In this document: positions 1-64,000 of the stretch, piece after piece
How positions within the stretch are numbered: position 1 is the stretch's first letter
How the letters are laid out: each line of letters starts with the position of its first letter
From: a virus
DNA: 64,000 bases
IMG/VR virus record: IMGVR_UViG_3300030098_005028
Coordinates: 1 to 64,000 of that record
Reading direction: 5' to 3' (one strand)
The notes under the pieces: model-generated
The model's database searches: none
Seen by the model: only the letters and a program-made list of their open reading frames with translations
Told to the model about the DNA's origin: nothing
Made by a program: the position numbers and the translations under genes

Positions 1-160
1 TCTATCTGTCTGCCGATTGTCTGCCGATTGTCTGCCGATTGTCTGCCGTCTGCCGTCTATCTGTCGTCTATCTGCCGTCCGTCTGTCGTCTATCTGTCTG
101 CCGTCTGCCGTCTGTCTGCCGTCTATCTGTCGTCCGTCTGCCGTCTATTTGTCTGCCGAT
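1..160. repeat. Degenerate short tandem repeat (GTCTGCC / GTCTATCT units)
   Basis: TGTCTGCCGAT at 7-17, 18-28, 29-39 and 150-160, interleaved with GTCTGCC, GTCTATCT and GTCC units; very A-poor on the + strand. Confidence 0.9.
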
Positions 161-162
161 TA

Positions 163-181
163 ATTGAGACTTAGTCTCAAT
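163..181. promoter_or_regulatory. Perfect 9-1-9 palindrome, probable dimeric protein binding site
   Basis: ATTGAGACT-T-AGTCTCAAT. Confidence 0.55.
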
Positions 182-255
182 AGGGGGTTTTTCTGAATCC
201 TAATAATCCCCCCATAATCGCAGATATTTCGCGGGGGGGTATAAACATAACAAGC

Positions 256-324
256 ATCGGCTACTTCAAATGACCACTTTTATTTCAGAGATCGGGCCAC
301 TTCAAAATCAAATGACCACTTTTA
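256..324. repeat. Imperfect direct repeat
   Basis: TCAAATGACCACTTTTA at 266-282 and 308-324; ATCGG-N2/3-ACTTCAAA begins at 256 and 291. Confidence 0.85.
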
Positions 325-771
325 GGGTTTATAGAGTACCCTTCTGTGTTCCGCACTCAGAACTTTGCGGTTTCTTATTTCTACATCGTAGTCTGTCTTA
401 GAAAAAATGACCCATTTCCCTCTTAGCCTATACCAATTACCATTCTTCTTGAAGATGCAAACATAGTGTTTGCCTTGTTTAGCTGCGACAGGCCATAACC
501 TATTCTTTTTAATCACCAAAAAATCTCTTACTCCATAACCTTTCTCAAAGGTGGTAAGACCCGTCAACTCTCCAGTGACGGTTTTTTGATGGTAAGCGAT
601 GTTTCTCCATTCCCAGATGATTAGTTGTTTCAGTCTCAGATCGCCCTTATCATCATAGACCTCATTAAACTCCATGAACAAACAACTTTCGTCTATTATT
701 ACTTGTGGAGAAGAGCCTGATAACAAAATCATCACAATTCCGATCATTAACAACCTCATCACCTGCCCCAA
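322..771 (-). CDS. Hypothetical exported or membrane-anchored protein
   Basis: Hydrophobic N-terminus MRLLMIGIVMILLS; overlaps the end of the upstream gene. Confidence 0.7.
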   Translation of the reverse strand: MGQVMRLLMIGIVMILLSGSSPQVIIDESCLFMEFNEVYDDKGDLRLKQLIIWEWRNIAYHQKTVTGELTGLTTFEKGYGVRDFLVIKKNRLWPVAAKQGKHYVCIFKKNGNWYRLRGKWVIFSKTDYDVEIRNRKVLSAEHRRVLYKP

Positions 772-1967
772 CCTCTTTTAATTAAACTAAAAGCATTGAG
801 TCCTAGAAAATTCTTGACAACGATATCGCTATAACCGCATGCAAGAAGATAGCTAGTAATGTGTGGCATTTCTCCTGTATCAATTAATTCGTCGGGAGGA
901 TCTGTAAACCCATCAAAATCTGTACCTATTGCTGGAACAGCATCGTTAGAAACTTTTAAAATATGATTTAATGTTTGTTCTATATATTTCAATCCCATTC
1001 CGGTATTAACAGGACTTATCCAATAATTCATAAATATAATGCCGATAACTCCTCCATGCTCTGCCATCCACTTTATTTCCCAGTCCTGAAGGTTATATAA
1101 GTCACGATTTATTTCAAAAACACCAGAGTGACTGCTGAACACGCATGAATGCTTGCCAGACTCTTCTACAAGCTCGTAGACTCTCTTTCTAGCAGGTAGC
1201 GTACAATGACCCACATCAATTAACATGCCCATATCGAGCATCCTACGCACCACCTTTTCCCCTAATTCACTAAGCCCCTTATTCATGTCCCACTCTTTAA
1301 TAATCTCTCTTCCCGTATGTTTGATTCCATAATCGGGATAAGGGAATACCGGATGAACAAGCTGATTCGGATAGAAGTGTGCTAAGGTGAGATAAACCAC
1401 TCCTCGATTGAAAAGGGTCTCTAAATTTTCAAGGACTTCTATCTCGATCTGATCTGAGGAACCTTCTTTCTGCCCAAATACTTTTCCAGATACGTCACCT
1501 TGTAGAGAATGCGCACCCTCTACAGAATGTAGCAGACAGGTGGCACCTCTCTCTAAAATGTCTTCCATTTCTGAAACACTTCGTGCGAACTCAAATCCTT
1601 CTGCCTCCCTTACCTGTTCTTCGATCTCTTCCATCATTGTCATGGTTACATCGAAGTAAGAAGGATCAAAATACTTTTCCTTCACGCTTTTCGAGAAAAA
1701 AAGTATCCACTTGATTAACTTTATATGTTCTTTCCATTCATACTCTGGGACGTAAATTGTAGATAGCAAAACGTCAACGCCGCCCTCCTTTACCTTCGGA
1801 AAGTTGCTTCTAGTGGTTAATGGCCAGAATTTTTCCTTAAAAAAGGAACCTAGCCACTTCTGATTCCTATCTTTTAGGTTTCTGCTGAGTAACGATGCCT
1901 TTAGCGTTGGATGATTGTGTAAATCCACCACCAAAGACTCTTTATGTAATTTATCTGCCTTATTCAT
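759..1967 (-). CDS. Membrane dipeptidase (peptidase M19, amidohydrolase fold)
   Basis: DLHNH, EGAH, IDVGH, SSHS and IGTDFDG motifs. Confidence 0.9.
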   Translation of the reverse strand: MNKADKLHKESLVVDLHNHPTLKASLLSRNLKDRNQKWLGSFFKEKFWPLTTRSNFPKVKEGGVDVLLSTIYVPEYEWKEHIKLIKWILFFSKSVKEKYFDPSYFDVTMTMMEEIEEQVREAEGFEFARSVSEMEDILERGATCLLHSVEGAHSLQGDVSGKVFGQKEGSSDQIEIEVLENLETLFNRGVVYLTLAHFYPNQLVHPVFPYPDYGIKHTGREIIKEWDMNKGLSELGEKVVRRMLDMGMLIDVGHCTLPARKRVYELVEESGKHSCVFSSHSGVFEINRDLYNLQDWEIKWMAEHGGVIGIIFMNYWISPVNTGMGLKYIEQTLNHILKVSNDAVPAIGTDFDGFTDPPDELIDTGEMPHITSYLLACGYSDIVVKNFLGLNAFSLIKRGWGR

Positions 1968-2598
1968 AACCTCTAGTCCCCCATACGTTATCTATAAAAC
2001 CATATTTCACCGCCTCTTCCGAATCCATGTACCATTCCTGCTGATTCCTTAGCTTTTTATCCATATATTTAATAATATAACTATCGGTCTTATCTTTGAA
2101 GAAATCGCCCCTCTTACATCTGTCACAATAAATATTCAACATCTTCTTATTGAGCTTTTCATTCCAGTCAATAGCTGATTTTGCCGATATAGAGTTAGTA
2201 TCTATAGAAAAACTCCCATAGTGAACCATAAATTCCACATTGGGAGTCAAAGACCTTATATCCCCAGCCTGCATTATGATAGTCCCCATAGAAGCCACTA
2301 TTCCATAACCTATGATAGTAACTGGGGATCTAGTTAGCTTAATAGCATCATATATAGCCATTCCATCATTCCAATTCCCTCCTATAGAACTTAAATGAAT
2401 TACAATAGGCTCATTGCTTATATGATCGAGAAGCTGTAGATTTTTTATCGTTTTTACTGCGACGTGAAAATCTAACCCACTCTCTTCTTCTGCCACACTA
2501 TGAGAGTGTATATAGAGTTCTCTAGAGTTTAAGTTCAGAGAATACTCATGTATGTGTTGTAGGAGTTCTTTGTTTGTCGGCTTGTTTACTCTGGGCAT
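1960..2598 (-). CDS. clpP: ClpP-like serine protease (S14)
   Basis: SSIGG, ASMG (catalytic Ser), FMVH (His), WYMDSEEAVKYGFID C-terminus. Confidence 0.9.
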   Translation of the reverse strand: MPRVNKPTNKELLQHIHEYSLNLNSRELYIHSHSVAEEESGLDFHVAVKTIKNLQLLDHISNEPIVIHLSSIGGNWNDGMAIYDAIKLTRSPVTIIGYGIVASMGTIIMQAGDIRSLTPNVEFMVHYGSFSIDTNSISAKSAIDWNEKLNKKMLNIYCDRCKRGDFFKDKTDSYIIKYMDKKLRNQQEWYMDSEEAVKYGFIDNVWGTRGYE

Positions 2599-2818
2599 TT
2601 TCTTCCTCCCTCTCCTTATTATTACACCGTGAAAGGGCGCATATTCCCCTTCCGGGCTTTTTAGAGATACCCATTTTCTGCCGTTGTTTCCTCCATGACT
2701 GCACAGATATATATCTTCCGGTTATTTTTGATAGTTGTGCTGCTCCTTGTGCATCAGTTAGAATGGCAGCGTTGTCCCTAATAAATTGACGTTCATTTTC
2801 GTTCCAAATGTTGTTCAT
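2546..2818 (-). CDS. Small HTH (Myb/SANT-like) DNA-binding protein
   Basis: W-x3-E-x2-FI start, helix-turn-helix-like spacing, basic tail RQKMGISKKPGRG. Confidence 0.6.
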   Translation of the reverse strand: MNNIWNENERQFIRDNAAILTDAQGAAQLSKITGRYISVQSWRKQRQKMGISKKPGRGICALSRCNNKEREEENAQSKQADKQRTPTTHT

Positions 2819-2828
2819 TTTATTGTTT

Positions 2829-2837
2829 TGGTGTTAT
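2829..2837 (+). promoter_or_regulatory. Variant of the putative late promoter motif (TGGTGTTAT)
   Basis: Lies in the 38-bp divergent gap upstream of GGAGG and ATG 2857. Confidence 0.4.
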
Positions 2838-2856
2838 TATATACTGGAGGTGTAAC

Positions 2857-3036
2857 ATGCGTATTTCATCTAAGTTATATACAACCGAAGCTTCAGAAAG
2901 CAAGAAGAGAGTAGAAGAAGAGCTAAGGGTTCCTGACCCTAGTCCTGAAGAGGCCTTAGCATTTTTGGAGGAAGATGAAGATACCAAAGGGAATGAACGA
3001 GGAGCAGGTGCTGACAGCGATAGAGAATGTAGTTAA
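2857..3036 (+). CDS. 59-aa acidic protein, absent from the ORF track
   Basis: GGAGG RBS at 2846-2850, ATG 2857, TAA 3034-3036; MRISSKLYTTEASESKKRVEEELRVPDPSPEEALAFLEEDEDTKG... Confidence 0.6.
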   Translation: MRISSKLYTTEASESKKRVEEELRVPDPSPEEALAFLEEDEDTKGNERGAGADSDRECS

Positions 3037-3604
3037 TGCTCTCGCTAGAAACTTCCGCTTTGGGTATTTCGATACCGACGACATGAAACAACAGGGGCGA
3101 ATGTATGCTCTTGAAGGTATTCCTAAATACAATCCTGAAGTCGGCCCTTTGGAAAATTTTCTTCGTACTCATATCAGAAATCGTTTTATCAACTTAAAAC
3201 GAAACAAGCTTACTCGATATCAACCCCCTTGCGTTGATTGTCCTTTCTATGACCCTGAATGTAAGGTCAGTCAGAACAAATGCTCTGAGTTCAAAAATAA
3301 GGAAGACTGCCAAAAATATTCTAATTGGCAAAAGAGAAACATTGCCAAAAAAAGTCTCGCTCAACCTTTAGATATATCTAACATAAATGATGAGCGTGAA
3401 AAGAATATGCGTAGGGAACCAAAAGTTTATGATTTCGTAACAAAAAAAGAGTTACTGGAGATAATAGATAAAGAGCTACCTATTTCTTACAGGCGTGATT
3501 ATAGACGTATGGTTGAGGGTGTAAATATACCCAAGCAAAGGAAGCAGAAACTCATAGACAAACTAAAGGAAATTATTAAGGAAAATTATCCTGATGAGTG
3601 GTAA
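2975..3604 (+). CDS. Sigma70-family RNA polymerase sigma factor with Cys-rich insert
   Basis: Region 2-like DDMKQQG...KYNPEVGPLENFLRTHIRNRFINLKR, followed by CVDCPF..C..C..C. Confidence 0.75.
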   Translation: MKIPKGMNEEQVLTAIENVVNALARNFRFGYFDTDDMKQQGRMYALEGIPKYNPEVGPLENFLRTHIRNRFINLKRNKLTRYQPPCVDCPFYDPECKVSQNKCSEFKNKEDCQKYSNWQKRNIAKKSLAQPLDISNINDEREKNMRREPKVYDFVTKKELLEIIDKELPISYRRDYRRMVEGVNIPKQRKQKLIDKLKEIIKENYPDEW

Positions 3605-4454
3605 AAAGAGAGGTAGAATGTCGGTAGAGGAAAAACAATTCCTAGACCAGTACATGGATTCTAAGTCTGATGAAGAATTAGCCACAGAGATAGGGCGAAC
3701 TGTAGAATTTGTTTCAAATTATAGAAAAACAAAACCATTAAATGATATTTCAGATGATGAAGCAGAGATACTATTAAGACTTCATAATCTTTATTTTTGG
3801 GAAGAACTACAGACACAGTTGGATTCTAGCGAGCTTCATGGATTCGAGGCGAGATGGGTGGCTCTGAACCACCAGTTCCAAGATGTCCTTCCTACAGACC
3901 AGATGCAAATCAAAGACCTGATTACTCTTGAGATATTGATTAATCGTGTTCTTACAGAAAAACAAAAGGTCGTCTCTACCATAACTAGGCTTGAGACACA
4001 GCTAAAAAGGGAGGAGGATCGTCCTGTCGAGCTTCAGGACGTGAACCTCATGCTTAGTATTGAGACCCAACTGAACGCTGCTATGGCCTCTCAGAACGCA
4101 AGAACTACAGAGCATATGAAACTTCAGGAAAAGAAAGACGCTAAATTTAAAGACTTAAAAGCAACAAGAGACCAAAGATTCAAACAACTTGAAGACTCTC
4201 GAAAAAGTTTTTTTGATTTAGTAAAGACTTTAGATGAACGTGACGCAAGAGAGAGAGAAGGTCGTCACATGGAACTTATGAAACTTGCAGCAGATAAGTC
4301 TATGCAAGAACTATCTGAATATACTGAGTATGAAGATGGAACCGTAGATCAGCCATTCCTCAATCATGAAACGATAATATCAGATGTCACAGAACCCAAA
4401 ACAATTAGAAGTAAAGATGCCGGGATCGGGCGCGATACGCAAGCCTTGGAATAA
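3594..4454 (+). CDS. N-terminal HTH plus coiled-coil protein, possible terminase small subunit
   Basis: EEKQFLDQY...DEELATEIGRTVEFV HTH, long helical region, upstream of TerL; function inferred. Confidence 0.4.
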   Translation: MSGKKRGRMSVEEKQFLDQYMDSKSDEELATEIGRTVEFVSNYRKTKPLNDISDDEAEILLRLHNLYFWEELQTQLDSSELHGFEARWVALNHQFQDVLPTDQMQIKDLITLEILINRVLTEKQKVVSTITRLETQLKREEDRPVELQDVNLMLSIETQLNAAMASQNARTTEHMKLQEKKDAKFKDLKATRDQRFKQLEDSRKSFFDLVKTLDERDAREREGRHMELMKLAADKSMQELSEYTEYEDGTVDQPFLNHETIISDVTEPKTIRSKDAGIGRDTQALE

Positions 4455-4800
4455 AATATACAATGCTATGCGGCATTCAGCCGGGCCAAACTCTGACAGA
4501 TCGTCTCTAAAAGACTTGACGGTAACTGTCGAAGACCTAGTAGATATATTTGAGCAACAACAAGGAAGATGTCATTGGTTAGGTATAAAACTAAACCCTT
4601 TGAACAACTATATATCCAGAAGTCCTTTAGCTGTAAGTGTTGATAGAATTGACAATAATGAAGGTTATCATAAATATAACATAGTGCTTTGTTGTAGACT
4701 GGCGAATCTTGGTAGAGGTTCTTATAACTATGAAGATTTCAGAAGAGTAGTGGAATACGTCAAGGAAGAGATCTGTGGGCAGAAAAATAACGAAGAGTGA
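4384..4800 (+). CDS. HNH-superfamily endonuclease
   Basis: QQGRCHW...SVDRIDNNEGY..NIVLCC..AN pattern. Confidence 0.7.
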   Translation: MSQNPKQLEVKMPGSGAIRKPWNKIYNAMRHSAGPNSDRSSLKDLTVTVEDLVDIFEQQQGRCHWLGIKLNPLNNYISRSPLAVSVDRIDNNEGYHKYNIVLCCRLANLGRGSYNYEDFRRVVEYVKEEICGQKNNEE

Positions 4801-5818
4801 TTGGGGAAGGAGAATAAAAAAGAATCATCATCTTTATTCAACAGTTGAAGGAATCGAATTACCCAAAAAAATATCTCTAATAGATACCCATATGAATAAT
4901 GCTTGGGAATTCCATAGAAGTGGATGGGGTCATTGTCTTTATGGTCTAAGAAAATTGCATAAAGAAGACGGTGTTCTTTTAGATGATTTCTTTGAGCAGA
5001 GCCACTCTGTTTTCTATGCAGATAATGTTAAAGAAAAAAAAATACCTTTCATGGAAGACTGGGTGGGCTTCTTTCACAACCCACCAAATTCTCCTAGATG
5101 GCATAACTACGCTCATACTCCACAGGTCGTATTCTCCAGACCAGAAGCTAAGGAAAGCCTAAAGAGATGCAAAGGAATGTTTGTCTTTACGGATTATTTA
5201 AAAGATTGGTTTGACCGAAATCTAGATATCCCCTGTGAAGTTCTTTGTCATCCAACAGAAATGCCAAAAGTAAAGTTTGACTTTGATAAGTTTTCCGCAA
5301 ATAACAATAAAACCATTATCCAGCTAGGTCATCATCTCAGGAGGCTTCTCTCTATACAAAGGCTAAAAACAGACTTTCATAAAATTTGGTTTATGTCTTG
5401 TGATTGGGCGAAACAACTAAAGGTTATTGAGTGTCAATCTCATGACTACCCAACGATATCTCTTAATTGCGGTAATTATGAAGAGAGAGAATGGATAGAT
5501 AATGATGCATACGATATGATTCTTTCACAAAATATAGCATTTATGCACCTTTATGATTCAAGTGTTAATAATGCTGTAATCGAATGTATTGTTAGAGAAA
5601 CACCTGTTCTTATCAACAAGATACCACCCATTGTTGAATACCTTGGAAAAGACTACCCATTCTACTTTGAAAATTTAGAAGAAGCATCAAAAAAATGCCA
5701 AGACATGGCTCTTATAAAAGAGACACACGAATATCTTAATGAAATGGACAAGCAAAAGTTTTCTTTGTCTTACTTTTTGAATTCTCTCACAAACACAGAG
5801 ATATACAAATCATTATGA
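4775..5818 (+). CDS. Glycosyltransferase-like (GT-B) hypothetical protein
   Basis: C-terminal NNAVIECIVRETPVLIN..P.IVEYLG resembles the GT-B nucleotide-binding segment; GTG start. Confidence 0.45.
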   Translation: MGRKITKSDWGRRIKKNHHLYSTVEGIELPKKISLIDTHMNNAWEFHRSGWGHCLYGLRKLHKEDGVLLDDFFEQSHSVFYADNVKEKKIPFMEDWVGFFHNPPNSPRWHNYAHTPQVVFSRPEAKESLKRCKGMFVFTDYLKDWFDRNLDIPCEVLCHPTEMPKVKFDFDKFSANNNKTIIQLGHHLRRLLSIQRLKTDFHKIWFMSCDWAKQLKVIECQSHDYPTISLNCGNYEEREWIDNDAYDMILSQNIAFMHLYDSSVNNAVIECIVRETPVLINKIPPIVEYLGKDYPFYFENLEEASKKCQDMALIKETHEYLNEMDKQKFSLSYFLNSLTNTEIYKSL

Positions 5819-6858
5819 GTAAGTTTTGTTCAAAACCTTTCGAGTGGTTTGAAGTGCATCCTGATGGAAACGTGTCTATGTGTTGTTACACATGGCTGCC
5901 AGCATACATTGGTCAGATAGGAGTGGATGAAGGAATAAATGATGTATTTAATTCTGACATATCAGAAGAAATAAGAAAAAGCATATTAGACGGAAGCTTT
6001 CGTTACTGTGATCACGATTTATGTCCTCTTATTCAGGCAGGCGATCTGCCAGAGGTTGAGGAGTTAGAAGGAAATAGTAAGCGTATTGTTGAAGAGCAGA
6101 TCACTACTGGTTTGGAGCCTACCTTTTACAACCTTTGTTATGATGAATCTTGTAATCTAAGTTGCCCAAGTTGTAGGGTAGATAAAATCCTTTTTTCTAA
6201 AGGCCCTAGATACAGACAGAGAAAAGTTATACAAGACAGAATAATAAAAGATCTATTCGAGAAATATCATGAAAGAGATTGCACGGTAAGTATAACAGGT
6301 TCTGGAGATCCTTTTGGCTCTAAACTTTTTAGAGACTTACTATTTTCTGTTGATGGGAAGAATTTCCCCAACATGAAAATTAACTTACAAACGAATGGCG
6401 TAATGTTTACGGAAAAATACTGGAGCAAAATGCATAGAATACAGAACAATATTGAAACCGTTCTAATTTCTTTTGATGCAGCTTCTCCTGCCTCATATTC
6501 TTATACGAGGAGAGATGGTAATTGGGATCGTCTACAAGACAACATGAAGTTTATATGCCAGCTTCGCAAAGATAATAAGATAAAAGATCTTCGTTGTGAC
6601 TTTGTAGTTCAACAAAAAAATTATCACGAGATACCTTCTTTTGTAGACATGTGCTTATCTTATGATTTTGTTGATGAAATATATTTTTCGCAGATAGTTA
6701 ACTGGGGTACATATTCGGAAGAAGAGTTCAAAGAACATGCTATACATCAAGAAGATCATCCAGAATATGATGACTTTATTTCTATTATGCAAGATACAAG
6801 GTTATCTCATAGCAAAGTAAATCTTGGCAATCTTTCTTCTTTTAGGAAGAAGACATAG
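5815..6858 (+). CDS. Radical SAM enzyme with N-terminal SPASM/twitch domain
   Basis: CNLSCPSC (CxxxCxxC), GSGDPF, QTNG; N-terminal C..PF...V.PDG.V..CC. Confidence 0.9.
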   Translation: MSKFCSKPFEWFEVHPDGNVSMCCYTWLPAYIGQIGVDEGINDVFNSDISEEIRKSILDGSFRYCDHDLCPLIQAGDLPEVEELEGNSKRIVEEQITTGLEPTFYNLCYDESCNLSCPSCRVDKILFSKGPRYRQRKVIQDRIIKDLFEKYHERDCTVSITGSGDPFGSKLFRDLLFSVDGKNFPNMKINLQTNGVMFTEKYWSKMHRIQNNIETVLISFDAASPASYSYTRRDGNWDRLQDNMKFICQLRKDNKIKDLRCDFVVQQKNYHEIPSFVDMCLSYDFVDEIYFSQIVNWGTYSEEEFKEHAIHQEDHPEYDDFISIMQDTRLSHSKVNLGNLSSFRKKT

Positions 6859-6870
6859 AGTTGTATAGGT

Positions 6871-8235
6871 ATGAAATCTAACTCAGACCCAAACCCCGAC
6901 AAGTATTACTGCACTAGACCATTTGAATGGTTTGCTGTGCTAGATAATGGCGATGTGTCTCCGTGCTGCCCGCCTTGGATAGACGGATACAGGATTGGCA
7001 ACCTGTACAAACAGTCTGTAGACGAGGTGTGGAACGGAGAGAAAGCACAAGCGTTTAGGGAGTCAATATTAGATGGGTCTTTTAAATACTGCAACGAAAT
7101 GTCCTGCCCACATCTCCAATCCAAGTCTGAGTCCGTATTTACACTTCAGCAACTAGAGAATGGCGACCGTCACACGGTCACTCAAGACATTAAGAATAAA
7201 AAAACGGTTCTAGACCACGGCCCCCTAATTATTAACTGCGAATACGACAGGTCATGCAACCTGTCATGCCCATCTTGCCGCAGAGATTTAATCATAGTGT
7301 CTGGGGAGCAGCGTGACAAAATACTAGCTCTACAGGACAAACTAATTGACGGAGCATTCTCTAATTCCCAACGTATTACAATTACTGGTTCTGGAGATGC
7401 CTTTGCGAGTCCCGTGTTCAGGAAGTTATTACAGAACCTCAAGAAAGAGCAAGCCCCTGATTTGGGACATATTCTCTTATTAACTAACGGTTTGCTTGTT
7501 AATAAATACTGGCACACTTTAAGCGACTACGCTAAAGAAAACATTAAGACAATCTCAGTGTCGGTAGACGCAGCGTGTCCAGAAACGTATGCTATTAACC
7601 GAAGAGGAGGCGATTGGGAGCAGCTACAGGATAATCTTGCATTTATCAAAAGCCTCAAGGTATCTTCGGGTATAGAACATTTTTGTATTAGTATGGTAGT
7701 TCAGGAGAACAACTTCACTCAAATGAAAGACTTTGTACTAATGGGAGAGTTTTACGGAGTTAACTTCGTGCAGTTCCAAATTATTGAACCTGATTTCATC
7801 AGAGATTTAGGATATGGAGACTATTTAAGTGAGTGGATTGGTAAGGCGGTTCACGAAAAAACTCACCCTCGACATCAAGAGTTTTTAGATGTCATTCAAG
7901 ATGAGTTTTTTACCGCTTATATAACGGAAGACACGTCGGATCATGTAAATGTGAGCATGGGGCCGTTACACAACCTCATACAAGGTGTAGATATTTCTCA
8001 GTACGAGACATTACTGAACGAATCTCAAGAACACGAAAAGAATAAAGAGAAAAAGGATGTGTGGTTTGATGCAACTATTTATTATGTTGATTGGAAGTCT
8101 ATCAAAAATATAAATGGCAGTGATTTTGTTAGAATAGAAACAGGACAAGTTCTTTTCTGGAATGGAAACGAGTGGGAGATTTGTGACGAAGACAGCACAG
8201 ATTTCGCTGAATTTATAAAGAAAGAAGAAAAATGA
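6871..8235 (+). CDS. Radical SAM enzyme with N-terminal SPASM/twitch domain, paralog with C-terminal extension
   Basis: CNLSCPSC, GSGDAF, LTNG; CTRPF..V.DNGDVSPCC. Confidence 0.9.
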   Translation: MKSNSDPNPDKYYCTRPFEWFAVLDNGDVSPCCPPWIDGYRIGNLYKQSVDEVWNGEKAQAFRESILDGSFKYCNEMSCPHLQSKSESVFTLQQLENGDRHTVTQDIKNKKTVLDHGPLIINCEYDRSCNLSCPSCRRDLIIVSGEQRDKILALQDKLIDGAFSNSQRITITGSGDAFASPVFRKLLQNLKKEQAPDLGHILLLTNGLLVNKYWHTLSDYAKENIKTISVSVDAACPETYAINRRGGDWEQLQDNLAFIKSLKVSSGIEHFCISMVVQENNFTQMKDFVLMGEFYGVNFVQFQIIEPDFIRDLGYGDYLSEWIGKAVHEKTHPRHQEFLDVIQDEFFTAYITEDTSDHVNVSMGPLHNLIQGVDISQYETLLNESQEHEKNKEKKDVWFDATIYYVDWKSIKNINGSDFVRIETGQVLFWNGNEWEICDEDSTDFAEFIKKEEK

Positions 8236-9242
8236 AAAAAGCTCTTATATACGGAATAACAGGACAGGATGGATCTTATTTGTCTGAGCTTCTTCTAAGT
8301 AAAGGCTATGAGGTTGTAGGCGTTGCTAGAAGAAGTAGCACTAGCAGTACTGAGAGAATAGATCATATATGGGATCAAATAAATATTGAAGAGGGAGATA
8401 TAACCGATGCGGTATCGGTGTATAGCTTAATTAGAGAACATCAGCCAGATGAAATATATAACTTAGCAGCACAAAGTCATGTTAAAACTTCTTTTGACCA
8501 ACCTCTTTATACTTGGCAAGTTAATGCTGAAGGCCCCCTTAATATTCTTGAGGCTATTAGGCAACATTCTCCTCATTCTAAATTCTATCAAGCTTCGACC
8601 AGCGAGATGTTTGGGAAAAACTTTACAGAAAAGTCTGGAAGAAAATACCAAGACGAACAGACTCCATTTCTACCGCAGTCCCCTTATGCTGTCGCTAAAC
8701 TTGCATCTCATCATACCGTGCGACTTTATCGGGAATCTTATGGTATTTTTGCTTGCTCAGGCATTCTTTTTAATCATGAATCTGAAAGACGTGGTGAGCT
8801 TTTCGTTACTAGAAAAATCACAAAGTATGTTTCCAGAAGATATAACAACCCAGATTTAGATGAAATGTTAAGGCTTGGAAATTTAGAAGCTAGGAGAGAC
8901 TGGGGACACGCTGAAGATTATGTCCGTGGTATGTGGTTAATGTTACAACAAGACAATCCTGAAGATTATGTATTGGCTACAGGAGAAACCCATAGTGTAG
9001 CTGATTTTCTGAATTATGCTTTTTCATATGTGCAAGAAGAGTGGAATGATCATGTCATTATTGATCCTAAATTCTATAGACCAGCAGAGGTAGATTATCT
9101 TCTTGGAGACTCTACAAAAGCAAGAGAGAAGCTTGGATGGAAGCCCGAAATTGACTTTCAAAGTCTTGTAGAAAAGATGATTGAGTTTGATATACACGAG
9201 ACATTTAATGAGACGCAAAAGAAGCAATCGGGATTACAATGA
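8232..9242 (+). CDS. gmd: GDP-mannose 4,6-dehydratase
   Basis: GITGQDGSYL, YNLAAQSHV, QASTSEMFG, SPYAVAK, FNHES, RDWGHA. Confidence 0.97.
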   Translation: MKKALIYGITGQDGSYLSELLLSKGYEVVGVARRSSTSSTERIDHIWDQINIEEGDITDAVSVYSLIREHQPDEIYNLAAQSHVKTSFDQPLYTWQVNAEGPLNILEAIRQHSPHSKFYQASTSEMFGKNFTEKSGRKYQDEQTPFLPQSPYAVAKLASHHTVRLYRESYGIFACSGILFNHESERRGELFVTRKITKYVSRRYNNPDLDEMLRLGNLEARRDWGHAEDYVRGMWLMLQQDNPEDYVLATGETHSVADFLNYAFSYVQEEWNDHVIIDPKFYRPAEVDYLLGDSTKAREKLGWKPEIDFQSLVEKMIEFDIHETFNETQKKQSGLQ

Positions 9243-9501
9243 TCCATTTTATAAAAGATGGAGGAAGCAGGTTTATACTAGAGATAAGCATTGCTGCGTT
9301 CTTTGTAGTTCTAAAAAAAGGCTTGAAGCACATCATATAAAAAGATGGTCTGATTTTCCTCAACTTCGTTTTGACCCTAACAACGGTGTAACCTTATGTA
9401 GGGCATGTCACAGAAAGGTTACTAATTTTGAAAACAATTGGGAGCCTCTTTTTATAAAGATAGTAGCAAAGAATAATGGCAAGAAAAAAACAGACACCTA
9501 A
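9208..9501 (+). CDS. HNH endonuclease
   Basis: RD..CVLC...LEAHHI...NGVTLCRACH; start moved to ATG 9208. Confidence 0.9.
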   Translation: MRRKRSNRDYNDPFYKRWRKQVYTRDKHCCVLCSSKKRLEAHHIKRWSDFPQLRFDPNNGVTLCRACHRKVTNFENNWEPLFIKIVAKNNGKKKTDT

Positions 9502-10162
9502 AAAGCCGCCTCAAAGAAGAAGAAGACTAATAGCAAAGACTCCTAATCAAAAAAATGTACTAAAAACAATAAAAGAAAATCAAGTAACCTTATGTGCTGG
9601 GCCAGCAGGAACAGGTAAAACTCATTTAGCGGTTGGTTCGGCAGTACAGTTATTATTAAAAAATTCGGTTGACAAGATAGTTATTACTAGACCAATCGTT
9701 CAGGCAGGGGAAAGAATAGGTTTTCTTCCCGGTACAGCAGAACAAAAATTAGACCCTTACCTACAACCAGTGTTTGATGAATTGAAATATTATTTATCTC
9801 ATGCTGAAATCTCTACTTATAAAAATGAGCAGAGGATACAAGTAATTCCGCTGGCCTTGATGAGAGGAAGAAATTTCCACGATTCTTTCATCATTGGTGA
9901 TGAGATGCAGAACGCTACATTCGATCAAATGAAGATGTTGATTACAAGAATGGGCCTGCATTCAAAGCTGGTCATTTCTGGTGATTTAGATCAGTCAGAC
10001 TTGTCGAAAAAAGACCAAGGAGCATTTAGATTTTGCTTGAAAAGGTTAACTGATATTGATGAAGTAGGGATATGTAATTTGTACGGTGAAGATGTTGTAA
10101 GAAACCCACTAATTCCTGTCATGTTGGAAAAATTAGATGGCTACAAAGTACACGGTAATTAA
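9476..10162 (+). CDS. phoH: PhoH-family ATPase
   Basis: GPAGTGKT, IGFLPG, MRGRNF, DEMQN, GDLDQSD, VVRNP. Confidence 0.95.
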   Translation: MARKKQTPKKPPQRRRRLIAKTPNQKNVLKTIKENQVTLCAGPAGTGKTHLAVGSAVQLLLKNSVDKIVITRPIVQAGERIGFLPGTAEQKLDPYLQPVFDELKYYLSHAEISTYKNEQRIQVIPLALMRGRNFHDSFIIGDEMQNATFDQMKMLITRMGLHSKLVISGDLDQSDLSKKDQGAFRFCLKRLTDIDEVGICNLYGEDVVRNPLIPVMLEKLDGYKVHGN

Positions 10163-10619
10163 AGATACCAGAGAGCAAGAGGGGTGGTTCTTTACCCAAA
10201 CCACTGCTTGCGACGGAATGGTTCGAGAAAAATTAGATACCGGAGACTATAGTCTCAAGGGCTATGAGGAATTGTTAGCTATTGAGAGAAAGGGAAAGAT
10301 TAGTGAGTTTGCTCGCAATATTGTAGAAAACCGTTTTGAAAGAGAACTAGAAAGGCTGGAGGATTTTGACTATCCTTTTATGCTCCTTGAGTTTGACATG
10401 AAAGACGTTCTTGATTACCCAAGAAGTTCTAAACTTCCTAATTCAAAAAGAAGACTCACGAAAGTAACTGGTGGATTTATACTAAAAAGAATAATAGAGT
10501 TTCAAATAAGGTATAAAACCAAAATACTCTTATGTGGCGAAGAAGGATGGAAGGTAGCTCTTAGTATATTTAAAAGAGTCGTAGAAAATGAATCAAAAAA
10601 ATATAGAGAAGATTCTTGA
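10137..10619 (+). CDS. ERCC4-domain nuclease
   Basis: DTREQ, GDYS and IERK motifs. Confidence 0.85.
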   Translation: MATKYTVIKDTREQEGWFFTQTTACDGMVREKLDTGDYSLKGYEELLAIERKGKISEFARNIVENRFERELERLEDFDYPFMLLEFDMKDVLDYPRSSKLPNSKRRLTKVTGGFILKRIIEFQIRYKTKILLCGEEGWKVALSIFKRVVENESKKYREDS

Positions 10620-12633
10620 AGAAGCATATCTAAATCTGGGAGATACTTCTAAGCTTAATCTCGGAAGCCCATTGATTGATAATCGTCAGGATTGGCAAAG
10701 AGAAGATCCTGCGTTAGAGATGGTAGATAAGATGCGTGACGCTGCGTATCTTCATTGGACTTGCAAAACATTACTGAATATAGACCTTCTTCCTTTTCAA
10801 GTAACAATACTAAGAGAACTTTGGACTAGAACATTTCCGATGCTGGTTGCTAGTCGTGGTGCTGGTAAATCTTTTATACTTTCTCTGTATGCCGTTCTTC
10901 GTGCGTTACTTACTCCGGGTGCAAAGGTTGTTATTGTTGGTGCTGCTTTTCGTCAGTCGAAATTACTGTTTGAGTATATGGAAACATTCTGGCGTAATGC
11001 TCCACTTTTAAGAAATATTGTAGGAACAGGAAAACATCAGGGGCCAAAAAGAGATGTTGATAGATGTACTTTTTATATTGGCGATTCAGTCGTCATGTCT
11101 ATCCCTCTTGGGGATGGTTCAAAAATTCGTGGTCTGCGCGCAAACTATATTATTGCTGACGAATTCGCATCAATACCTACAGAAGTATACGAAACTGTTG
11201 TTCAGGGTTTTGCCGCTGTTAGTGCTACTCCAGTAGAGGGTGTCAAGAATAGAGCAAGACAGGAAGTGCTTAAATCTCTTGGTTTGTGGACTGAAGACCA
11301 AGATTCGTCTGATGATGATTTGGTGGGAATTGGCAACCAGACAATAATCTCAGGAACAGCGTATTACGCTTTCAACCACTTTGCTGATTATTGGAGAAAG
11401 TATAAGCAGATTGTAGAAAGCGGTGGCAACCAGAAAAAGCTGGAGGAAATATTTTCTGGAGAGATACCTCCGGGATTTGACTGGAAAAAATATAGTATCA
11501 TAAGAATTCCGTACCACAAACTCCCTTCTGGATTTATGGACGAAACTCAAGTTGCCAGATCTAAAGCCACAATCCATAGCTCAATTTATCAGATGGAATA
11601 TGGTGCTTGCTTCTGTACAGACTCTAACGGTTTCTTCAAACGGTCTTTGATAGAGTCTTGTGTTTGTAAACCCGCTATAGAGCTTCCAAGCGGGGATGTA
11701 GAATTCAACGCTGTTGTTCGTGGCAATCCTAACTGCAATTATGTCTATGGTGTTGACCCTGCTTCTGAAAGAGATAACTTCTCAATTATCATCATAGAAG
11801 TACATGGGGATCACAGAAGAATAGTATATTCTTGGACTACGACTAGGCAGCAGCATAAAGAAAAGATTAGCAAAAATTTAGTAGCAGAGCAAGATTTTTA
11901 TGGATACTGTGCAAAAAAGATTCGTGAATTGATGAAGATATTTCCTACTGAGCATGTAGGGATTGACTCTCAGGGAGGAGGTATTGCGATTATGGAAGCA
12001 CTACAAGACCCTGACAAAATGTCGGAAGGAGAACATAGACTTTGGCCTTACTTAAAAGGTGGCAGCAATGATCCTTTCTGGTGGGAAAAAGAAAATAAAC
12101 CAACAGACAAAGAGCCGGGATTGCATATATTGCATATGGTTAATTTTGCTAAAGCCGATTGGTTATCAGAAGCAAATCATGGGTTGAGAAAAGACTTTGA
12201 AGATAAAGTGCTACTATTCCCCTTCTTTGATTCTTGGAGCATTGGAGAAGCAATATTAAATGATAAAGAATACAGCAGGATTTACGATACTCTTGAAGAC
12301 TGCGTAATGGAAATTGAAGAGCTAAAAGACGAGTTAGCTACAATTGAACACACCCAGACAGACGCAGGAAGAGATAAGTGGAATACTCCAGAAGTCAAAC
12401 TTCCCGGCAATAAAAAGGGACGACTAAGAAAAGACAGATATAGTTCATTAATAATAGCAAACATGATTGCAAGAACACTCAAAAAGATAGCCCCAACAAA
12501 TTATTACAATCCAGTAGGAGGCTATGCGGGCAGAGATTCAGGTAGTAAAGACGGCTCTTCTGCCAAACTATATAATGGGCCTTCTCATCTAACTAGCAAA
12601 ATGACTTACGGTATGGGAGTTCGTAGACATTAA
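10588..12633 (+). CDS. terL: Terminase large subunit
   Basis: Walker A SRGAGKS, IRGLRA, Walker B IIADEF, nuclease GVDPA and KDRYSS. Confidence 0.92.
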   Translation: MNQKNIEKILEEAYLNLGDTSKLNLGSPLIDNRQDWQREDPALEMVDKMRDAAYLHWTCKTLLNIDLLPFQVTILRELWTRTFPMLVASRGAGKSFILSLYAVLRALLTPGAKVVIVGAAFRQSKLLFEYMETFWRNAPLLRNIVGTGKHQGPKRDVDRCTFYIGDSVVMSIPLGDGSKIRGLRANYIIADEFASIPTEVYETVVQGFAAVSATPVEGVKNRARQEVLKSLGLWTEDQDSSDDDLVGIGNQTIISGTAYYAFNHFADYWRKYKQIVESGGNQKKLEEIFSGEIPPGFDWKKYSIIRIPYHKLPSGFMDETQVARSKATIHSSIYQMEYGACFCTDSNGFFKRSLIESCVCKPAIELPSGDVEFNAVVRGNPNCNYVYGVDPASERDNFSIIIIEVHGDHRRIVYSWTTTRQQHKEKISKNLVAEQDFYGYCAKKIRELMKIFPTEHVGIDSQGGGIAIMEALQDPDKMSEGEHRLWPYLKGGSNDPFWWEKENKPTDKEPGLHILHMVNFAKADWLSEANHGLRKDFEDKVLLFPFFDSWSIGEAILNDKEYSRIYDTLEDCVMEIEELKDELATIEHTQTDAGRDKWNTPEVKLPGNKKGRLRKDRYSSLIIANMIARTLKKIAPTNYYNPVGGYAGRDSGSKDGSSAKLYNGPSHLTSKMTYGMGVRRH

Positions 12634-12641
12634 TGGTGTAT
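12634..12641 (+). promoter_or_regulatory. Putative late promoter motif TGGTGTAT
   Basis: Immediately after the TerL stop and before the portal; one of five exact intergenic copies. Confidence 0.65.
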
Positions 12642-12683
12642 AATTAGAATGTAATACCATTGCAGTCATATTGGAGATCCATA

Positions 12684-14846
12684 ATGTCGGTTCAGGACAA
12701 GAAAAACAACCATACAGTAGCTTTTGTAACTATAAATAACGACTCGAACAAAAATGATATCGAGCAGGCTGCTCTCGCCTATGATTCTTTTCAAGGTATT
12801 CCAAGCACTCAAGCTAGTAGAACTAGATACCACGATGTAGAGACCAATATCTCTGTTAGGAATGGTTTTACCAGAGATGACTATGAGTATTTTAGAAAGG
12901 ACGAACAGACACCCAAAAGATCGAAAGAAATTATCTCTTCTTGTATGGGTGCCTATAGAAAGATTGGTCTGATTAGGAATGTAATTGATTTAATGTCTGA
13001 CTTTGGTTGTCAGGGAGTAAGACTTACTCATCCTAATCCCAAGATACAAAGATTCTACAGAGGTTGGTTCAAAAAAATTAATGGGCTTGTTGTTTCAGAA
13101 AGATTCATGAACAACCTTTACAGGACAGGTAATGTTGTCGTTAAGAAAAACACAATGAAAATTACCGTCTCTGACATAAAGTATTATCAGTCAATCGGTT
13201 ATGACGAGATAGACATTGAAAGACAAAAACCTATAAGACAGCTTAAAAAAGTCATACCGGGAAGATATGATTTTCTTAATCCTCTTTCTATAAATGTTAC
13301 TGGTGGACATCTAGCACAATTTACAGGAAATAGAAAATACTCATTAAAACTTCCTTCAAAACTATTAAGAACATTATCAAATCCTACTAATGAAGAAGAC
13401 AAAGCTTTAGTTAGTACTCTTCCTCCTTACATCAGAAGAGCAATTCAAGAATCAAAAAGCTCCATACCTCTTGATTCAGACAAACTCTGCATATATCACT
13501 ACAAAAAAGATGATTGGCAAGAGTGGGCAGATCCTATGCTCTATTCTATTCTTGACGATTTGATGGTCTTAGAGAAGATGAAGCTTGCTGACCTTGCCGC
13601 TCTTGATGGTGCTATTTCTCAAGTTCGTCTCTGGAAACTTGGTAGTCTTGATCATGAAATATTTCCTACACAAGAAGCAGTAAATAGGCTTGCTGATATT
13701 CTTCTTAGTAATCCGGGCGGCGGTGCTTTCGATCTTATCTGGGGGCCAGAGTTAGACTTCAAAGAAACAGGAACAAATGTCCATCAATTTTTAGGATCTA
13801 CTAAGTATGAACCTGTTCTAAATAACATTTATGCTGGTCTTGGTGTTCCTCCTACTCTTACTGGTGCATCAACTGCAAGTGGATTTACTAATAATTATAT
13901 TTCTCTAAAAACTCTTGTCCAAAGACTTGAATATGGAAGAGGACTTCTCAGAGACTTTTGGGAAAAAGAAATTGAGATGATTCAAAAAGCTATGGGCTTT
14001 AGATTCCCTGCTAAGGTATCCTTTGACCGAATGGTTCTTTCTGATGAATCTTCTGAAAAAGCACTCCTGATTCAACTTGCTGACAGAAACATCATTAGCA
14101 CTGAAACCATACTAGAAAGATTTGGAGAAATAGCTGATATAGAAAAGAAAAAGGTTACTAAAGAAAATAAAGATAGAGATAGAGGAAGCATGGCTCCTAA
14201 AGCTAGTCCTTGGCATAATCCAGAACATGACCATGACTTATCTAAGATAGCTCTTCAAAATGGAATTGTTACTCCTTCTGAAGTTGGTCTTGATCTTGAA
14301 GACAAAAAAGAAGGACAAATGAGTCAGATGGAAGACCAGAGGGAAGCTAGGGAGAAGGGGCTTGAGCAAAAGAGACAGTCTATCAACCAAAAACCTAAAG
14401 GTGAACCACAACAAGGAAGACCTAGAAATTCTAGAGATTCCGAAAGAAGAAAACAAAAAGAAGTTAAGCCTGTGGGTGCTAGTTTTGTAGACATAATGCT
14501 TTGGGCTAAGAATACTCAAAACAAAGTATCTGAAATATTGAACCCAATCATGTTGCAACATTATAATAAGAAAAACATGAGAAGTCTTTCTTCTGAAGAG
14601 TTTAAAGAACTTGAACAATTAAAGTATGATGTTCTTTGTTTGGTAGAGCCGTTCCAAGAGATTAATCCACAGATAATTCATCAGTGTGTAACTAATAGAT
14701 CTCAGTCTTATTCTCATAGAGATATATTTAGAGAATCTATTCTTTCTTTTACAAAATCCAATCAGAGACAGCCTACAGTCGATGAAACAAGAACTATACA
14801 AGCTTCGTCTTACGCAATCCTAAAAAGTAAAAACATTAATTTTTGA
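12684..14846 (+). CDS. Portal protein
   Basis: Between TerL and protease, about 720 aa, portal-like helical core (IYAGLGVPP), charged C-terminal region with GRP; GGAG RBS supports ATG 12684. Confidence 0.8.
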   Translation: MSVQDKKNNHTVAFVTINNDSNKNDIEQAALAYDSFQGIPSTQASRTRYHDVETNISVRNGFTRDDYEYFRKDEQTPKRSKEIISSCMGAYRKIGLIRNVIDLMSDFGCQGVRLTHPNPKIQRFYRGWFKKINGLVVSERFMNNLYRTGNVVVKKNTMKITVSDIKYYQSIGYDEIDIERQKPIRQLKKVIPGRYDFLNPLSINVTGGHLAQFTGNRKYSLKLPSKLLRTLSNPTNEEDKALVSTLPPYIRRAIQESKSSIPLDSDKLCIYHYKKDDWQEWADPMLYSILDDLMVLEKMKLADLAALDGAISQVRLWKLGSLDHEIFPTQEAVNRLADILLSNPGGGAFDLIWGPELDFKETGTNVHQFLGSTKYEPVLNNIYAGLGVPPTLTGASTASGFTNNYISLKTLVQRLEYGRGLLRDFWEKEIEMIQKAMGFRFPAKVSFDRMVLSDESSEKALLIQLADRNIISTETILERFGEIADIEKKKVTKENKDRDRGSMAPKASPWHNPEHDHDLSKIALQNGIVTPSEVGLDLEDKKEGQMSQMEDQREAREKGLEQKRQSINQKPKGEPQQGRPRNSRDSERRKQKEVKPVGASFVDIMLWAKNTQNKVSEILNPIMLQHYNKKNMRSLSSEEFKELEQLKYDVLCLVEPFQEINPQIIHQCVTNRSQSYSHRDIFRESILSFTKSNQRQPTVDETRTIQASSYAILKSKNINF

Positions 14847-14852
14847 GATTTA

Positions 14853-14860
14853 TGGTGTAT
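14853..14860 (+). promoter_or_regulatory. Putative late promoter motif TGGTGTAT
   Basis: Intergenic, before the protease/scaffold gene. Confidence 0.65.
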
Positions 14861-14885
14861 ATTTTTGTAGCACGGAGTTCCTTCT

Positions 14886-16403
14886 ATGAAAATATATAAA
14901 TCAGAAATTTCAGACGGCCTCAGTGATATATTAAATAATCACAATAAGATCTCTATGGCTTCTGTTTTGAACGATACTTCAGACCAAAACATTGAGTCTG
15001 TTTTAAAAAGCTGTCCTAATCTTGAGTCTGCTATTGCAACTAATGAAGGACAGCTAGATTTACATTATGTAAATACAATTCTTGTATCAACTGGCTGGAA
15101 TAGAAATGACGATGTCTTTTCAAAAAAACAAGTCTGGTCAGCAAGAAAAACTCCTGAAGATAAACCATTTAACTATGAACACGATCCTTCTGATATTATT
15201 GGACACATAACTAGTAATTATGTTATGGACGATTTTGGTCGAGTAATTGAAGATGATACTCCTGAAGATGCTCTTCCTGACAAATTTCACATTGTTACTG
15301 GCGGTGTTCTTTATCGCCAATTAAGCAGTAGAAATATTGAATTGTCTTCGAGAATGGAAGAAATTATAGAAGGAATTAAAAAGGGAGAGTGGTTTGTATC
15401 TATGGAAGCACTCTTTTCAGATTTTGATTATGCCTTGTATAAGGATAGTGAAGCTGAGAAGATTATTGGTAGAAGTGAGGATAGCGCCTTTTTAACCAAG
15501 CATCTCCGTGCATACGGAGGTACTGGTGAATATCAGGGTTATAAGGTTGGACGTGTCATTAAAAATATTACCTTTAGCGGAAAAGGCTTGGTCAGAAAAC
15601 CAGCTAATCCCGACAGCGTTTTTATAGTTAATGACGACAATGTTTTTAGCGAGGCCGAGTTTATTGATAATGCTAGTTGTATTGCAAAAAATAACGACGC
15701 TATTTTAGAGGAGAATATTATCATGGCTAACGATAATACCAATGAGTCTCTTCAGCAAACTATTGCTGAATTGCAAAAGCGGCTTAAAGAAATGGACGAA
15801 GCTGCTGTCACGGCCAAATTTGAGTCTCTCGAAGCTGACATAGCTGAAAGAGATGCAAAGATTGTCGAATTGACAGAAACGCATAAGTCTGATTCTGATA
15901 AGCTGGCTGAAGCTGAAGCTAAAGTAGAAGAACTTCAGAGTGAAGTAAATACTTTAACTGAAGCTAAGGAAAATTTTGAGAAGGAACTTGAAGCTATTAG
16001 AGTAGAAGCTGCAACAGCGGCTCGTATTGCTCTTTTAACTGATTCCGGTTTGAGTAAATCAGACGCAGAAGAAACAGTTGCAAAATTTGCTGATCTTAAT
16101 GATGAGCAGTTTGAAACAATTGTTGAATTTGCAGCTAAAGCTCAATCTGAAAACGCCGATGAAACAGAAGCATCTGAGGAACTGAAGTATACTTCAGAGC
16201 CAACAGAAACAGAAGCGGAAGCAGAGGCAGAGGAAGACAGTGAAGAAGAAGATCCAGCAGAAGAAGCAGCAGAACCTGAAGCATTAGATGATGCTGAAGC
16301 TTCTGAAGATGCCACTCTTGCAGTGGCCGAAGAATCTTCTGAAGATCTAATGGACTCACTGGCTGAGTATCTTGAGACTTCACTACATGGTGAAACTAAG
16401 TAA
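14886..16403 (+). CDS. Prohead protease fused to scaffold
   Basis: N-domain with N.NDD.F, PFNYEHD..IIGH, VSME, G.GLV.KPAN; C-terminal acidic coiled coil. Confidence 0.8.
   Translation: MKIYKSEISDGLSDILNNHNKISMASVLNDTSDQNIESVLKSCPNLESAIATNEGQLDLHYVNTILVSTGWNRNDDVFSKKQVWSARKTPEDKPFNYEHDPSDIIGHITSNYVMDDFGRVIEDDTPEDALPDKFHIVTGGVLYRQLSSRNIELSSRMEEIIEGIKKGEWFVSMEALFSDFDYALYKDSEAEKIIGRSEDSAFLTKHLRAYGGTGEYQGYKVGRVIKNITFSGKGLVRKPANPDSVFIVNDDNVFSEAEFIDNASCIAKNNDAILEENIIMANDNTNESLQQTIAELQKRLKEMDEAAVTAKFESLEADIAERDAKIVELTETHKSDSDKLAEAEAKVEELQSEVNTLTEAKENFEKELEAIRVEAATAARIALLTDSGLSKSDAEETVAKFADLNDEQFETIVEFAAKAQSENADETEASEELKYTSEPTETEAEAEAEEDSEEEDPAEEAAEPEALDDAEASEDATLAVAEESSEDLMDSLAEYLETSLHGETK
15723..16403 (+). 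CDS. Nested in-frame scaffold protein (internal start)
   Basis: GAGGAG at 15708-15713, in-frame ATG 15723 at the start of the coiled coil. Confidence 0.65.
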   Translation: MANDNTNESLQQTIAELQKRLKEMDEAAVTAKFESLEADIAERDAKIVELTETHKSDSDKLAEAEAKVEELQSEVNTLTEAKENFEKELEAIRVEAATAARIALLTDSGLSKSDAEETVAKFADLNDEQFETIVEFAAKAQSENADETEASEELKYTSEPTETEAEAEAEEDSEEEDPAEEAAEPEALDDAEASEDATLAVAEESSEDLMDSLAEYLETSLHGETK

Positions 16404-16431
16404 TTACCTTAATTTTTTAGGAGAATGAGTT

Positions 16432-16935
16432 ATGGCTCTTAAAGGTGACAGATACGAAGCTCTGACTGACATCAGTTTCTTCTGGAATACTACCAGCACG
16501 GCTACCCGTGGTGGAGTTTCCTGCCTTAATAATGCAGGTTCCGGTGTTGCTCTTGATCAGTCGGCAGCTAAGGTCGAATATTCGGCAGATCCTTCTGGAA
16601 AAGTTCCAGTTGGCCTGCTTTTACAGGACGTGGTCAATATTGACCAAACACGTCAACACATTAACTATCACAAAAACGAAGCACAGTTGGGCGGTAAGGT
16701 TACTTTGCTTCAGCAGGGATGGGTTACTACGGATATGATTTATCCCGGACTTACTCCTACTGCTGGACGAGTTGCTTATCTTAACCACAGTGGCTATTTG
16801 ACAGACACATTGACAGACTCGAATGACCTCAAGCGAACCCCGCCTGTTGGTCGATTTATGTCCACTAAGGACGAAGACGGGTATGCCAAGGTCTTTGTTA
16901 GCCTGCCACAGATCCGTGGCGGTGAAGCTTCCTAG
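16432..16935 (+). CDS. Capsid decoration/cement protein
   Basis: 167 aa between scaffold and MCP, beta-rich, strong AGGAG RBS. Confidence 0.65.
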   Translation: MALKGDRYEALTDISFFWNTTSTATRGGVSCLNNAGSGVALDQSAAKVEYSADPSGKVPVGLLLQDVVNIDQTRQHINYHKNEAQLGGKVTLLQQGWVTTDMIYPGLTPTAGRVAYLNHSGYLTDTLTDSNDLKRTPPVGRFMSTKDEDGYAKVFVSLPQIRGGEAS

Positions 16936-16961
16936 TCAATAATTTTATAGGAGAATTAGCG

Positions 16962-17954
16962 ATGACTAAACCTACGAATGAAATGAGCGATCTGCTTCGC
17001 AGAACTGGCTCTGCTCATAGAGAAGAAGCACTCGCCGCCCAACACGAATTGGCTGTAGCATTGCAGACCCCAATTCGTAAGGGTGTTTTGAGTGGTGATA
17101 TTACTGGCGGCATTTTCGAGAGAATTAATCTAGCTCCGGGCGTTGCTCCTGAGTTTCCTCTCGATTTGCTCTCTCCCGGCACTGAAAAGGACTTTGTGGC
17201 TTACACAATTCCTAATCACGGTCGAATTCCAGAGAGAAATGTTGAAGGTGATTATGTTATGATTCCTACTTTTGATATCGGAGCATCAATCGACTATTTG
17301 TTGAAGTATGCACGAGATGCAAGATGGGATGTTGTAACACGAGCAATGGCAGTTCTTGAAGCTTCTTTTGTTAAGAAGATTAATGATGATGCTTGGCACA
17401 CTATCCTTGCTGCTGGCGTTGATCGTAACATTGTTGTTTACGATAGTGACGCTGCTGCTGGTCAGTTTACCAAGCGTATTGTTTCTTTGATGAAAACGGT
17501 TATGAGACGTAATGGTGGTGGTAATAGCACCTCTATTAATCGTGGCCGTTTAACTGATATGTACCTCAGTCCAGAAGGTCTTGAAGACATTCGCAACTGG
17601 GGAGTTGACCAAGTTGATGAAGTAACCCGTAGAGAAATCTACACGGCTGCTGATGGTTCGATTAACAGAATTTTCAATGTTAATCTCCATGACATTGACG
17701 AATTAGGTCAAGCTCAAGAATATCAGTTATTCTTCAAGAAGGAATTAAGCGGTTCACTCGCTACTAGTGATGTTGAACTTATTGTTGGTTGCGATTTGAG
17801 CGCCAGCGATTCCTTCGTCATGCCTGTTCGCCAAGATGTCGAAATCTTTGAAGATGATTCACTTCATCGTCAAAGACGTGCTGGCTTCTATGGTCATGCA
17901 GAACATGGCTTTGGTGTTCTCGATAACCGTCGCGTTATCTTGGGTTCCTTCTAG
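16962..17954 (+). CDS. Major capsid protein (HK97 fold)
   Basis: 330 aa, gene position, AGGAG RBS, GFYG...GFGVLDNRRV C-terminus, followed by a terminator. Confidence 0.85.
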   Translation: MTKPTNEMSDLLRRTGSAHREEALAAQHELAVALQTPIRKGVLSGDITGGIFERINLAPGVAPEFPLDLLSPGTEKDFVAYTIPNHGRIPERNVEGDYVMIPTFDIGASIDYLLKYARDARWDVVTRAMAVLEASFVKKINDDAWHTILAAGVDRNIVVYDSDAAAGQFTKRIVSLMKTVMRRNGGGNSTSINRGRLTDMYLSPEGLEDIRNWGVDQVDEVTRREIYTAADGSINRIFNVNLHDIDELGQAQEYQLFFKKELSGSLATSDVELIVGCDLSASDSFVMPVRQDVEIFEDDSLHRQRRAGFYGHAEHGFGVLDNRRVILGSF

Positions 17955-17977
17955 TAAGAATTTCGATTTTTACAATC

Positions 17978-18012
17978 GGAGACGGCGGCGTAAGCCGTCG
18001 TCTCCTTTTTTT
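17978..18012 (+). terminator. Rho-independent terminator after MCP
   Basis: GGAGACGGCGGC-GTAA-GCCGTCGTCTCC followed by T7. Confidence 0.9.
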
Positions 18013-18021
18013 ATGTTTGTC

Positions 18022-18029
18022 TGGTGTAT
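18022..18029 (+). promoter_or_regulatory. Putative late promoter motif TGGTGTAT
   Basis: Directly downstream of the MCP terminator, where transcription would need to restart. Confidence 0.7.
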
Positions 18030-18066
18030 TTTTATATATACGGCGAACATTCTATGGAGAAAAAAC

Positions 18067-18564
18067 ATGGCTTGGACTACAGACATGGTTACTATATTGA
18101 GGTATATCATTGATGATGTAGACTCGCCTCAAACTTATGCTGATTCTAGACTACAAACTCTTATAGTAACAGCAGCACAATTAACCAAAGAAGATGTAAC
18201 TTTTTCTAAAACATATACTCTTAACATAGCAAGTGCGACTATAAGTCCAGATCCCACTGATGACACAAGGGATGACGGTTTTATAAATCTTGTTTGTTTG
18301 AAGGCAGCTTGTCTTTTAGCAGGGGCAGAATTCAAGACAGAAGCCTCCAAGGGAATTATGGTTAGAGATGGCTCTGCTTCCATTGACACACGAGGGGTTT
18401 CACAGTCTAAAAAAGACTGGAGAGATCATATATGTGAAAATTACGCAAAAGCTGAAAGAGACTTTAAGACGGGTAATAGCAAAGTTGGAGAAGCGATTGT
18501 TGGGCCTTATAGAAATTTCGCAAATCAACGTGGCTTACATCCACGAGATAGAGGTACATTTTAG
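18067..18564 (+). CDS. Head-tail adaptor (neck) protein
   Basis: After MCP; LRYIIDD....YADSRL helical pattern; GGAG RBS supports ATG 18067. Confidence 0.65.
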   Translation: MAWTTDMVTILRYIIDDVDSPQTYADSRLQTLIVTAAQLTKEDVTFSKTYTLNIASATISPDPTDDTRDDGFINLVCLKAACLLAGAEFKTEASKGIMVRDGSASIDTRGVSQSKKDWRDHICENYAKAERDFKTGNSKVGEAIVGPYRNFANQRGLHPRDRGTF

Positions 18565-18578
18565 TTAGGAGATAAAAA

Positions 18579-18803
18579 ATGGCTAACGATATAGCAAAAG
18601 CGATAAACGCAAACGATATCAGAAACGGTTCGGTAGTAGTAACTTGTCCTGTTTCTGGAAATTTTATTACAGATAATAGTGGTGATCAGGGAGATGGTGA
18701 TACACCAGATCAAAGTCGAGATAAAAAGAACGACCCTTCTATCACTGAAATACAAGATAAATTTGATAATAAATTTGATGATATAAGTTATTACAATAAT
18801 TAA
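18579..18803 (+). CDS. Small acidic hypothetical virion protein
   Basis: AGGAG RBS, 74 aa, within the structural module. Confidence 0.6.
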   Translation: MANDIAKAINANDIRNGSVVVTCPVSGNFITDNSGDQGDGDTPDQSRDKKNDPSITEIQDKFDNKFDDISYYNN

Positions 18804-18822
18804 CATTTAAGAGGAACTTGAG

Positions 18823-19122
18823 ATGCCTACATCAACAACTTTTAAAACAGGAAGAAAAGCAGATGTCAATGCTTCTGCTGTTCAAATGACAACAGATACT
18901 ACTAAAGGTGACTATGGTGTATTAGTTAGGGCTGGATCTGGTAATTCAGGAAAACTTTATATTGGCAATAGCTCTGGCGTTACTGCTAACTCTGCTGACG
19001 CTACAGATGGATTCCCACTTTCTGCTGGAGAGAGTGTTGTCGTAAAAGTTAGAAGTCCTGATCAAATTTACGTTATTGCAGACGGGGCTAATAACGATGA
19101 CTTGTGGTGGATGTTAGTATAA
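18823..19122 (+). CDS. Small beta-rich virion protein
   Basis: V.A...N.G.LYIG...VT...GFPLSAGES pattern; GAGG RBS. Confidence 0.6.
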   Translation: MPTSTTFKTGRKADVNASAVQMTTDTTKGDYGVLVRAGSGNSGKLYIGNSSGVTANSADATDGFPLSAGESVVVKVRSPDQIYVIADGANNDDLWWMLV

Positions 19123-19922
19123 GGCAATTTACAATGGCTCATAACCCAATGGGTGACGGTTGGACTGACGATCCTGTATTTGAAAATAGCTGGTTGACTG
19201 TTGGTGGCGGAACTACACTAACAATCGACCTTGCTACCAGCGATGCAAGCCCAAGCGCCAATCATGACACTGGTCAATTCACAAAATTGAACACCTACAG
19301 TTCTTCTATTCCAACAACCTTCGATAGTTACATTCAAAGGGGTCATGATTATCGTTCGATTGGAATTACGTTTTCAAGTTACAGCGGACAGTATGATTTC
19401 TATCATCCGTATTTTCGATTTGTGAATGTGGGAGTCCCGCAAGGTTCAACTATCAGCAGTGCATATTTGATACTTGAAGTCCCTGCGTCTCCTGCTGGTT
19501 ACCCAGCATCTGACGGAGACACCTTCAGAATTGCTGGTTATGATTCTGATGATGTATCACAGCCGTCAACAGGTTCAGATGGTGCGATGAGTTTACACAC
19601 GTCAGCTACTGTAGATGGCTGGCAACTTCCCTCAGATGAGGGTATTACAACTTCTCCAGACATTAAAACGATTATTCAGGAAATAGTAGACCGTGTTGGT
19701 TGGTCTTCGGGGAACGATATGATGTTTATGGTTTGGCAACCAACAGCACAATCATCTACTTATAGACGTTATTACAACACTGGAAAAGATTCAGATGACA
19801 CAGCACCACAGTTGGAGATTACATACTCATGATGAAGATATAAGAAAGGTAATTGACAATGGCTCATAACCCAATGGGTGACGGTTGGACTGACGATTCT
19901 GTATTTGAAAATAGCTGGCTGA
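19121..19922 (+). repeat. 77-bp direct repeat covering RBS and first codons of two tandem genes
   Basis: 19121-19197 versus 19846-19922, 4 mismatches, 725 bp apart. Confidence 0.9.
19134..19832 (+). CDS. Virion surface protein, DNRLRE/CBM-like beta-sandwich (copy 1)
   Basis: FRFVNVGVPQGSTISSAYL, SPDIKTIIQEIVDRVGWSSGN, APQLEITY. Confidence 0.65.
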   Translation: MAHNPMGDGWTDDPVFENSWLTVGGGTTLTIDLATSDASPSANHDTGQFTKLNTYSSSIPTTFDSYIQRGHDYRSIGITFSSYSGQYDFYHPYFRFVNVGVPQGSTISSAYLILEVPASPAGYPASDGDTFRIAGYDSDDVSQPSTGSDGAMSLHTSATVDGWQLPSDEGITTSPDIKTIIQEIVDRVGWSSGNDMMFMVWQPTAQSSTYRRYYNTGKDSDDTAPQLEITYS

Positions 19923-20560
19923 ATGTCCCTGCTGATTCAACTACTACTAATACTTATACTATAAGTACAGGCGCTGATGACGGCGTGGCTCGAAGATCCA
20001 ACGGTGGCAGCACAAATAGTTATTACAACACAGGATTTTCAAATAGTAGTGCAAAAAATTACGTTGGTGTGCAGGATGATGAAGGTGCTAATGATTACTA
20101 TGCATGTTACTTTAGATTCAATAATGTCGTTGCAGAACAAGGAGCTACTATTCAGAGTGCCTACTTTAAGTTTAATAAGGTAGGGTTTGCAGGTGGTGCA
20201 GGCGACTATGATTTCTATGTAGCTGCTTATGACGGCGATAATGAAACTGCGCCAACTACACATAGCCATCTTAATCATATTAACTACACCACAGCAGAAG
20301 TCGCTTGGGGTAATAATACAGATACTGGAAACGGAACGCTTAGAAGTGCAGCTAATGGAACCATTTTAAGCTCTCCCGATATTAAAACTGCAATTCAGGA
20401 GGTTGTGGATAGGCCGGGATGGTCTTCAGGCAATAGTATAGTTATCGCATTCTATGCAAAGGTTGAAGCAAGTAGTAGTACTAATTGGATTCAAATGGTA
20501 CGAATTGAAATGTACGACGACTCAGGAGATGACCCTGCTCAATTAGAAATAACGGTATAG
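19859..20560 (+). CDS. Virion surface protein, DNRLRE/CBM-like beta-sandwich (copy 2)
   Basis: FRFNNVVAEQGATIQSAYF, SPDIKTAIQEVVDRPGWSSGN, PAQLEITV. Confidence 0.65.
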   Translation: MAHNPMGDGWTDDSVFENSWLNVPADSTTTNTYTISTGADDGVARRSNGGSTNSYYNTGFSNSSAKNYVGVQDDEGANDYYACYFRFNNVVAEQGATIQSAYFKFNKVGFAGGAGDYDFYVAAYDGDNETAPTTHSHLNHINYTTAEVAWGNNTDTGNGTLRSAANGTILSSPDIKTAIQEVVDRPGWSSGNSIVIAFYAKVEASSSTNWIQMVRIEMYDDSGDDPAQLEITV

Positions 20561-20586
20561 AAGAAGATATAAAATAAGGATTTATT

Positions 20587-20784
20587 ATGACTGTTATGCA
20601 TAGCCCAGAGGGTGCTAAGTGGGAGTTAGAAGAGGAGTTGCAGTGGACTTGGATGAAAAATAGACTGCAAGAAACAGAAGACGAAATAGCGGAAGATGAC
20701 TGGTTAGAATTACAGTATTCAAATCATATTTTGTTTAAGGCAGAAAAAGATGGCAGACAAACTTCCGAATTTGGGAAATTTTAA
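20587..20784 (+). CDS. Small protein sharing the H-x-P-x-G-x2-W-x9-W N-terminal motif
   Basis: AAGGA RBS; HSPEGAKWELEEELQWTW. Confidence 0.55.
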   Translation: MTVMHSPEGAKWELEEELQWTWMKNRLQETEDEIAEDDWLELQYSNHILFKAEKDGRQTSEFGKF

Positions 20785-21280
20785 CATTCCTACTAGTGTG
20801 ATTGACACGCACGAATGGGCTACTGACTCTTTTATAGACACTTTAGGAAAAACTTGTCAGTTAGTATATCCTCCCAAAAGAACTCAATGTCCTAACTGTT
20901 TCTTAGACCCAAGAAGCGGAAGATCTACTAATCGTTATAGGAGTGGAGGCCCTGTGCCATTTCCTAACAATACTATATGTCCTTGGTGTGCTGGTGAGGG
21001 CCGAAAAGAAAAACAGGCTACAGAAAATATAAATTTGAGAGTTTATTGGAGTCCTAGAGAGTGGATTGATATTGCCCCAGAGCAATTCAAAAAATCAGGA
21101 GACATGGTTCAAGTAATTGGATACCTTTCTCAACTGCCAAAATTAGAAAGAGCAGTAGAAATTATTATAAATCATTCAATAAGTGAACTTACACGACTTA
21201 GATGCGAAAGAGCAGGAGAAGCTGTTCCTCATGGTTTTAGGCAAAATAGATACTTTATTCAAATGTTAAAGAGGGTCTAA
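20750..21280 (+). CDS. Head-closure protein with Zn-finger
   Basis: CPNC...CPWC pairs; neck-module position. Confidence 0.6.
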   Translation: MADKLPNLGNFNIPTSVIDTHEWATDSFIDTLGKTCQLVYPPKRTQCPNCFLDPRSGRSTNRYRSGGPVPFPNNTICPWCAGEGRKEKQATENINLRVYWSPREWIDIAPEQFKKSGDMVQVIGYLSQLPKLERAVEIIINHSISELTRLRCERAGEAVPHGFRQNRYFIQMLKRV

Positions 21281-21936
21281 TGTCTATCAACATTCCACTA
21301 GAAATGGGTATTGAAATAGTAACACCCGTCAACCAAATTTATTCTATGATAGTCAAGGCTATTGGCTTTGAGTTAAATGCAAGATTAAGAAAGTTGATAC
21401 CAAAGCTTGAAACTCTTATTGGAGAAAAATTAGAAGAGCAAATTAAGAGACACCCAACCACAGAGGCTCTGCAAAACGGAACATTAAGAACCGAGCTAGG
21501 GCTTGTGAATCCAACGCAAGCAGTATCAGATATAATTAGTACTGTAAGATCAAGTGTAAATGTAATTTCTCAAGGTTTTACTATTGGCCCAAGATCAATT
21601 AAAGGCGGTTTTAAGGTTGTGGCAATACCAAAAGGATTTTCAGATTTATTATCTTTGCCTATTGCTCAATATGAGTCTGAAAACGGTTTTGACATACCTT
21701 GGTTGCAATGGTTGTTACTTGAGGGTCGTTCTCCAGTCGTAAGAAAATATAAAATACAGTTTAACAGACCTAAATCATCGAGAACTGATGACGCAATCAT
21801 GAGAATGTATGGTGCAGGAGAATGGGCAGTTCCAGCAGCACATGCTGGCGACAGAGAAAAGAATTTCATTACAGAAAATCTCGATGGGCTAAAAGACGAA
21901 ATAGCGGGTATGGTTCAAAAAGGACTTATGAAATAA
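21280..21936 (+). CDS. Neck/tail-completion protein
   Basis: Gene position; PWLQWLLLEG and NFIT motifs. Confidence 0.5.
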   Translation: MSINIPLEMGIEIVTPVNQIYSMIVKAIGFELNARLRKLIPKLETLIGEKLEEQIKRHPTTEALQNGTLRTELGLVNPTQAVSDIISTVRSSVNVISQGFTIGPRSIKGGFKVVAIPKGFSDLLSLPIAQYESENGFDIPWLQWLLLEGRSPVVRKYKIQFNRPKSSRTDDAIMRMYGAGEWAVPAAHAGDREKNFITENLDGLKDEIAGMVQKGLMK

Positions 21937-22976
21937 TGGCTATCTCTGAACCGACAAAGTTTAAGGGCGTAACCCACATAGGAAAAGATCTGGTTACTCA
22001 GAATCTTCTTTATGGGGTTATTGATTTTTATCAATGGAGTTACCTTCAAATTGGAGGATTCCATAATGTTACGACTAGTCCTGACCTATCTGGTGTCTAT
22101 GGAGGACACAGAAATAGATTAAGACCTGCCACAGATCCATATTACACTGATGGTCAAGTTTGGGAGGGACTTCGCTCTGATTGGGTTTGGGAAACAGGCA
22201 TCCCAACAGATTATATAAATCAAGAGCCAATTAGAGTATCTGGAGTCCATATTGGAGGCACAACCTTTAAGACTGTAACTCCATTTAAGAATAGAGATAT
22301 CGAGTCTTCAGATGGGTTTGTTGATTATCCTCGTGGAAGAGTTATACTAAATACTCCTATAGATACTAATAGTGTTGTTACATGTGAACACTCTTATAGA
22401 CAAGTAAGTTTTGTAACTTCAGAAAGTCCTTGGATTCAAGAGCTTCAAGATGACTCATTCAGAGCAGATTATCCTGACGCAACTATAGCTGGGTCAGGTG
22501 CTTGGTCAACAATGCCAGAAGCACGAAGAAGTATGCCGTTTGTTGCTGTAGAAGCCACTCCAAGAAAAACTTTTAGACCACTACAAATTGGAGGAGGTCA
22601 GTATATAGACCAAGACGTTTATTTTCATGTATTTACAGAAAACGCTTGGGAAAGAGACCAGATTCTCGACACAATTAGTTACCAAAACAACAAGACAATA
22701 TACCTGACTGATCAAACAAGAATCAGAGCAGCTAAGAACTACCCAATAAATATAGATTATACAGGTTCTCCTGTCCCATCTAGCATGATGTATCCAGATA
22801 TGGTTGTGGCTTCTGGAACTAATACATCACCCATATTAAGTCGTTATGGAGGTGGTTTCAGGTGGAAATCTGCATATTCTAAAAACTCATCAGTACAAGA
22901 TGTTCAACAAATTGATTCTAATTTATATACGGGTATCATTAGAGTAACTTATGAGATTGAAGCAGCAGATCTATAA
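21936..22976 (+). CDS. Tail terminator-like protein
   Basis: Precedes the tube gene; MPFVAVE...DVYFHVFTENAWERDQILD; TAATG start/stop coupling at 21934-21938. Confidence 0.55.
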   Translation: MAISEPTKFKGVTHIGKDLVTQNLLYGVIDFYQWSYLQIGGFHNVTTSPDLSGVYGGHRNRLRPATDPYYTDGQVWEGLRSDWVWETGIPTDYINQEPIRVSGVHIGGTTFKTVTPFKNRDIESSDGFVDYPRGRVILNTPIDTNSVVTCEHSYRQVSFVTSESPWIQELQDDSFRADYPDATIAGSGAWSTMPEARRSMPFVAVEATPRKTFRPLQIGGGQYIDQDVYFHVFTENAWERDQILDTISYQNNKTIYLTDQTRIRAAKNYPINIDYTGSPVPSSMMYPDMVVASGTNTSPILSRYGGGFRWKSAYSKNSSVQDVQQIDSNLYTGIIRVTYEIEAADL

Positions 22977-22996
22977 AAGCATATTTGAGCCTTTTC

Positions 22997-23004
22997 TGGT
23001 GTAT
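22997..23004 (+). promoter_or_regulatory. Putative late promoter motif TGGTGTAT
   Basis: Intergenic, before the major tail protein. Confidence 0.65.
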
Positions 23005-23062
23005 TATTCATTAAGCACACATATATGCCCTTAAAGGATAGCTATCAAGGGAGATAATACAA

Positions 23063-24061
23063 ATGTCTAACAAGAGAATTTTTTACGCTTGTCAGTCGCT
23101 GGCCATATACAAGTCAGACATGACCAATCCAATTGAGGTTCATGGTCTACAAAGTGTTGGTATCACAACGACTTTCAATCTCGAACAGGTGTTTGAGATT
23201 GGGCAGCTTGCCATCTATGAAAACATCGAAACAGTACCAGATATTGAAGTAACTACAGAAAAGGTTTTAGATGGTTATCCACCTATTTTCCTTTTAGCCA
23301 CAAAAGAAGGCGCAGGCCCTACTCTTATCCAAAGGTCAAAAGCAAAGTGTAGTGCTATGCTTTCTATCTATAAGGATACGTCAGAGCAAGCTAGTGGAGT
23401 TGGTCAACATCAAGTTCTTCTTTCCGGTCTTTTCCCAACTAGTGTTGGTTACACTATGCCAGCAGAAGGTAACGCTACAGAATCTGTTACTTTAGCTGGA
23501 TATCATAAGTTCTGGGGAGGAGAAGCACTTTCAGTAAGTAATTTCGGTACTGACACACCTAAGACTGGTGTTCAGCGAAGAGAAGACTTCTTGATGGCTA
23601 CTTCTTTGCTTCCTACAGAAATTCGTGGTATTAATGCTCAGGGAGGGAACATTACTGCTGAAGAAGGTGGTGGTTTCAAAGCCAAAATCACTAACATTAA
23701 TGTAAATTGTGATCTTGGTAGAGAACAATTGTTTGAACTTGGAAAAAGAACTCCTTATCACAGATATGTTAGTTTTCCAGTTGAAGTTACAGCAGAGTTC
23801 ACAACTATTGGTCTTTCTGGCGACTTGGTTGACGCTGATGGAGACTCAACAAGTAACATTAGCAACCAAACAATTGACCTGAAAATGGCAGACGGTTTAC
23901 GTCTGAACTTAGGTGACAAGAATAAACTTCAGTCTGTTGGTTATTCTGGAGGTGACGCTGGTGGTGATAATGTTGAGATTACTTATAATTACCAGACCTT
24001 CAATGACTTTACAGTAACGCATCCTCACCCAGATGTCCATGCATCGGGTATGCCTCACTAG
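23063..24061 (+). CDS. Major tail tube protein (two-domain)
   Basis: Internal duplication (EQVFEIGQ...PDIEVT and EQLFELGK...PVEVT), strong RBS, followed by a terminator. Confidence 0.75.
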   Translation: MSNKRIFYACQSLAIYKSDMTNPIEVHGLQSVGITTTFNLEQVFEIGQLAIYENIETVPDIEVTTEKVLDGYPPIFLLATKEGAGPTLIQRSKAKCSAMLSIYKDTSEQASGVGQHQVLLSGLFPTSVGYTMPAEGNATESVTLAGYHKFWGGEALSVSNFGTDTPKTGVQRREDFLMATSLLPTEIRGINAQGGNITAEEGGGFKAKITNINVNCDLGREQLFELGKRTPYHRYVSFPVEVTAEFTTIGLSGDLVDADGDSTSNISNQTIDLKMADGLRLNLGDKNKLQSVGYSGGDAGGDNVEITYNYQTFNDFTVTHPHPDVHASGMPH

Positions 24062-24085
24062 TATTGTCTATAATTTGAATTTGAT

Positions 24086-24121
24086 GGGGGGCGGTTGGTC
24101 TATTGGCTGACCGCCTCTTTT
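24086..24121 (+). terminator. Rho-independent terminator after the tail tube gene
   Basis: GGGGCGGTTGGTC-TATT-GGCTGACCGCCTC plus TTTT (several G-U pairs). Confidence 0.7.
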
Positions 24122-24145
24122 CGTGGAACACTAAGGAACTAAAGA

Positions 24146-24328
24146 ATGGATCAGCAACAAGAAAATCATCTGAATTATGATGATGTTTGTAGGATTATTG
24201 GTGACATCTATTTAAAGTCTTTTGAGACTCTGAAAAAACAAAACAAAGAAGCTGACTCTTTGAGACTTGCTTTGCAAAAAAAGATAGACAGTCTTACTTC
24301 AGAGGTAGAGGCTTTGAAAGGTGGATAG
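24146..24328 (+). CDS. Small coiled-coil hypothetical protein
   Basis: AAGGA RBS, 60 aa. Confidence 0.6.
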   Translation: MDQQQENHLNYDDVCRIIGDIYLKSFETLKKQNKEADSLRLALQKKIDSLTSEVEALKGG

Positions 24329-25358
24329 AGACTATGAAAGATATAATGTTTATAGAATATTGTCTGGCGTGTTTAAAATTGAGTTAGATGAGGATACTTA
24401 TTATCTAAGCTCAAATACAAAAGAAGACAGGTTCCATCAACAAGAACTATATTTTGAAATATATAGGCAGGCTGAAAGTCTGGGGTGTATAAAACTCGAA
24501 GAGTCGTACATTTTGCTTGCCGACAAAGGAGGGTGGGGTTCTAAACAGGAAATGGAATTAAAATCCATTCCTAATAAGATCATTAGCTTAAAACATCAAA
24601 TATATAAATCTTTTAATACTACAAAGATAAGAGAAAATTTAAGAAACAAGTTAAAAGCGTCAGAAGAAAGACACAACAATTTATTATCTAAAAAAAATTC
24701 TCTAATGAGTGGTACGTGTGAAGGTATAGCCAGCTTATTTTCTAGTTACTATTCTATGTATACAAAGATTACAGATAAGAATAGACAATATATAAAACAC
24801 AAATTTAATTTTGAAGACTTGGACTATAGGATTTTAGAAAAAGCACATAGGATGAATAACCTAATTAGGTTAGATGAGTCTGAAATTAGAACTCTTTCAA
24901 GAAGTGATTCTTGGAGGAACATTTGGTCTTCAAGGGAGAATTCAAAAGGGATTTTTAATATTTATGCAGACGATTTAGATGATGAACAATCTTCATTGTT
25001 GTCTTGGTCTAAATTTTATGATGATGTTAGAAGCAATCCAGATTGTCCTCCTGAAGAGATACTTAATGATCATGATGCTACCGATGGATGGATAAAAGAA
25101 ATGGCAGAAAAAAATAAAGAAGATAAAAAAGATTCAAAAGACATGACTGGTACAGAAATATTTCTTCCAGCAGATACAGATGAAGAAATTCAAAGAATCA
25201 ATAGCATGAATGATGTTTCTGCAAGAATGACAAAGAGGTTAAGAGAGAAGGCGATTGATAAAAGTGGCGGTCTTAATGAAGCCGAATTGCCTGACGTAAA
25301 AGTTGACCTACAAAGACAAGCAACACAGATGCACGCTAATAAATTTAGAGGGGGATAA
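24321..25358 (+). CDS. Hypothetical protein, possible tail assembly chaperone
   Basis: Helical and charged, between tube and TMP. Confidence 0.5.
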   Translation: MDRDYERYNVYRILSGVFKIELDEDTYYLSSNTKEDRFHQQELYFEIYRQAESLGCIKLEESYILLADKGGWGSKQEMELKSIPNKIISLKHQIYKSFNTTKIRENLRNKLKASEERHNNLLSKKNSLMSGTCEGIASLFSSYYSMYTKITDKNRQYIKHKFNFEDLDYRILEKAHRMNNLIRLDESEIRTLSRSDSWRNIWSSRENSKGIFNIYADDLDDEQSSLLSWSKFYDDVRSNPDCPPEEILNDHDATDGWIKEMAEKNKEDKKDSKDMTGTEIFLPADTDEEIQRINSMNDVSARMTKRLREKAIDKSGGLNEAELPDVKVDLQRQATQMHANKFRGG

Positions 25359-25359
25359 A

Positions 25360-25743
25360 ATGGAAAAGCCACTAGATTTTAAAAATATGAAAGCAATAAA
25401 AAGTAGAATGGCCGAGTATAATCGAAAGAAATACGAAAGCGATTCTAAAAATAGATTATGCAATATAATAGAGACAAAAGTAAAAACATCTTTTATTGGT
25501 GCTATATCTCAGTTTGAGGAAAACTTTGGCTTTTTATGGGGTCATGGACAATCTGATGAATTAGAAGAAGATCAAAAGCTAATGAAAGAAATTTGGGAAA
25601 AAACTAGAACACATATATTGAACAATGGAAACAATCAGATAAGAGCAGCTTCTAATGAAATAGAACTGTATACTATCAATTGGGAAAGACATACGATGGA
25701 ATTGCCAGTTAAACCAATCAAAGAAACCGAGGAGGAAAAGTAA
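25360..25743 (+). CDS. Hypothetical protein
   Basis: GAGGGGG RBS supports ATG 25360. Confidence 0.6.
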   Translation: MEKPLDFKNMKAIKSRMAEYNRKKYESDSKNRLCNIIETKVKTSFIGAISQFEENFGFLWGHGQSDELEEDQKLMKEIWEKTRTHILNNGNNQIRAASNEIELYTINWERHTMELPVKPIKETEEEK

Positions 25744-26636
25744 TGGCAGACGATAAAAAATTAGGTACTTTTGAAGTTGAAATTGATGGAAAGACAGTAG
25801 AACTTGCTGTAATCCAACAAACAGCACAGGTGGCTCAAAATGCAAGCCTAGAGTACAACAAGACCTTTAGTGCTTCTGTCAAGTCAGGATCATTGCTTCG
25901 TATTCAGCTTGAAAACTACTTATCAAAAGAAGATATTTGGACAGAAGAAAAAGCCAAGAGATACGATGAAATTCTAGATCTTATTGGAAAACATGAGCAA
26001 ACTTTAGCTAAAGGTGGTATTAAATTATCTCAAGCAAGAGAAGCTGCTATTGAGCTAAGAATTCTTAGATCCTCTCTTAGAGAGTTAATTTCAGAAAGAA
26101 CTGAGCTTGAATCTAACACTGCTGAAGGACAATCTGAAAACGCAAGGTTTAATTATATTATTGCTCACACAGTGGTGTATAGTGATACAGAGGAAAAGTA
26201 TTTTAATGGGGTTGAGGGATACTTAAACTCAGCAACAACTCAACTAACCATTGAAATTGCATCCAAAGCTGCCGAAATTTTATATGGTCTTGGTGATACA
26301 TATGAAAAAGGCCTTCCAGAAAATCAATTTTTACTTAAATACAAACTAGCAAATGATGAACTTCACTTAATAGATAAAGAAGGTAATCTTTGTGATATGT
26401 CGTTTAATAGGATTGATGATGAAGGCTACAGGCTTGATGAAGAAGGAAACCGAATTGATGTACAAGGTAAGCCTCTCGATCAGAGTGGCAATTACGATTA
26501 TGGTGAAGATTTCACTGAATTTGTAGATGATATTTGGGAAGAAAAGAAAACAAAAAAGCGAGGAAGACCTAAAAAGACTGTTGAGGCAAAAGCTGAAACT
26601 CAGTCTGAGCCTGAAGAGGCTTCGGTCGATTCGTAA
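25743..26636 (+). CDS. Probable tail assembly chaperone
   Basis: Directly upstream of TMP; acidic, with D-x-x-G-N repeats near the C-terminus. Confidence 0.5.
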   Translation: MADDKKLGTFEVEIDGKTVELAVIQQTAQVAQNASLEYNKTFSASVKSGSLLRIQLENYLSKEDIWTEEKAKRYDEILDLIGKHEQTLAKGGIKLSQAREAAIELRILRSSLRELISERTELESNTAEGQSENARFNYIIAHTVVYSDTEEKYFNGVEGYLNSATTQLTIEIASKAAEILYGLGDTYEKGLPENQFLLKYKLANDELHLIDKEGNLCDMSFNRIDDEGYRLDEEGNRIDVQGKPLDQSGNYDYGEDFTEFVDDIWEEKKTKKRGRPKKTVEAKAETQSEPEEASVDS

Positions 26637-26643
26637 AGATAGT

Positions 26644-26699
26644 GGCTATGCCGGTAAGTATTCTTCAAAAAATACAATACCGGTATGGCCTTATTTTTT
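26644..26699 (+). terminator. Terminator/attenuator-like hairpin before TMP
   Basis: GGCTATGCCGGTA...TACCGGTATGGCC followed by TTATTTTTT. Confidence 0.65.
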
Positions 26700-26715
26700 A
26701 TAGAGGGGTGGATTA

Positions 26716-29700
26716 ATGGCCGCTGCTTTCAATCTTGTAGCACAACTTCAACTAAAAGGGCCTACGAATGTACGTCAGGTTGTCAGTCAACTGAATCGTC
26801 AGTTGAAGGGCATAAAGCTAAACGTACAAATATCTAAAGGCATACAGGGCCAGATGAAGAATCTGGTTCAAGATGCCAATAAGGTCAAGGGAGCTTTTGA
26901 TGCTATAGGAGCATCTGCTAATAAAGCTAGACAGCAAATGCAGCAGTTGGCGGGTTCTGCCAAGGCTGCCTCTACTGGTATTACAGGTGCAGCAGCAGGA
27001 GCAAATAAAGCTGGTAAAAATGTACAGAATTTGGGAAATCAGGCTAAGTTTGCAGGCAGTAAAATGTTTGAGCTTGGCCAAGACGCTGGTATTGCTGCCA
27101 GAAGATTTATAGCTTTCTCTGCTGTAGTAAGTGTTTTGTACAGGGTTACAGGGGCTATAGGAGACGCAACAAAAGAAGCGATAGATTTTGACAGAGAACT
27201 AGTCAGAATTGCTCAGGTCGCCGGAACAACAAAACGTGGCCTCAATGGTCTTGTTAGAGAAGTTCGTAGTCTTGCCTCTGGACTTGGTGTAGATTCAAGC
27301 GAACTTTTAAGCATGGGTCGTATTCTTAAACAAACTGGTTTAAGTATTAATGATACTACCAAAGCTATGAAAGCTTTAGGTAAAGCTTCTCTTGCTCCTA
27401 CTTTCAAAGACATGGAAAGCACTGCCGAAGGTGCTGTCGCTATGATGGCTCAGTGGGGTAATAGAATGGACTCCACGGCTATCAGCGTAGCGAACCTAGA
27501 GCAAAAGCTTGGTTCTATTAATGCTGTAGCTGGTAAGTTTGCTGTTGAAGCCCAAGATATCATGTTTGCCATCAGAAGAACTGGTGGTGTATTTGAAGCC
27601 GTTGGTGGTACTGTTGAAGAATTAATTGCTACCTTTACCTCTATTCGTGCTGCTACTCGTGAATCTGCTGAGACTATTGCCACTGGTTTAAGAACTATCT
27701 TTACCAGAATTCAAAGACCTGAAACGATTGACATGCTTAAAGAGCTTGGTATCAATCTAAGAGACATGCAAGGGAACTTTATTGGTGCCTATCCTGCTGT
27801 CCAACAACTTGGTATGGCAATGGAGGCTCTTAGAAAATCCCTTCCTGCCGGTACTGATCTCGAAAGAAGCGAACTATTTATAAAAATTGCTGAACAACTT
27901 GGTGGCTATAGGCAGATCGGTAAAGTTCTTCCTATGTTATCTAGATATAAAGATGCACAAAAAGCACTTAGCGTTGCTCAGGCTGGAACCAACAGCATTG
28001 CAAGAGACACAGAGAAAGCTCAACAGGCTCTTGCTATTCAATTCAAGAAGACTCAGGAGTCATTTAAGGAAATGATTCATGAGTTTACTCAAACAGATAC
28101 ATTCAAAGAGTTGGTTCAAGTAGGGCTTCAGTTAGCAAATGTATTCATTGGTGTAGCTAAAGCCTTAAAAGATGTTCTGCCGCTTATTATGATGATTGGC
28201 AGTGTCAAACTTGCTAGGGCTATCCTTCCATCAACAAAAGGTTTCATGCAAGGTCTTGGTTCAGGAGGTCTTGGTGGAAAGACCATGAGAGGTCTGAACA
28301 GTGGTGGGGTTGTAGGAGGAACAGGAAATTTTGATACTGTTCCCGCTATGCTTACTCCCGGTGAATTTGTAGTCAGGAAGAAAGCTGCTCAGGCGATTGG
28401 TTATGGTTCTCTTGCTAATATGAACAGGGTTGGTGGTTACAACTCTGGTGGTAAAGTTACTAGCGGAAGAAGAAACTATGGCGTTAAATTCATGCACGGT
28501 AAGCCAAGTCTAACCGGTGGCCATAAATCTCATTACACTAAATTAATAAACCAAGGGAACCCTGTTGCTGCACAACAGTATATGAATAAGACAATAGGTC
28601 AGCATCGACTAGCAGGAAGGGCTGCTAGGGGGCCTAATAGAATGGCGAGAGGTGTGAAGCCAATGTTCAACACACCTGCCCAAAGATACAAATTGAACTT
28701 GGCTACGCAACAAGCTTATGCGAGTCATCCTTTTGGCCCAACGGGTGGGTCTAGTCGTATGAGTATGAGCGGCGCGGGATTATCACGTTTCGGTGGAGGC
28801 TCTGCTGCCATGACGGGATATGGTGCCTTCGGTAGAGGGCCTGCGCCACGACAAAGATTTAGCCGTATGCGTGGCATAGGGAGAGGTATCAGAACAGGTG
28901 CCAGAGGCGCATTCAGACCGGCAGGCGGCGGCATCGGTGCGATGGGCGGCATGGGGTTGATGTATGGCGGCCAAATACTTGGAGATGCAGTTGGGGGCAA
29001 TGAAGGAGCGGCTATTGCTGGTATGGGTAATTTTGCCGGTATGGGTGCCATGATGGGTATGGGCAGTGCCGCATTATTACCATTAGCCGCTGTCGGAGCG
29101 GCAAAAGGATGGCGCGATAGTTATGAACAAGGATTGATGACGGACGCACAAACTCGATTTACTCGGTCGGAAGAGGCATTCGCAAGAGGTGATCTAGCTG
29201 GTGGCTTTAGAGGTGGTCTTGGCGCACAATCGGCTTATGGTACAGCTTTACAGGAACAAAAAGGTATCACAGCAGTATCTGCCAATATTATGGGAGGAGG
29301 CAACCGTGGTACTGGACGAATCATGGGAGACCTGATGGAGCAAGAAGGCTATTTGGGTAGCGTCTATGCAGGCATATTTGATCGAGATAAGGTTGATGCC
29401 GCAGCCTCAGCGGGTCAGATAAGAAGAAGAGAAGAATTAATGGCATCTGCTGCTCCAATGGCGCAGAGAGGTCAGGAGTATATTGCAGAACAACTTCGTC
29501 AAGGAAAATCATTAAGTCAGATTAAAGGCACAGCAGAGGGTCAACAAGCCCTACAAGCTATGGGTGCCGGTTCTCAGATGGCTGCCGATATACAGGCAAG
29601 TTCTTTTGAAGATGAGGACAGAAAGAAGAGGATGGTCGATCAGGCTCGACAAACTGAAGGGGAAATTCAGGCTAGAAAGATACAAGAACAAATAGCCGCA

Positions 29701-32691
29701 GATAGGAAGAGACAAGCAGAAATGGAACTGGCAATGCAACGAGAGTTGCAAAGACAGTATAAGCTTGCACAAGAAGAAATGAGAAAAACGGCTGAGGCGA
29801 TAGCTAAAGTCAATGAGGCCAACTCTCGTTATCAGCAACATCTAGAGGGAATTCAAGGAGCTACCCTAGACTCTTCCGCTGCTACTGACCGAAGAATAGA
29901 AGCATTGAACAGAAGAGTCGCTGCCGCTTCTGGAGAGAGATATGTCGGATCATACAGTATTCAAGGCGGTCAACAATTAGGAAGGTCTTCTGGTCAGATA
30001 ACTAATATGGCAGCCTACAATCAGGCTGTGAACACTGCGACTTCTAGAATGGGGCCAAGAGGCCAGCAGATAGCTAGGGATACGAGGGCTACCGCAGCAG
30101 TAGCTGTGCGTTCTCCGGCAGCACTTAGCTCTATAGGGGCTGGCATACGAGCAGACGCACGAGGTGCAGGCGGTATGGATACCGCTGGTAAAAATGCAGT
30201 AGCCAAGTTCTCAAGGTTCATATCTGGTCTACCTAGCGCGCTACAAACGAAACTCAGAACCAATCTAAATGCTATGGCTCAGAGTCTCATGAAAAGCAAT
30301 GACTTAGTCAATACTGAATATGAAGCTTTTGCGATAATGTTCCAGTCTAATAGCACTGAAATTAACGACATGATTCAGGAGGGTTTTGAGGAATACAATG
30401 GCGTAATTAGTCAGGCCGCTAGTGATCTTGAACGTGAGAAAAATGCTGAGTTGCAAGCAAGAGAAGCGATTAGAAAAATAATCGCAGGTCAACTCCAAGA
30501 CAGAAGAAAAGAGCAAGATGACTACACTAAAGAAAGAAAAGAGTTAGCTCGTGCCAGATTGGGTGCTTCTGGAGCAGCACCTGTAGGAATTAGTCAAGAG
30601 CTTAGATTTGAACGAAGTGCATTTGGCTTTGGTCAACGTAAAAAAGCAGCAGGTGGTTTATATGGGCCAACTCTAGGAAACGTAGGTACGTCTCCAACGG
30701 CACGGAGATTACGGGCAGCAGGTAAAAACCCGCAACAAGCAGCGTTTATGATTGCTGGCGATGCAATGGCTGCTGTAAGAGAAAAGGCTGAGTTGTTAGG
30801 AGCAGGTTTTGCAGCTAATTCTGTTGAAGTAGAAGCCTTAAACGATGTTATTAAAGACCATCTTGATCAGAAGAAAAAAGAGGTCGATTTAATAAAAGAA
30901 GCCGCCAAGCAAAGGCAAGAAGAAGTAAGGCAGGGAGAGAGACAGGTATACCAAGCATTTGAAGGAATGGCATTCTCTCAAAACCCAACCATGCAATACA
31001 GGCAGATGAGAATGGCTGGCATGGCTACTAACATGGCTGCTCAAGCAGGCGGTAATGTTGGTCAACTAAATCCACAGGCACGTCAGGCTGTAGACCAGTT
31101 TACCAAAATGTTCAGTGCTGTCAGGCTCAAGGCATTTGGGAAAGTTACAGGTGAAGATGTAAGGAGAGGGATTGCTAAAGAAGAAGATGTTGGAAGATTT
31201 AGGACTGGTTCTGAACTTAGAAAGTTAATTTCGTTTAACTTTATGAAAAAGGCCGGTTTGGGTGAGCAACAGGCAATGAGGGCTGTTAAACAGCAGGGAC
31301 AATTAGACCCAGCAGATAAAATATTCCTAGAAAGATGGGATCAAGCATTACAAGAACAAAGAGCCTTACAAAAAGCAGAACAGGCAGCAACCGCACAGCA
31401 GGCCGCAGCACAATTCCAAAACATAAGACTCACTAGACAAAACCTGATTCAGCAAGCAGCAATACTAAAAGCACAGCAACAGGCAATGCAGGCCCAAGGA
31501 AATGCCAAAGGAGGTCTGATCAGAGCAAGGAAGTTTGCTAATGGAAACCTTGTTGACTTTAGTCCACAGGGTACAGATACTGTTCCAGCCGTATTAACTC
31601 CCGGTGAGTTTGTCATACAGAAGAGTGCTGTTGACAAGTATGGTTCAGATATGATGGGGGCAATTAATGCAGGAGCTTTCGCTAATGGAGGGATTGTACC
31701 ACACCAACAATTACAAGCCCAAGGCCAAGGCCTAGAGTGGAAGACAGATGGGCCGGGTTTTAAGTGGGCTGGATTGCAAAAGAGTGTTGCCAAAGGCAAA
31801 GCTAGTATCGAGCATGGAGCGATACCTCAAGAAAAGGGAAGTTATTCTGGAAGATTCGGCAGGATGAGTGGTCATGGTGCTTTCGTATCAGCAGGAAACA
31901 TAGGCGACGGAATATTTAACTCGTGGAGATTTCTCTATAAAAGACCGCACAAAAAAGCCGCTGCTGAATGGAAGTTTTTTGGGCCTTCTACATTCGCGGC
32001 TCAAAATACAGAGCCTATTGGGTCTGTAAGGGTTCTGGAAAGGGATCATGCAGCACAAGCAGGGTTTTTAGAAGGAAAAATGGGTTGGGTAGGAGACATC
32101 TTGAGCCTCGGCTCCTTGGGAGTGAATCAAGGTGGAAAAACAGCAAATTTCCCTCCAAAGATGTGGAAAAAGTCAAATAATATAGTTATGAAATTTATGA
32201 GACTCAATCCCAATGCTGTAGTTCCTGATAACGATAGAGACAAAATTATATCTGGTCGGTCAGCAGCTATGCCATTTAGAAGAGGCGGCATGGCTAGAAA
32301 ATTCCAAAATGGAGGCTCTGTTGGATCGCAATCAGGTGGCCTTGGCGATATTGCTACGGCTTTAGGAGGAGCAGTCAACAGTCTTGGAGGATCGGTTGGG
32401 CCATTCGCTCAGGCAGCAATAATGCTTGGTGCTTCTCTTAATAGGTTCGCAAATGCAAAACCTGTAATGAAGATACAAGCTGCACCAATTGATGTAAGAG
32501 TAGGTTTAGACAGCGGGTTTGCAACTCTTGGAGAAAGTATTTCAACTACAATCCAAGGCGCAATACATGACTACATTTGGCAAGAAATAAATACGGCAGT
32601 TGAACAGTTCAGAGGCCAATTAAACCAAGGGGAAATTCCAAATCAAGCCGGAGGCCCCGGTGGAATTTTAGTACCCGGAAGAAGAAGATAA
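26716..32691 (+). CDS. Tail tape measure protein (TP901-type core)
   Basis: 1991 aa, Ala/Gly/Gln-rich; RESAETIATGLRTIFTRI core; two DTVPA.LTPGEFV motifs. Confidence 0.92.
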   Translation: MAAAFNLVAQLQLKGPTNVRQVVSQLNRQLKGIKLNVQISKGIQGQMKNLVQDANKVKGAFDAIGASANKARQQMQQLAGSAKAASTGITGAAAGANKAGKNVQNLGNQAKFAGSKMFELGQDAGIAARRFIAFSAVVSVLYRVTGAIGDATKEAIDFDRELVRIAQVAGTTKRGLNGLVREVRSLASGLGVDSSELLSMGRILKQTGLSINDTTKAMKALGKASLAPTFKDMESTAEGAVAMMAQWGNRMDSTAISVANLEQKLGSINAVAGKFAVEAQDIMFAIRRTGGVFEAVGGTVEELIATFTSIRAATRESAETIATGLRTIFTRIQRPETIDMLKELGINLRDMQGNFIGAYPAVQQLGMAMEALRKSLPAGTDLERSELFIKIAEQLGGYRQIGKVLPMLSRYKDAQKALSVAQAGTNSIARDTEKAQQALAIQFKKTQESFKEMIHEFTQTDTFKELVQVGLQLANVFIGVAKALKDVLPLIMMIGSVKLARAILPSTKGFMQGLGSGGLGGKTMRGLNSGGVVGGTGNFDTVPAMLTPGEFVVRKKAAQAIGYGSLANMNRVGGYNSGGKVTSGRRNYGVKFMHGKPSLTGGHKSHYTKLINQGNPVAAQQYMNKTIGQHRLAGRAARGPNRMARGVKPMFNTPAQRYKLNLATQQAYASHPFGPTGGSSRMSMSGAGLSRFGGGSAAMTGYGAFGRGPAPRQRFSRMRGIGRGIRTGARGAFRPAGGGIGAMGGMGLMYGGQILGDAVGGNEGAAIAGMGNFAGMGAMMGMGSAALLPLAAVGAAKGWRDSYEQGLMTDAQTRFTRSEEAFARGDLAGGFRGGLGAQSAYGTALQEQKGITAVSANIMGGGNRGTGRIMGDLMEQEGYLGSVYAGIFDRDKVDAAASAGQIRRREELMASAAPMAQRGQEYIAEQLRQGKSLSQIKGTAEGQQALQAMGAGSQMAADIQASSFEDEDRKKRMVDQARQTEGEIQARKIQEQIAADRKRQAEMELAMQRELQRQYKLAQEEMRKTAEAIAKVNEANSRYQQHLEGIQGATLDSSAATDRRIEALNRRVAAASGERYVGSYSIQGGQQLGRSSGQITNMAAYNQAVNTATSRMGPRGQQIARDTRATAAVAVRSPAALSSIGAGIRADARGAGGMDTAGKNAVAKFSRFISGLPSALQTKLRTNLNAMAQSLMKSNDLVNTEYEAFAIMFQSNSTEINDMIQEGFEEYNGVISQAASDLEREKNAELQAREAIRKIIAGQLQDRRKEQDDYTKERKELARARLGASGAAPVGISQELRFERSAFGFGQRKKAAGGLYGPTLGNVGTSPTARRLRAAGKNPQQAAFMIAGDAMAAVREKAELLGAGFAANSVEVEALNDVIKDHLDQKKKEVDLIKEAAKQRQEEVRQGERQVYQAFEGMAFSQNPTMQYRQMRMAGMATNMAAQAGGNVGQLNPQARQAVDQFTKMFSAVRLKAFGKVTGEDVRRGIAKEEDVGRFRTGSELRKLISFNFMKKAGLGEQQAMRAVKQQGQLDPADKIFLERWDQALQEQRALQKAEQAATAQQAAAQFQNIRLTRQNLIQQAAILKAQQQAMQAQGNAKGGLIRARKFANGNLVDFSPQGTDTVPAVLTPGEFVIQKSAVDKYGSDMMGAINAGAFANGGIVPHQQLQAQGQGLEWKTDGPGFKWAGLQKSVAKGKASIEHGAIPQEKGSYSGRFGRMSGHGAFVSAGNIGDGIFNSWRFLYKRPHKKAAAEWKFFGPSTFAAQNTEPIGSVRVLERDHAAQAGFLEGKMGWVGDILSLGSLGVNQGGKTANFPPKMWKKSNNIVMKFMRLNPNAVVPDNDRDKIISGRSAAMPFRRGGMARKFQNGGSVGSQSGGLGDIATALGGAVNSLGGSVGPFAQAAIMLGASLNRFANAKPVMKIQAAPIDVRVGLDSGFATLGESISTTIQGAIHDYIWQEINTAVEQFRGQLNQGEIPNQAGGPGGILVPGRRR

Positions 32692-32700
32692 GTATAAGAG

Positions 32701-33393
32701 ATGGCTTTTATATCAGGGGTATTCCCCTTACATATTGGTGTAAATCCTAACACTATAGGTGTTAATCTCAATATACCTGACGTTAGTCCGTCTAGGGAGC
32801 ATACGTTATATATACGGGCTGGAAATCCAAGTTTTGGAACTTTGCCTTTAAATCTTCTTTCTGCTGCTAATACTGGAGTAGCAGGTTTTGCGGATCTTAA
32901 TACCGCTGGATTCAATACGCCTAGTGGAACATTAACACTTTATGTCTCTGCTCCTCTTTTGAGTGGAGTTGCTAATAATATTGCGCTATTTGCAAAGGCA
33001 ATACCTGCGACTGGCTATGGCGTACATTCAATTCCTCTTTATCTCCAGCAGAATATGTTCTCTGGAGTTAATTTATATACTAAAGGAGGATGGGATAGGG
33101 CAATAGGAGTCGCTATCACCGATAGAAGTTTTTATAAACCTGTAGAAGGAACTAGAATATTACATATCGAAAGAATACCAGCGCATAATTCAACAATAGA
33201 TTTGCATATTTCTGGCACTGGTTCTGCTGGTTCTATGGACTTAGCTCTTATTAATAATGAGAAATATCTGGCTCTTAATATGTCAGACATATCTCCAAGA
33301 CAGACTACTAACTTATATGTAAGTGGTGGATGGAATGGACAACCAAATGTTCCTAATATGAGCGGCTCATTGAACATGTACATTGACATTTAA
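32701..33393 (+). CDS. Minor tail protein, beta-rich with L-x-L-Y and Ser-Gly repeats
   Basis: After TMP; repeated TLYI/LTLYV/PLYL/NLYT/NLYV. Confidence 0.55.
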   Translation: MAFISGVFPLHIGVNPNTIGVNLNIPDVSPSREHTLYIRAGNPSFGTLPLNLLSAANTGVAGFADLNTAGFNTPSGTLTLYVSAPLLSGVANNIALFAKAIPATGYGVHSIPLYLQQNMFSGVNLYTKGGWDRAIGVAITDRSFYKPVEGTRILHIERIPAHNSTIDLHISGTGSAGSMDLALINNEKYLALNMSDISPRQTTNLYVSGGWNGQPNVPNMSGSLNMYIDI

Positions 33394-33404
33394 AGGTAAA
33401 TAAT

Positions 33405-35648
33405 ATGCCTATTATATATAGATCAAAGAAAATTATACCTGCTCCATTAGTTGGTATTGGTGTGCAACACTTCAAGCCACAGGGTGTTGGTAGTAAGGGA
33501 TATGACAATCAAGGAGGAATCTTTAATACAAATTTTGTAGATAACCTTGGTGCTACATATACCATTACTCTTCAAGGAACACTTGTAGCAGATATGGGTT
33601 CTCCTAAGTCTTACTTTGAAGACGATGATGATGCTGCTACTCCTTTGCTGGACAAAGCTAATACAACAATAAATCCCAGCACGGAACAAGAATATATAGA
33701 TGCCCTATTTACTGATCGAGCAGAGGCAGCCGATCCTCAGTCTGAAGACCTGACTACTATATCAGGAAGAGACACGATAGACCCGATGTTTCAGTCTATT
33801 CTGCAAAAACAAGAGGCTATCAGGAAACTCTTTGGCGAAGACGGTCATCTTTTTGAGATAAGAACTTATGATGGAGTAAGACCTTTCAAATGTTATCCGC
33901 AAGTAGCAGGTATTGAGTTTTCAGATCCAACACCCGGAGACAACTGGGTTCAAATATGTAGATATACCATTACATTGGTAACAGACAAGATTATAGGTCT
34001 TACTAATGTCACTGAAGATGGTACTGATGATAGTCTTGTAGATGCAGATGGACAAAGAATTCATCTTGAAGCTGCTCAAGAAAACTGGAGTCTTGAACTA
34101 GGCGATGATTATGGCGTAACAGACGAAATTCAGGCTCAGTACTACACTGCTGAAGGCATAACCAGAGATAAAACACAAAATGACCATCGTATGGGCCTTA
34201 AAGTATATACCTTAACTCACACTTTAAGCGCGACAGGTAAAAAGGTATTTACAGATGATGAAAACAAATCTGGTCAACTGGCAGCCCCCGGAGAAAACAA
34301 ACTTCTTCCAAACAGTGCAGGTGCAGGAGCATATAGAAATGTATTCAAGCCAGTTACTGCTGGTCACGCATGGGAACAGGCTCGTCAGTGGGTTCAATCA
34401 AAATTAGTAGATAATGTTGAAGAATTATTAGATGACAACTCTTTCCTGTCCCAATTTAGACAAAGTATGTCTCATAGGCCGGGTGTTTTCACTGATCTGT
34501 TAGGAGCCAATTTTGATTACAATGCTTACGATCATGCGAGAACAGAAGAAAAGGATGAATTTGCAGGTACTTATGCCATAACTGAAACTTGGGTTATAGC
34601 ACTTCATGATTACACTGAAAGTTTTTCAATAGATGTATCAGAATCTGTAGATGATCCAATAAAGAAGGTAAGTATAAAGGGAAGTATCAGAGGTCTTGAT
34701 ACTCATGACAGAGGATGGAGTCATGATGTAAGACTACAAAAAACTGGGACAAAAGCAGGCTATCCCGATGAACAGCAAACTGGTTTTGGGCAGAGTTTTG
34801 GTTCTGACTGGGCTAGTCGTTCTTCCGGTCTTATGTCTCAAGCATTCTTAAAATCAAAATGGACTGCTGCTAGTGGTAGATTTGAGGAACTAAAGTATCT
34901 TGAAGGAAGTAGTCTTAATGCTATCTACCAAAGAGTAAAGCTGTATTCAAGAGTAAATGCATTAACTCCTCAAGTAAAATCTAAAACTTTTACAATAGAT
35001 CCTCCAAATGGCACAATTGAGTATACTTATAATTTTGATACTAAACCCGGCCCATGTTTATCGGGTGCTTTGAGAGACAACATAAGTTTTTCTTGGACTC
35101 ATCCAAAAGATCAATATGCCTCTATTCCTGTCATAGGAAGAAGAATAGGGCCTGTTTTACAGAATATAAATACTAAAGCAGACGCTAGTAAAGTTGCAGT
35201 AAATATTGAAGCAATTTTGCCGATTGCTACTGGTCAATGTATGGCTGGAAATTGTGAAAGTAACGGTTGGCCAAATTTCAGAAATCTCTTTGCTATTCCT
35301 ACCTTTAATACTGGCCCCGGAGCAGATACTAATTTGAATAAATCGGGAGATGGTCAGTGCAGAGGTGTTTCGAGAGATGCAGATAACATAGTAAATCAAC
35401 TAAGGGCTTTTCTAGTTAAGAATCAGGGAAATACTGTTTTCTTAGAGTCTGACAGTGAGGCTTGGGAACCATTCACAGGAAAGTTCTCCAGAAACGTAAC
35501 ATTTGTTTATCAAAGATGTGGAGCAGTTCCTGCTTCGGCAAGAAATACTCCAGATGGTGGAGGAAGAGACTGGGCAGGCGGTTCATACGATTGTTTTGAT
35601 AAAGACGATGACTGTGCAAATGTAGACGATTGTGCTTGTGAAGACTAG
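33405..35648 (+). CDS. Tail protein (distal tail/hub-like)
   Basis: Gene position, beta-rich, Cys/Asp-rich C-terminus, TAG-TGA-TAA triple stop. Confidence 0.55.
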   Translation: MPIIYRSKKIIPAPLVGIGVQHFKPQGVGSKGYDNQGGIFNTNFVDNLGATYTITLQGTLVADMGSPKSYFEDDDDAATPLLDKANTTINPSTEQEYIDALFTDRAEAADPQSEDLTTISGRDTIDPMFQSILQKQEAIRKLFGEDGHLFEIRTYDGVRPFKCYPQVAGIEFSDPTPGDNWVQICRYTITLVTDKIIGLTNVTEDGTDDSLVDADGQRIHLEAAQENWSLELGDDYGVTDEIQAQYYTAEGITRDKTQNDHRMGLKVYTLTHTLSATGKKVFTDDENKSGQLAAPGENKLLPNSAGAGAYRNVFKPVTAGHAWEQARQWVQSKLVDNVEELLDDNSFLSQFRQSMSHRPGVFTDLLGANFDYNAYDHARTEEKDEFAGTYAITETWVIALHDYTESFSIDVSESVDDPIKKVSIKGSIRGLDTHDRGWSHDVRLQKTGTKAGYPDEQQTGFGQSFGSDWASRSSGLMSQAFLKSKWTAASGRFEELKYLEGSSLNAIYQRVKLYSRVNALTPQVKSKTFTIDPPNGTIEYTYNFDTKPGPCLSGALRDNISFSWTHPKDQYASIPVIGRRIGPVLQNINTKADASKVAVNIEAILPIATGQCMAGNCESNGWPNFRNLFAIPTFNTGPGADTNLNKSGDGQCRGVSRDADNIVNQLRAFLVKNQGNTVFLESDSEAWEPFTGKFSRNVTFVYQRCGAVPASARNTPDGGGRDWAGGSYDCFDKDDDCANVDDCACED

Positions 35649-35676
35649 TGATAAGAGAGACTGAAAAGGATTAAAA

Positions 35677-38600
35677 ATGGGATTAAGACCTATACATCCG
35701 AGAGATGCTTTAGATGGAAGAGTAGACAGAGGCTGGATAGTCGATGGTGCTTGGAATCCTTTAGGCAGAGAAATAGACTCTAAAGTAGAGACACAAGGCG
35801 AGCAAGTGTCTGGCGTGACCATTGATACAGCAGGCACTGGCTATGCAATTGGTGACGTTGTAGATTTTAGCTCTTCTGGTACTACACGTTCTGCAAGTGC
35901 ATTTGTAAGCGATGTGGGAGAAAACGGAGAGATAACAGAAATCACAATAACTGATAAGGGTAGTTACAGTAAGGCCCCAACTGCAAGCGTCACAGGCTCC
36001 AGTGGAGAAGGAGGCACATTATCTGTAGATACTGAAAGATTAGCATTAGATACCAAGAAATCATTCTATAGTGCTGGACTTGTACGCCAAGAGCCTGTTT
36101 CCCAACCTCAAAACAGATCTAACTTTGATTATTGTGAACAAGCTGATGAAACAGCCGAGCATACTTTATTCTTGGGTGCTAGTATTTCTCAGTTCAGTTC
36201 TTCTGCTGGGTGGAACTCCTCTGTCAGTACACTAAATGTAACTCTTGTTGAAGACGATTGTTGTGTCTCTCCTATAGTAGATTCTGTTACTGGCGCGCCA
36301 ATTAGAGTAACTACTGCTTCTGGGGCAATAAATGTAGACTTAAATACCTTGAGTCTTGTTAGTTCTACATTTAGAGCGGAAGAAAAAACTGATGATGGTA
36401 ACAGGGTTACTGTGACTGACTCTGGTGGTGTCACCGTAACTGGTTATGTCGTAGATGGTCAACTATATCCAACAGTAAAAGTTTATTACAACAATATACA
36501 AGAGAAGATGCATTGGGTTGGAAAAGATAGGTTCAACCCTCCTCCTATTGGTAATCCAGTACACTTTAGATATCAAGATTTCATATTTAATGGAATCATA
36601 AAGAACTGGAGTCAAGAGAGAACAACAAGCGGCACAACTTATAAAGTAAAGATAGAAGACCCAAGAGAAGTCTTAAAAGGATGCCAGCTTATCTTAGATA
36701 ACTATGATGGCGGGGTGAAAGACTGTCCCAATCTAGTGAATCCTTATGGATTGTTAGAACATCATGGTGGACAGTGCATCGACCATGAACTATTTGGTCA
36801 AGTTTGTTTTCCGGGAATGTATTGTCCTAGTGGGGAATTTGAAGGAGATATAGATTGCGGAGTAGATTATGCAGGAAGAACAGAGAATACTGGGTTTGGC
36901 GGTTCCGGTATTAATTCAGGAGGAGTCACATTTTTCTATCTTTGGCTTGCGATAGACTATCTTTGTAATAATCCTTTGGAAACTAACTACTTTCCTCAGT
37001 TTGGAGGGCCTCCTGTTCTTAGGGAAGACCCGGACGGTAAGCCAATTGAATACTTAGTGGATTTGCTGGCTTTGACTGAGACTGAACTTTTCCAAGATTA
37101 TTATAGAGTGGGTGGAGACACTAGAAGCTTAGACGATCTTATTAACAGGGTATGTAATGATGCAGCTTTGCAATATCTTGTGACTATGAGGTTTGTAGAT
37201 TACTTTGAAGTAGATCCTGAAGACGATGGGAAAATATGGGGATGGCCAGATAAAAATTTATTCCCTCAAATTCAAGTCTGGACTTATGACATATTCACTC
37301 AGCCATCCGCTCCTATAAAGGTTGACGTATATGATCAGATAACTCATCCTCCAAAAGGATGTGCTGACGAAGACCTAGATCAAATAAAAACTATTGATGA
37401 TAGATTGGCCGAAGGAGATATAGCTACAATACTTGGCCCTGATCCTGAAGTAGAGTCTTTGAGTCGTGGCTTGGAGTTAAGGAATGAACCTTGTAATTAT
37501 TTTTTAGTTGGGGACAACTTCAATCCTGTCATACAATCTCCTCAGTATAGAACAGTTCCTTATTGGGGAAGCTTTGACCAGACCATATATGTAGACGGTG
37601 CGCCAAAACAAACAAGAATGACTGCCGCTCCTTATTTTTCTATGCAAGGTGGAGCAGGCTCTGTATATTGGCCCACCATAGGTGATTTAAGTATTTTTGA
37701 CGGGGTGATGCTTCCAGCAGATTCTTGGGGCATTCCCGGATTAAGTATGTGGTTTGCTACTGTTGGTGAAATTAGATCAGCTATGGCTGGATTTACTCAG
37801 TGGCAAACATGGCAATATTGGATTGGAGATGAAGCTAGACAGAAATCTATTTGTGGTTTCAATATGCCGATTGGTTATAGAAATGCTGCTCAGGTAGAAG
37901 CATGGAGGGTCGGATTCTTCCATCAATTTCCTTGGGGGCCATTTGGTCTATCTAGAGCAATGCATTCTATTAACACAGGAAGCGCCGTTATGTCGGCTGT
38001 TGGTGGTTATCTCGCAGACATACGTGCCAATCCGCAATACGCACAGATGGTATTTGAGCAAATACAAAACTTAGGAAATGAAAATTATGGTAAAAAATGG
38101 CTCATTCGTCTTCCTGACATGTGTCTTACAGGAGAGCCAGAGACTCTTCATGTAAGAATGAATTGGGAGGTCATGAGTACGGGCTGGCAAGACGACATGT
38201 GTATTGGTCTTTCTGAACCAGAACTCATGTTTTTTAGAGACGAGCAGAACAAGCTTGAATCATTTGCTAGATTTAGCGAGATGCAAGCCATGCCAGATGG
38301 TTTTCCTGTAGGCTCTAGACGTGTTTTCAATCATGATTTTCAGCCGGGAGATTATCTGTATGATAGTCTCACTCAACAACTTTGGTGTAGAGGAAGGGTT
38401 GATGCTGAACCAATCTATAATATGGAGCTTGGTCTTTGGTACGCATTATTTGAACTAGATTCAAGTGTTAGAAATGTCAGTATGGGGGTTTATTCCTTCT
38501 TAGACCATGTCTTCTTGAATCAAGCTATGTATCTTGGTAATCTTGATGCAACAGCAAAGCATCTTAGCTTTGCAATGCCTAATCCAGCTATCAAGCCTTT

Positions 38601-40581
38601 GGAAGTAGCCGTACCCGTAAAGAGCAACAAAATTTCATATGGGCCTTGGTACAGTCAACCATTTGTTAATGGTAAAACCAGATACGAAAGAGATACAAAT
38701 TTCAACCCTTGGAACTACAATGATTGTGATGTAATGGTTCGTGCGGGTGACATTAAGGTAGCAACTGCCGTTACCCAATTACAAGTTGATGAATTTGGAA
38801 GTACTTCTATTCCCGGCCCACCAAGATTAAACTTAGGTGATCGTGCTGGTGTCATAGCAAGCCTACAACAAAATGGCCCAGTTGTAACTAATATCTCTTT
38901 TAATGTATCTAACTCTGGAATAAAAACCTCATATTCATTTAAAACATACAGTCCTTCATGGGCAGGTATGGCAAAGCAATTTTTGGATGCACTCCAAAGA
39001 AGAGCAGAAGGTCAACAAAAATTAGCATCTCAATTTAGGTTTGAGATGAAGAGGGCGCTCAAAAAATTTGGACAATATATTCGTCCTGCTAATTGGGGCA
39101 AGTGGGGGATGAATCCTCAAGGAGTCGTTTTCGATCCCGGATCTCCTCATACACTGCTGATGGGATTCATTAAAAATAGTGGTGCGGGTGATGCTTTACC
39201 TTTAACTTCTGACGCTTGGTTTGTTGATACCGCCTCTGCCATGTTCAATGTTGGAAATCAAAGTCTTTATCCAAATCTTGCTGGATTTTCATTAGAAGGG
39301 ATGTGGAGAGCAGCAGGTACCTCAGATGCAACTGGTGGCAGTTTTCCTAAGATGGAAGACACGCAGGCTGAGTTTCGAGGTAGTGCTGGACTAAAGTTTA
39401 AGAGTAGCGATCCATGTCCTAAATACTTCTCAAAAGCCCCTTCTCCTCCTGTTAGAGGCGAAGACCATCATGCGATTACAAGTAAAACTTTGAATCCATT
39501 TATAGACAACCCACTAGCTTTAAGAGAGCCTTATGAACTAGCCGACAATGGTCTTGGCCATGATATTTCGTATATTATTCGTGGAGAAGCACAACCTCAG
39601 AATCTTTCTGTTTTTATCCAGCCTACAGATGCTATGGGTGGTTGGAACGGAACGGCTCATACAACAGGAGATTACTCAGACAATAATTACAGAATAATGG
39701 CACTTCGTGGCCCAATGGTGCTTGCTGGATGGGGTTTTGATACTTATGGAAAACCTGTTCCTTCAGATGATGGGTGCAAATTTATTGACAATTGGTTGAG
39801 AAAACCTGACAAATGGAAAGTTGGGCCAGTTGATCTTAGATGGGATGATGACAGGAAAGTATGGACATCTCCTCCTAGTTTCCAAATGATGTATGGTGTT
39901 ATTGATGGTGGTGAAGGTGGTGACTGTAAGTGTTTTATCCTTCCTCCTTCCGAAGACTCGTCATGTAAAGTACGGCTTTCCAACCCTGCACCCGATGATA
40001 AAAGAGTAGACAAGGATTGTAATGAGGCAGAAGACAGTGGTTGTGGTGCTGACGTGAACAATAAGATGATAGTTGCATACAACGCAACTAATAAGCCTAT
40101 TACTAACGATTCACAAGTAGTAGTATATTTTGATCCTGCAAATTTAAGATACTATATCATTAGCGCACCAGAACCTATATTCTCAGCAAGCATAACCGAA
40201 GATGGTGTAGATGGTAAGAGTTGTGGAACCATCCCCGGTTCTTATAAAACCGAGGGTTTAGTAAAAATTGGAGGGCAAGAGTCTGTTGGGAATTGTGAAA
40301 TTAACATGATGAATGACTTGGATCAACCTCTTTGTAATGGAACAACTTGCTATGTTTGGTTAGAAGACGAATCGACTTGCCGTATTCTTCAGGCACAATT
40401 TAAACCACTCGACGTTGTCACTTGTGTTGACTGTTACGATTACAATGGTGTTCCAACATTAGAGATATGTGACAGAAGAATTTATCTTGAATCAGCATGG
40501 TGTCAACAAGATTGTGATAATGATGATCCAACGGCGGCGGGTGACACTTGTGGATATGATGGAGGCTTGTTCGATTGTTAA
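35677..40581 (+). CDS. Large tail-tip/hub protein
   Basis: 1634 aa; VTIDTAGTGY...ITITDKGSY..APT module near the N-terminus; Cys-rich C-terminus. Confidence 0.6.
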   Translation: MGLRPIHPRDALDGRVDRGWIVDGAWNPLGREIDSKVETQGEQVSGVTIDTAGTGYAIGDVVDFSSSGTTRSASAFVSDVGENGEITEITITDKGSYSKAPTASVTGSSGEGGTLSVDTERLALDTKKSFYSAGLVRQEPVSQPQNRSNFDYCEQADETAEHTLFLGASISQFSSSAGWNSSVSTLNVTLVEDDCCVSPIVDSVTGAPIRVTTASGAINVDLNTLSLVSSTFRAEEKTDDGNRVTVTDSGGVTVTGYVVDGQLYPTVKVYYNNIQEKMHWVGKDRFNPPPIGNPVHFRYQDFIFNGIIKNWSQERTTSGTTYKVKIEDPREVLKGCQLILDNYDGGVKDCPNLVNPYGLLEHHGGQCIDHELFGQVCFPGMYCPSGEFEGDIDCGVDYAGRTENTGFGGSGINSGGVTFFYLWLAIDYLCNNPLETNYFPQFGGPPVLREDPDGKPIEYLVDLLALTETELFQDYYRVGGDTRSLDDLINRVCNDAALQYLVTMRFVDYFEVDPEDDGKIWGWPDKNLFPQIQVWTYDIFTQPSAPIKVDVYDQITHPPKGCADEDLDQIKTIDDRLAEGDIATILGPDPEVESLSRGLELRNEPCNYFLVGDNFNPVIQSPQYRTVPYWGSFDQTIYVDGAPKQTRMTAAPYFSMQGGAGSVYWPTIGDLSIFDGVMLPADSWGIPGLSMWFATVGEIRSAMAGFTQWQTWQYWIGDEARQKSICGFNMPIGYRNAAQVEAWRVGFFHQFPWGPFGLSRAMHSINTGSAVMSAVGGYLADIRANPQYAQMVFEQIQNLGNENYGKKWLIRLPDMCLTGEPETLHVRMNWEVMSTGWQDDMCIGLSEPELMFFRDEQNKLESFARFSEMQAMPDGFPVGSRRVFNHDFQPGDYLYDSLTQQLWCRGRVDAEPIYNMELGLWYALFELDSSVRNVSMGVYSFLDHVFLNQAMYLGNLDATAKHLSFAMPNPAIKPLEVAVPVKSNKISYGPWYSQPFVNGKTRYERDTNFNPWNYNDCDVMVRAGDIKVATAVTQLQVDEFGSTSIPGPPRLNLGDRAGVIASLQQNGPVVTNISFNVSNSGIKTSYSFKTYSPSWAGMAKQFLDALQRRAEGQQKLASQFRFEMKRALKKFGQYIRPANWGKWGMNPQGVVFDPGSPHTLLMGFIKNSGAGDALPLTSDAWFVDTASAMFNVGNQSLYPNLAGFSLEGMWRAAGTSDATGGSFPKMEDTQAEFRGSAGLKFKSSDPCPKYFSKAPSPPVRGEDHHAITSKTLNPFIDNPLALREPYELADNGLGHDISYIIRGEAQPQNLSVFIQPTDAMGGWNGTAHTTGDYSDNNYRIMALRGPMVLAGWGFDTYGKPVPSDDGCKFIDNWLRKPDKWKVGPVDLRWDDDRKVWTSPPSFQMMYGVIDGGEGGDCKCFILPPSEDSSCKVRLSNPAPDDKRVDKDCNEAEDSGCGADVNNKMIVAYNATNKPITNDSQVVVYFDPANLRYYIISAPEPIFSASITEDGVDGKSCGTIPGSYKTEGLVKIGGQESVGNCEINMMNDLDQPLCNGTTCYVWLEDESTCRILQAQFKPLDVVTCVDCYDYNGVPTLEICDRRIYLESAWCQQDCDNDDPTAAGDTCGYDGGLFDC

Positions 40582-40582
40582 T

Positions 40583-41365
40583 ATGGGAAAAAGAATAACA
40601 GGCCCTACAAAAGTTATTGCAACTCCAAAAGACAGGCCTTCTAAAGTTATATTAGGAAATAAGATAAAAAAATGGGCGGTTGGAATTACCATAGCTCCAA
40701 GAAAAGAACAAACATATAATACAACTATTGATAGTTTCTTATCTTCTGGATGGGAAGAAATACATCTTTTTTGCGAACCAGATGTCATCGTCTCAGAAAA
40801 ACATTCTTGTCTTCCAATTACTAGAAGATCAAAAAGACACGGTGCTTGGTCTAACTGGTTTACTAGTTTGAAAGATTTGATTAATATATATCCAGATGCA
40901 GATTGCTACGGTTTAATACAAGATGATGTAGTTTTCTGTAAAGGTCTTAGAGTTTTTATGGAAGAAACTTTATGGCCTTCCGAAGACTGTGGACTATGTT
41001 CAGTTTTTGTCCCAAGTCATTACACAAGAAATGCTCCGGGTTGGTATAGGACTAATAAAGGATTCAGATTATGGATGGCACAAACATTCTTTTTTAGGCC
41101 AGAATCAGCTAGAAGTTGCATTGACTATGACTTTTGTAAAAACTGGAATAAAGAAAAACAAATTGACAATGTAGTTGGAAGATGGGCAAATGAGACAAAA
41201 CAATACCCTTATTATTTTTCTCCTTCTTTATCACAACACATAGGAGACACTTCAACCATTTGGAGTGAAGGAAACAGGGCAGCAGGAAAAAGAGCAGCGT
41301 CTGATTTCGTTGGCGAAGATTATAATTTACAGGAAAAGATGAGACTAAAAAATGCCGGGATATAA
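40583..41365 (+). CDS. GT-A glycosyltransferase within the tail module
   Basis: LIQDDVVF (DxD-like) and PSLSQHIGDTST motifs; start moved to ATG 40583. Confidence 0.7.
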   Translation: MGKRITGPTKVIATPKDRPSKVILGNKIKKWAVGITIAPRKEQTYNTTIDSFLSSGWEEIHLFCEPDVIVSEKHSCLPITRRSKRHGAWSNWFTSLKDLINIYPDADCYGLIQDDVVFCKGLRVFMEETLWPSEDCGLCSVFVPSHYTRNAPGWYRTNKGFRLWMAQTFFFRPESARSCIDYDFCKNWNKEKQIDNVVGRWANETKQYPYYFSPSLSQHIGDTSTIWSEGNRAAGKRAASDFVGEDYNLQEKMRLKNAGI

Positions 41366-42308
41366 AAGATATGGATGCCCATGTTGCAGGCCTAGCTCTA
41401 GCTCTGCCTCTAGTAGCAGTTTGTCCTCAACAGAAGATTCATCAGAATCTAGCTTCTCATCCTCATCCTCTGCCTCAACTCAATGTTGTGATTTACTCTC
41501 AACAGAACTTTATGCTAACATTCAGGTTCAACTCTATCCAAATGCCGTTGCTTGCATAAGACCTCCAAATAGAGGTGTTAGATGTTTTGTTTTTAAGTTG
41601 AGCGAAATAACACAAGCGGAGTATGAAAGCATAACTGGGTATCAAGATTGCTGTGGATCTGCCACATTTAATTATAAAAGAATTTGGCATGGAACTTTTG
41701 TTGGAAGCACAAGCCCCGTAGATGATCAGACATCTACATGTCTTGAATGTAATGATGGCTTAGGAATGATTGACAGTCATCAGAAGTGTTTGTTTGCTGG
41801 CGGTCTGGTATATACTTGTTGTTGCAATAATACGACAGATGTAGTGACTGGTGCATGTGATTCAGGAGCATTTCAGCATCTGGAGGTAATACCGGCTGCA
41901 ACCCCTATCATTTCCGGTAGCACAGCCAATTGTTGTTTTGCCACGAATGAGCAATTCTGTTCTGATCAAATATGTTTCATTGGCCCTAATTGTGGTACTG
42001 GTGGACATTGTGGAAGTAGTAATATGTTTGAGTGTTATATCGACAATGACTGCTGCGGAGGCGTTGCTGGATGTAATTGCAACGGAATGTTAGGAACCTC
42101 TTGTGTTAGGGTTGGCATTTGGACAGACAGGCCAGTCTCGGCAGCGCCAGCCTTGGCCGCTCAATGTGACGATGATACTGGGCAATGTGGTTGTTCAGGT
42201 AATGATGGCGGTGGTGGTGGAGCAGGCGCTCCTATTGCCGCCTCTGCAATTGACGCAAGAACAGGCAGACCTTTAATAGATATATTTAAGGAGATGGGGT
42301 ATGTCTGA
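41352..42308 (+). CDS. Cys-rich protein with poly-Ser linker, putative tail fibre/surface protein
   Basis: 31 Cys in 318 aa by manual count; GCPCC start; 20 Ser in a 29-aa stretch. Confidence 0.65.
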   Translation: MPGYKRYGCPCCRPSSSSASSSSLSSTEDSSESSFSSSSSASTQCCDLLSTELYANIQVQLYPNAVACIRPPNRGVRCFVFKLSEITQAEYESITGYQDCCGSATFNYKRIWHGTFVGSTSPVDDQTSTCLECNDGLGMIDSHQKCLFAGGLVYTCCCNNTTDVVTGACDSGAFQHLEVIPAATPIISGSTANCCFATNEQFCSDQICFIGPNCGTGGHCGSSNMFECYIDNDCCGGVAGCNCNGMLGTSCVRVGIWTDRPVSAAPALAAQCDDDTGQCGCSGNDGGGGGAGAPIAASAIDARTGRPLIDIFKEMGYV

Positions 42309-42720
42309 TTTTCCAGAATGTAGTCGTCGGGGGAAAATATTAGATGAGAATACATGCGAGTGTTTTTCTAATAGAATATACCATCCAATGATGGGGGTAG
42401 CCCATAAAAGCACTTGCTTAATTTGTCCATATAAAAGTATGGAAGATGATCCAGATTTGGCTAAAGTTGATCTTCCAGAAGGGCCAAGTTTAATAGACAT
42501 GGCCAAAAACTTTACAAAAGCAATAACAAAACATGCAAGAAACAAGTTTGATAAAGTATCAGATGAAGAGTATGATCAAAGAATGACCATTTGTCAATCT
42601 TGTGATTATTATGAAGACAAACGCTGTAAACAGAAAAACTGCGGATGTTTTATTACTAGAAAGGCTAGATGGGCTTCTGAAGAGTGTCCTATTAATAAAT
42701 GGCCTGAATTAAATGAATAA
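42301..42720 (+). CDS. Cys-rich metal-binding protein (DUF6171-like C-terminus)
   Basis: R..IC..C.....RC...CGC....KA.W..E.CP..KW. Confidence 0.6.
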   Translation: MSDFPECSRRGKILDENTCECFSNRIYHPMMGVAHKSTCLICPYKSMEDDPDLAKVDLPEGPSLIDMAKNFTKAITKHARNKFDKVSDEEYDQRMTICQSCDYYEDKRCKQKNCGCFITRKARWASEECPINKWPELNE

Positions 42721-42728
42721 TGGTGTAT
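42721..42728 (+). promoter_or_regulatory. Putative late promoter motif TGGTGTAT
   Basis: Immediately after a stop codon, before GGAGG and ATG 42754. Confidence 0.65.
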
Positions 42729-42753
42729 ATACACATAGATGGAGGGCTTTTAA

Positions 42754-43386
42754 ATGGCAACCTTAAAATTCTATGCTAACGAAGCTAATGAAATACCTAC
42801 TGGTTCTGGTTTAGGCTTTTATGGAGCCGCTGGATTCGGTTCATCAGTTTCTGTGGGTTCATATCAAGGTAGTACTTTTGTAACAAATTCAGCAGGTACA
42901 GTTCGTGGGCCACAGGCTGACAATATTACCTTTATGAATGCTGGAAGTGGAAAATACACATCCAGTCATTCGGGAATTGGTATAGATGCAATTCCAAACA
43001 ATAGAGCAACATTAAATATAAGATTTACTCACACAAGTGCTGTCAAAGCTCAAAATGCACAACTGAGAATATATGATAGATCTAATATTAATAATGCAGC
43101 ATCTGGTGTGACTACTAAAGTAGCAGAAATAACTCATCCTTGGTCTACCGAATCTCCTCATACAGCAGGTTCTGGAGTTAACGATGGAATATGGTACACA
43201 CCTGCTGGAAGCGGCACAGTATTCAATCTATCGCCATCACCCGGTGAAGAGGGTAAATGGGCAGGAGATGGTGCTTCTGCAAGACCAGATGATCGGCATG
43301 ATTGGTATGTTGCTATGAGCGCTTCACCAAATAGTATTGGATCAAAAAGTCAATACGGTTTGTATGTTACTCTTGAGTATCTATAA
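42754..43386 (+). CDS. Gly/Ser-rich virion protein
   Basis: Own motif and GGAGG RBS; beta-rich; repeated AGSG. Confidence 0.6.
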   Translation: MATLKFYANEANEIPTGSGLGFYGAAGFGSSVSVGSYQGSTFVTNSAGTVRGPQADNITFMNAGSGKYTSSHSGIGIDAIPNNRATLNIRFTHTSAVKAQNAQLRIYDRSNINNAASGVTTKVAEITHPWSTESPHTAGSGVNDGIWYTPAGSGTVFNLSPSPGEEGKWAGDGASARPDDRHDWYVAMSASPNSIGSKSQYGLYVTLEYL

Positions 43387-43881
43387 CCAATCGTGGTATA
43401 GGGATATGTAATCCTGTAGTAATCGTTTAAGAATTTTGGAATCTGACATAGAAAAGTTATGCCTGACTTTTGTTAGATTGTCACCTTTTTTAGACGACAT
43501 TTGAAACCCAAAAGCAGGCCCAGATTTTGTCTGGGCTTGCTTCATTTTTGCTACAGTATTTCCAGATCTGTTTTGGTGGAACAGGCTGATTTCTTCCTTA
43601 TCTCCTTCTAACAAAGATAGTATTTCCCCAATATCTGGTAATCCCATCTTCATAGTTATTGATTGTTTTGGGTCGCTCCATCCAAAAGAAGCATTCCCTG
43701 TAGATGAGTTTTGTCCAGTCTGGTTCGTGCAAACCCAAAATAGTTCGACAACCCTTTTCTTTCCCGGTGCTTCTTCACTATCGAGCGTTATCTTGACCTG
43801 AAAAGCAGATGCTGCTCCTTTAGATTCTCCGTATGGTTTATAGACTCTATATTCTTTAGGTCTGATTGTTTCTTTAGTCAT
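43381..43881 (-). CDS. Whirly-like single-stranded DNA-binding protein
   Basis: YRVYK..SKGAA, FGWSDPKQ..MGLPDIGEIL, LFHQ and a terminal helix parallel the Whirly pattern. Confidence 0.55.
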   Translation of the reverse strand: MTKETIRPKEYRVYKPYGESKGAASAFQVKITLDSEEAPGKKRVVELFWVCTNQTGQNSSTGNASFGWSDPKQSITMKMGLPDIGEILSLLEGDKEEISLFHQNRSGNTVAKMKQAQTKSGPAFGFQMSSKKGDNLTKVRHNFSMSDSKILKRLLQDYISLYHDWL

Positions 43882-44777
43882 CTATTTTCTCTCCAATTAG
43901 CATCATATGTACCAACACCAACAGGCTTTTCTGACTTGCCTTGCTGTATCTTATTAAGATGTTGAATCATCTCAGATGCTTTCGTTTTACTAACTTCTTT
44001 AATGTTTTTATATTGCTTTTCTCCACTATTAACATAGTCAAGAACATTAACATCACATCGTTCAGAAACTACATCCAAAAGGGATATCTGTTCTTCGTCA
44101 ATTTGGTCATCTGGTTTCCATATGTCACCATAGTCACTGATAACTCCATCATCAGCTAATTCCTCAGCGGCGATAACTGTTCTCAAACGAAGTATCTTCC
44201 TCAACGCCCTTGCTTCTGCTCTGGTTGTTGCTGTAGCTGTCGCATGCATATGATACGGCTCTTGTGTATTGTATTTATTTACATCTGCCGCATCTTCCTC
44301 GTGAATGATTTGCTGATACAATATATGGTTAGGCATATTATTCATAACAGTTACTATACAACAAACAGTTGAAGTACCATAGTTATTTTTACTTGGTGCT
44401 TGAATCACATTAACTTTCCTACCAACTATAGGCCCAATTAGAAGCTCAGTGACTCTCCTAAGACCATCACAAGTTGGGTGTCCATTATCCATCTCATCAT
44501 CTTGGAAATGAGTCATTACATAATCTGACCATTCAGGAGAGTCTATGTTAGGAATGACAACTGGCTCTTCTTCTGCCACATTCTGAATTTCTACATCTTC
44601 GTCTTTATTTTCGCCAACAATATCGTCTTCCATTTCTGCTTGGTCAAAGACTTCGCTTTGAGACTCTGCCAAAGCTAGTTTAGCTTTAAGAATATTCTTC
44701 TTTACATTAACTTCTTCATCCGTAAATCCATGTTCTTCTTTTAGTTTCTTTCTAAGTTCTGCAACAGTCATACTCAT
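43878..44777 (-). CDS. Rad52/Sak-like single-strand annealing protein
   Basis: GLRRV...G and ATATTRAEARALRKIL helix; adjacent to the SSB-like gene. Confidence 0.5.
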   Translation of the reverse strand: MSMTVAELRKKLKEEHGFTDEEVNVKKNILKAKLALAESQSEVFDQAEMEDDIVGENKDEDVEIQNVAEEEPVVIPNIDSPEWSDYVMTHFQDDEMDNGHPTCDGLRRVTELLIGPIVGRKVNVIQAPSKNNYGTSTVCCIVTVMNNMPNHILYQQIIHEEDAADVNKYNTQEPYHMHATATATTRAEARALRKILRLRTVIAAEELADDGVISDYGDIWKPDDQIDEEQISLLDVVSERCDVNVLDYVNSGEKQYKNIKEVSKTKASEMIQHLNKIQQGKSEKPVGVGTYDANWRENR

Positions 44778-44778
44778 C

Positions 44779-45555
44779 TTATACCTCTACCTCAATAAGT
44801 CTCTTATCTTCTTCAGGAAATTCTTTTTGTATATCAGATAACACGCCTAATACCTGAGAGAGCAGGTCTCTTTTATGTTTATTAGATACATGTTTGCTGA
44901 TATGTCGAACTCTAACAATTACAAAACCATTAGTTGTTAGTAATCCAGACTTCTGTGCGTCTGCTCTCATATTTCTTTCTAGGCTCTCTTCTCCCCATAT
45001 AGGAAAGAAGTGAGATGGGCCATCAACTTCAATTGCTGTTTTTAGTTCTGGCAGGAATAGGTCTACTTCTAGTCTTTCATTCATTATCAATCCTTTACGA
45101 TGAAATTGGACTTGGAATCCATTCTCACGCAGGCTATTGACAAGAAACTTTTCTAATCTAGAACCTTCCTTCGTGGTTCTTCTAACTGCCTCAGCAGCGG
45201 CTGATCTCAATTTGTCTTTCTGTTCTTGAGGCATATTCTCCCATTGTCTCTTGGCATTATCAACCCTCTTCTGATATTCCTCGTCACTCATGTTGCTCCA
45301 AGTATCAGATAGGGTTTCAGAAATCTTTATTTTGACTTCTTCTGATCTTGATTGCCCTTTAGTAGGATGTTTATGTCTTCCACTTTTGAGAGCCGTCCTT
45401 TGTGCTTGACTCTTATTCCTTGGTTGAATCCCAAAGTTAATAGCTGCTCTTCTTATTTTGTTTGAGTATGTCCCTAGTTCGGCAGCAATATCACGGAAGC
45501 TTCTTTTCTTTTGTATGTATTCTTCGATAAGATATTCTTTTGTTAAAGCTGGCAT
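44779..45555 (-). CDS. DUF559/Vsr-like endonuclease with HTH and NUMOD3-like segment
   Basis: SRLE, VDLFLP...AIEVDGPSH, GFVIVRV; KG..RSEEVK.KIS. Confidence 0.8.
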   Translation of the reverse strand: MPALTKEYLIEEYIQKKRSFRDIAAELGTYSNKIRRAAINFGIQPRNKSQAQRTALKSGRHKHPTKGQSRSEEVKIKISETLSDTWSNMSDEEYQKRVDNAKRQWENMPQEQKDKLRSAAAEAVRRTTKEGSRLEKFLVNSLRENGFQVQFHRKGLIMNERLEVDLFLPELKTAIEVDGPSHFFPIWGEESLERNMRADAQKSGLLTTNGFVIVRVRHISKHVSNKHKRDLLSQVLGVLSDIQKEFPEEDKRLIEVEV

Positions 45556-45556
45556 T

Positions 45557-46018
45557 TTATTCCTCGCATATTTTTAATATTGTATTTATGTCAAAATTTT
45601 CTAGAATATGATCTACTTTTCTGTTAAAAGAATTTTCTATCACAGAAGAATGATTATGACATCTAGATACTATTTTTATTTTATTATTAGAAAACAAATC
45701 AAGAACTGGATTATAGTTATGTGGCATACGCAGCCATTCTAAGTCCCAGACATAGTATATTTTTGTATTCGCTGAAGGATAAGATGCCATCTTCTTTGCT
45801 GTTGATAAAGAGGTAGCAATCATTATTCCTTCTTGACCCCAAGCCTCTGCCATTTGCATAGTTGGAAATCTAGCAAACATACAGTCTTTCTCTACATTTT
45901 CACAATAAACGGTTGGGTCTACGTTCCCTTTTCCAGCAACTTTGTTGAAATTATTTATCAAATAGTATGATAGCTGACTTGACCCAAGACTTCTTACTAA
46001 TGCTCCTATTTTTATCAT
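45557..46018 (-). CDS. Hypothetical protein, GT-B N-domain-like
   Basis: IAT..STA...KIYYVWDLEW; translationally coupled. Confidence 0.45.
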   Translation of the reverse strand: MIKIGALVRSLGSSQLSYYLINNFNKVAGKGNVDPTVYCENVEKDCMFARFPTMQMAEAWGQEGIMIATSLSTAKKMASYPSANTKIYYVWDLEWLRMPHNYNPVLDLFSNNKIKIVSRCHNHSSVIENSFNRKVDHILENFDINTILKICEE

Positions 46019-46953
46019 TTACTATATCCATTAACAAAATTGACAACTTTCTGAATTTCATTCTTAGTTAGTCTCTCATGATAGGGAAGACTCACTGTGC
46101 TATCAGACTCACTTATAGACTTCCGATAATCTCTGTTATATGGCATATGAATAGATATGTTTTTATAGAATGGCTTTTCATGACAATGTGTATAATGTAT
46201 TCCACATATTATGCCAGATTTTTTTGCTTGTTGAATAAAGTCTTTATTGCTTTTTACTCTTATTCTATATAGATGTCTACTTACATTTTGATAGCCAAAC
46301 TCTTGGTTGTATGTGGCTCTTATGTTATCAAGTATTTCATACTTTTCATTTAGCTTATTTAAGTTCTCATTTGCTATATATGCAGATAAAGAATTCCAGT
46401 GCATCTTATGCCCAGCAGAGCTATGAACTCTTTCCCAATTATTTTCAGAGTAACTCATGCCATTCAGCGTTTTTTCTCTGTAACTTTCTATTGCTTGTTT
46501 ATTATCAGAAACGATTATTCCTCCGTCACAACCGCCTACCGGCTTAGTTGGATAGAAGCTAAATATCATTTCTGCGTTTGGTTTTCCAAGGTCTCTAAAT
46601 TGATTCCTCGTAACTTCTTGGGCAGAATCAATCAATACCTTTTTGCCATCATCAATAAGAGTATATGCACTTCCTACCCAATCAACATCATCATAAAAAA
46701 TATATTTTGAGCCTGCCATTTCAAGAGCGTTAGGAACAACAGGAGGTATGCAACTAGGCACTGAAATTATTTGGTCGTAATCTTTTGTTGCTAGATATAT
46801 CAAGCTAGACGCACTGTTTGCAGAACAAGCATATTTAGCCCCGACATATTCCGCAAATTTTGTTTCAAATTCATTTACTATGTCGCCATGAAGCCAGTTT
46901 CCTAGATCACTGGTGTTTAGCTCATATTGGTTAATGTGAAACAAGTTTATCAT
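46015..46953 (-). CDS. DegT/DnrJ/EryC1/StrS sugar aminotransferase
   Basis: FE.KFAEYVGAKY, IDSAQ, FSFYPTKPVGGCDGG, VSLP. Confidence 0.9.
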   Translation of the reverse strand: MINLFHINQYELNTSDLGNWLHGDIVNEFETKFAEYVGAKYACSANSASSLIYLATKDYDQIISVPSCIPPVVPNALEMAGSKYIFYDDVDWVGSAYTLIDDGKKVLIDSAQEVTRNQFRDLGKPNAEMIFSFYPTKPVGGCDGGIIVSDNKQAIESYREKTLNGMSYSENNWERVHSSAGHKMHWNSLSAYIANENLNKLNEKYEILDNIRATYNQEFGYQNVSRHLYRIRVKSNKDFIQQAKKSGIICGIHYTHCHEKPFYKNISIHMPYNRDYRKSISESDSTVSLPYHERLTKNEIQKVVNFVNGYSK

Positions 46954-48712
46954 TTTGGTATCTCATTGTTTCCGTTGTTGTAAAGATTGTTGTGTTATCC
47001 ATATCCTGTATAAAGTCATATGGAATTCTAGAAACCATACTGTATCCTTCTAAAAAAGAATCAATGTCATCTGGATTCATAAACCAGAAAGGTCTAAATT
47101 TTTTATTATCAAAATTTTCTAGACTTGCACATGTTTTGGTATCTGTACAAGTCATATCTTCTATAATTATTTCTTTAGCAGAAGATTCTGTTATATCTTT
47201 TAGTATTTTTGAAGGTTCTTTTTCATATTGTACTTTTGATTTTATGTATACGACATCAGACTCCTGTAAATCAAACGTATACTCAACGTCTTCATATAGG
47301 GCATCCAATAGAGATGAAACCTCATCTTTTTCTTCTACAATGATTGAGTACCTCTTATGTTGGCCTTCTTCTATTGATGAAATTAGTCCATGATATTTTT
47401 TCTTGAAGTGTGGCAGGTCAATGCACACATCTTCTTCTTTCTGCCTAACTTCTGGCTGTTCTGTTTTTATACTAATTACTTGATCAAAAGAGTCATACAT
47501 CCCTTTATATAGTCTGCTTGATTTCTGTCTTATTATTTTTGGGGATGGAATGTGAGTTATAAACTTCCCTCCTCGGTTGGCAAAGTCAACTTCTTTGGCG
47601 AATATTTCTTCGGTAAAATTCCAAGCTCCAAGAAAGGCATAATCTACACTATCATCGAAGTGAGATGGGTCTAGTATTGGAATATGCATTCCCGGTGAAA
47701 ATTTGTTTTGCTTTACCTCTGTATTATCTACAATGTAGTCGATTATTTCTGGGCCTATATTGCAATAGTTAAATATACATGTTGATTTTGATGTTGCTCC
47801 GTAGCTAACAATCTTGCTGCCGTTCTTCTTTATAGCCGTCAACATTTCTACTAGTTCATCTCTAGAACTCTGTACATTTCTGGCAAAGGCCTGATAGGTC
47901 TCCAGATTGTCTATTCCCATAGACTGTTCTTCTCTCAAAGAGGCTTCTACACATGGATCGACCTTTACATGAGAGTTTTCTTTGGTCTTTGCAAATACTC
48001 TATTAGAACCTCCATGAACACTGGTTCTTTGTACATCAAATATCTCCATACCTGCATTCTGAAGAAGATTATTCAAAGATGTTAAAGAGAAGAGGTGTGC
48101 GTGTTCATCATATATCTGGTCATAAGAATTTCTTATAAGCATGTCTACAACACAAGGGTCTTCAAAGATAAACACACCATTAGTATCATCCAGAACGTGT
48201 CTAACCGCATGAAATGCCTCTTGTATGTCTGGAATATGACACATACAGTTTGCAGAGTAAACTAAATCCACAAAATAAAGATCTTTGATCTTCTTTGCAG
48301 ATTCCATGTTCCAGAACACATTGAATGTGTCGTAGCCCATTTCTCTGGTCATCTCAGCAAAATTTCCACACGGCTCTACTGATATCGCTTTATTGGTATC
48401 AAAGTGTTTCAAAAATACTCCGTCATTGCTTCCTATTTCTAGTATTCTGCGATATGGATTAGACTCAATCTCTTTAGCAACAGAAGCAAAGTGATCCCTC
48501 ATTGTCTGCGAACCTGAAGAATGATACATGTAGCTATCATTAAACATTAGTGGTGGATCTACAAATTCCATCAGAGAAACTAGTTTAGTCTCATCATCAA
48601 ATCCTACTTTCATGTCAAAGAAAAATTCTTCTTCATTGCTTTCTAGTTGTTCTTTTGTTAGGAAACCATTTGCTATTGGATGTCTTCCTAAGTCTAAAAA
48701 TTCGGTCTGCAT
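46931..48712 (-). CDS. NDP-hexose C-methyltransferase fused to an extra C-terminal domain
   Basis: LDLG..PIANGF, EIGSNDG, YDQIYDEH, VHGGS, YGATSK, LGAWNF; about 200 extra aa. Confidence 0.85.
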   Translation of the reverse strand: MQTEFLDLGRHPIANGFLTKEQLESNEEEFFFDMKVGFDDETKLVSLMEFVDPPLMFNDSYMYHSSGSQTMRDHFASVAKEIESNPYRRILEIGSNDGVFLKHFDTNKAISVEPCGNFAEMTREMGYDTFNVFWNMESAKKIKDLYFVDLVYSANCMCHIPDIQEAFHAVRHVLDDTNGVFIFEDPCVVDMLIRNSYDQIYDEHAHLFSLTSLNNLLQNAGMEIFDVQRTSVHGGSNRVFAKTKENSHVKVDPCVEASLREEQSMGIDNLETYQAFARNVQSSRDELVEMLTAIKKNGSKIVSYGATSKSTCIFNYCNIGPEIIDYIVDNTEVKQNKFSPGMHIPILDPSHFDDSVDYAFLGAWNFTEEIFAKEVDFANRGGKFITHIPSPKIIRQKSSRLYKGMYDSFDQVISIKTEQPEVRQKEEDVCIDLPHFKKKYHGLISSIEEGQHKRYSIIVEEKDEVSSLLDALYEDVEYTFDLQESDVVYIKSKVQYEKEPSKILKDITESSAKEIIIEDMTCTDTKTCASLENFDNKKFRPFWFMNPDDIDSFLEGYSMVSRIPYDFIQDMDNTTIFTTTETMRYQNDKLVSH

Positions 48713-49038
48713 CTCAACTCCTTGTGCGGTTCTATCTTTTCTAAATCTAATGCCTCAAAAGAGTTGAAGCATCTGTCGCAAATCATTACATCGTATGCGG
48801 GTTTTTTGAATCTGAGTTCATGGTATTTGACTCCATATTTTTCAAATTGAGATTTCGTAAGTTCAGTCCAATCTTCACCGCTTACACTTCCTCTAGCTGT
48901 CCAATAAACTATGTGATGCCCTTCATCATATAATTTGTTTGCTTTTTCAATATTTTTAATTATTGGCTTTGCTTTTTTATAGTTACAATTTTTACTTTGT
49001 GTAAATATGGTATTATCTATATCTATGTATATTTTCAT
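48694..49038 (-). CDS. HAD-family phosphatase (capsule-biosynthesis type)
   Basis: DIDNT, WTARG, KP.YD..ICDR. Confidence 0.85.
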   Translation of the reverse strand: MKIYIDIDNTIFTQSKNCNYKKAKPIIKNIEKANKLYDEGHHIVYWTARGSVSGEDWTELTKSQFEKYGVKYHELRFKKPAYDVMICDRCFNSFEALDLEKIEPHKELRCRPNF

Positions 49039-49688
49039 CGTGTCATGTAATGAGACCTCAAAACTAGTCTCTCATTTCCTTCTCTAAGAACTCCTCCAAA
49101 GTGAAATATATCGCTATCAAATATCAATAAATCACCAGCTTTTCCGGTCATCGGTGTCGAATCTTTTTTAGATATATCAAGATGTGGATAGTCTATTTCT
49201 ATTCTGTTTTTTACTTGACTATAATCTGATGAGTTAGACCAAGCTTTTTTTCTTAGCTGTGCGCCTAGATATCTACTTCCTTTTACGACACTAAAAGGGC
49301 CACAGTCCTCATCACAATCAGTTAGGTAAAGAAAAAATTTAAGAGTATGAAATCTATCAAAATGGAGATATCCGTTTCTAGCAAGTTCTTCATTAGCTAT
49401 ATAATCATGAGTCGCTTGGATTGCGTGTAAGTAGTTATCACCTAAGTACTCTTGTTTTGTTGACTTTATCAATTCATTATCGAATACTTTTCTTACTTCG
49501 CTTGAAGGAGGAGCCAGATTTTCCAATGGTATGAAGTTGAGTGCTTTTCCAAATTGATAGCCTCCTTCTGAAAAATTTTCTATTTTTTCCAACACTTCTT
49601 GCTTTATTGTTTCTATATCTTCTAAAGGAACAAACCCTTCTAGTTTGACTATGCCTTCTTTCAGTATTTCTCTAGGTAGATCTTGCAT
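49035..49688 (-). CDS. Phytanoyl-CoA dioxygenase-family 2OG-Fe(II) oxygenase
   Basis: LHFD, YLTD...GPF.VVKGS, AGDLLIFD...H.G....R. Confidence 0.8.
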   Translation of the reverse strand: MQDLPREILKEGIVKLEGFVPLEDIETIKQEVLEKIENFSEGGYQFGKALNFIPLENLAPPSSEVRKVFDNELIKSTKQEYLGDNYLHAIQATHDYIANEELARNGYLHFDRFHTLKFFLYLTDCDEDCGPFSVVKGSRYLGAQLRKKAWSNSSDYSQVKNRIEIDYPHLDISKKDSTPMTGKAGDLLIFDSDIFHFGGVLREGNERLVLRSHYMTR

Positions 49689-50607
49689 AATGTTTCACCG
49701 TCTTTTCTATATCTGAATGAAAATCGCCTTCATATTCAAAGCCTTCTGCTCTTAAAAATTGAGAACTTATAGAGTACCTTTGGTCATGACCAAGCCTATC
49801 TTCTACGAATTCAATATGCTCATCAGCTTCTTTGTTCATAACATCACAAATGAGCTTTATCATTTCAATATTTTGTAGCTCAATTCCAGAGGATATATTG
49901 TATATATTGTTTTTTAGGCTATCTCTATTTTTTATTATGAATCCTATTGCTGAGGCAGTTTCATACACAGAAGTCCATTCTCTTATTTGTTTTCCGTCTC
50001 CATAAAGAGGAACCTTCTTCCCTTCAGATATCCTAGTCACAGATTTAGGAAAAAGTTTCTCAGTATGTTGACGTGGGCCAAAATTATTAGATGGCCTAAC
50101 AATAATACATTCAACACCATATGTATTCTCATAGGCTTTTATCATCATATCTGCCGAGGCTTTTGTTGCAGCATATGGATTTTTTGGGTTCAACCTTGCA
50201 TATTCATGGAAAGAACCTTCTGCAATATCACCATATACTTCATCAGTAGAAACATGCAATAATTTGACTGAATCTTCTTTGCAAACTTCTAACAATGATT
50301 TAACACCGAGAACATTAGACCAAAGAAAATCGTCGCAAGATTCAATTGATCTATCAACGTGCGTGTGAGCAGCTAGATTTATAATCCATTGAATATCGTG
50401 ATTTTTACATATTGAGGATATATCCTGTTGTTGATTGATGTCTATTTTGTAGCCCGCTATCGCATTAGGCTCAAAATCAATCGTATTAGCTGGATTAGCG
50501 GCATATGTAAACGAGTCTATGGCCACAACACCGAAGCCGTTATTTGTAAACCAATCTGCTACATGGCTACCAATGAAACCGGCAGAACCTGTAATTGCTA
50601 CATTCAT
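49672..50607 (-). CDS. rmlB: dTDP-glucose 4,6-dehydratase
   Basis: GSAGFIG, THVDRSI, STDEVYG, PYAATKA, NNFGP.QH.EK, DRLGHD.RY. Confidence 0.93.
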   Translation of the reverse strand: MNVAITGSAGFIGSHVADWFTNNGFGVVAIDSFTYAANPANTIDFEPNAIAGYKIDINQQQDISSICKNHDIQWIINLAAHTHVDRSIESCDDFLWSNVLGVKSLLEVCKEDSVKLLHVSTDEVYGDIAEGSFHEYARLNPKNPYAATKASADMMIKAYENTYGVECIIVRPSNNFGPRQHTEKLFPKSVTRISEGKKVPLYGDGKQIREWTSVYETASAIGFIIKNRDSLKNNIYNISSGIELQNIEMIKLICDVMNKEADEHIEFVEDRLGHDQRYSISSQFLRAEGFEYEGDFHSDIEKTVKHYARST

Positions 50608-51473
50608 TAGACTATTCCGTAAAGATAATTACTGTATTCGTTCTTGCCTAGATTGCCCGCAAGATGTAAGAGTTGCCTTTTGCTGATGTAGCCTAGATTA
50701 TATGCTATCTCTTCCAAGCAGGCAATCTTCAAACCCTGTCTTTTTTCGATTGTCTGTATAAAGTTTGATGCCTCTAATAGAGAATCATGAGAACCAGCGT
50801 CGAACCAAGCATAACCTCGCCCAAATATCTCAAGCATCAACTTCTTGCTTTTCAAGTACACATTATTGACATCGGTTATTTCAAGTTCGCCTCTTGAAGA
50901 AGGACTTATGGTTTTTGCAATTTTTACTACATCATTACTATACATATATAGCCCGACAGCCGCACAATTTGATTTTGGATTTTCAGGCTTTTCCTCGATG
51001 CTTACGACACGTCTATTTCTGTTATATTCTATGACACCATATTCTCTTGCGTCATTAACATGATAACCAAATATTACAGATTTGTTATTTTCAGTTATTT
51101 CTCTGCTAGTTCTAAGAATAGTTGGTAAAGCATCTCCATAAAATATATTATCGCCAAGTATCAAACAAACAGAGTCATCGCCAATAAATTCTTCGGCTAT
51201 TATAAAGCATTCAGCTATTCCTTTTGGCGATTCTTGAATGTTATATTCAATATTTATTCCAAGATGAGAACCGTCTTCAAAAAGAGACTTATATAAATTA
51301 ATCTGGTCAGGCCTTGTAATAACCATGATATCTTTTATTCCTGCCAGCATTAATGTTGACATTGGATAATATATCATCGGCTTATTATATATAGTAAGTA
51401 GCTGCTTCGTTATTACATTAGTTGCTGGATAAAGTCTTGAGCCTGATCCACCAGAAAGCACTATTCCCTTCAT
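50607..51473 (-). CDS. rmlA: Glucose-1-phosphate thymidylyltransferase
   Basis: GGSGSRLYPAT, KQLL.IYNKPMIYYP, LGDNIFYG, EEKP, RGELEITD. Confidence 0.96.
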   Translation of the reverse strand: MKGIVLSGGSGSRLYPATNVITKQLLTIYNKPMIYYPMSTLMLAGIKDIMVITRPDQINLYKSLFEDGSHLGINIEYNIQESPKGIAECFIIAEEFIGDDSVCLILGDNIFYGDALPTILRTSREITENNKSVIFGYHVNDAREYGVIEYNRNRRVVSIEEKPENPKSNCAAVGLYMYSNDVVKIAKTISPSSRGELEITDVNNVYLKSKKLMLEIFGRGYAWFDAGSHDSLLEASNFIQTIEKRQGLKIACLEEIAYNLGYISKRQLLHLAGNLGKNEYSNYLYGIV

Positions 51474-52543
51474 GACATTGTTCTCAAAAAACCTTGTAAA
51501 TTATCTATTTCTTGCTCACAAAGAGAGTAAGTATCTTCTAAAAAGTAGTACTGTTCTGGCAAATCTATATTAAAAGGGTTTAGTGAACCCACTATTGTTT
51601 GTAAATCTATTAGCCTTGAATCATCACAATACTTTTTAGATTCATCTATCTTACTGACAAGAAGGTCAACATCATCGACTCTGGGGGTGTACATTTCTAT
51701 ATAGCATTTTCTAAAATGATCCCTGCATACATCAAAATCCTCGCCATCACACATAGACATCGCAAATGTGATGCCATCTGTCATTTTAGCAAAGTTCTCA
51801 GGCCATTCACCCTGTCTAATCCATGTATTTTGATCTGGAAAATGTATGTGTCTTTCTCCTCCTTCCACCCTTGGTGTACCATGCTCATGAATAATGTGAC
51901 AGAAAGAATTGTCTCTCATACCGTCTCCCCAAATTATGCTTAGAAACCCTATCATTTGATCGCAGAATCTAAGGTTAGATGGGCTAAGATACCATAATAT
52001 GCTCCAATTCATTTGTGCCGATTGAGTTCTTATAACATTATGCCAATTGCTGTGAAATCTTGTTGCTTGACTGTGAATTCTTTCTGCCGATGTGTCTCCT
52101 GTGATTGACTCAGGAAATTCGGTATACATAGGAGATCTTTCTTCGATTCCTCTCTCTCCAATATGCACCCCTGTCTTTCCCCCTCTAGCCGAACAGAAAT
52201 CTCTATTTTTGTTTAAGAAATCAATACAAGACTTTATTCCATTTATTGTAAAAAAATCATCATTGTCTATAACCATACATAGGGGCGTTTCGACTGCTAG
52301 TAATGATCTAGCGACTTTTCCATAGAAATCCTGAACTGTTTTGTCATATGGAAATCTAAGATATTCAATTTTCAATCCATCATAATAGTTTGATTCTATG
52401 CTTTTTTGTATTCTTGAGTCTATTTCTCCCCCATCAGCTATGACCAAAGGGAAAGGGCATTCTATTTCATACAAATAAGCCAAGAGACGGCGAGAATAGA
52501 ACTCTCTGCCTTTGATTGGTAATACTAGTGTTAGATCATTCAT
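51470..52543 (-). CDS. GT2-like glycosyltransferase (TIGR00180-like)
   Basis: LTLVLP...R, VIADGG, DNDDF. Confidence 0.75.
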   Translation of the reverse strand: MNDLTLVLPIKGREFYSRRLLAYLYEIECPFPLVIADGGEIDSRIQKSIESNYYDGLKIEYLRFPYDKTVQDFYGKVARSLLAVETPLCMVIDNDDFFTINGIKSCIDFLNKNRDFCSARGGKTGVHIGERGIEERSPMYTEFPESITGDTSAERIHSQATRFHSNWHNVIRTQSAQMNWSILWYLSPSNLRFCDQMIGFLSIIWGDGMRDNSFCHIIHEHGTPRVEGGERHIHFPDQNTWIRQGEWPENFAKMTDGITFAMSMCDGEDFDVCRDHFRKCYIEMYTPRVDDVDLLVSKIDESKKYCDDSRLIDLQTIVGSLNPFNIDLPEQYYFLEDTYSLCEQEIDNLQGFLRTMS

Positions 52544-53252
52544 TTAATTCTCTTTTCATTTTATCTAGATTCATAGAGGTATCTTTTGGCATTATTTCAC
52601 TAATATCTTCTAGATATATTTTTCCAACATCTGGATTATCTTTTTTTGCGAATTCATATATGCTAGACGATTTTCCTCCTATGTTTATTGTTCCTTTCTT
52701 GTCTAAAAGCATAAGTATTATGTCTGCTACGTCATCATCATATATTAGACTTTTTTTAGAATCTGCTATCGCTGATTTATGAGGAAATGGCTTAGAACAC
52801 ATCGCTACTCTTAGGATGAGATGATTGTCGTGCATTCTTACAGCACATTCGCCTCCAAGTTTAGACCAAGCATACTTATTTATTGGTAATATCGGGTCTT
52901 CTTCTTTGTAGTCTCCAGTCAATCCGGGATAAACAAAGTCAGTTGATATATAAACAAGCTTTATCCCCATCATTATGCAGGTCGCAGCGACATGAGATGT
53001 TCCAACAATATTAGTATGCAGGCTTTCCAAAGGGTTATTATCATGAATATTCATTGGCCGTGTCAATGCGGCGGTATGTATGATTACATCTGGCTTTACA
53101 GCACCAACCCAAAATGTAATGTCTGACATTGATTTGATATTCATCTCCCCTTTTGGAGGAGCGACTATGTCATGATTACGACTACGGTTTGACTGAATTA
53201 TTTTTTTTGCCAGCTTTCCTTCGCCGCCGGTAATTAATATCTTCATACCCAA
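52536..53252 (-). CDS. rmlD: dTDP-4-dehydrorhamnose reductase-like SDR
   Basis: TGGEGKL, YISTDFVY.G, YKEED...PINKYAWSKL.GE. Confidence 0.8.
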   Translation of the reverse strand: MGMKILITGGEGKLAKKIIQSNRSRNHDIVAPPKGEMNIKSMSDITFWVGAVKPDVIIHTAALTRPMNIHDNNPLESLHTNIVGTSHVAATCIMMGIKLVYISTDFVYPGLTGDYKEEDPILPINKYAWSKLGGECAVRMHDNHLILRVAMCSKPFPHKSAIADSKKSLIYDDDVADIILMLLDKKGTINIGGKSSSIYEFAKKDNPDVGKIYLEDISEIMPKDTSMNLDKMKRELNE

Positions 53253-54144
53253 GTAACTCCAGAGTTTCAGCTATTGCATTTTCAACTTTTCCGCAAGGTC
53301 GCCATTCAGTTAACTCTAATAGCTTTTTATTACTGACCTTATAACTATGTTGATTTAATAATGGGGTATCAACAAATTCTACATCAAGATGACTGACATA
53401 CTTCTTTATTTCTTCTACAATTTCTGAAAGCTTGTGATTGTCTGTCAAGACATTGTATGTCTGATTATATACAAGCTCTTCGTCTAGTATATGTCTCATT
53501 AATGAACATAGATCTGACAGGCACAAATATGGCCTATAATGATGATAATTTTGTTTCCAAACACTAAGAGGCTTGTTAAAAGCTGCTTGATAACAGAATT
53601 TATTTATTGCAGTATGGAATCTCATTCCATTGCTAATTCCGTATATAGTACCAAGCCTTAAAATTATATATTTAGTTTCTTGTAGGTTTTCATTAATCCA
53701 GTCTTCTACCCATACCTTCGTCTCAGCGTAAGGGCTTTGTGCATTTACATATTTTTTATCTTCATTTACTAATTTATCTGAAGTTCCGTAGACACTGGTC
53801 GAAGATGGAAATATTACTGTCTTTACTTTTGAATGTTCTACCTTAGTTAAAAATTTACAAGTCTGTTCTACATTAACTTTCCAAACCCATTTTGGATCTC
53901 TAAAGCTAGATGCAGCATCAGTTATAGCTGCCAAATGAATAACAGCATCAAATTTATCTAAAAAAGATTTGTCTAAATCAATAAATGAATGGTCAACAAA
54001 CCTAATATTTTTTTCTAGATTGAATAATGAGCAGTACCTCTGAGTACTTAAATTGTCACATACAGTTAGATCGTAATCAGATAAAAACCTAATCAAGCCC
54101 GATCCTATATGTCCAAGACCGCCTGTTATTAAGATTCTTTCCAT
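53182..54144 (-). CDS. NAD-dependent epimerase/dehydratase
   Basis: TGGLGHIG, HLAA, SSTSVYG, SPYAETK. Confidence 0.9.
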   Translation of the reverse strand: MERILITGGLGHIGSGLIRFLSDYDLTVCDNLSTQRYCSLFNLEKNIRFVDHSFIDLDKSFLDKFDAVIHLAAITDAASSFRDPKWVWKVNVEQTCKFLTKVEHSKVKTVIFPSSTSVYGTSDKLVNEDKKYVNAQSPYAETKVWVEDWINENLQETKYIILRLGTIYGISNGMRFHTAINKFCYQAAFNKPLSVWKQNYHHYRPYLCLSDLCSLMRHILDEELVYNQTYNVLTDNHKLSEIVEEIKKYVSHLDVEFVDTPLLNQHSYKVSNKKLLELTEWRPCGKVENAIAETLELLGYEDINYRRRRKAGKKNNSVKP

Positions 54145-54545
54145 TCTAAAAATTCCTCATAATTTCTTATGTAATCTTCTTCCATATAAAGATGGCTACA
54201 CAAAACTAAAAGTACAGAGTTATTTGTAGTGTAAACTTGCTCTGCCCAAACCCCAGCGGGTATGATAATTCCTTTACTTGCAGAGTTTATATGTATCGTT
54301 TGCTGTTCTTTTCCGTCTTTTAGTATTACAGTAATTCCACCATTTATACATACTAAGAGTTGTTCAGTCATTACATGTGCATGACCACCACGCTTTTCCC
54401 CTGCACTAACTCCATAAACATAGAATACTCTTTGGAAGTCAAAAGGTGCTTCTTTCAAGTTTTCTATTACTGTTAGGTTTCCTCTTTCGTCAGAGAATGT
54501 AGGCAAGTCAATTCTTTGAATATTCATTTGTTTTCTGTTTCCCAT
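54129..54545 (-). CDS. FdtA/QdtA-type sugar 3,4-ketoisomerase (cupin)
   Basis: DERGNLTVIE, RVFYVY, RGGHAH, VLLVLCS..Y...DYIR.Y. Confidence 0.88.
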   Translation of the reverse strand: MGNRKQMNIQRIDLPTFSDERGNLTVIENLKEAPFDFQRVFYVYGVSAGEKRGGHAHVMTEQLLVCINGGITVILKDGKEQQTIHINSASKGIIIPAGVWAEQVYTTNNSVLLVLCSHLYMEEDYIRNYEEFLEWKES

Positions 54546-54973
54546 TCTTCACCAAAGTCACCAACCTTGGCTCTGAATTCATCTGAAGGATCATATTTTT
54601 CTGATAGATAGTATAGCATTATTGAGTTTGGCTCCAACGCTTGGTATCCATGATAAACTCCCGGTGGTATTTTTATTACTCTTTGTTCTCTTTCAGTAAT
54701 ATATAAGAACTCTGTTTTCTCTCCAGTTGACAAGCCAACTTTAAAAGAGCCTTTTATGCATACCCAAAAGTCAGTCTGTTTTTCATGCTTGTGCCAAGCA
54801 ACTATATGTTTAGTTGAATTAACATAAGAAATATTGATTTGCCCTTTCATAGAATCCTTCCCTGTAAATGAATCGTCAAATACATCTAAGTATCTTTCAG
54901 CACGATCATCTATATGGAAAGGAATCTTTTTGGCGTAATAGTTTTTTTTAGGAGATTTATCTGACTTTTTCAA
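54524..54973 (-). CDS. rmlC: RmlC-like dTDP-sugar 3,5-epimerase (cupin)
   Basis: DDR, AWHKHEKQTD, IPPGVYHGY, YY.SEKYDPSDE. Confidence 0.7.
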   Translation of the reverse strand: MKKSDKSPKKNYYAKKIPFHIDDRAERYLDVFDDSFTGKDSMKGQINISYVNSTKHIVAWHKHEKQTDFWVCIKGSFKVGLSTGEKTEFLYITEREQRVIKIPPGVYHGYQALEPNSIMLYYLSEKYDPSDEFRAKVGDFGEEWETENK

Positions 54974-55647
54974 AACAATATCCCCTGACTTATCATTTCT
55001 TCTGCTTTTTCTAAATCTTCAGCGGTATCAATGTCTACATACATTGATCTTGGTATTTCGACACCTTTGACATTTCCGACAAAAAAGTTTTTGTGTTCTC
55101 TAATATGAGACCAGTGAGACATATAGAACGAACCATTTGGCTTGTAGTATTTTTGGATGAATTTGCTGTTTGTCAATCCAGAAGTTAGGTTGTCAAAAAC
55201 TGGAAAAACGCTGTCATTCCTCTTAATCATAGCGAGTTGTATTGGTTCAGAATATTCACTAATACTAACTACAGAGTCACATTCTCGGAGAATCTCAATC
55301 GCTTTCGATATATCTTCTGTCTTCCTAAAAGGACATGTTGGCAAAAAGTAAGAAAAGACATCGTGTCTTTCCACATCTTGCATCATAGCAATTAACGCAG
55401 AAAGAACCGTTGCTTTCTCTGTAGCATACTCAGCAGGCCTATCATATATTTCTACGTCGTAATCCTTCGCTACATCTTTTATTTCTTGTGAGTCAGTAGA
55501 TACAATAATAGTATCAAATTCTCCAGAGTCTATTACTGTCTCTATTGTATGAACAATGAGTGGTCTGCCTCCTAAAAGACGAATGTTCTTATCTTTTAGT
55601 CTAGTCGATCCACCTCTCGCCGGTATAACAGCTAGTCTTGTGATCAT
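54970..55647 (-). CDS. neuA: Acylneuraminate cytidylyltransferase (NeuA-type CMP-ulosonate synthetase)
   Basis: IPARGGSTRL.DKN, VSTDS, RP..YA, PTCPFR, PNGSFY, DIDT.EDL. Confidence 0.85.
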   Translation of the reverse strand: MITRLAVIPARGGSTRLKDKNIRLLGGRPLIVHTIETVIDSGEFDTIIVSTDSQEIKDVAKDYDVEIYDRPAEYATEKATVLSALIAMMQDVERHDVFSYFLPTCPFRKTEDISKAIEILRECDSVVSISEYSEPIQLAMIKRNDSVFPVFDNLTSGLTNSKFIQKYYKPNGSFYMSHWSHIREHKNFFVGNVKGVEIPRSMYVDIDTAEDLEKAEEMISQGILF

Positions 55648-56366
55648 CCTTTTCTCCTTAGATAGCCATCTGGATGACAGGAGAACAATAGTTTGTTGCG
55701 AATCCTTTCATCTCTCTCAAAATTTTCATTAGAATCCAGAAACTCATTCAAAGCGGTTCGTGGGTTATTTCCTTTACCCCATTCTTTATCTCTGTGAAGT
55801 TTTGGCATGTCTTCAATAACAGTGTCTGCACAAATCAAGTAGCATCCTTCACTTACCAGTTCACTATATATATTAAGTTCTTTTAGTACATGTTCATGTG
55901 TATGGTGAGAGTCGAGTATTACCATGCATTTACCATCTACCTTGTTTTTTATTTGATCTAATGTTTCTTTGTGTAAAGAAGAGCCTTCTAGAAATATCAA
56001 CTCTACTCCAATATTTTTTTTAGTTACTCTATCTAACATGTCTTCTGGCATGTAGATGTCGATACCTATTAATGATTTGCCACCATACATAGCCATTAAT
56101 GTCGAGTAAAATAGTGATGATCCTCCCCAAGCTACTCCTACCTCAATAATATGGTCTGGCTTAGTATCAAGAATTATTTCTTGTATTGCAAACATATCTT
56201 GCGGTAACTGAAGGACTGGTTCTCCTTGCCAATTAGTTTGGTTAATCCAGTGATAACTGTCAGCATGACACAAAGTGCTTATTGCCTTATTCTTCAAAGA
56301 TTTGTCTTCCCACATATCTTTTGCTTCAGACAGTCGTAGTTCCTCAAATTCTTCCCTAGTGTACAC
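55644..56366 (-). CDS. CmcI/rhamnosyl O-methyltransferase family
   Basis: W.GEP.LQLPQD, KPD.IIE.GVA.GGS, LDSHHTHEHVLKEL, WGKGNNP, PDGYL. Confidence 0.9.
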   Translation of the reverse strand: MYTREEFEELRLSEAKDMWEDKSLKNKAISTLCHADSYHWINQTNWQGEPVLQLPQDMFAIQEIILDTKPDHIIEVGVAWGGSSLFYSTLMAMYGGKSLIGIDIYMPEDMLDRVTKKNIGVELIFLEGSSLHKETLDQIKNKVDGKCMVILDSHHTHEHVLKELNIYSELVSEGCYLICADTVIEDMPKLHRDKEWGKGNNPRTALNEFLDSNENFERDERIRNKLLFSCHPDGYLRRKG

Positions 56367-57123
56367 AGGCTTTGATCTCCTCTTGTTTTGTAATCAAATA
56401 ATCGACTCTAGAAAGATCTATTTGGCAGTCGGCATCTGAAGTAGACGAAGGAGGATGAGGATGAACCTCGGCAAATACAGCGTCATAGCCAAACACGCCA
56501 GATGATAGAAGATATTTTTCTGCTAATGACCTATCTCCTTGAGTACCATACACATGCCTGCTTCTTTGTGTAGAGTGAGTACAGTCAATTACAACTTTGT
56601 CATAACACTTTTTCAATTCTTCTATAATAGTAAAATCGACAATCAACTTGTCGTAACCATAGTTAGAACCCCTGTCGCATACCCATGCCTCTGTACTAGG
56701 GTCTGTATCTTTAATTTTATCTAAAGACTTAATCAGGTTGTTAGGCCCGATCCACTGACCCTTCTTTATGTTTACTTTGTCAAATGACTGAGCAGAAGCA
56801 ACTATTAGGTCTGTTTGACGACATAGAAAAGCAGGGATTTGCACCAAGTCAATCACACCAGCAAGCTTTTCTACCTGCCACACTTCATGAATATCTGTGG
56901 TTAATTTTATAGTAGGGTGCTTTTCTTTTACCTCACGAAAAAGTTCAATCCCTTCTTCCAAACCAACACCACGTCCTCCGTATAAAGAAGTACGATTAGC
57001 TTTATCAAAAGAGGCTTTATAATACCAGTCACGATCACCCATTATTTCTACTAAGTGATCAGCCGTATTTAGGTACATCTCCCTGTTGTCAATAGTACAA
57101 GGCCCTAGTATCCAAGTGGTCAT
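56356..57123 (-). CDS. kdsA: 3-deoxy-8-phosphooctulonate (Kdo-8-P) synthase family
   Basis: GPC, KASFDKANRTS, TTDIHE, QIPAFLCRQTDL, NIKKGQ, DCTHS. Confidence 0.92.
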   Translation of the reverse strand: MTTWILGPCTIDNREMYLNTADHLVEIMGDRDWYYKASFDKANRTSLYGGRGVGLEEGIELFREVKEKHPTIKLTTDIHEVWQVEKLAGVIDLVQIPAFLCRQTDLIVASAQSFDKVNIKKGQWIGPNNLIKSLDKIKDTDPSTEAWVCDRGSNYGYDKLIVDFTIIEELKKCYDKVVIDCTHSTQRSRHVYGTQGDRSLAEKYLLSSGVFGYDAVFAEVHPHPPSSTSDADCQIDLSRVDYLITKQEEIKACVH

Positions 57124-58007
57124 TTAACAATCTCCAAAATTTTAGCAATTCTCTTTTTCTCTGTAGGTGTGACAGAAGGAAAGGGATGCCTATTGTAATC
57201 ACAAAATCCTAGCTGACGAAGAGCCTCCCTCATCGCCTTGTGCCATCCAATTGACATAAACACATCGAATAACTGTGTCTCTTTATGGATGTAGAACATA
57301 CTTTTTGTCTTAAAGTATTCTATTTCTTGCTTTGGAAACATACTTCCAATGCCAGAGACGAAGGATTGTACACCGGTGGGTTGTAGCGCATTGAAGCGAC
57401 GAATACTCCCGCCAGCAACTATAACACAGAAATTCTTCTTGTCAATATCTTTGCATACATTAAATGCCAATCCGAGGTCAGAAGTTTCTTCTTTCATGCC
57501 AAATATGTTTTTATGAGAAGAAATCTTATTAATTAATTCTGCTGTATAATCATAAGACCCTCCAGTTCCCTTACGCATGAACATACCATGAAATATTACG
57601 GGTAACTTACTTCTATCTGCTATCTTATGAAAGTAGCTAACAATGGTCTTATCGTCATAATATCTATCAGGATAAAGAGCCATTAAAAAAGTTTTATTAC
57701 TTTTCTTCATCTTTTCGTTATAAAAGTCAACATCATCAAGTACAGACCGTAAATCTTTTCCCTGAAGACCAATTATCTTTGTATTTACGAAAGAGTCATA
57801 GAGAGTAAAGTTGAGAGAAAATATTTCTTCCTTACTTAGAAGATTATATTGAGAAGTCCCTGCTGTAGTCATAACGCATTTTGCGCCATTTGATTGCAAG
57901 TATGATATGTACTTTTTTGTCTTTGCTAGATCTAGGTCTCCGTTTCTTTTATAAGAAGGAGGCAACGCAAAAGATGGTGTGTCGCATAACATTTTTGACT
58001 TATTCAT
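57120..58007 (-). CDS. DHDPS/N-acetylneuraminate lyase-family class I aldolase
   Basis: G.LDL, TAGTSQ..LLS..E, YF..IAD...LP, N..GMKEE (Schiff-base Lys). Confidence 0.8.
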   Translation of the reverse strand: MNKSKMLCDTPSFALPPSYKRNGDLDLAKTKKYISYLQSNGAKCVMTTAGTSQYNLLSKEEIFSLNFTLYDSFVNTKIIGLQGKDLRSVLDDVDFYNEKMKKSNKTFLMALYPDRYYDDKTIVSYFHKIADRSKLPVIFHGMFMRKGTGGSYDYTAELINKISSHKNIFGMKEETSDLGLAFNVCKDIDKKNFCVIVAGGSIRRFNALQPTGVQSFVSGIGSMFPKQEIEYFKTKSMFYIHKETQLFDVFMSIGWHKAMREALRQLGFCDYNRHPFPSVTPTEKKRIAKILEIVK

Positions 58008-58641
58008 AAGATATAATTAATCCTTTGTCTATCAATTCTTTTATTTTAGATCTTTCATATTTGTAGTGATGGGTCATATGAGTCCCTTTGTCTTCCCAGT
58101 AATGCTGCGCGAACTCGTCATTCAACCCAAAACCGAATATATGAGGTATGACACCAACACGAATACATAGGTGTATTATCGCAAAACCTATGCTTGGTCT
58201 TCTATGGCCCGTGTTAACTTGACATATGTGTTGTATTGAAGAGTAGTCTCCTAGATAAGGATCGCAAGACGAATGTATGTTCTCATGTCTTGACCTCCAT
58301 TCATCACCCCTGCCGTTATGTTCATTAGTCTGTGGGCCAATCATTAATATTTTCATATTTCTAAGATCTTTGACGAAGTTTGCTGGTTGACCTTTGTTCG
58401 TCCAGTTGCCGACTCTTGGGTGCGGCACATTTGAAAATACATGTTGATTAGCAACACGAATAGTGGTTCTAGAACCTACATGGGTTTCATAGCTTTCTGT
58501 TGGCGCTCTGTTAAATCTAACTATGTCGTCGAATTCGTCAATGAATTCACCGTATGTTCTATTAAGTATAGATGGACTAGAAGCAATTATTGCTATGTTG
58601 TTACTTACATCTAGGTCTGGAGTTACATATTGAAGTATCAT
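58000..58641 (-). CDS. GT29 (sialyltransferase-family) glycosyltransferase
   Basis: Sialylmotif L (IAIIASS...GEFIDEFDDIVRFNRAP...HVGSRTT), S (PSIG....C......FGF), III (HYWE), VS (HHYKYE); AGGAGG supports ATG 58641. Confidence 0.85.
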   Translation of the reverse strand: MILQYVTPDLDVSNNIAIIASSPSILNRTYGEFIDEFDDIVRFNRAPTESYETHVGSRTTIRVANQHVFSNVPHPRVGNWTNKGQPANFVKDLRNMKILMIGPQTNEHNGRGDEWRSRHENIHSSCDPYLGDYSSIQHICQVNTGHRRPSIGFAIIHLCIRVGVIPHIFGFGLNDEFAQHYWEDKGTHMTHHYKYERSKIKELIDKGLIISYE

Positions 58642-59321
58642 CCACAACATCCTCCTGAACTTACATTTTCAATAGCACCTAAGTCTTTTAAGAGAAGAAC
58701 GTCTACTGAGTCTTCTTCTCCGTTTGGATTTGTGCCAAATGTATCCCATTTGAATATCGTATACCCATTTTTCTTTATTGTTTGCAAAAACTCTGACTTG
58801 TTATATGAAAATTTATATGTCTTTATTCCGTATGGTGTTTGATAAACTTCGCTATTACTTTTTTCTTTTGTTATTGGTATTCTCTGCAAAATTATCATAT
58901 TTGCGCATATGCTAAGTATGTGTTCTAGGCATTCATTTCCATTTGGTAGTATGTCTATCAGCCCATTAACAACAATAAGGTCATTATCAAAAATATCATC
59001 CCACTTGATATCTTGATAAGATTTGTTATAAAAACTACCAATCTCTCCAAATGATTCACTTGCTAGGTCAACTGCCTCTTTTGAATAGTCATACCCTATG
59101 TATTGAACATCCTCAAACTCTTGCGCTACTATCATTGAGTAGGCACCACACCCACAACCAATGTCAATAACTCTAGAAATTCTCTTCCTTACCATCGTTG
59201 CCTGATCAACAAAATGGTGCCAATGTGCAGGCCATTCATTTTGAAACTGGCTTATGTTAAGTCTTAATTGCTGTACAAATACATCTCTGTTTTTCCATGA
59301 GTCAATGTGTTCGGAATTCAT
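58638..59321 (-). CDS. Class I SAM-dependent methyltransferase
   Basis: VIDIGCGCG, YIGYDYS. Confidence 0.85.
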   Translation of the reverse strand: MNSEHIDSWKNRDVFVQQLRLNISQFQNEWPAHWHHFVDQATMVRKRISRVIDIGCGCGAYSMIVAQEFEDVQYIGYDYSKEAVDLASESFGEIGSFYNKSYQDIKWDDIFDNDLIVVNGLIDILPNGNECLEHILSICANMIILQRIPITKEKSNSEVYQTPYGIKTYKFSYNKSEFLQTIKKNGYTIFKWDTFGTNPNGEEDSVDVLLLKDLGAIENVSSGGCCG

Positions 59322-60195
59322 TTAGCTGATCCTCAAACCTTTTTTTCAACTTGTCCATATTCTGTAGAATTATCTCTGGGTGTTCTTCTTCAAAAGGCTT
59401 TGTTCTACAAGAGCCTCTTACACTAGGTTTGAACTCATGAACACCGTCATACTCTTCTTCTATTCGACTTCTGGTTGATTGACTTCCAGTAACCCAAGGA
59501 AGGTATACATTTTCAAAATAATCATCAATACAATTTTGTTTACTTACCGCTGCTTTATAGTAGCTTACTTTTTGTTTTACTTGTTGAGGGAAGACGTAGC
59601 TGTAGTGATACATTCTGACACCAAGTTTTTCATCCAGCGTATTATGGTCTAGGTGTCTTTTTGGCAATCTTTCGTGTATAGGTATCGTGTGAGCTATAGT
59701 AGGAGGTCTATGTGTTGCCCAATAAGAACCCGGATATACCTTTCGGATTCTCATAAATTCTGCTCCTTCTTCAAATCCTCCTAATACATTATCAAATCCC
59801 CCATAGAAACTTCTGCTTCTGAAACCTACTGAAGTGATTTTGAACTCTTCCAATACCTCCATGATCGTTTCAATATCTCTTGACTTGAATACTTCATCAC
59901 AATCTAAGTTCCATATGTAATCATTGTCTTCATCCAAAAGTTTCATATATGTATTGCACTGATGATCCTTTTCCTGATATTGGCTACTTACGATCTGTAT
60001 TTTATTTTCAGGGTCTGGAATAGAATTCAATACTTCTATGGTTCCATCTGTAGACTTGGATAGTCCTTGTTGTTGCCAGTATGTTACTGGGCCTTCAGCA
60101 ATCAAAATTTGATTTGCATATGGGTAAACAGATTTTATGCACTCTTCAAGTACATAGTTTCCATTAAGAACAATCATTCCAAAGGCTATCTTCAT
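59302..60195 (-). CDS. GT2-like glycosyltransferase
   Basis: MIVLNG....ECI.SV, STDGT, LDCDE, YHYSY. Confidence 0.8.
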   Translation of the reverse strand: MKIAFGMIVLNGNYVLEECIKSVYPYANQILIAEGPVTYWQQQGLSKSTDGTIEVLNSIPDPENKIQIVSSQYQEKDHQCNTYMKLLDEDNDYIWNLDCDEVFKSRDIETIMEVLEEFKITSVGFRSRSFYGGFDNVLGGFEEGAEFMRIRKVYPGSYWATHRPPTIAHTIPIHERLPKRHLDHNTLDEKLGVRMYHYSYVFPQQVKQKVSYYKAAVSKQNCIDDYFENVYLPWVTGSQSTRSRIEEEYDGVHEFKPSVRGSCRTKPFEEEHPEIILQNMDKLKKRFEDQLNEFRTH

Positions 60196-61100
60196 AGTTT
60201 ATATGTACTCTTTATCATGTATGTGCAGTCATAGTAATTGTCGTAAACATCTTTTATTCCTAAGTTAGGCAATATATTTCCCCATTCTCCATGCCTGTCT
60301 ACTCTATATAAACCCTCATCATAGTTAGGATTGAAATGGGAGAAGTGATTGAAAACTAAATCTTGAGTCACTTTCCCCTGCTTCATTACAAATTGAGAGT
60401 CCCACATTATTTTCTTATCTTGTATTTCAGCATGAGGAAAATTCCAAGGCGCACCATGCCCTATGTCTTCGTCTATAATTTTTACATTGTTCTGACCAAA
60501 TATCTCCCCAAACAACTCTAGGTACTTTTGATCTCCGCATGTGCCATGTGTGACAGAAAACCTATTATTAGTATCAACAACCACATCCTTCCAAAAACTT
60601 GAGCAGGGCAGACCTACCTCATCGTTACGGAAGTACACAATACCTACATTGTAATAACCAGTACGGCTATTAGACTCAAGCGATTGGTGCTTATGGGTAA
60701 TTAATCCAATAGAGTAATTATCTACACAGTCAAATATGACTCGTGGGTCTTTATAAAATAGAATATCGGAGTCCACATAGAGACACTCACTACATTTTTT
60801 CAATACAAAGTTTGTAAAGAAGGCCGACAAAGCCCAATGAAATTCACAATGACCATCAGGATGTGTTCCATCGTCCCTAGCGTTATTCTTCTTTAGTAGT
60901 TCAAAGTCGTCACTAGCTAAATCATCCAACCTATACGGAATAATCTCTCTGAAGTTTATATCGTTTAACTTGTGATAGGCAGTATCATCTGTACAAAGAT
61001 AATGTAATTCAAATGGTTCTGATGCGTACTGCCTTATCGAATGATACATCGTAAGACCATATGTAAGATATTTACTGTCTGAAAGAGTTGCGAATATCAT
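60192..61100 (-). CDS. GT-A glycosyltransferase
   Basis: YVDSDILF (DxD), YNVG.VYF, GDQKYL, APWN. Confidence 0.8.
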   Translation of the reverse strand: MIFATLSDSKYLTYGLTMYHSIRQYASEPFELHYLCTDDTAYHKLNDINFREIIPYRLDDLASDDFELLKKNNARDDGTHPDGHCEFHWALSAFFTNFVLKKCSECLYVDSDILFYKDPRVIFDCVDNYSIGLITHKHQSLESNSRTGYYNVGIVYFRNDEVGLPCSSFWKDVVVDTNNRFSVTHGTCGDQKYLELFGEIFGQNNVKIIDEDIGHGAPWNFPHAEIQDKKIMWDSQFVMKQGKVTQDLVFNHFSHFNPNYDEGLYRVDRHGEWGNILPNLGIKDVYDNYYDCTYMIKSTYKL

Positions 61101-61132
61101 TTTATGTAAAACCTAATTTTTATCTTAATATG

Positions 61133-61918
61133 TCATTTTAATTTGATGTAGGATATCCATGTATAATCTGACGCTTCATTTGCGTATATGTCAAAATCTT
61201 TCTTGCGATCTGTTAATAAAGGGTCTGCCGTAATGTCTAGGTACTGCTGCCTGCTGATTTTAGCCCATTTATAGCCACGATCAGAATCTACGGCAGAATA
61301 AATAGGAGGAAACTCATAGTATATCTCTATGTTGTCTTTCAGCCATTGTGCATCTTTTGTATTCAATAATAAGGACGACTTAGGAGAATATGACCTTTCG
61401 CCTTCACTCAAAGGCTCCATGTTGGCAACATTTCCATAAACCGGATGATAGCTATTACCTCTTCCATCGTGGTAGTTATCTTCGTACAGTATGTGTGTAA
61501 ACCCATGATGTGCGGCTTGTTTTACTCTATCAAGACCATAGTGGTCATCAAAAAAGCATAGTGTCTTGCTTTTATCAACTGAGTCCCAATTGATATTGTT
61601 AAAATCTGTAGTTGTGTATTTTATGCGTGGCGATATATATTGTCGAACAAGAAGGTTTGGATCAATAGATATAATTTTTGCATTTGGACATGTAGTTTCT
61701 AGTAGCCAAGAACTTTGGCCTTTCCATATACCACTTTCAATAATGTATTCAGGTTGAAGCTGTCTACACAAGAACCATGTAGCAAACATATGGGAGGAAG
61801 ACATTCCTCCTCCGTTATTACGAATCGGACGAGACGCATATACTCTCAAAAAATCTTCTAGGGAATCAATTAGGTTTTTGTTTTCCCACTGTACTTTTCC
61901 TATAGTCTCATACTTCAT
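61133..61918 (-). CDS. Putative SAM-dependent methyltransferase
   Basis: P..IIESG.WKG.SSW, ISIDP, FFDDH, EDNY. Confidence 0.6.
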   Translation of the reverse strand: MKYETIGKVQWENKNLIDSLEDFLRVYASRPIRNNGGGMSSSHMFATWFLCRQLQPEYIIESGIWKGQSSWLLETTCPNAKIISIDPNLLVRQYISPRIKYTTTDFNNINWDSVDKSKTLCFFDDHYGLDRVKQAAHHGFTHILYEDNYHDGRGNSYHPVYGNVANMEPLSEGERSYSPKSSLLLNTKDAQWLKDNIEIYYEFPPIYSAVDSDRGYKWAKISRQQYLDITADPLLTDRKKDFDIYANEASDYTWISYIKLK

Positions 61919-61942
61919 AGGATAATCCCTTACTTGATAGCA

Positions 61943-62773
61943 TTATTCAAAAACCAACTCAACTTCTTGATGACACCCAACGATATTGCTAAAGTCCATC
62001 TTGTCTATATTTATTCTTTTTCCATCAATGTATTTATCATTTAGTTCTTTTAGTGATATTCCATAAAATTCACCGCTTTGGTTTTCAGATGATCCAACAA
62101 TGTTAATTGGCGTATTTACCAATACACTCTCCTTAAAGGAACACATTAGTGGAAAAAGCTGAGTTCCGACTGGAAACCTGCCTTCTAAAGAATTTGGAGT
62201 GTCATAACCATAAGAATCCAGTATTTCTATCATGTCAGACTTTCTGTAAACATGACCATCTACAGAAAAAGGATACCCGAAGTTAGAAGAGGAGGGCAGC
62301 AAGTACCATTCCCAGCCCATAAATCTATCATGTATCCAAGCACAATTTTTGGGTGTCTCTGATATTGTCTTCTTATAGGGATTTTGAATATATGTGTTTT
62401 CTCCTAATCTAAGAGATAGACACATAGCTTGATCTATATTGAACAAATTTTCTATTTCTTCATAGGAAGCCTCCATCTTCCTGTAGAGTATACTGTCATC
62501 TGTAAAGAAACAGAACAATTCATCCTGCTTTGTATGCTCCTTTAATATATACATAAGACTTTCTTTGAAACCGTATTCTGGCTTTTGTTCTTTGAACATC
62601 GTTGCCTGCGGCTTTTCTGACCTAAGAAGATTATATCCTCTTTGGAAAGAGTTATCGCTGGCAGTGAATAGAACATTTAAGTCAAATATGCCCGGAGCAT
62701 TCTTATGTATACTCTCAATACAAGCCTGTAATTGGGCAGGCCTATCTTTAGAAAAGATTATTCCTGTTATCAT
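61943..62773 (-). CDS. Glycosyltransferase-like protein (GT-A)
   Basis: IIFSKDRPAQL, FFTDD, LSLRLG, FGYP.SVDG, PN.LEG. Confidence 0.55.
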   Translation of the reverse strand: MITGIIFSKDRPAQLQACIESIHKNAPGIFDLNVLFTASDNSFQRGYNLLRSEKPQATMFKEQKPEYGFKESLMYILKEHTKQDELFCFFTDDSILYRKMEASYEEIENLFNIDQAMCLSLRLGENTYIQNPYKKTISETPKNCAWIHDRFMGWEWYLLPSSSNFGYPFSVDGHVYRKSDMIEILDSYGYDTPNSLEGRFPVGTQLFPLMCSFKESVLVNTPINIVGSSENQSGEFYGISLKELNDKYIDGKRINIDKMDFSNIVGCHQEVELVFE

Positions 62774-63689
62774 TAAACCACTCTATTGTGTCTTCCAGTC
62801 CTTCAGACAGTGAGGTCTCTGCCTCGAATCCAAATTCCTTAGCTCTACTAGTATCTAAACATCTTCTAGGCTGGCCATCTGGTTTGGATGTATCCCAGAC
62901 AATCTCACCAGTGTAACCCATTTTTTCAGATATAAGGGCAACTAAATCTCTTATAGTTATCTCTTTTCCTGTACCAATATTAACAGGCTGTGGATCATTG
63001 TGTTGTTCCATAGCAGCAACTATAGCTTCCGCACAGTCTTCAACAAACAAAAACTCTCTACTTGCAGATCCACTTCCCCATACAACAACTTCTTTTTTGT
63101 TGCTCTTTATGGCTTCGTCAAACTTTAAAATTAAAGCAGGAATAACATGACTAATTGCTGGATCAAAGTTATCATTTGGCCCATACATATTTACTGGTAT
63201 TAAGTTTACTCCATTAAAACCATATTGTTCTTTGTAGGAAATTATCATTTGCATCAATGCTTTTTTTGCTATTCCATAAGGAGCATTTGTTTCCTCTGGA
63301 TAACCATTCCATATTTCTTCTTCTTTAAACGGCACAGGAGTAAACTTTGGATAAGCACAGACCGTTCCAATCATCACGAATTTTTTTAGATCATAATGCC
63401 TTGCTGTTTCGATAACATTCATTCCCATAGCCAAGTTGTCATGAATGAATTTTCCGGGATTTTCTTTATTTGCCCCAATCCCTCCGACCTTAGCTGCTAG
63501 ATGAAGTACAACTTTTGGATTAAACATATCAAAAACTCCCGCACACAAGACTGGATCAGTCAAATCATAGACAGAACCTACGGGAAATATTTTTTTGTAT
63601 CCTTTAAACTTGAGTTCTTGAAGAACTGACTTTCCTAAAAATCCAGTTGCTCCAGTTAGCAAGATGCTATCGTCTTTATTTATTTCCAT
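62748..63689 (-). CDS. fcl: GDP-L-fucose synthase
   Basis: AAKVGGIGAN, GTVCAYPK, PYGIAK, PVNMYGPNDNF, SHVIPALI, WGSG..SREF, KPDGQPRR. Confidence 0.95.
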   Translation of the reverse strand: MEINKDDSILLTGATGFLGKSVLQELKFKGYKKIFPVGSVYDLTDPVLCAGVFDMFNPKVVLHLAAKVGGIGANKENPGKFIHDNLAMGMNVIETARHYDLKKFVMIGTVCAYPKFTPVPFKEEEIWNGYPEETNAPYGIAKKALMQMIISYKEQYGFNGVNLIPVNMYGPNDNFDPAISHVIPALILKFDEAIKSNKKEVVVWGSGSASREFLFVEDCAEAIVAAMEQHNDPQPVNIGTGKEITIRDLVALISEKMGYTGEIVWDTSKPDGQPRRCLDTSRAKEFGFEAETSLSEGLEDTIEWFNDNRNNLF

Positions 63690-63999
63690 TTAAAATCTCC
63701 AAACATTTTTCCGCTTCTTCTTTGTATTGTAAGTGACGTAGCAGACTATTTATCCTGTGGCAATATGTATGTTCTTTCATGACAGTCTCATAACAAGCCT
63801 CTGCATGAGACTTTCTTAAATTAGGACTATCAATAAAATATTCTATCATCTTGATAAATTCATTTTCGTCTCTTGCGACTGGCATCTCATTCTTTGTGAA
63901 TACATCTTCTACAAGAGAGTCTATATGATCGGAGATACAAAAAGACTTGCAAGCAGAAATTTTGAAAACTCTTTCATTAACTTCAAATCCAAACTTATT
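63676..63999 (-). CDS. CgeB-like GT-B glycosyltransferase, partial (5' end outside window)
   Basis: Frame stays open to the window edge: GFEVNERVFKISAC...ISD...HTYCHR. Confidence 0.7.
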   Translation of the reverse strand, partial: NKFGFEVNERVFKISACKSFCISDHIDSLVEDVFTKNEMPVARDENEFIKMIEYFIDSPNLRKSHAEACYETVMKEHTYCHRINSLLRHLQYKEEAEKCLEILNGNK

Positions 64000-64000
64000 T

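Follow-up and report, generated by a model that had tools for sequence, protein, structure and literature searches.

Among the closest described counterparts of the locus analysed here are the LPS or cell-wall-synthesis islands of marine T4-like phages (P-SSM2, S-SCSM1, S-SCSM2R and the PMP hypervariable region), likewise large marine phages with many soluble glycosyltransferases (GTs) and NDP-sugar enzymes. Cyanomyophage and pelagimyophage islands have KdsA, a cytidylyltransferase, epimerases and RmlC-type cupins in common with it (PMC12801897, PMC7029224), as well as a hypervariable gene content; they lie among T4-like tail-fibre genes, whereas the present island lies in a DnaE/SSB operon of an unrelated lineage and has a core of three GT4 genes inherited vertically with the replisome. 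The marine record is stated as 13 GTs (PMC12801897), a figure that the ~15 GT-like genes of our contig (10 firm, five probable) equal or exceed. Giant viruses (chlorovirus capsid glycans; Mimivirus and Megavirinae fibril clusters) likewise encode pathways for rare or methylated 6-deoxy and amino nucleotide sugars, use soluble cytoplasmic transferases without membrane export and carry clade-specific variable gene sets; the virus described here, however, is a tailed phage of a bacterial host, the families are only analogous, and a glycan on its particles is hypothetical. Mycobacteriophages (Che8-type) encode transferases that act in the cytoplasm on capsid and tail-tube subunits (Freeman et al. 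2023, cited in PMC12619734). These phages have 2-4 transferases, no sugar-nucleotide pathways and C-terminal-extension acceptors, whereas the present island has 31 genes and an acceptor tail was not recognised. Phage DNA glycosylation clusters (T4 glucosyl-hmC; MT/TET/GT; arabinosyl-5hoC of RB69 and DLP3) likewise place soluble GT-A and GT-B enzymes beside replication and nucleotide-metabolism genes, but in our phage hydroxylated-base enzymes were not found and restriction sites are strongly avoided. Finally, the plant GT29 enzyme RCKT1, a rhamnogalacturonan-II CMP-Kdo transferase, works with CMP-Kdo and not sialic acid (PMC11288761), a pairing that the KdsA, cytidylyltransferase and GT29 neighbourhood of the phage matches, although the phage GT29, at 216 aa, lacks a membrane anchor and its Kdo-type donor and its acceptor are putative.

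The window, 64,000 nt long, comprises bases 1-64000 of a 143,058-bp IMG/VR contig from an uncultured marine phage, estimated in the IMG/VR record to be 95% complete. TerL and a head protein distantly resembling that of Bacillus phage G bear out the viral origin; TerL of the nearest cultured phage is ~25% identical. Contigs from an independent metagenome study cross 42.3-46.8 kb, and thus the assembly is continuous through the 43.4-46 kb stretch and not chimeric.

The island (45557-71341) consists of 31 minus-strand genes in 25.8 kb, ~18% of the genome, directly downstream of SSB and split DnaE, on the same strand and with replication and recombination genes as neighbours (Table 1). The 24 complete genes and one cut gene in 45557-64000 overlap or abut, with a sole gap of 32 nt (61101-61132); the sole gap toward DnaE is 62 nt (71655-71716). 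An earlier sequence-only reading of the window had described an operon of at least 18 kb with more than 20 tightly coupled glycan genes; annotation past 64000 upheld this and showed the cluster to be larger than proposed. Its dTDP-sugar, ulosonic-acid and oxygenase families were confirmed by profile matches (TIGR01207, NF003543, PF05721). In total, the island combines three sugar branches (dTDP-sugar, Kdo-type and fucose-type) with three methyltransferase genes, a PhyH oxygenase and eight firm plus two probable GTs. The 'four methyltransferases' of that reading are correct as domains but not as genes, and in place of its 'about six GTs' the window has five (TIGR04440-type, GT29, GT2, the weak GT8 and the cut GT1_2), besides p261 and p276, which are unassigned. 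Nor is the island self-contained, as had been supposed: GDP-mannose 4,6-dehydratase (GMD), a mannose-6-P-isomerase-type cupin, a cytidylyltransferase-like gene and five further GT-like genes sit elsewhere. The proposed GDP-fucose branch is accordingly represented in the island by the Fcl-like enzyme, while GMD, its missing first step, lies 36 kb away between two radical-SAM/SPASM genes on one side and PhoH/TerL on the other. The operon lacks the late motif TGGTGTAT, as already noticed; this absence and the position amid replication and recombination genes, an unusual place for virion-modifying genes, speak against a virion role.

Table 1. Genes of the island and associated loci. Coordinates follow contig numbering, which continues that of the window; core, 63676-71341, of which the window holds 63676-64000 (3′ end).
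Feature	Position	Strand	Evidence or remark
GMD	8232-9242	+	PF16363 416 bits, E 1e-124
GT25-like, tail operon	40583-41365	+	ESM Atlas 0.99 to viral 'GT25' cluster; weak PHROG glucosyltransferase match, E 0.0013
Cys-rich protein	41352-42308	+	19/25 Ser/Thr tract; overlaps GT25-like gene
p299, p166	within 43381-45555	-	same train as island; not glycan genes
HTH + Vsr/DUF559-fold nuclease	44779-45555	-	PF04480; downstream neighbour, same train, not glycan gene
p153	45557-46018	-	last island gene; conserved across clade
DegT-type sugar aminotransferase	46015-46953	-	PF01041 E 2e-28; tailoring block 46015-49688
NDP-hexose C-methyltransferase, second methyltransferase domain	46931-48712	-	PF08484 E 1e-48, PF08421, PF13489; TIGR04325 at residues 477-562
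Small HAD-like protein	48694-49038	-	TIGR01689 E 1e-4 (weak)
PhyH-type 2OG oxygenase	49035-49688	-	PF05721 E 1e-10
RmlB	49672-50607	-	TIGR01181 316 bits; dTDP-sugar branch 49672-54973
RmlA	50607-51473	-	TIGR01207 415 bits, cut-off 361
TIGR04440-type GT	51470-52543	-	TIGR04440 121 bits, cut-off 70
RmlD-like reductase	52536-53252	-	TIGR01214 101 bits
SDR epimerase/reductase	53182-54144	-	dTDP-sugar branch
FdtA 3,4-ketoisomerase	54129-54545	-	PF05523 E 4e-47
WbuC/RmlC-like cupin (second cupin)	54524-54973	-	dTDP-sugar branch
NeuA/PseF-type cytidylyltransferase	54970-55647	-	TIGR03584 140 bits, best match, below cut-off; ulosonic-acid branch 54970-58650
CmcI-type O-methyltransferase	55644-56366	-	PF04989 E 2.5e-61
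KdsA, Kdo-8-P synthase	56356-57123	-	NF003543 247 bits, cut-off 242
DHDPS/NAL-family aldolase	57120-58007	-	PF00701 E 1e-9
GT29-family transferase, soluble	58000-58650	-	PF00777 76 bits, E 3e-21; PDB sequence matches ST6Gal1, ST3Gal1
Methyltransferase	58638-59321	-	PF13847 E 4e-10; extension module 58638-62773
GT2	59302-60195	-	PF00535 23.9 bits (borderline)
GT8-like	60192-61100	-	PF01501 17 bits, below cut-off (weak)
p261	61133-61918	-	extension module
p276	61943-62773	-	extension module
Fcl-like NDP-4-keto-6-deoxyhexose 3,5-epimerase/4-reductase (SDR)	62748-63689	-	NF047922 GDP-L-fucose synthase 305 bits, full length, below cut-off 500
GT1_2, cut by window edge	63676-64704	-	Pfam
MobA/IspD-like nucleotidyltransferase	64701-65447	-	Pfam
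GT2 (core)	65460-66206	-	Pfam
p295, GT-A-like	66161-67048	-	ESM Atlas
p153b, methyltransferase-like	67048-67509	-	
GT4 (first)	67499-68524	-	Pfam
GT4 (second)	68502-69629	-	Pfam
571-aa GT4 with zinc-ribbon insert	69626-71341	-	Pfam
SSB	71307-71654	-	upstream of core, same gene train
DnaE C-terminal half	71717-73348	-	upstream train
DEDDh exonuclease	73296-73973	-	between DnaE halves
DnaE N-terminal half	73960-75915	-	upstream train

The genes encode routes from glucose-1-P to dTDP-linked 6-deoxy, 3-amino and C-methyl hexoses, from GDP-mannose (with the distant GMD) to a fucose-type sugar, and from arabinose-5-P and PEP to a CMP-activated Kdo-type acid, along with enzymes that tailor by O- and C-methylation and by hydroxylation. 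Neither KdsD nor KdsB has a recognised equivalent here.

At least 340 viral contigs are related to this one, and the best 80 of them keep the DnaE/SSB/three-GT4 order: 79-80 of these 80 loci have the three GT4 genes after SSB in the same arrangement, as do four relatives of 102-161 kb. Downstream of these genes, the related loci vary from ~5 to >25 kb. Comparisons with these relatives show vertical inheritance, along with the replication genes, of an inner set made up of the three GT4 genes and the nucleotidyltransferase, usually accompanied by the GT2, the GT-A-like protein, GT1_2 and the Fcl-like reductase; the outer genes are swapped between relatives. The Fcl-like gene (37-59% identity in the four large relatives) marks the boundary between the conserved and variable parts. 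A subset of relatives has the extension module, with the order p276-GT8-GT2-MT-GT29 in 12 of the 80 loci and in G004; p153, without matches in Pfam, PHROG or NCBIfam, has homologues at the distal island end in 18 of the 80 and in the four large relatives. The genes in 43381-45555 are kept in relatives as well.

Pairwise divergence of the core GT4 proteins tracks that of DnaE (Pearson 0.82-0.87; mean distance 0.45-0.51 versus 0.47) in a clade whose TerL identity falls to ~55%. The acceptor should therefore be as conserved as the replisome, which suits a phage component better than a host-specific envelope. Marine data contain 3575 cluster-level relatives of the 571-aa GT4, and in some relatives a LAGLIDADG intein sits at the invariant PDIV|CD motif of this enzyme; phage inteins typically lie in indispensable genes. 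The AlphaFold model of the 571-aa GT4 (pLDDT 90.5) has as top PDB match the GT4 of chlorovirus NY-2A (3oy2, E 1e-19). Other near solved GT4 folds include small-molecule enzymes (MshA, BshA, sucrose-phosphate synthase and GlgM), which, with expression seemingly alongside early or middle genes, would agree with a different cytoplasmic product: a free or protein-bound non-virion glycan, for instance a host protein carrying sugars, a decoy, or an oligosaccharide for storage or protection. We regard such a product as improbable, since a complex heteroglycan, and not an osmolyte or thiol precursor, is what ten transferases with many rare-sugar branches would be expected to make, and the hypervariable outer part suggests selection on a feature exposed to outside recognition.

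No membrane protein was found among all 35 genes of 43381-71654, and the whole contig lacks a polytopic membrane protein, a Bac_transf initiating phosphoglycosyl transferase and an ABC ATPase. The absence of flippase, polymerase, initiating transferase and ABC exporter seen earlier in the window thus extends just beyond it and to the entire contig. Still, O-antigens on host lipid carriers are normally made by soluble transferases too, mostly of the GT2, GT4 and GT8 kinds, so the missing export genes do not alone exclude a host-envelope target. The main rival explanation is envelope remodelling, with phage transferases acting on undecaprenyl-phosphate-linked or lipid A-core intermediates at the inner membrane face and the host's initiating enzyme, flippase or ABC exporter, and ligase displaying the altered glycan, for example to exclude other phages. 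O-antigen transferases are mostly of these soluble kinds; LPS typically contains Kdo, 6-deoxyhexoses, 3-amino sugars and O-methyl caps; expression at an early or middle stage together with replication genes would allow time for a surface change; and the LPS-type islands of pelagimyophages and cyanomyophages have been published as envelope remodelling (PMC7029224; PMC12801897). We nevertheless consider it unlikely: the phage would depend on the host for each membrane step, a core diverging at the pace of DnaE across such a clade is hard to square with host-specific acceptors, and ~18% of the genome is a heavy cost for a surface change. Incidentally, lysogeny genes did not come to notice in the annotation.

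The acceptor cannot be read from fold or family, because GT4, GT2 and GT8 enzymes build both lipid-linked O-antigens and DNA glycans. For the latter, soluble GT4, GT2 and GT8 enzymes are documented, and phage GT-A, GT-B (BshA/MshA-like) and GT8-like enzymes are known to decorate 5hmC with one to three sugars, heptose or Kdo among them (bioRxiv 10.1101/2023.12.21.572611). With this precedent, DNA hypermodification, in which the transferases would attach oligosaccharides to hydroxylated pyrimidines in the phage DNA, would explain why the island adjoins SSB and DnaE, within the replication operon in every relative examined; a T4 gp1-type dNMP kinase and dCMP deaminase are encoded, and the core 571-aa GT4 has its zinc-ribbon insert. 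However, known routes all require a ThyA homologue, or a C5-methyltransferase with a TET-type oxygenase (PMC13326640). ThyA family members are absent from the genome and four relatives, no C5-methylase was found in the genome, and a Tet_JBP search gave no match, a search unvalidated in that its control matched nothing. The conserved DUF559 neighbour has a nuclease fold and is not a dioxygenase: its AlphaFold model (pLDDT 86) combines helical HTH-like and Vsr-like portions and lacks a double-stranded beta-helix. Moreover, restriction-site avoidance is extreme. The genome lacks 27 of 64 six-base palindromes, and at expected counts of at least eight, 16 of 48 palindromes are absent versus eight of 3662 non-palindromes; the median observed/expected ratio is 0.53. 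Avoidance holds clade-wide, but is weaker. In T4 and other globally modified phages such avoidance is slight, and we know of no DNA glycan approaching ten transferases with branched rare sugars. A DNA target, left possible by the sequence-only reading, now appears very unlikely.

Two further observations concern virion genes. Distant homologues in the cultured cyanophages S-CBS4 and Mae-JY09 lie between portal, protease and major capsid genes, at only 20-23% identity, and one of four cultured-phage homologues adjoins primase. In the tail operon, the GT25-like gene and the Cys-rich protein, whose Ser/Thr-rich tract is the only one in the genome, form a possible dedicated transferase-acceptor pair; the pair was absent from the four relatives searched and is particular to this phage, and no conserved acceptor-like sequence was found.

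Taken together, the missing export genes, the universal syntenic core with its DnaE-paced divergence and intein, and the case against DNA tentatively favour glycosylation, in the cytoplasm, of an acceptor that the phage itself encodes and that probably belongs to the virion. The chlorovirus fold match, the cyanophage head-module homologues and the tail-operon pair lean the same way, leaving our confidence somewhat short of even. We infer a virion-protein acceptor from gene content. Hundreds of relatives inherit the fixed three-enzyme core together with their DNA-replication genes, and the likeliest bearer of the glycan is therefore one of the phage's own products. The island would then be a phage-encoded, wholly cytoplasmic glycan assembly line: the inner set would build a conserved oligosaccharide directly on the acceptor, most probably a virion protein, and the outer set would add strain-specific rare sugars, capped with a Kdo-type acid by the GT29 enzyme. 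The glycoprotein may enter particles without lipid carrier or export, as in chloroviruses, mimiviruses and glycosylated mycobacteriophages.

The glycan genes of this phage form a minus-strand operon that extends well past the stretch recognized in the sequence-only reading. In 45557–64000 there are 24 complete genes and one cut gene, overlapping or abutting, with a sole gap of 32 nt. Pfam and NCBIfam searches bear out nearly all the functions named earlier, i.e. a large gene cluster for dTDP-sugars, an ulosonic acid, tailoring and glycosyl transfer. Matches were strong for RmlB, FdtA, the GDP-mannose dehydratase (GMD) and the Fcl-like enzyme; RmlA and KdsA exceed their NCBIfam cut-offs. Some counts had to be revised: the four methyltransferases are three genes with four domains, and in place of about six glycosyltransferases (GTs) five are recognizable in the window part, GT8 among them being weak. 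As for GDP-fucose, the Fcl-like gene is indeed in the cluster, but the GMD gene is far off.

The earlier estimate of at least 18 kb holds as a minimum, but the cluster continues beyond 64000 as far as 71341 (25.8 kb), directly downstream of the genes for SSB and split DnaE. The added genes encode GT1_2, a MobA/IspD-like nucleotidyltransferase, GT2, p295 (a GT-A/GT2 fold by ESM Atlas features and its own model), a small protein that is methyltransferase-like by alignment (p153b) and three GT4 proteins. The full island thus has 31 genes in 25.8 kb, with eight firm and two probable transferases, and sits within a minus-strand gene train running from ∼81.5 to 43.4 kb with gaps of only 62 and 32 nt. 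Searches of PHROGs gave no match for the island proteins p153, p153b, p295, p261 and p276 or the flanking p166, p299 and p210; PDB sequence searches gave none for p261, p276, the GT25-like protein and three large genes at 95.8–100.7 kb.

Features of the contig and enzyme branches of the glycan island
Feature	Position	Remark
Terminal repeats	1-60; 143000-143058	tandem TCTGCCGATTG-type repeats making up both contig ends
Sigma-70 region-2-like protein	2975-3604	plus-strand block ahead of PhoH/TerL
Two radical-SAM proteins	5815-6858; 6871-8235	N-terminal SPASM domain; plus strand, immediately before GMD
GMD	8232-9242	off-island scan
Large terminase (TerL)	10588-12633	
Head protein	16962-17954	remote likeness to major head protein of Bacillus phage G
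GT25-like gene	40583-41365	tail operon; off-island scan
GT25-like/Ser-tract gene pair	40583-42308	overlapping genes
Hairpin	43512-43542	14-bp stem, T runs on both strands
Glycan island	45557-71341	minus strand
dTDP-sugar branch		RmlA (above equivalog cut-off), RmlB, FdtA, second cupin, RmlD-like reductase, SDR, DegT aminotransferase, two-domain NDP-hexose C-methyltransferase
Tailoring		PhyH oxygenase, CmcI-type O-methyltransferase, one more methyltransferase
Ulosonic-acid branch		KdsA (above cut-off), NeuA/PseF-type cytidylyltransferase, DHDPS/NAL-type aldolase, GT29-family transferase
Fucose branch		Fcl-like reductase
Core GT4 used for profile	67499-68524	341 aa
Split DnaE	71717-75915	two genes, DEDDh exonuclease gene in between; same arrangement in 63-77/80 related loci
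Late motif, minus-strand copies	92027; 104248	TGGTGTAT; 27 and 70 nt before genes
RXYLT1-like gene	93199-94161	off-island scan
GT4 gene	94481-95569	off-island scan
GT64 gene	101775-102539	off-island scan
GT2-like gene	105733-106716	borderline; off-island scan
Cytidylyltransferase-like gene	117344-117787	off-island scan
Mannose-6-P-isomerase-type cupin	118008-118502	off-island scan
N run	121268-121277	10 Ns

The source is a tailed phage, represented by a single IMG/VR virus record of 143,058 bp with a completeness estimate of 95%. Besides the features tabulated, the contig codes for a DnaE-type replisome, RecA, ribonucleotide reductase and a dNMP kinase. The closest cultured TerL is only ∼25% identical, and a megablast search with the island recovered none of 50,697 phage records; TerL has at least 597 relatives in IMG/VR, and marine metagenomes of six studies contain the stretch. 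RmlA allowed no host inference, its best bacterial matches (∼60% identical) being scattered across many phyla, and the tRNA content, one tRNA-Arg, is uninformative.

Chimeric assembly, a concern raised for 43.4–46 kb, is refuted by independent contigs that bridge the region. A 52-kb contig of the probable source run spans 41000–48000 with zero differences, and two contigs of an independent 2019 study (2245 and 2203 nt, ∼98% identity) bridge 42340–44584 and 44556–46758.

Related loci were collected with a profile made from the alignment of the 341-aa core GT4 and its relatives; GT29 and GT1_2, each used as a single-protein query against viral contigs, matched nothing. The profile matches at least 340 viral contigs. 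In all four large relatives (102–161 kb) SSB is followed by three GT4 genes, p153b, p295, GT2, the nucleotidyltransferase, GT1_2 and an Fcl-like gene, and the block closes with p153 (the last island gene here), a DUF559 nuclease and p299. Among the best 80 of the at least 340 contigs, the order DnaE-N/exonuclease/DnaE-C/SSB/three GT4 is kept in 79–80 and the nucleotidyltransferase is present in 72. The part between core and p153 ranges in the best 80 loci from almost nothing (islands of ∼5–8 kb) to >20 kb, and the module p276-GT8-GT2-methyltransferase-GT29 was seen in 12 of them. Mapped on the DnaE tree, island class changes at least 11 times versus ∼26 times with shuffled labels. The three GT4s diverge in parallel with DnaE (Pearson 0.82–0.87 for pairwise distances), with equal mean divergence. 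The inner part of the island thus belongs to the core genome, and the outer part is a swappable cassette. As a whole, the locus of this large marine phage is a hypervariable block of GT and NDP-sugar genes.

In marine data sets, the 571-aa GT4 of the core (69626–71341) is joined by 3575 cluster-level relatives, two of which (P0065 and P0066) hold a ∼370-aa LAGLIDADG intein exactly at the PDIV|CD junction of an invariant motif; inteins are unusual in glycosyltransferases. A core GT4 homologue, P0043 (48% identical), is deposited under a ‘Candidatus Kariarchaeaceae archaeon’ MAG; the 74-kb contig that encodes it probably belongs to a phage and ended up in an archaeal bin.

In the ulosonic-acid branch, the GT29 protein matches PF00777 with 76 bits (cut-off 23) over profile positions 58–271 of 272, sialylmotif-L region included, and its PDB sequence matches are ST6Gal1, ST3Gal1 and ST8Sia3. 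KdsA scores 247 bits with NF003543 (cut-off 242). A KdsB-type CMP-Kdo synthetase was not recognized: KdsB models give the cytidylyltransferase 39–66 bits, far under their cut-offs, and its best match is PseF (140 bits, also under cut-off). Plant GT29 Kdo transferases provide a precedent for addition of a Kdo-type acid by this family (PMC11288761). In the fucose branch GMD is a strong match, while the Fcl model scores 305 bits over full length against a 500-bit cut-off; thus, the product may be another 6-deoxyhexose.

The description of the operon as self-contained has to be given up. When 62 other proteins were scanned once with Pfam and targeted searches for glycan genes off the island were added, GMD, a cupin, a cytidylyltransferase-like gene and further GT-like genes proved to lie elsewhere on the contig, which brings its total to ∼15 GT-like genes (10 firm and five probable). 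Thirteen has been called the highest GT number for a marine phage (PMC12801897). The two radical-SAM/SPASM proteins encoded next to GMD may be further sugar-tailoring enzymes.

Short gaps ahead of plus-strand structural genes carry the late motif TGGTGTAT. The island was said to lack it, and TGGTGTAT is indeed not present in 43381–81505. Its minus-strand copy at 104248 heads a packed 20-gene block to which the GT64, GT4 and RXYLT1-like genes belong, and part of the transferases may thus be expressed late. For most of the large genes in this block no family could be recognized. Sigma-70-like promoter matches are not enriched in the island (71 versus 79 expected). The sigma-70 region-2-like protein may be the reader of the late motif. 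A strong hairpin lies within the 3′ part of minus-strand p166, 126 nt past the stop of plus-strand p210 (these convergent genes share 6 nt); it is probably a terminator of late plus-strand transcripts.

The enzyme inventory, the absence of export genes, the operon structure and the division into core and cassette are observed; the acceptor of the glycan, the central claim, is inferred. One candidate is the phage DNA itself, with the transferases glycosylating genome bases. In published DNA-glycosylation routes, which begin at 5hmC, 5hmU or 5hoC, the starting base comes from ThyA homologues or from the pairing of a C5-methyltransferase with a TET-type oxygenase; transferases with GT4-, GT2- and GT8-like folds are able to act on DNA, and even Kdo may be used there (PMC13326640; bioRxiv 10.1101/2023.12.21.572611). 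Enzyme family alone, therefore, cannot rule out DNA. The ThyA family (PF00303) is absent from this genome and the four relatives, and C5-methylase (PF00145) is absent from this genome; Tet_JBP (PF12851) gave zero matches, but so did its positive control. The conserved DUF559 neighbor, for which a faint sequence match had raised the possibility of a 2OG-oxygenase, models as a helix–turn–helix plus Vsr-like nuclease and not as a dioxygenase, and that assignment was rejected.

Restriction-site avoidance bears on the same question. In 143 kb, 27 of the 64 six-base palindromes are absent, with a median observed/expected ratio of 0.53. When only words with an expected count of at least 8 are considered, 16/48 palindromes are absent versus 8/3662 non-palindromic words. 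The absent palindromes include ATCGAT, CTTAAG, TTCGAA and CTGCAG (7–23 copies expected for most), every four-base palindrome is depleted in the contig, and weaker avoidance is seen across the relatives. The island is slightly less purged (13.5 versus 10.3 palindromes per kb). DNA shielded from type II restriction by bulk glycosylation would be under no such pressure, and globally modified phages such as T4 show little avoidance. Such extreme avoidance therefore argues against a DNA acceptor, which we consider highly improbable.

A second candidate is the host envelope, remodelled during infection. The sequence-only reading saw no flippase, initiating transferase or exporter, and this holds just outside the window as well as contig-wide. 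A Kyte–Doolittle scan of the 35 genes of 43381–71654 found zero membrane segments except a marginal one inside GT29; a hydropathy scan of all ORFs of the contig found none with >4 predicted membrane segments; and Bac_transf (PF02397) and ABC_tran (PF00005) are absent from the contig, with positive controls working. The hallmarks of O-antigen or serotype conversion (Wzx/Wzy, ABC-dependent or Gtr type) are accordingly lacking. O-antigens are normally built by soluble transferases on lipid carriers, and envelope modification is the reading preferred in the marine-myophage literature (PMC7029224); yet the host would have to supply every membrane step, and the divergence of the core, which keeps pace with that of DnaE throughout a deep clade, is more in keeping with a phage-encoded acceptor. 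Envelope remodelling thus appears rather unlikely, and some other cytoplasmic product is more doubtful still.

We tentatively favor cytoplasmic glycosylation of a phage-encoded acceptor whose product enters the particle, a reading to which we give close to an even chance. Enzymes made alongside the replisome would draw on host glucose-1-P, GDP-mannose, arabinose-5-P and PEP to make rare sugars activated with dTDP, GDP and CMP. A conserved inner oligosaccharide would then be assembled on a phage protein by the GT4 trio with its partners, cassette enzymes would extend, methylate and cap it, with GT29 adding a Kdo-type acid, and the glycosylated product would enter the particle. That the inner island is conserved like the replisome across hundreds of contigs and includes no membrane steps makes such a self-directed glycan plausible. 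Weak hints toward a phage product come from three sides. The model of the 571-aa GT4 (pLDDT 90.5) has a chlorovirus GT4 as best PDB match, followed by MshA, BshA and sucrose-phosphate synthase. Remote homologues sit amid portal, protease and capsid genes in S-CBS4 and Mae-JY09 and next to terminase genes in TJE1, but the homologue in S-EIVl adjoins a primase gene. Finally, the GT25-like gene of the tail operon overlaps the gene for the genome's only Ser/Thr-rich protein (318 aa, 31 Cys; in its N-terminal tract 19 of 25 residues are Ser/Thr), a pair found in this phage alone. As a general acceptor this Ser-tract protein was rejected, since it is missing from the four relatives, which have giant Cys-rich proteins in its place (e.g. 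2078 aa with 90 Cys).

The phage has its own nucleotide-sugar synthesis and soluble transferases and is without lipid-carrier, flippase or exporter genes, as expected for autonomous glycosylation. Giant viruses and some mycobacteriophages are established cases of autonomous virion glycosylation; here it is proposed. To our knowledge, glycosylated phage virions are documented only for a few actinobacteriophages, whose transferases number two to four. Large marine-phage glycan islands have reportedly been read so far, without tests, as host O-antigen modification. The comparable islands of cyanomyophages and pelagimyophages were described without functional tests, and the LPS/CWSM islands of marine myophages lie among tail-fibre genes of T4-like phages; the present island is located between SSB and a recombination module in a phage with a DnaE-type replisome. 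The present case differs in its lineage, in lying within the replication operon, in having a core of three vertically inherited GT4 genes (with an intein in some relatives), in its eukaryote-type families (GT29, GT64 and RXYLT1-like) and in the evidence against a DNA target.

It is possible, though we would put it below evens, that the core genome and replication operon of an abundant, uncultured marine clade of tailed phages include a giant-virus-style machine for autonomous glycosylation, which gives the virion a coat of conserved inner and rapidly swapped outer glycan, the latter made of rare sugars with a Kdo-type acid added by a eukaryote-type GT29. The cluster is also a source of soluble rare-sugar enzymes and of a compact, anchorless GT29. 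If the proposed coat is real, phages would have their own equivalent of the O-antigen diversity of bacteria. The strain-variable sugar coat of a widespread marine lineage would then bear on how virions adsorb to marine particles, on grazing, host range and virus decay, as well as on the annotation of auxiliary ‘LPS’ genes in viromes.

What the first reader, a model, noticed from the sequence alone, without database searches (positions are those of the whole stretch)
54970..58641. Hybrid ulosonic-acid pathway: KdsA + NAL-type aldolase + NeuA-type activator + GT29 transferase
Seen: GT29 with all four sialylmotifs and no membrane anchor, next to a class I aldolase, KdsA, an O-methyltransferase and a cytidylyltransferase with NeuA-type PTCPFR rather than KdsB-type QGDEP. 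A HAD phosphatase lies at 48694. No neuB, neuC, kdsB or waaA is in the window. Known: GT29 is mainly eukaryotic, bacterial sialyl/Kdo transferases use other families, and plant GT29s are implicated in Kdo/Dha transfer. Inference: the phage makes, CMP-activates and transfers a Kdo-like or new ulosonic acid. This is the strongest candidate for an undescribed system.
Basis: partly seen in the sequence, partly recalled or inferred. Interest (0 to 1): 0.9.

Follow-up and report, generated by a model that had tools for sequence, protein, structure and literature searches.

The report
Phage octulosonic-acid module with soluble GT29
An uncultured marine phage carries a membrane-free gene set that most likely makes an eight-carbon acidic sugar related to Kdo, activates it with CMP and attaches it with a miniature relative of animal sialyltransferases; the same uncharacterised gene set recurs in many phages and some bacteria.

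Summary
Window 54970-58650 (minus strand) holds five overlapping genes:
- a 216-aa anchor-less GT29
- a divergent DHDPS/NAL-superfamily protein
- a metal-type KDO8P synthase (KdsA)
- a CmcI-type methyltransferase
- a NeuA/PseF-type, not KdsB-type, cytidylyltransferase

A minimal HAD phosphatase and a PhyH dioxygenase lie about 6 kb downstream. The 143-kb genome (CheckV 95% complete) has no NeuB, NeuC, KdsC, KdsD or WaaA, and no second cytidylyltransferase.

The trio of aldolase-like gene, KdsA and NeuA-type activator recurs in 16 independent loci, phage and bacterial. Two sister phages are collinear up to the end of an 89%-identical GT29. One then carries DHDPS-KdsA and the other a NeuB cassette.

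My reading: a cytoplasmic CMP-octulosonate module with a GT29 transferase, part of a 26-kb, 31-gene island with no membrane proteins. The sugar is Kdo or, more likely, a modified Kdo.

- The aldolase-like protein is not NAL-type. It keeps the Schiff-base Lys but has an invariant His where the catalytic Tyr should be. Its role is unknown.
- Bacterial GT29 and GT29-Kdo links are already published.

First-stage notes of this scan flagged similar cassettes in other phage genomes. Verdict: new variant of a known kind.

The parts
58000..58650 (-). Soluble 216-aa GT29-family glycosyltransferase ('mini-GT29'), the predicted inverting CMP-ulosonic-acid transferase
   Evidence: PF00777 E 3e-21. A profile of the family hits ST3Gal-I at E 1e-17. 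The AF2 model has pLDDT 92, and its top Foldseek hits are all animal GT29, followed by GT42 CstII. Motifs L, S, III and VS are conserved. The motif-L Cys is Ile19, and there is no anchor.
57120..58007 (-). Divergent DHDPS/NAL-superfamily class I (Schiff-base) enzyme, here called 'DHDPS-H': Lys172 kept, catalytic Tyr replaced by invariant His140, invariant GWH 254-256. Role unknown.
   Evidence: PF00701 38 bits. All NCBIfam equivalogs score far below cut-off. The alignment to S. aureus DHDPS places His at the Tyr position. The fold has TM about 0.8 to DHDPS, NAL and HOGA alike. It lies beside or within three genes of KdsA in all 16 KdsA-type loci examined.
56356..57123 (-). Metal-dependent 3-deoxy-8-phosphooctulonate (KDO8P) synthase, KdsA
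   Evidence: NF003543 scores 247 bits against a cut-off of 242. Best PDB hit is Aquifex KDO8PS at E 2e-53, with the Cys/His/Glu/Asp metal ligands and the KANR(S/T), FLCRQTD, KKGQ, RG and THS substrate motifs conserved.
55644..56366 (-). CmcI / rhamnosyl O-methyltransferase-family SAM methyltransferase
   Evidence: PF04989 E 2.5e-61. It occupies the same position in L004, L005, L012 and L023, and is retained at 89% identity in L013 where the synthase cassette is NeuB-type.
54970..55647 (-). NeuA/PseF-type CMP-ulosonic-acid synthetase, the only CTP_transf_3 in the genome
   Evidence: PF02348 E 6e-27. PseF model 140 bits (below the 205.7 cut-off); KdsB models 66 bits or less. PDB NeuA E 1e-23 against KdsB 1e-12. 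Single copy in the genome.
48694..49038 (-). Minimal (114-aa) HAD phosphatase, candidate ulosonate-8-phosphate phosphatase
   Evidence: DIDNT motif I. Weak hit to the TIGR01689 capsule-phosphatase model. Homologues lie directly beside DHDPS-H in L021, L024 and L050. In the bacterial cassettes this position is held by a KdsC/YrbI-family phosphatase.
49035..49688 (-). PhyH-family Fe(II)/2-oxoglutarate dioxygenase, a recurrent accessory of the cassette and possibly a hydroxylase of the ulosonic acid
   Evidence: PF05721 E 1.4e-10. A PhyH gene lies inside or beside the cassette in L007, L023, L027, L054 and L055.
58638..59321 (-). Class I SAM methyltransferase, conserved immediately upstream of the GT29
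   Evidence: Methyltransf_31/12/25. The pair of this methyltransferase and GT29 is conserved in L003-L006, L012-L018, L020 and L023.
59302..61100 (-). GT2 and GT8-like glycosyltransferases of the conserved backbone that precedes the GT29. They probably build the acceptor glycan.
   Evidence: Weak PF00535 and PF01501 hits. The order GT8-like, GT2, methyltransferase, GT29 is conserved across about 15 phage loci. The two Opitutales MAG loci (L046, L047) carry a GT29 and a GT8-like gene about 2.4-2.5 kb apart.

Best explanation
The region is the sugar-acid branch of a 26-kb, 31-gene phage glycan island (window 45557 to genome position 71341) in which every protein is soluble.

Proposed mechanism, with shown and inferred steps marked:
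1. KdsA condenses PEP with host arabinose-5-phosphate to give Kdo-8-phosphate. The enzyme identity and intact active site are shown; the substrate is inferred.
2. The small HAD phosphatase removes the phosphate (inferred from synteny in relatives).
3. The His-type DHDPS-like enzyme remodels the sugar, probably helped by the PhyH dioxygenase and a methyltransferase. The product is a Kdo derivative rather than plain Kdo (inferred). The DHDPS-like chemistry is unknown. My best guess is a Lys-Schiff-base reaction at C2 that acts on C3/C4, such as reversible aldol cleavage and re-formation (C4 epimerisation or editing), or elimination of the 4-OH.
4. A NeuA-type synthetase makes the CMP-sugar (family shown; substrate inferred).
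5. The cytoplasmic mini-GT29 transfers it with inversion onto a glycan built by the neighbouring GT2 and GT8-like enzymes (inferred).

Nothing in the island can export or flip a glycan. The acceptor is therefore most likely a soluble target in the infected cell, with virion proteins the leading candidate.

Within this phage lineage the synthase cassette is exchangeable (KdsA-type or NeuB-type). The terminal acidic sugar is thus a variable, serotype-like character.
For: Identity of each enzyme.

One pathway rather than two: the genome has a single ulosonate synthase and a single CMP-transferase. It has no NeuB, NeuC, KdsC, KdsD or WaaA.

Conserved synteny:
- DHDPS-H directly upstream of KdsA occurs in the window and in L003, L004, L005, L007, L012, L019, L020, L021 and L023, found through the GT29.
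- It also occurs in L048, L049, L050, L053, L054 and L055, found independently through DHDPS-H. That is 6 of 6 sampled contexts with KdsA and CTP_transf_3 within three genes.

Cassette swap: sister phages G001 and G003 share a terminase 58-59% identical to the window's. They are collinear at 83% nucleotide identity up to the last codon of an 89%-identical GT29. G001 then has DHDPS-KdsA (1.66 kb) and G003 has NeuB::AP_endonuc_2, DHDPS' and an APH kinase (3.6 kb). Collinearity resumes at CmcI. KdsA and NeuB are mutually exclusive in five related contigs.

A non-standard product is suggested by three things:
- All 11 cassette cytidylyltransferases tested are PseF/NeuA-like. The cultured cyanophage S-SCSM2R, which has KdsA without DHDPS-H, carries a true KdsB at 200.6 bits against a cut-off of 193.
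- The bacterial cassettes add a KdsC-family phosphatase and a methyltransferase.
- PhyH recurs beside the cassette.

Cytoplasmic setting: none of the 31 island proteins has a transmembrane segment. The GT29 lacks the anchor and the motif-L cysteine.

Precedent for GT29 using CMP-Kdo: plant RCKT1 (PMC11288761) and the E. coli K6 GT29-GT107 ORF (PMC13171606).
Against: - No biochemistry exists for any of these proteins.
- All KdsA active-site residues look canonical, so plain Kdo remains possible.
- The window's cytidylyltransferase is most similar (253 bits) to the one in a NeuB-type cassette (L024). Those in other KdsA cassettes score about 90-130 bits. The activator therefore says little about C8 versus C9 specificity.
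- The GT29 is 89% identical between a KdsA-type and a NeuB-type phage. Either it is promiscuous or it does not read the part of the sugar that differs.
- The role of DHDPS-H is a guess. Its catalytic Tyr is missing.
- The HAD and PhyH genes lie about 6 kb from the core in this phage, and their assignment rests on synteny elsewhere.
- The acceptor is unknown. The host's own undecaprenyl-phosphate machinery could be used.
- The phage is uncultured and its host is unknown, so the supply of arabinose-5-phosphate is assumed.
Confidence: 0.6

Rival explanations
1. Ordinary CMP-Kdo supply. The phage simply boosts or replaces host Kdo synthesis (KdsA, phosphatase, cytidylyltransferase), for LPS or capsule or for a plain Kdo cap. 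The DHDPS-like gene is a bystander or salvage enzyme.
For: KdsA passes an equivalog cut-off and keeps all catalytic and substrate-binding residues. Cultured cyanophage S-SCSM2R carries KdsA with KdsB. Plant GT29 RCKT1 is proposed to use plain CMP-Kdo (PMC11288761).
Against: In every one of the 16 KdsA-type loci examined, KdsA travels with DHDPS-H and a NeuA-type activator rather than a KdsB-type one. Methyltransferase and PhyH genes recur inside the cassette. The bacterial loci that carry the cassette are O-antigen or capsule-type clusters (L048, L049), not lipid A-core loci. The phage has no WaaA.
Confidence: 0.25
2. Two unrelated functions sit side by side. The GT29 transfers a host-made nonulosonic acid (sialic, legionaminic or pseudaminic acid), while KdsA and the DHDPS-like enzyme serve another purpose.
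For: The GT29 is 89% identical to that of a sister phage with a NeuB cassette. The activator is NeuA/PseF-like.
Against: The genes overlap and are translationally coupled. The GT29-DHDPS-KdsA order is conserved across diverged loci with 37-47% GT29 identity. KdsA and NeuB replace each other at exactly the same position. The genome has no NeuB.
Confidence: 0.08
3. The island decorates phage DNA, not protein or polysaccharide, with the ulosonic acid as part of a DNA-linked glycan.
For: The island lies inside the replication block, directly downstream of ssb and a DnaE fragment. All its proteins are soluble. Virus-encoded glycosyltransferases that hypermodify DNA with glycans are known (Pyle 2024, pmid 39154342, as cited in PMC12619734).
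Against: The genome has no thymidylate-synthase-family hydroxymethylase to create an attachment base. The same cassette sits in bacterial Wzx or ABC-transporter polysaccharide loci. About ten glycosyltransferases plus methylated and aminated deoxy-sugars would be unprecedented on DNA.
Confidence: 0.05

Closest known systems
Eukaryotic GT29 sialyltransferases (ST3Gal-I, ST8SiaIII, ST6Gal1) and plant GT29 RCKT1/MGP2, the putative CMP-beta-Kdo transferase of rhamnogalacturonan-II
   Same: Same Pfam family and same GT-A variant fold. Sialylmotifs L, S, III and VS are conserved. An inverting transfer from a CMP-activated 2-keto-3-deoxy acid is expected. RCKT1 sets a precedent for Kdo as a GT29 donor (PMC11288761).
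   Different: Only about 210 aa. It has no type II anchor or stem and no motif-L/S disulfide (Cys replaced by Ile), and it is cytoplasmic. It is encoded by a tailed phage and translationally coupled to the sugar's biosynthetic genes.
Bacterial GT29-like sequences (Petit et al. 2018, PMC5811610) and the E. coli K6 capsule GT29-GT107 ORF (PMC13171606)
   Same: Prokaryotic GT29 domains with sialylmotifs. The K6 protein is predicted to polymerise Kdo from CMP-Kdo.
   Different: Those are known only from sequence. They are mostly alphaproteobacterial or fused to GT107, and they are not linked to a cassette of DHDPS-like gene, KdsA and NeuA-type activator. The 2018 survey does not mention phage members.
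Canonical Kdo pathway KdsD-KdsA-KdsC-KdsB-WaaA, and the cyanophage S-SCSM2R KdsA+KdsB pair
   Same: It has KdsA with an intact metal-type active site, followed by a phosphatase step and then CMP activation.
   Different: It has no KdsD, and the phosphatase is a minimal HAD rather than KdsC. The activator is NeuA/PseF-type rather than KdsB. The transferase is GT29 rather than GT30 (WaaA). It adds an obligatory DHDPS-like enzyme plus recurrent methyltransferase and PhyH genes.
NeuB-NeuA-sialyltransferase cassettes for nonulosonic acids (Neu5Ac, Leg, Pse, Kdn)
   Same: Same logic of PEP-dependent synthase, NeuA-type activator and terminal transferase. Sister phages carry exactly such a cassette at the same locus.
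   Different: Here the synthase is a KdsA (C8) rather than a NeuB (C9), and no sugar-nucleotide precursor branch (NeuC, PseB/C, LegB/C) is attached to it.
DHDPS/NAL superfamily: DapA, N-acetylneuraminate lyase, KDG aldolase, and the dehydratases KdgD and L-KDA dehydratase (the last recalled from memory)
   Same: Same TIM-barrel fold with the Schiff-base lysine. It keeps equivalents of DHDPS T44/T45, Y107 and R138. All members act on 2-keto-3-deoxy acids, which is what Kdo is.
   Different: The catalytic Tyr133/137 is an invariant His, and there is an extra invariant GWH motif. Identity to any solved member is 18% or less. It fails every equivalog cut-off, and no member of this clade has been characterised.

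Membership tests
CAZy GT29 / Pfam PF00777 | Match to the family model above the curated threshold | tested here: met
   76.4 bits against a cut-off of 23. 74.2 bits in the genome search, with none of 14 control prokaryote genomes matching.
CAZy GT29 / Pfam PF00777 | Sialylmotifs L, S, III (HYWE-type) and VS (H...E) | tested here: met
   The family alignment shows invariant or near-invariant RFNR, PS.G...GFG, H183-Y-W-E186 and H194/195...E199. Motifs L, S and III align to ST3Gal-I.
CAZy GT29 / Pfam PF00777 | GT-A variant 2 fold of solved sialyltransferases | tested here: met
   AF2 model with pLDDT 92. The Foldseek matches listed down to rank 28 are all animal GT29 (E 1e-10 to 3.5e-7), followed by GT42 CstII.
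CAZy GT29 / Pfam PF00777 | Type II membrane anchor, stem and the conserved L-S disulfide of eukaryotic members | tested here: not met
   No hydrophobic N-terminus. The motif-L Cys aligns to Ile19. This feature is typical of eukaryotic members but does not define the CAZy family.
CAZy GT29 / Pfam PF00777 | Transfer from a CMP-activated ulosonic acid | not testable with these tools
   Inferred only from gene context.
KDO8P synthase (KdsA) | Equivalog-level model score | tested here: inconclusive
   NF003543 scores 247.2 against a cut-off of 242 (passes). TIGR01362 scores 238 against 314 and NF009109 scores 173 against 457 (both fail).
KDO8P synthase (KdsA) | Metal ligands Cys/His/Glu/Asp and the PEP and A5P binding motifs of Aquifex KDO8PS | tested here: met
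   GPC, THS, E.HP and SDA..Q are conserved, as are KANR(T), FLCRQTD, KKGQ and RG, in the alignment at E 2e-53.
N-acetylneuraminate lyase / DHDPS (class I pyruvate aldolases) | PF00701 match and TIM-barrel fold | tested here: met
   38 bits against 22.1. TM about 0.8 to many DHDPS and NAL structures.
N-acetylneuraminate lyase / DHDPS (class I pyruvate aldolases) | Schiff-base lysine | tested here: met
   Lys172 aligns to the catalytic Lys of S. aureus DHDPS and is invariant in 59 family members.
N-acetylneuraminate lyase / DHDPS (class I pyruvate aldolases) | Catalytic tyrosine (DHDPS Y133 / NAL Y137) | tested here: not met
   It aligns to His140, which is invariant in the family, including the NeuB-associated forms.
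N-acetylneuraminate lyase / DHDPS (class I pyruvate aldolases) | Specific affinity to NAL rather than to other subfamilies | tested here: not met
   The best NCBIfam hits are dapA, KdgD and KDG-aldolase models, all below 40 bits and far under their cut-offs. Structural hits to DHDPS, HOGA and NAL are equivalent.
CMP-NulO synthetase (NeuA/PseF/LegF) versus CMP-Kdo synthetase (KdsB) | Higher score to NeuA/PseF models than to KdsB models | tested here: met
   PseF 139.9 bits against 65.6 or less for KdsB models. PDB NeuA E 1e-23 against KdsB 1e-12. A true phage KdsB scores 200 bits on a KdsB model, as a control.
CMP-NulO synthetase (NeuA/PseF/LegF) versus CMP-Kdo synthetase (KdsB) | Equivalog cut-off for any named specificity | tested here: not met
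   PseF scores 139.9, below the 205.7 cut-off, and no other equivalog is reached. The sugar specificity is open.
KdsC (Kdo-8-P phosphatase, YrbI family) | Match to TIGR01670 | tested here: not met
   No match in the phage genome. The 114-aa HAD hits only TIGR01689 weakly. The bacterial versions of the cassette do carry a protein that passes TIGR01670.

The most novel reading that the evidence does not exclude
The invariant partnership of His-type DHDPS-like enzyme, KdsA, NeuA-type activator and methyltransferase or PhyH makes a previously undescribed eight-carbon ulosonic acid, for example a C4-epimerised, hydroxylated and/or O-methylated Kdo. This would be a new branch of ulosonic-acid biosynthesis. 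A large family of cytoplasmic phage mini-GT29 enzymes would cap virion-protein glycans with it, and phages would swap C8 and C9 cassettes to vary this surface sugar.
Probability: 0.35. Interest if true: 0.85.

Novelty: new variant of a known kind. Interest (0 to 1): 0.68.

Why it matters
- It would add a new enzyme step, and probably a new sugar, to the small set of known 2-keto-3-deoxy sugar-acid pathways (Kdo, Kdn, sialic, legionaminic and pseudaminic acids).
- It shows that the sialyltransferase family thought of as eukaryotic has a large, compact, soluble branch in tailed phages. Such enzymes could be easy-to-express tools for attaching ulosonic acids.
- It gives a clean natural experiment: two sister phages with the same transferase and either a C8 or a C9 synthase cassette. 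This allows study of donor specificity in GT29.
- It provides a concrete candidate for sugar-acid-capped virion glycosylation in marine phages, with possible consequences for host recognition, stickiness and grazing.

Tried and rejected
- Megablast of the region against 50,697 phage records found nothing.
- A single-sequence scan of IMG/VR with the GT29 found nothing. A 66-sequence alignment was too diverse to seed scans. The 8-sequence alignment worked.
- PHROGs gave no hits for the structural proteins, and only weak terminase matches. The terminase is at most 26% identical to cultured phages, so host and taxonomy could not be assigned. There are no tRNAs in the window.
- Literature searches for the DHDPS-KdsA cassette, phage GT29 and PF00777 found no description of this module.
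- The structure search for the DHDPS-like protein did not single out any subfamily, so it did not reveal a function.
- I considered that DHDPS-H might supply the aldose substrate by cleaving KDPG, DAHP or Kdo-8-P. I rejected this as chemically circular, on reasoning alone.
- I considered DNA glycosylation. It is unlikely given the absence of a ThyA-family hydroxymethylase.
- I did not run complex prediction, because no binding claim is made.

Full report
**Where the window lies**

The window is the first 64 kb of a 143,058-bp IMG/VR virus record that CheckV rates 95% complete. It carries a terminase and a plus-strand structural block. The terminase is at most 26% identical to those of cultured phages. 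From about 45.5 kb, a long run of overlapping minus-strand genes begins.

**Check of the observation**

Pfam and NCBIfam identify five contiguous, overlapping minus-strand genes:

| Coordinates | Gene | Support |
|---|---|---|
| 58000-58650 | GT29 | PF00777, E 3e-21 |
| 57120-58007 | DHDPS-family protein | PF00701, 38 bits |
| 56356-57123 | KDO8P synthase (KdsA) | NF003543, 247 bits against cut-off 242 |
| 55644-56366 | CmcI-type methyltransferase | PF04989, E 2.5e-61 |
| 54970-55647 | Cytidylyltransferase | Best model PseF, not KdsB |

- **GT29.** A profile of the GT29 and its seven closest relatives hits pig ST3Gal-I at E 1e-17, with motifs L, S and III aligned. An AlphaFold model (pLDDT 92) finds only animal sialyltransferases among its top Foldseek matches, followed by GT42 CstII. 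The motif-L cysteine of animal enzymes aligns to Ile19. The only hydrophobic peak is the buried motif-S helix.
- **KdsA.** It keeps the Cys/His/Glu/Asp metal site and every PEP and arabinose-5-phosphate contact motif of the Aquifex enzyme.
- **Cytidylyltransferase.** It matches NeuA structures at E 1e-23, against 1e-12 for the best KdsB, and it shows the PTCPFR motif.
- **HAD.** The 114-aa protein at 48694 has a DIDNT motif.
- **Absences.** The whole genome has no NeuB, no second CTP_transf_3, no SIS isomerase, no KdsC, no WaaA and no NeuC-type epimerase.

**The aldolase-like gene is not a NAL**

- It scores below 40 bits on the dapA, KdgD and KDG-aldolase models, far under their cut-offs.
- It is 15-18% identical to DHDPS, NAL and HOGA structures alike, although the fold matches at TM about 0.8.
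- In the alignment to S. aureus DHDPS the Schiff-base lysine is kept (Lys172), but the catalytic tyrosine is a histidine (His140).
- In 59 family members His140, Lys172-Glu173 and a GWH motif at 254-256 are invariant. The TTAGTSQ motif at 47-53 is nearly invariant (90% or more of members).

I call this clade DHDPS-H. It is large: 263 relatives at E below 1e-5 in the word-seeded search. ESM Atlas clusters of 417, 256 and 91 members are dominated by tailed phages, mixed, and Verrucomicrobiota respectively.

**Comparative genomics**

The mini-GT29 family (about 200 aa) is also large. It has 6,666 cluster representatives at E below 1e-3 and 120 below 1e-30. The nearest ESM Atlas clusters are 75-90% viral.

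Scanning IMG/VR with the family alignment gave 38 loci. The genome collection gave two Opitutales MAGs. Mapping the window's proteins onto all loci shows a conserved backbone: epimerase, unknown, GT8-like, GT2, methyltransferase, GT29. This backbone is followed by one of two kinds of cassette:

- **KdsA-type.** DHDPS-H and KdsA, with or without CmcI, and a NeuA-type activator nearby. Found in the window and in L003, L004, L005, L007, L012, L019, L020, L021 and L023.
- **NeuB-type**:
 - NeuB then activator (L008-L011).
 - A NeuB::SAF::AP_endonuc_2 fusion, then a DHDPS-H relative, an APH kinase and CmcI (L013-L015).
 - Activator then a NeuB fusion (L016).
 - NeuB, two SDRs, a cupin, a HAD, a DHDPS-H relative and an activator (L024).

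**A clean cassette swap**

Contigs G001 (L023) and G003 (L013) both have a terminase 58-59% identical to the window's. They are collinear at 83% nucleotide identity up to the end of a GT29 that is 89% identical in protein. G001 then has 1.66 kb of DHDPS-H and KdsA, where G003 has 3.6 kb of the NeuB cassette. Collinearity resumes at CmcI, also 89% identical. KdsA and NeuB are mutually exclusive across five related contigs. In a GT29 tree the two cassette types are interleaved.

This argues that the GT29 uses whatever CMP-ulosonic acid the adjacent cassette makes. It also argues that the acidic sugar is a variable character of this phage lineage.

**The cassette outside phages**

I started independently from DHDPS-H homologues on long contigs. 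All six sampled contexts carry KdsA and a CTP_transf_3 within three genes.

- A Spirochaetota MAG and a JGI contig have KdsC-family phosphatase, DHDPS-H, KdsA, class I methyltransferase and activator. These sit inside loci with Wzm/Wzt or Wzx. The phosphatases pass TIGR01670.
- L050 has GT29, a small HAD, a DHDPS-H::sulfotransferase fusion, KdsA, a methyltransferase and an activator.
- L053 and L054 also include a GT29.

All ten cassette activators tested from relatives, phage or bacterial, KdsA- or NeuB-linked, are PseF/NeuA-like. As a control, the cultured cyanophage S-SCSM2R has KdsA without DHDPS-H, and its neighbour is a true KdsB at 200.6 bits against a cut-off of 193.

Relatives of the window's small HAD sit directly beside DHDPS-H in L021, L024 and L050. 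PhyH dioxygenases recur in or beside the cassette in L007, L023, L027, L054 and L055. In the window these two genes overlap each other at 48694-49688.

**The wider island**

Upstream of the window's end the operon continues with GT4s, a GT2 and a nucleotidyltransferase. It runs up to ssb and a DnaE fragment, ending at about genome position 71341. Downstream it holds dTDP-sugar genes, FdtA-type isomerases, a C-methyltransferase and a DegT aminotransferase. None of the 31 proteins has a transmembrane segment. The genome has no ThyA-family hydroxymethylase.

**Interpretation**

The best-supported reading is a cytoplasmic route to a CMP-activated eight-carbon ulosonic acid and its transfer by the mini-GT29:

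1. KdsA makes Kdo-8-P. The enzyme identity is shown. The substrate, host arabinose-5-P, is inferred, because the phage has no isomerase.
2. The small HAD dephosphorylates it (inferred from synteny).
3. The NeuA-type enzyme activates the sugar (family shown, substrate inferred).
4. The GT29 transfers it with inversion (inferred).

KdsA is strictly coupled to DHDPS-H and to a NeuA-type rather than a KdsB-type activator. Methyltransferase and PhyH genes also recur. Together these suggest the sugar is a modified Kdo rather than Kdo itself. This is inference.

What DHDPS-H does is unknown. Every characterised member of its superfamily forms a lysine Schiff base at C2 of a 2-keto-3-deoxy acid, which is exactly what Kdo is. 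My rough split of its possible roles:

| Candidate role of DHDPS-H | Rough weight |
|---|---|
| Reversible aldol chemistry at C3-C4 (epimerisation or editing) | 35% |
| Pyruvate-dependent alternative synthase | 20% |
| KdgD-like elimination of the 4-OH | 15% |
| Something else | 30% |

The acceptor is also unknown. An island with no membrane protein favours a soluble target such as virion proteins, as in mycobacteriophages (Freeman 2023, PMC10527164, cited via PMC12619734). The host's lipid-carrier machinery cannot be excluded.

**Comparison with the literature**

- GT29 is no longer strictly eukaryotic. 23 bacterial sequences with sialylmotifs were reported in 2018, in a paper whose text does not contain the words 'virus' or 'phage' (PMC5811610).
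- An E. coli K6 GT29-GT107 ORF is predicted to make poly-Kdo (PMC13171606).
- The Arabidopsis GT29 RCKT1 is the putative CMP-Kdo transferase of rhamnogalacturonan-II (PMC11288761).
- I found no paper describing the cassette of DHDPS-H, KdsA and NeuA-type activator, or the phage mini-GT29 family. The library searched is incomplete.
- First-stage notes of this scan flagged GT29-NeuB-NeuA and KdsA-aldolase-GT29 cassettes in other phage genomes. My locus survey agrees with them.

**Verdict**

The module is widespread rather than unique. Its distinctive, uncharacterised element is the His-type DHDPS-like enzyme, not the GT29 as such. I rate it a new variant of a known kind, with interest 0.68.

Noticed in passing
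L013:6621-10213 and L016:7225-9114: NeuB is fused to a SAF domain and a xylose-isomerase-like TIM barrel (AP_endonuc_2). In L013 it is followed by a DHDPS-H relative and an APH-family kinase. This is an unusual nonulosonic-acid cassette that may pass through a phosphorylated intermediate.
   Followed up: partly
L050:8001-9308; also L003, L004, L005, L009, L049: In L050, DHDPS-H is fused to a Sulfotransfer_4 domain. Sulfotransferase genes of several families recur next to the cassette, which hints at sulfated ulosonic acids or glycans.
   Followed up: no
window 45557-64000 and genome 64001-71341: None of the 31 proteins of the glycan island has a predicted transmembrane segment. There is no flippase, polymerase, ABC exporter or initiating phosphoglycosyl transferase.
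   Followed up: yes
LR756508.1 (uncultured 484-kb phage), around 324887-325342: A huge phage record holds four separate places with similarity to the mini-GT29 (35% identity at the best one). It is the only hit among 50,697 deposited phage records.
   Followed up: no
L046:5983-10015 and L047: Two Opitutales (Verrucomicrobiota) MAGs carry a mini-GT29 (36% identity) with a GT8-like gene about 2.4-2.5 kb downstream, as in the phage backbone. This is a possible clue to the host or the donor lineage.
   Followed up: no
L053:7355-7555 and L054:6626-6805: A tiny DUF6356 ORF (59-66 aa) lies beside the activator gene: between KdsA and the activator in L054, and directly after the activator in L053.
   Followed up: no
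window 10588-42308: Apart from weak terminase matches, none of the large structural proteins tested hits any PHROG family, and only one has a weak sub-threshold Pfam hit. The phage belongs to a lineage without cultured relatives.
   Followed up: partly
genome 71717-73348 (L051:8717-10348): The ORF upstream of ssb has only the finger, HhH and OB domains of DNA polymerase III alpha.
   Followed up: no
window 54970-55647 versus L024:10603-11283: The window's cytidylyltransferase is much closer (253 bits) to the one in a NeuB-type cassette than to those of other KdsA-type cassettes (about 90-130 bits). The activators appear to be shuffled independently of the synthase.
   Followed up: partly
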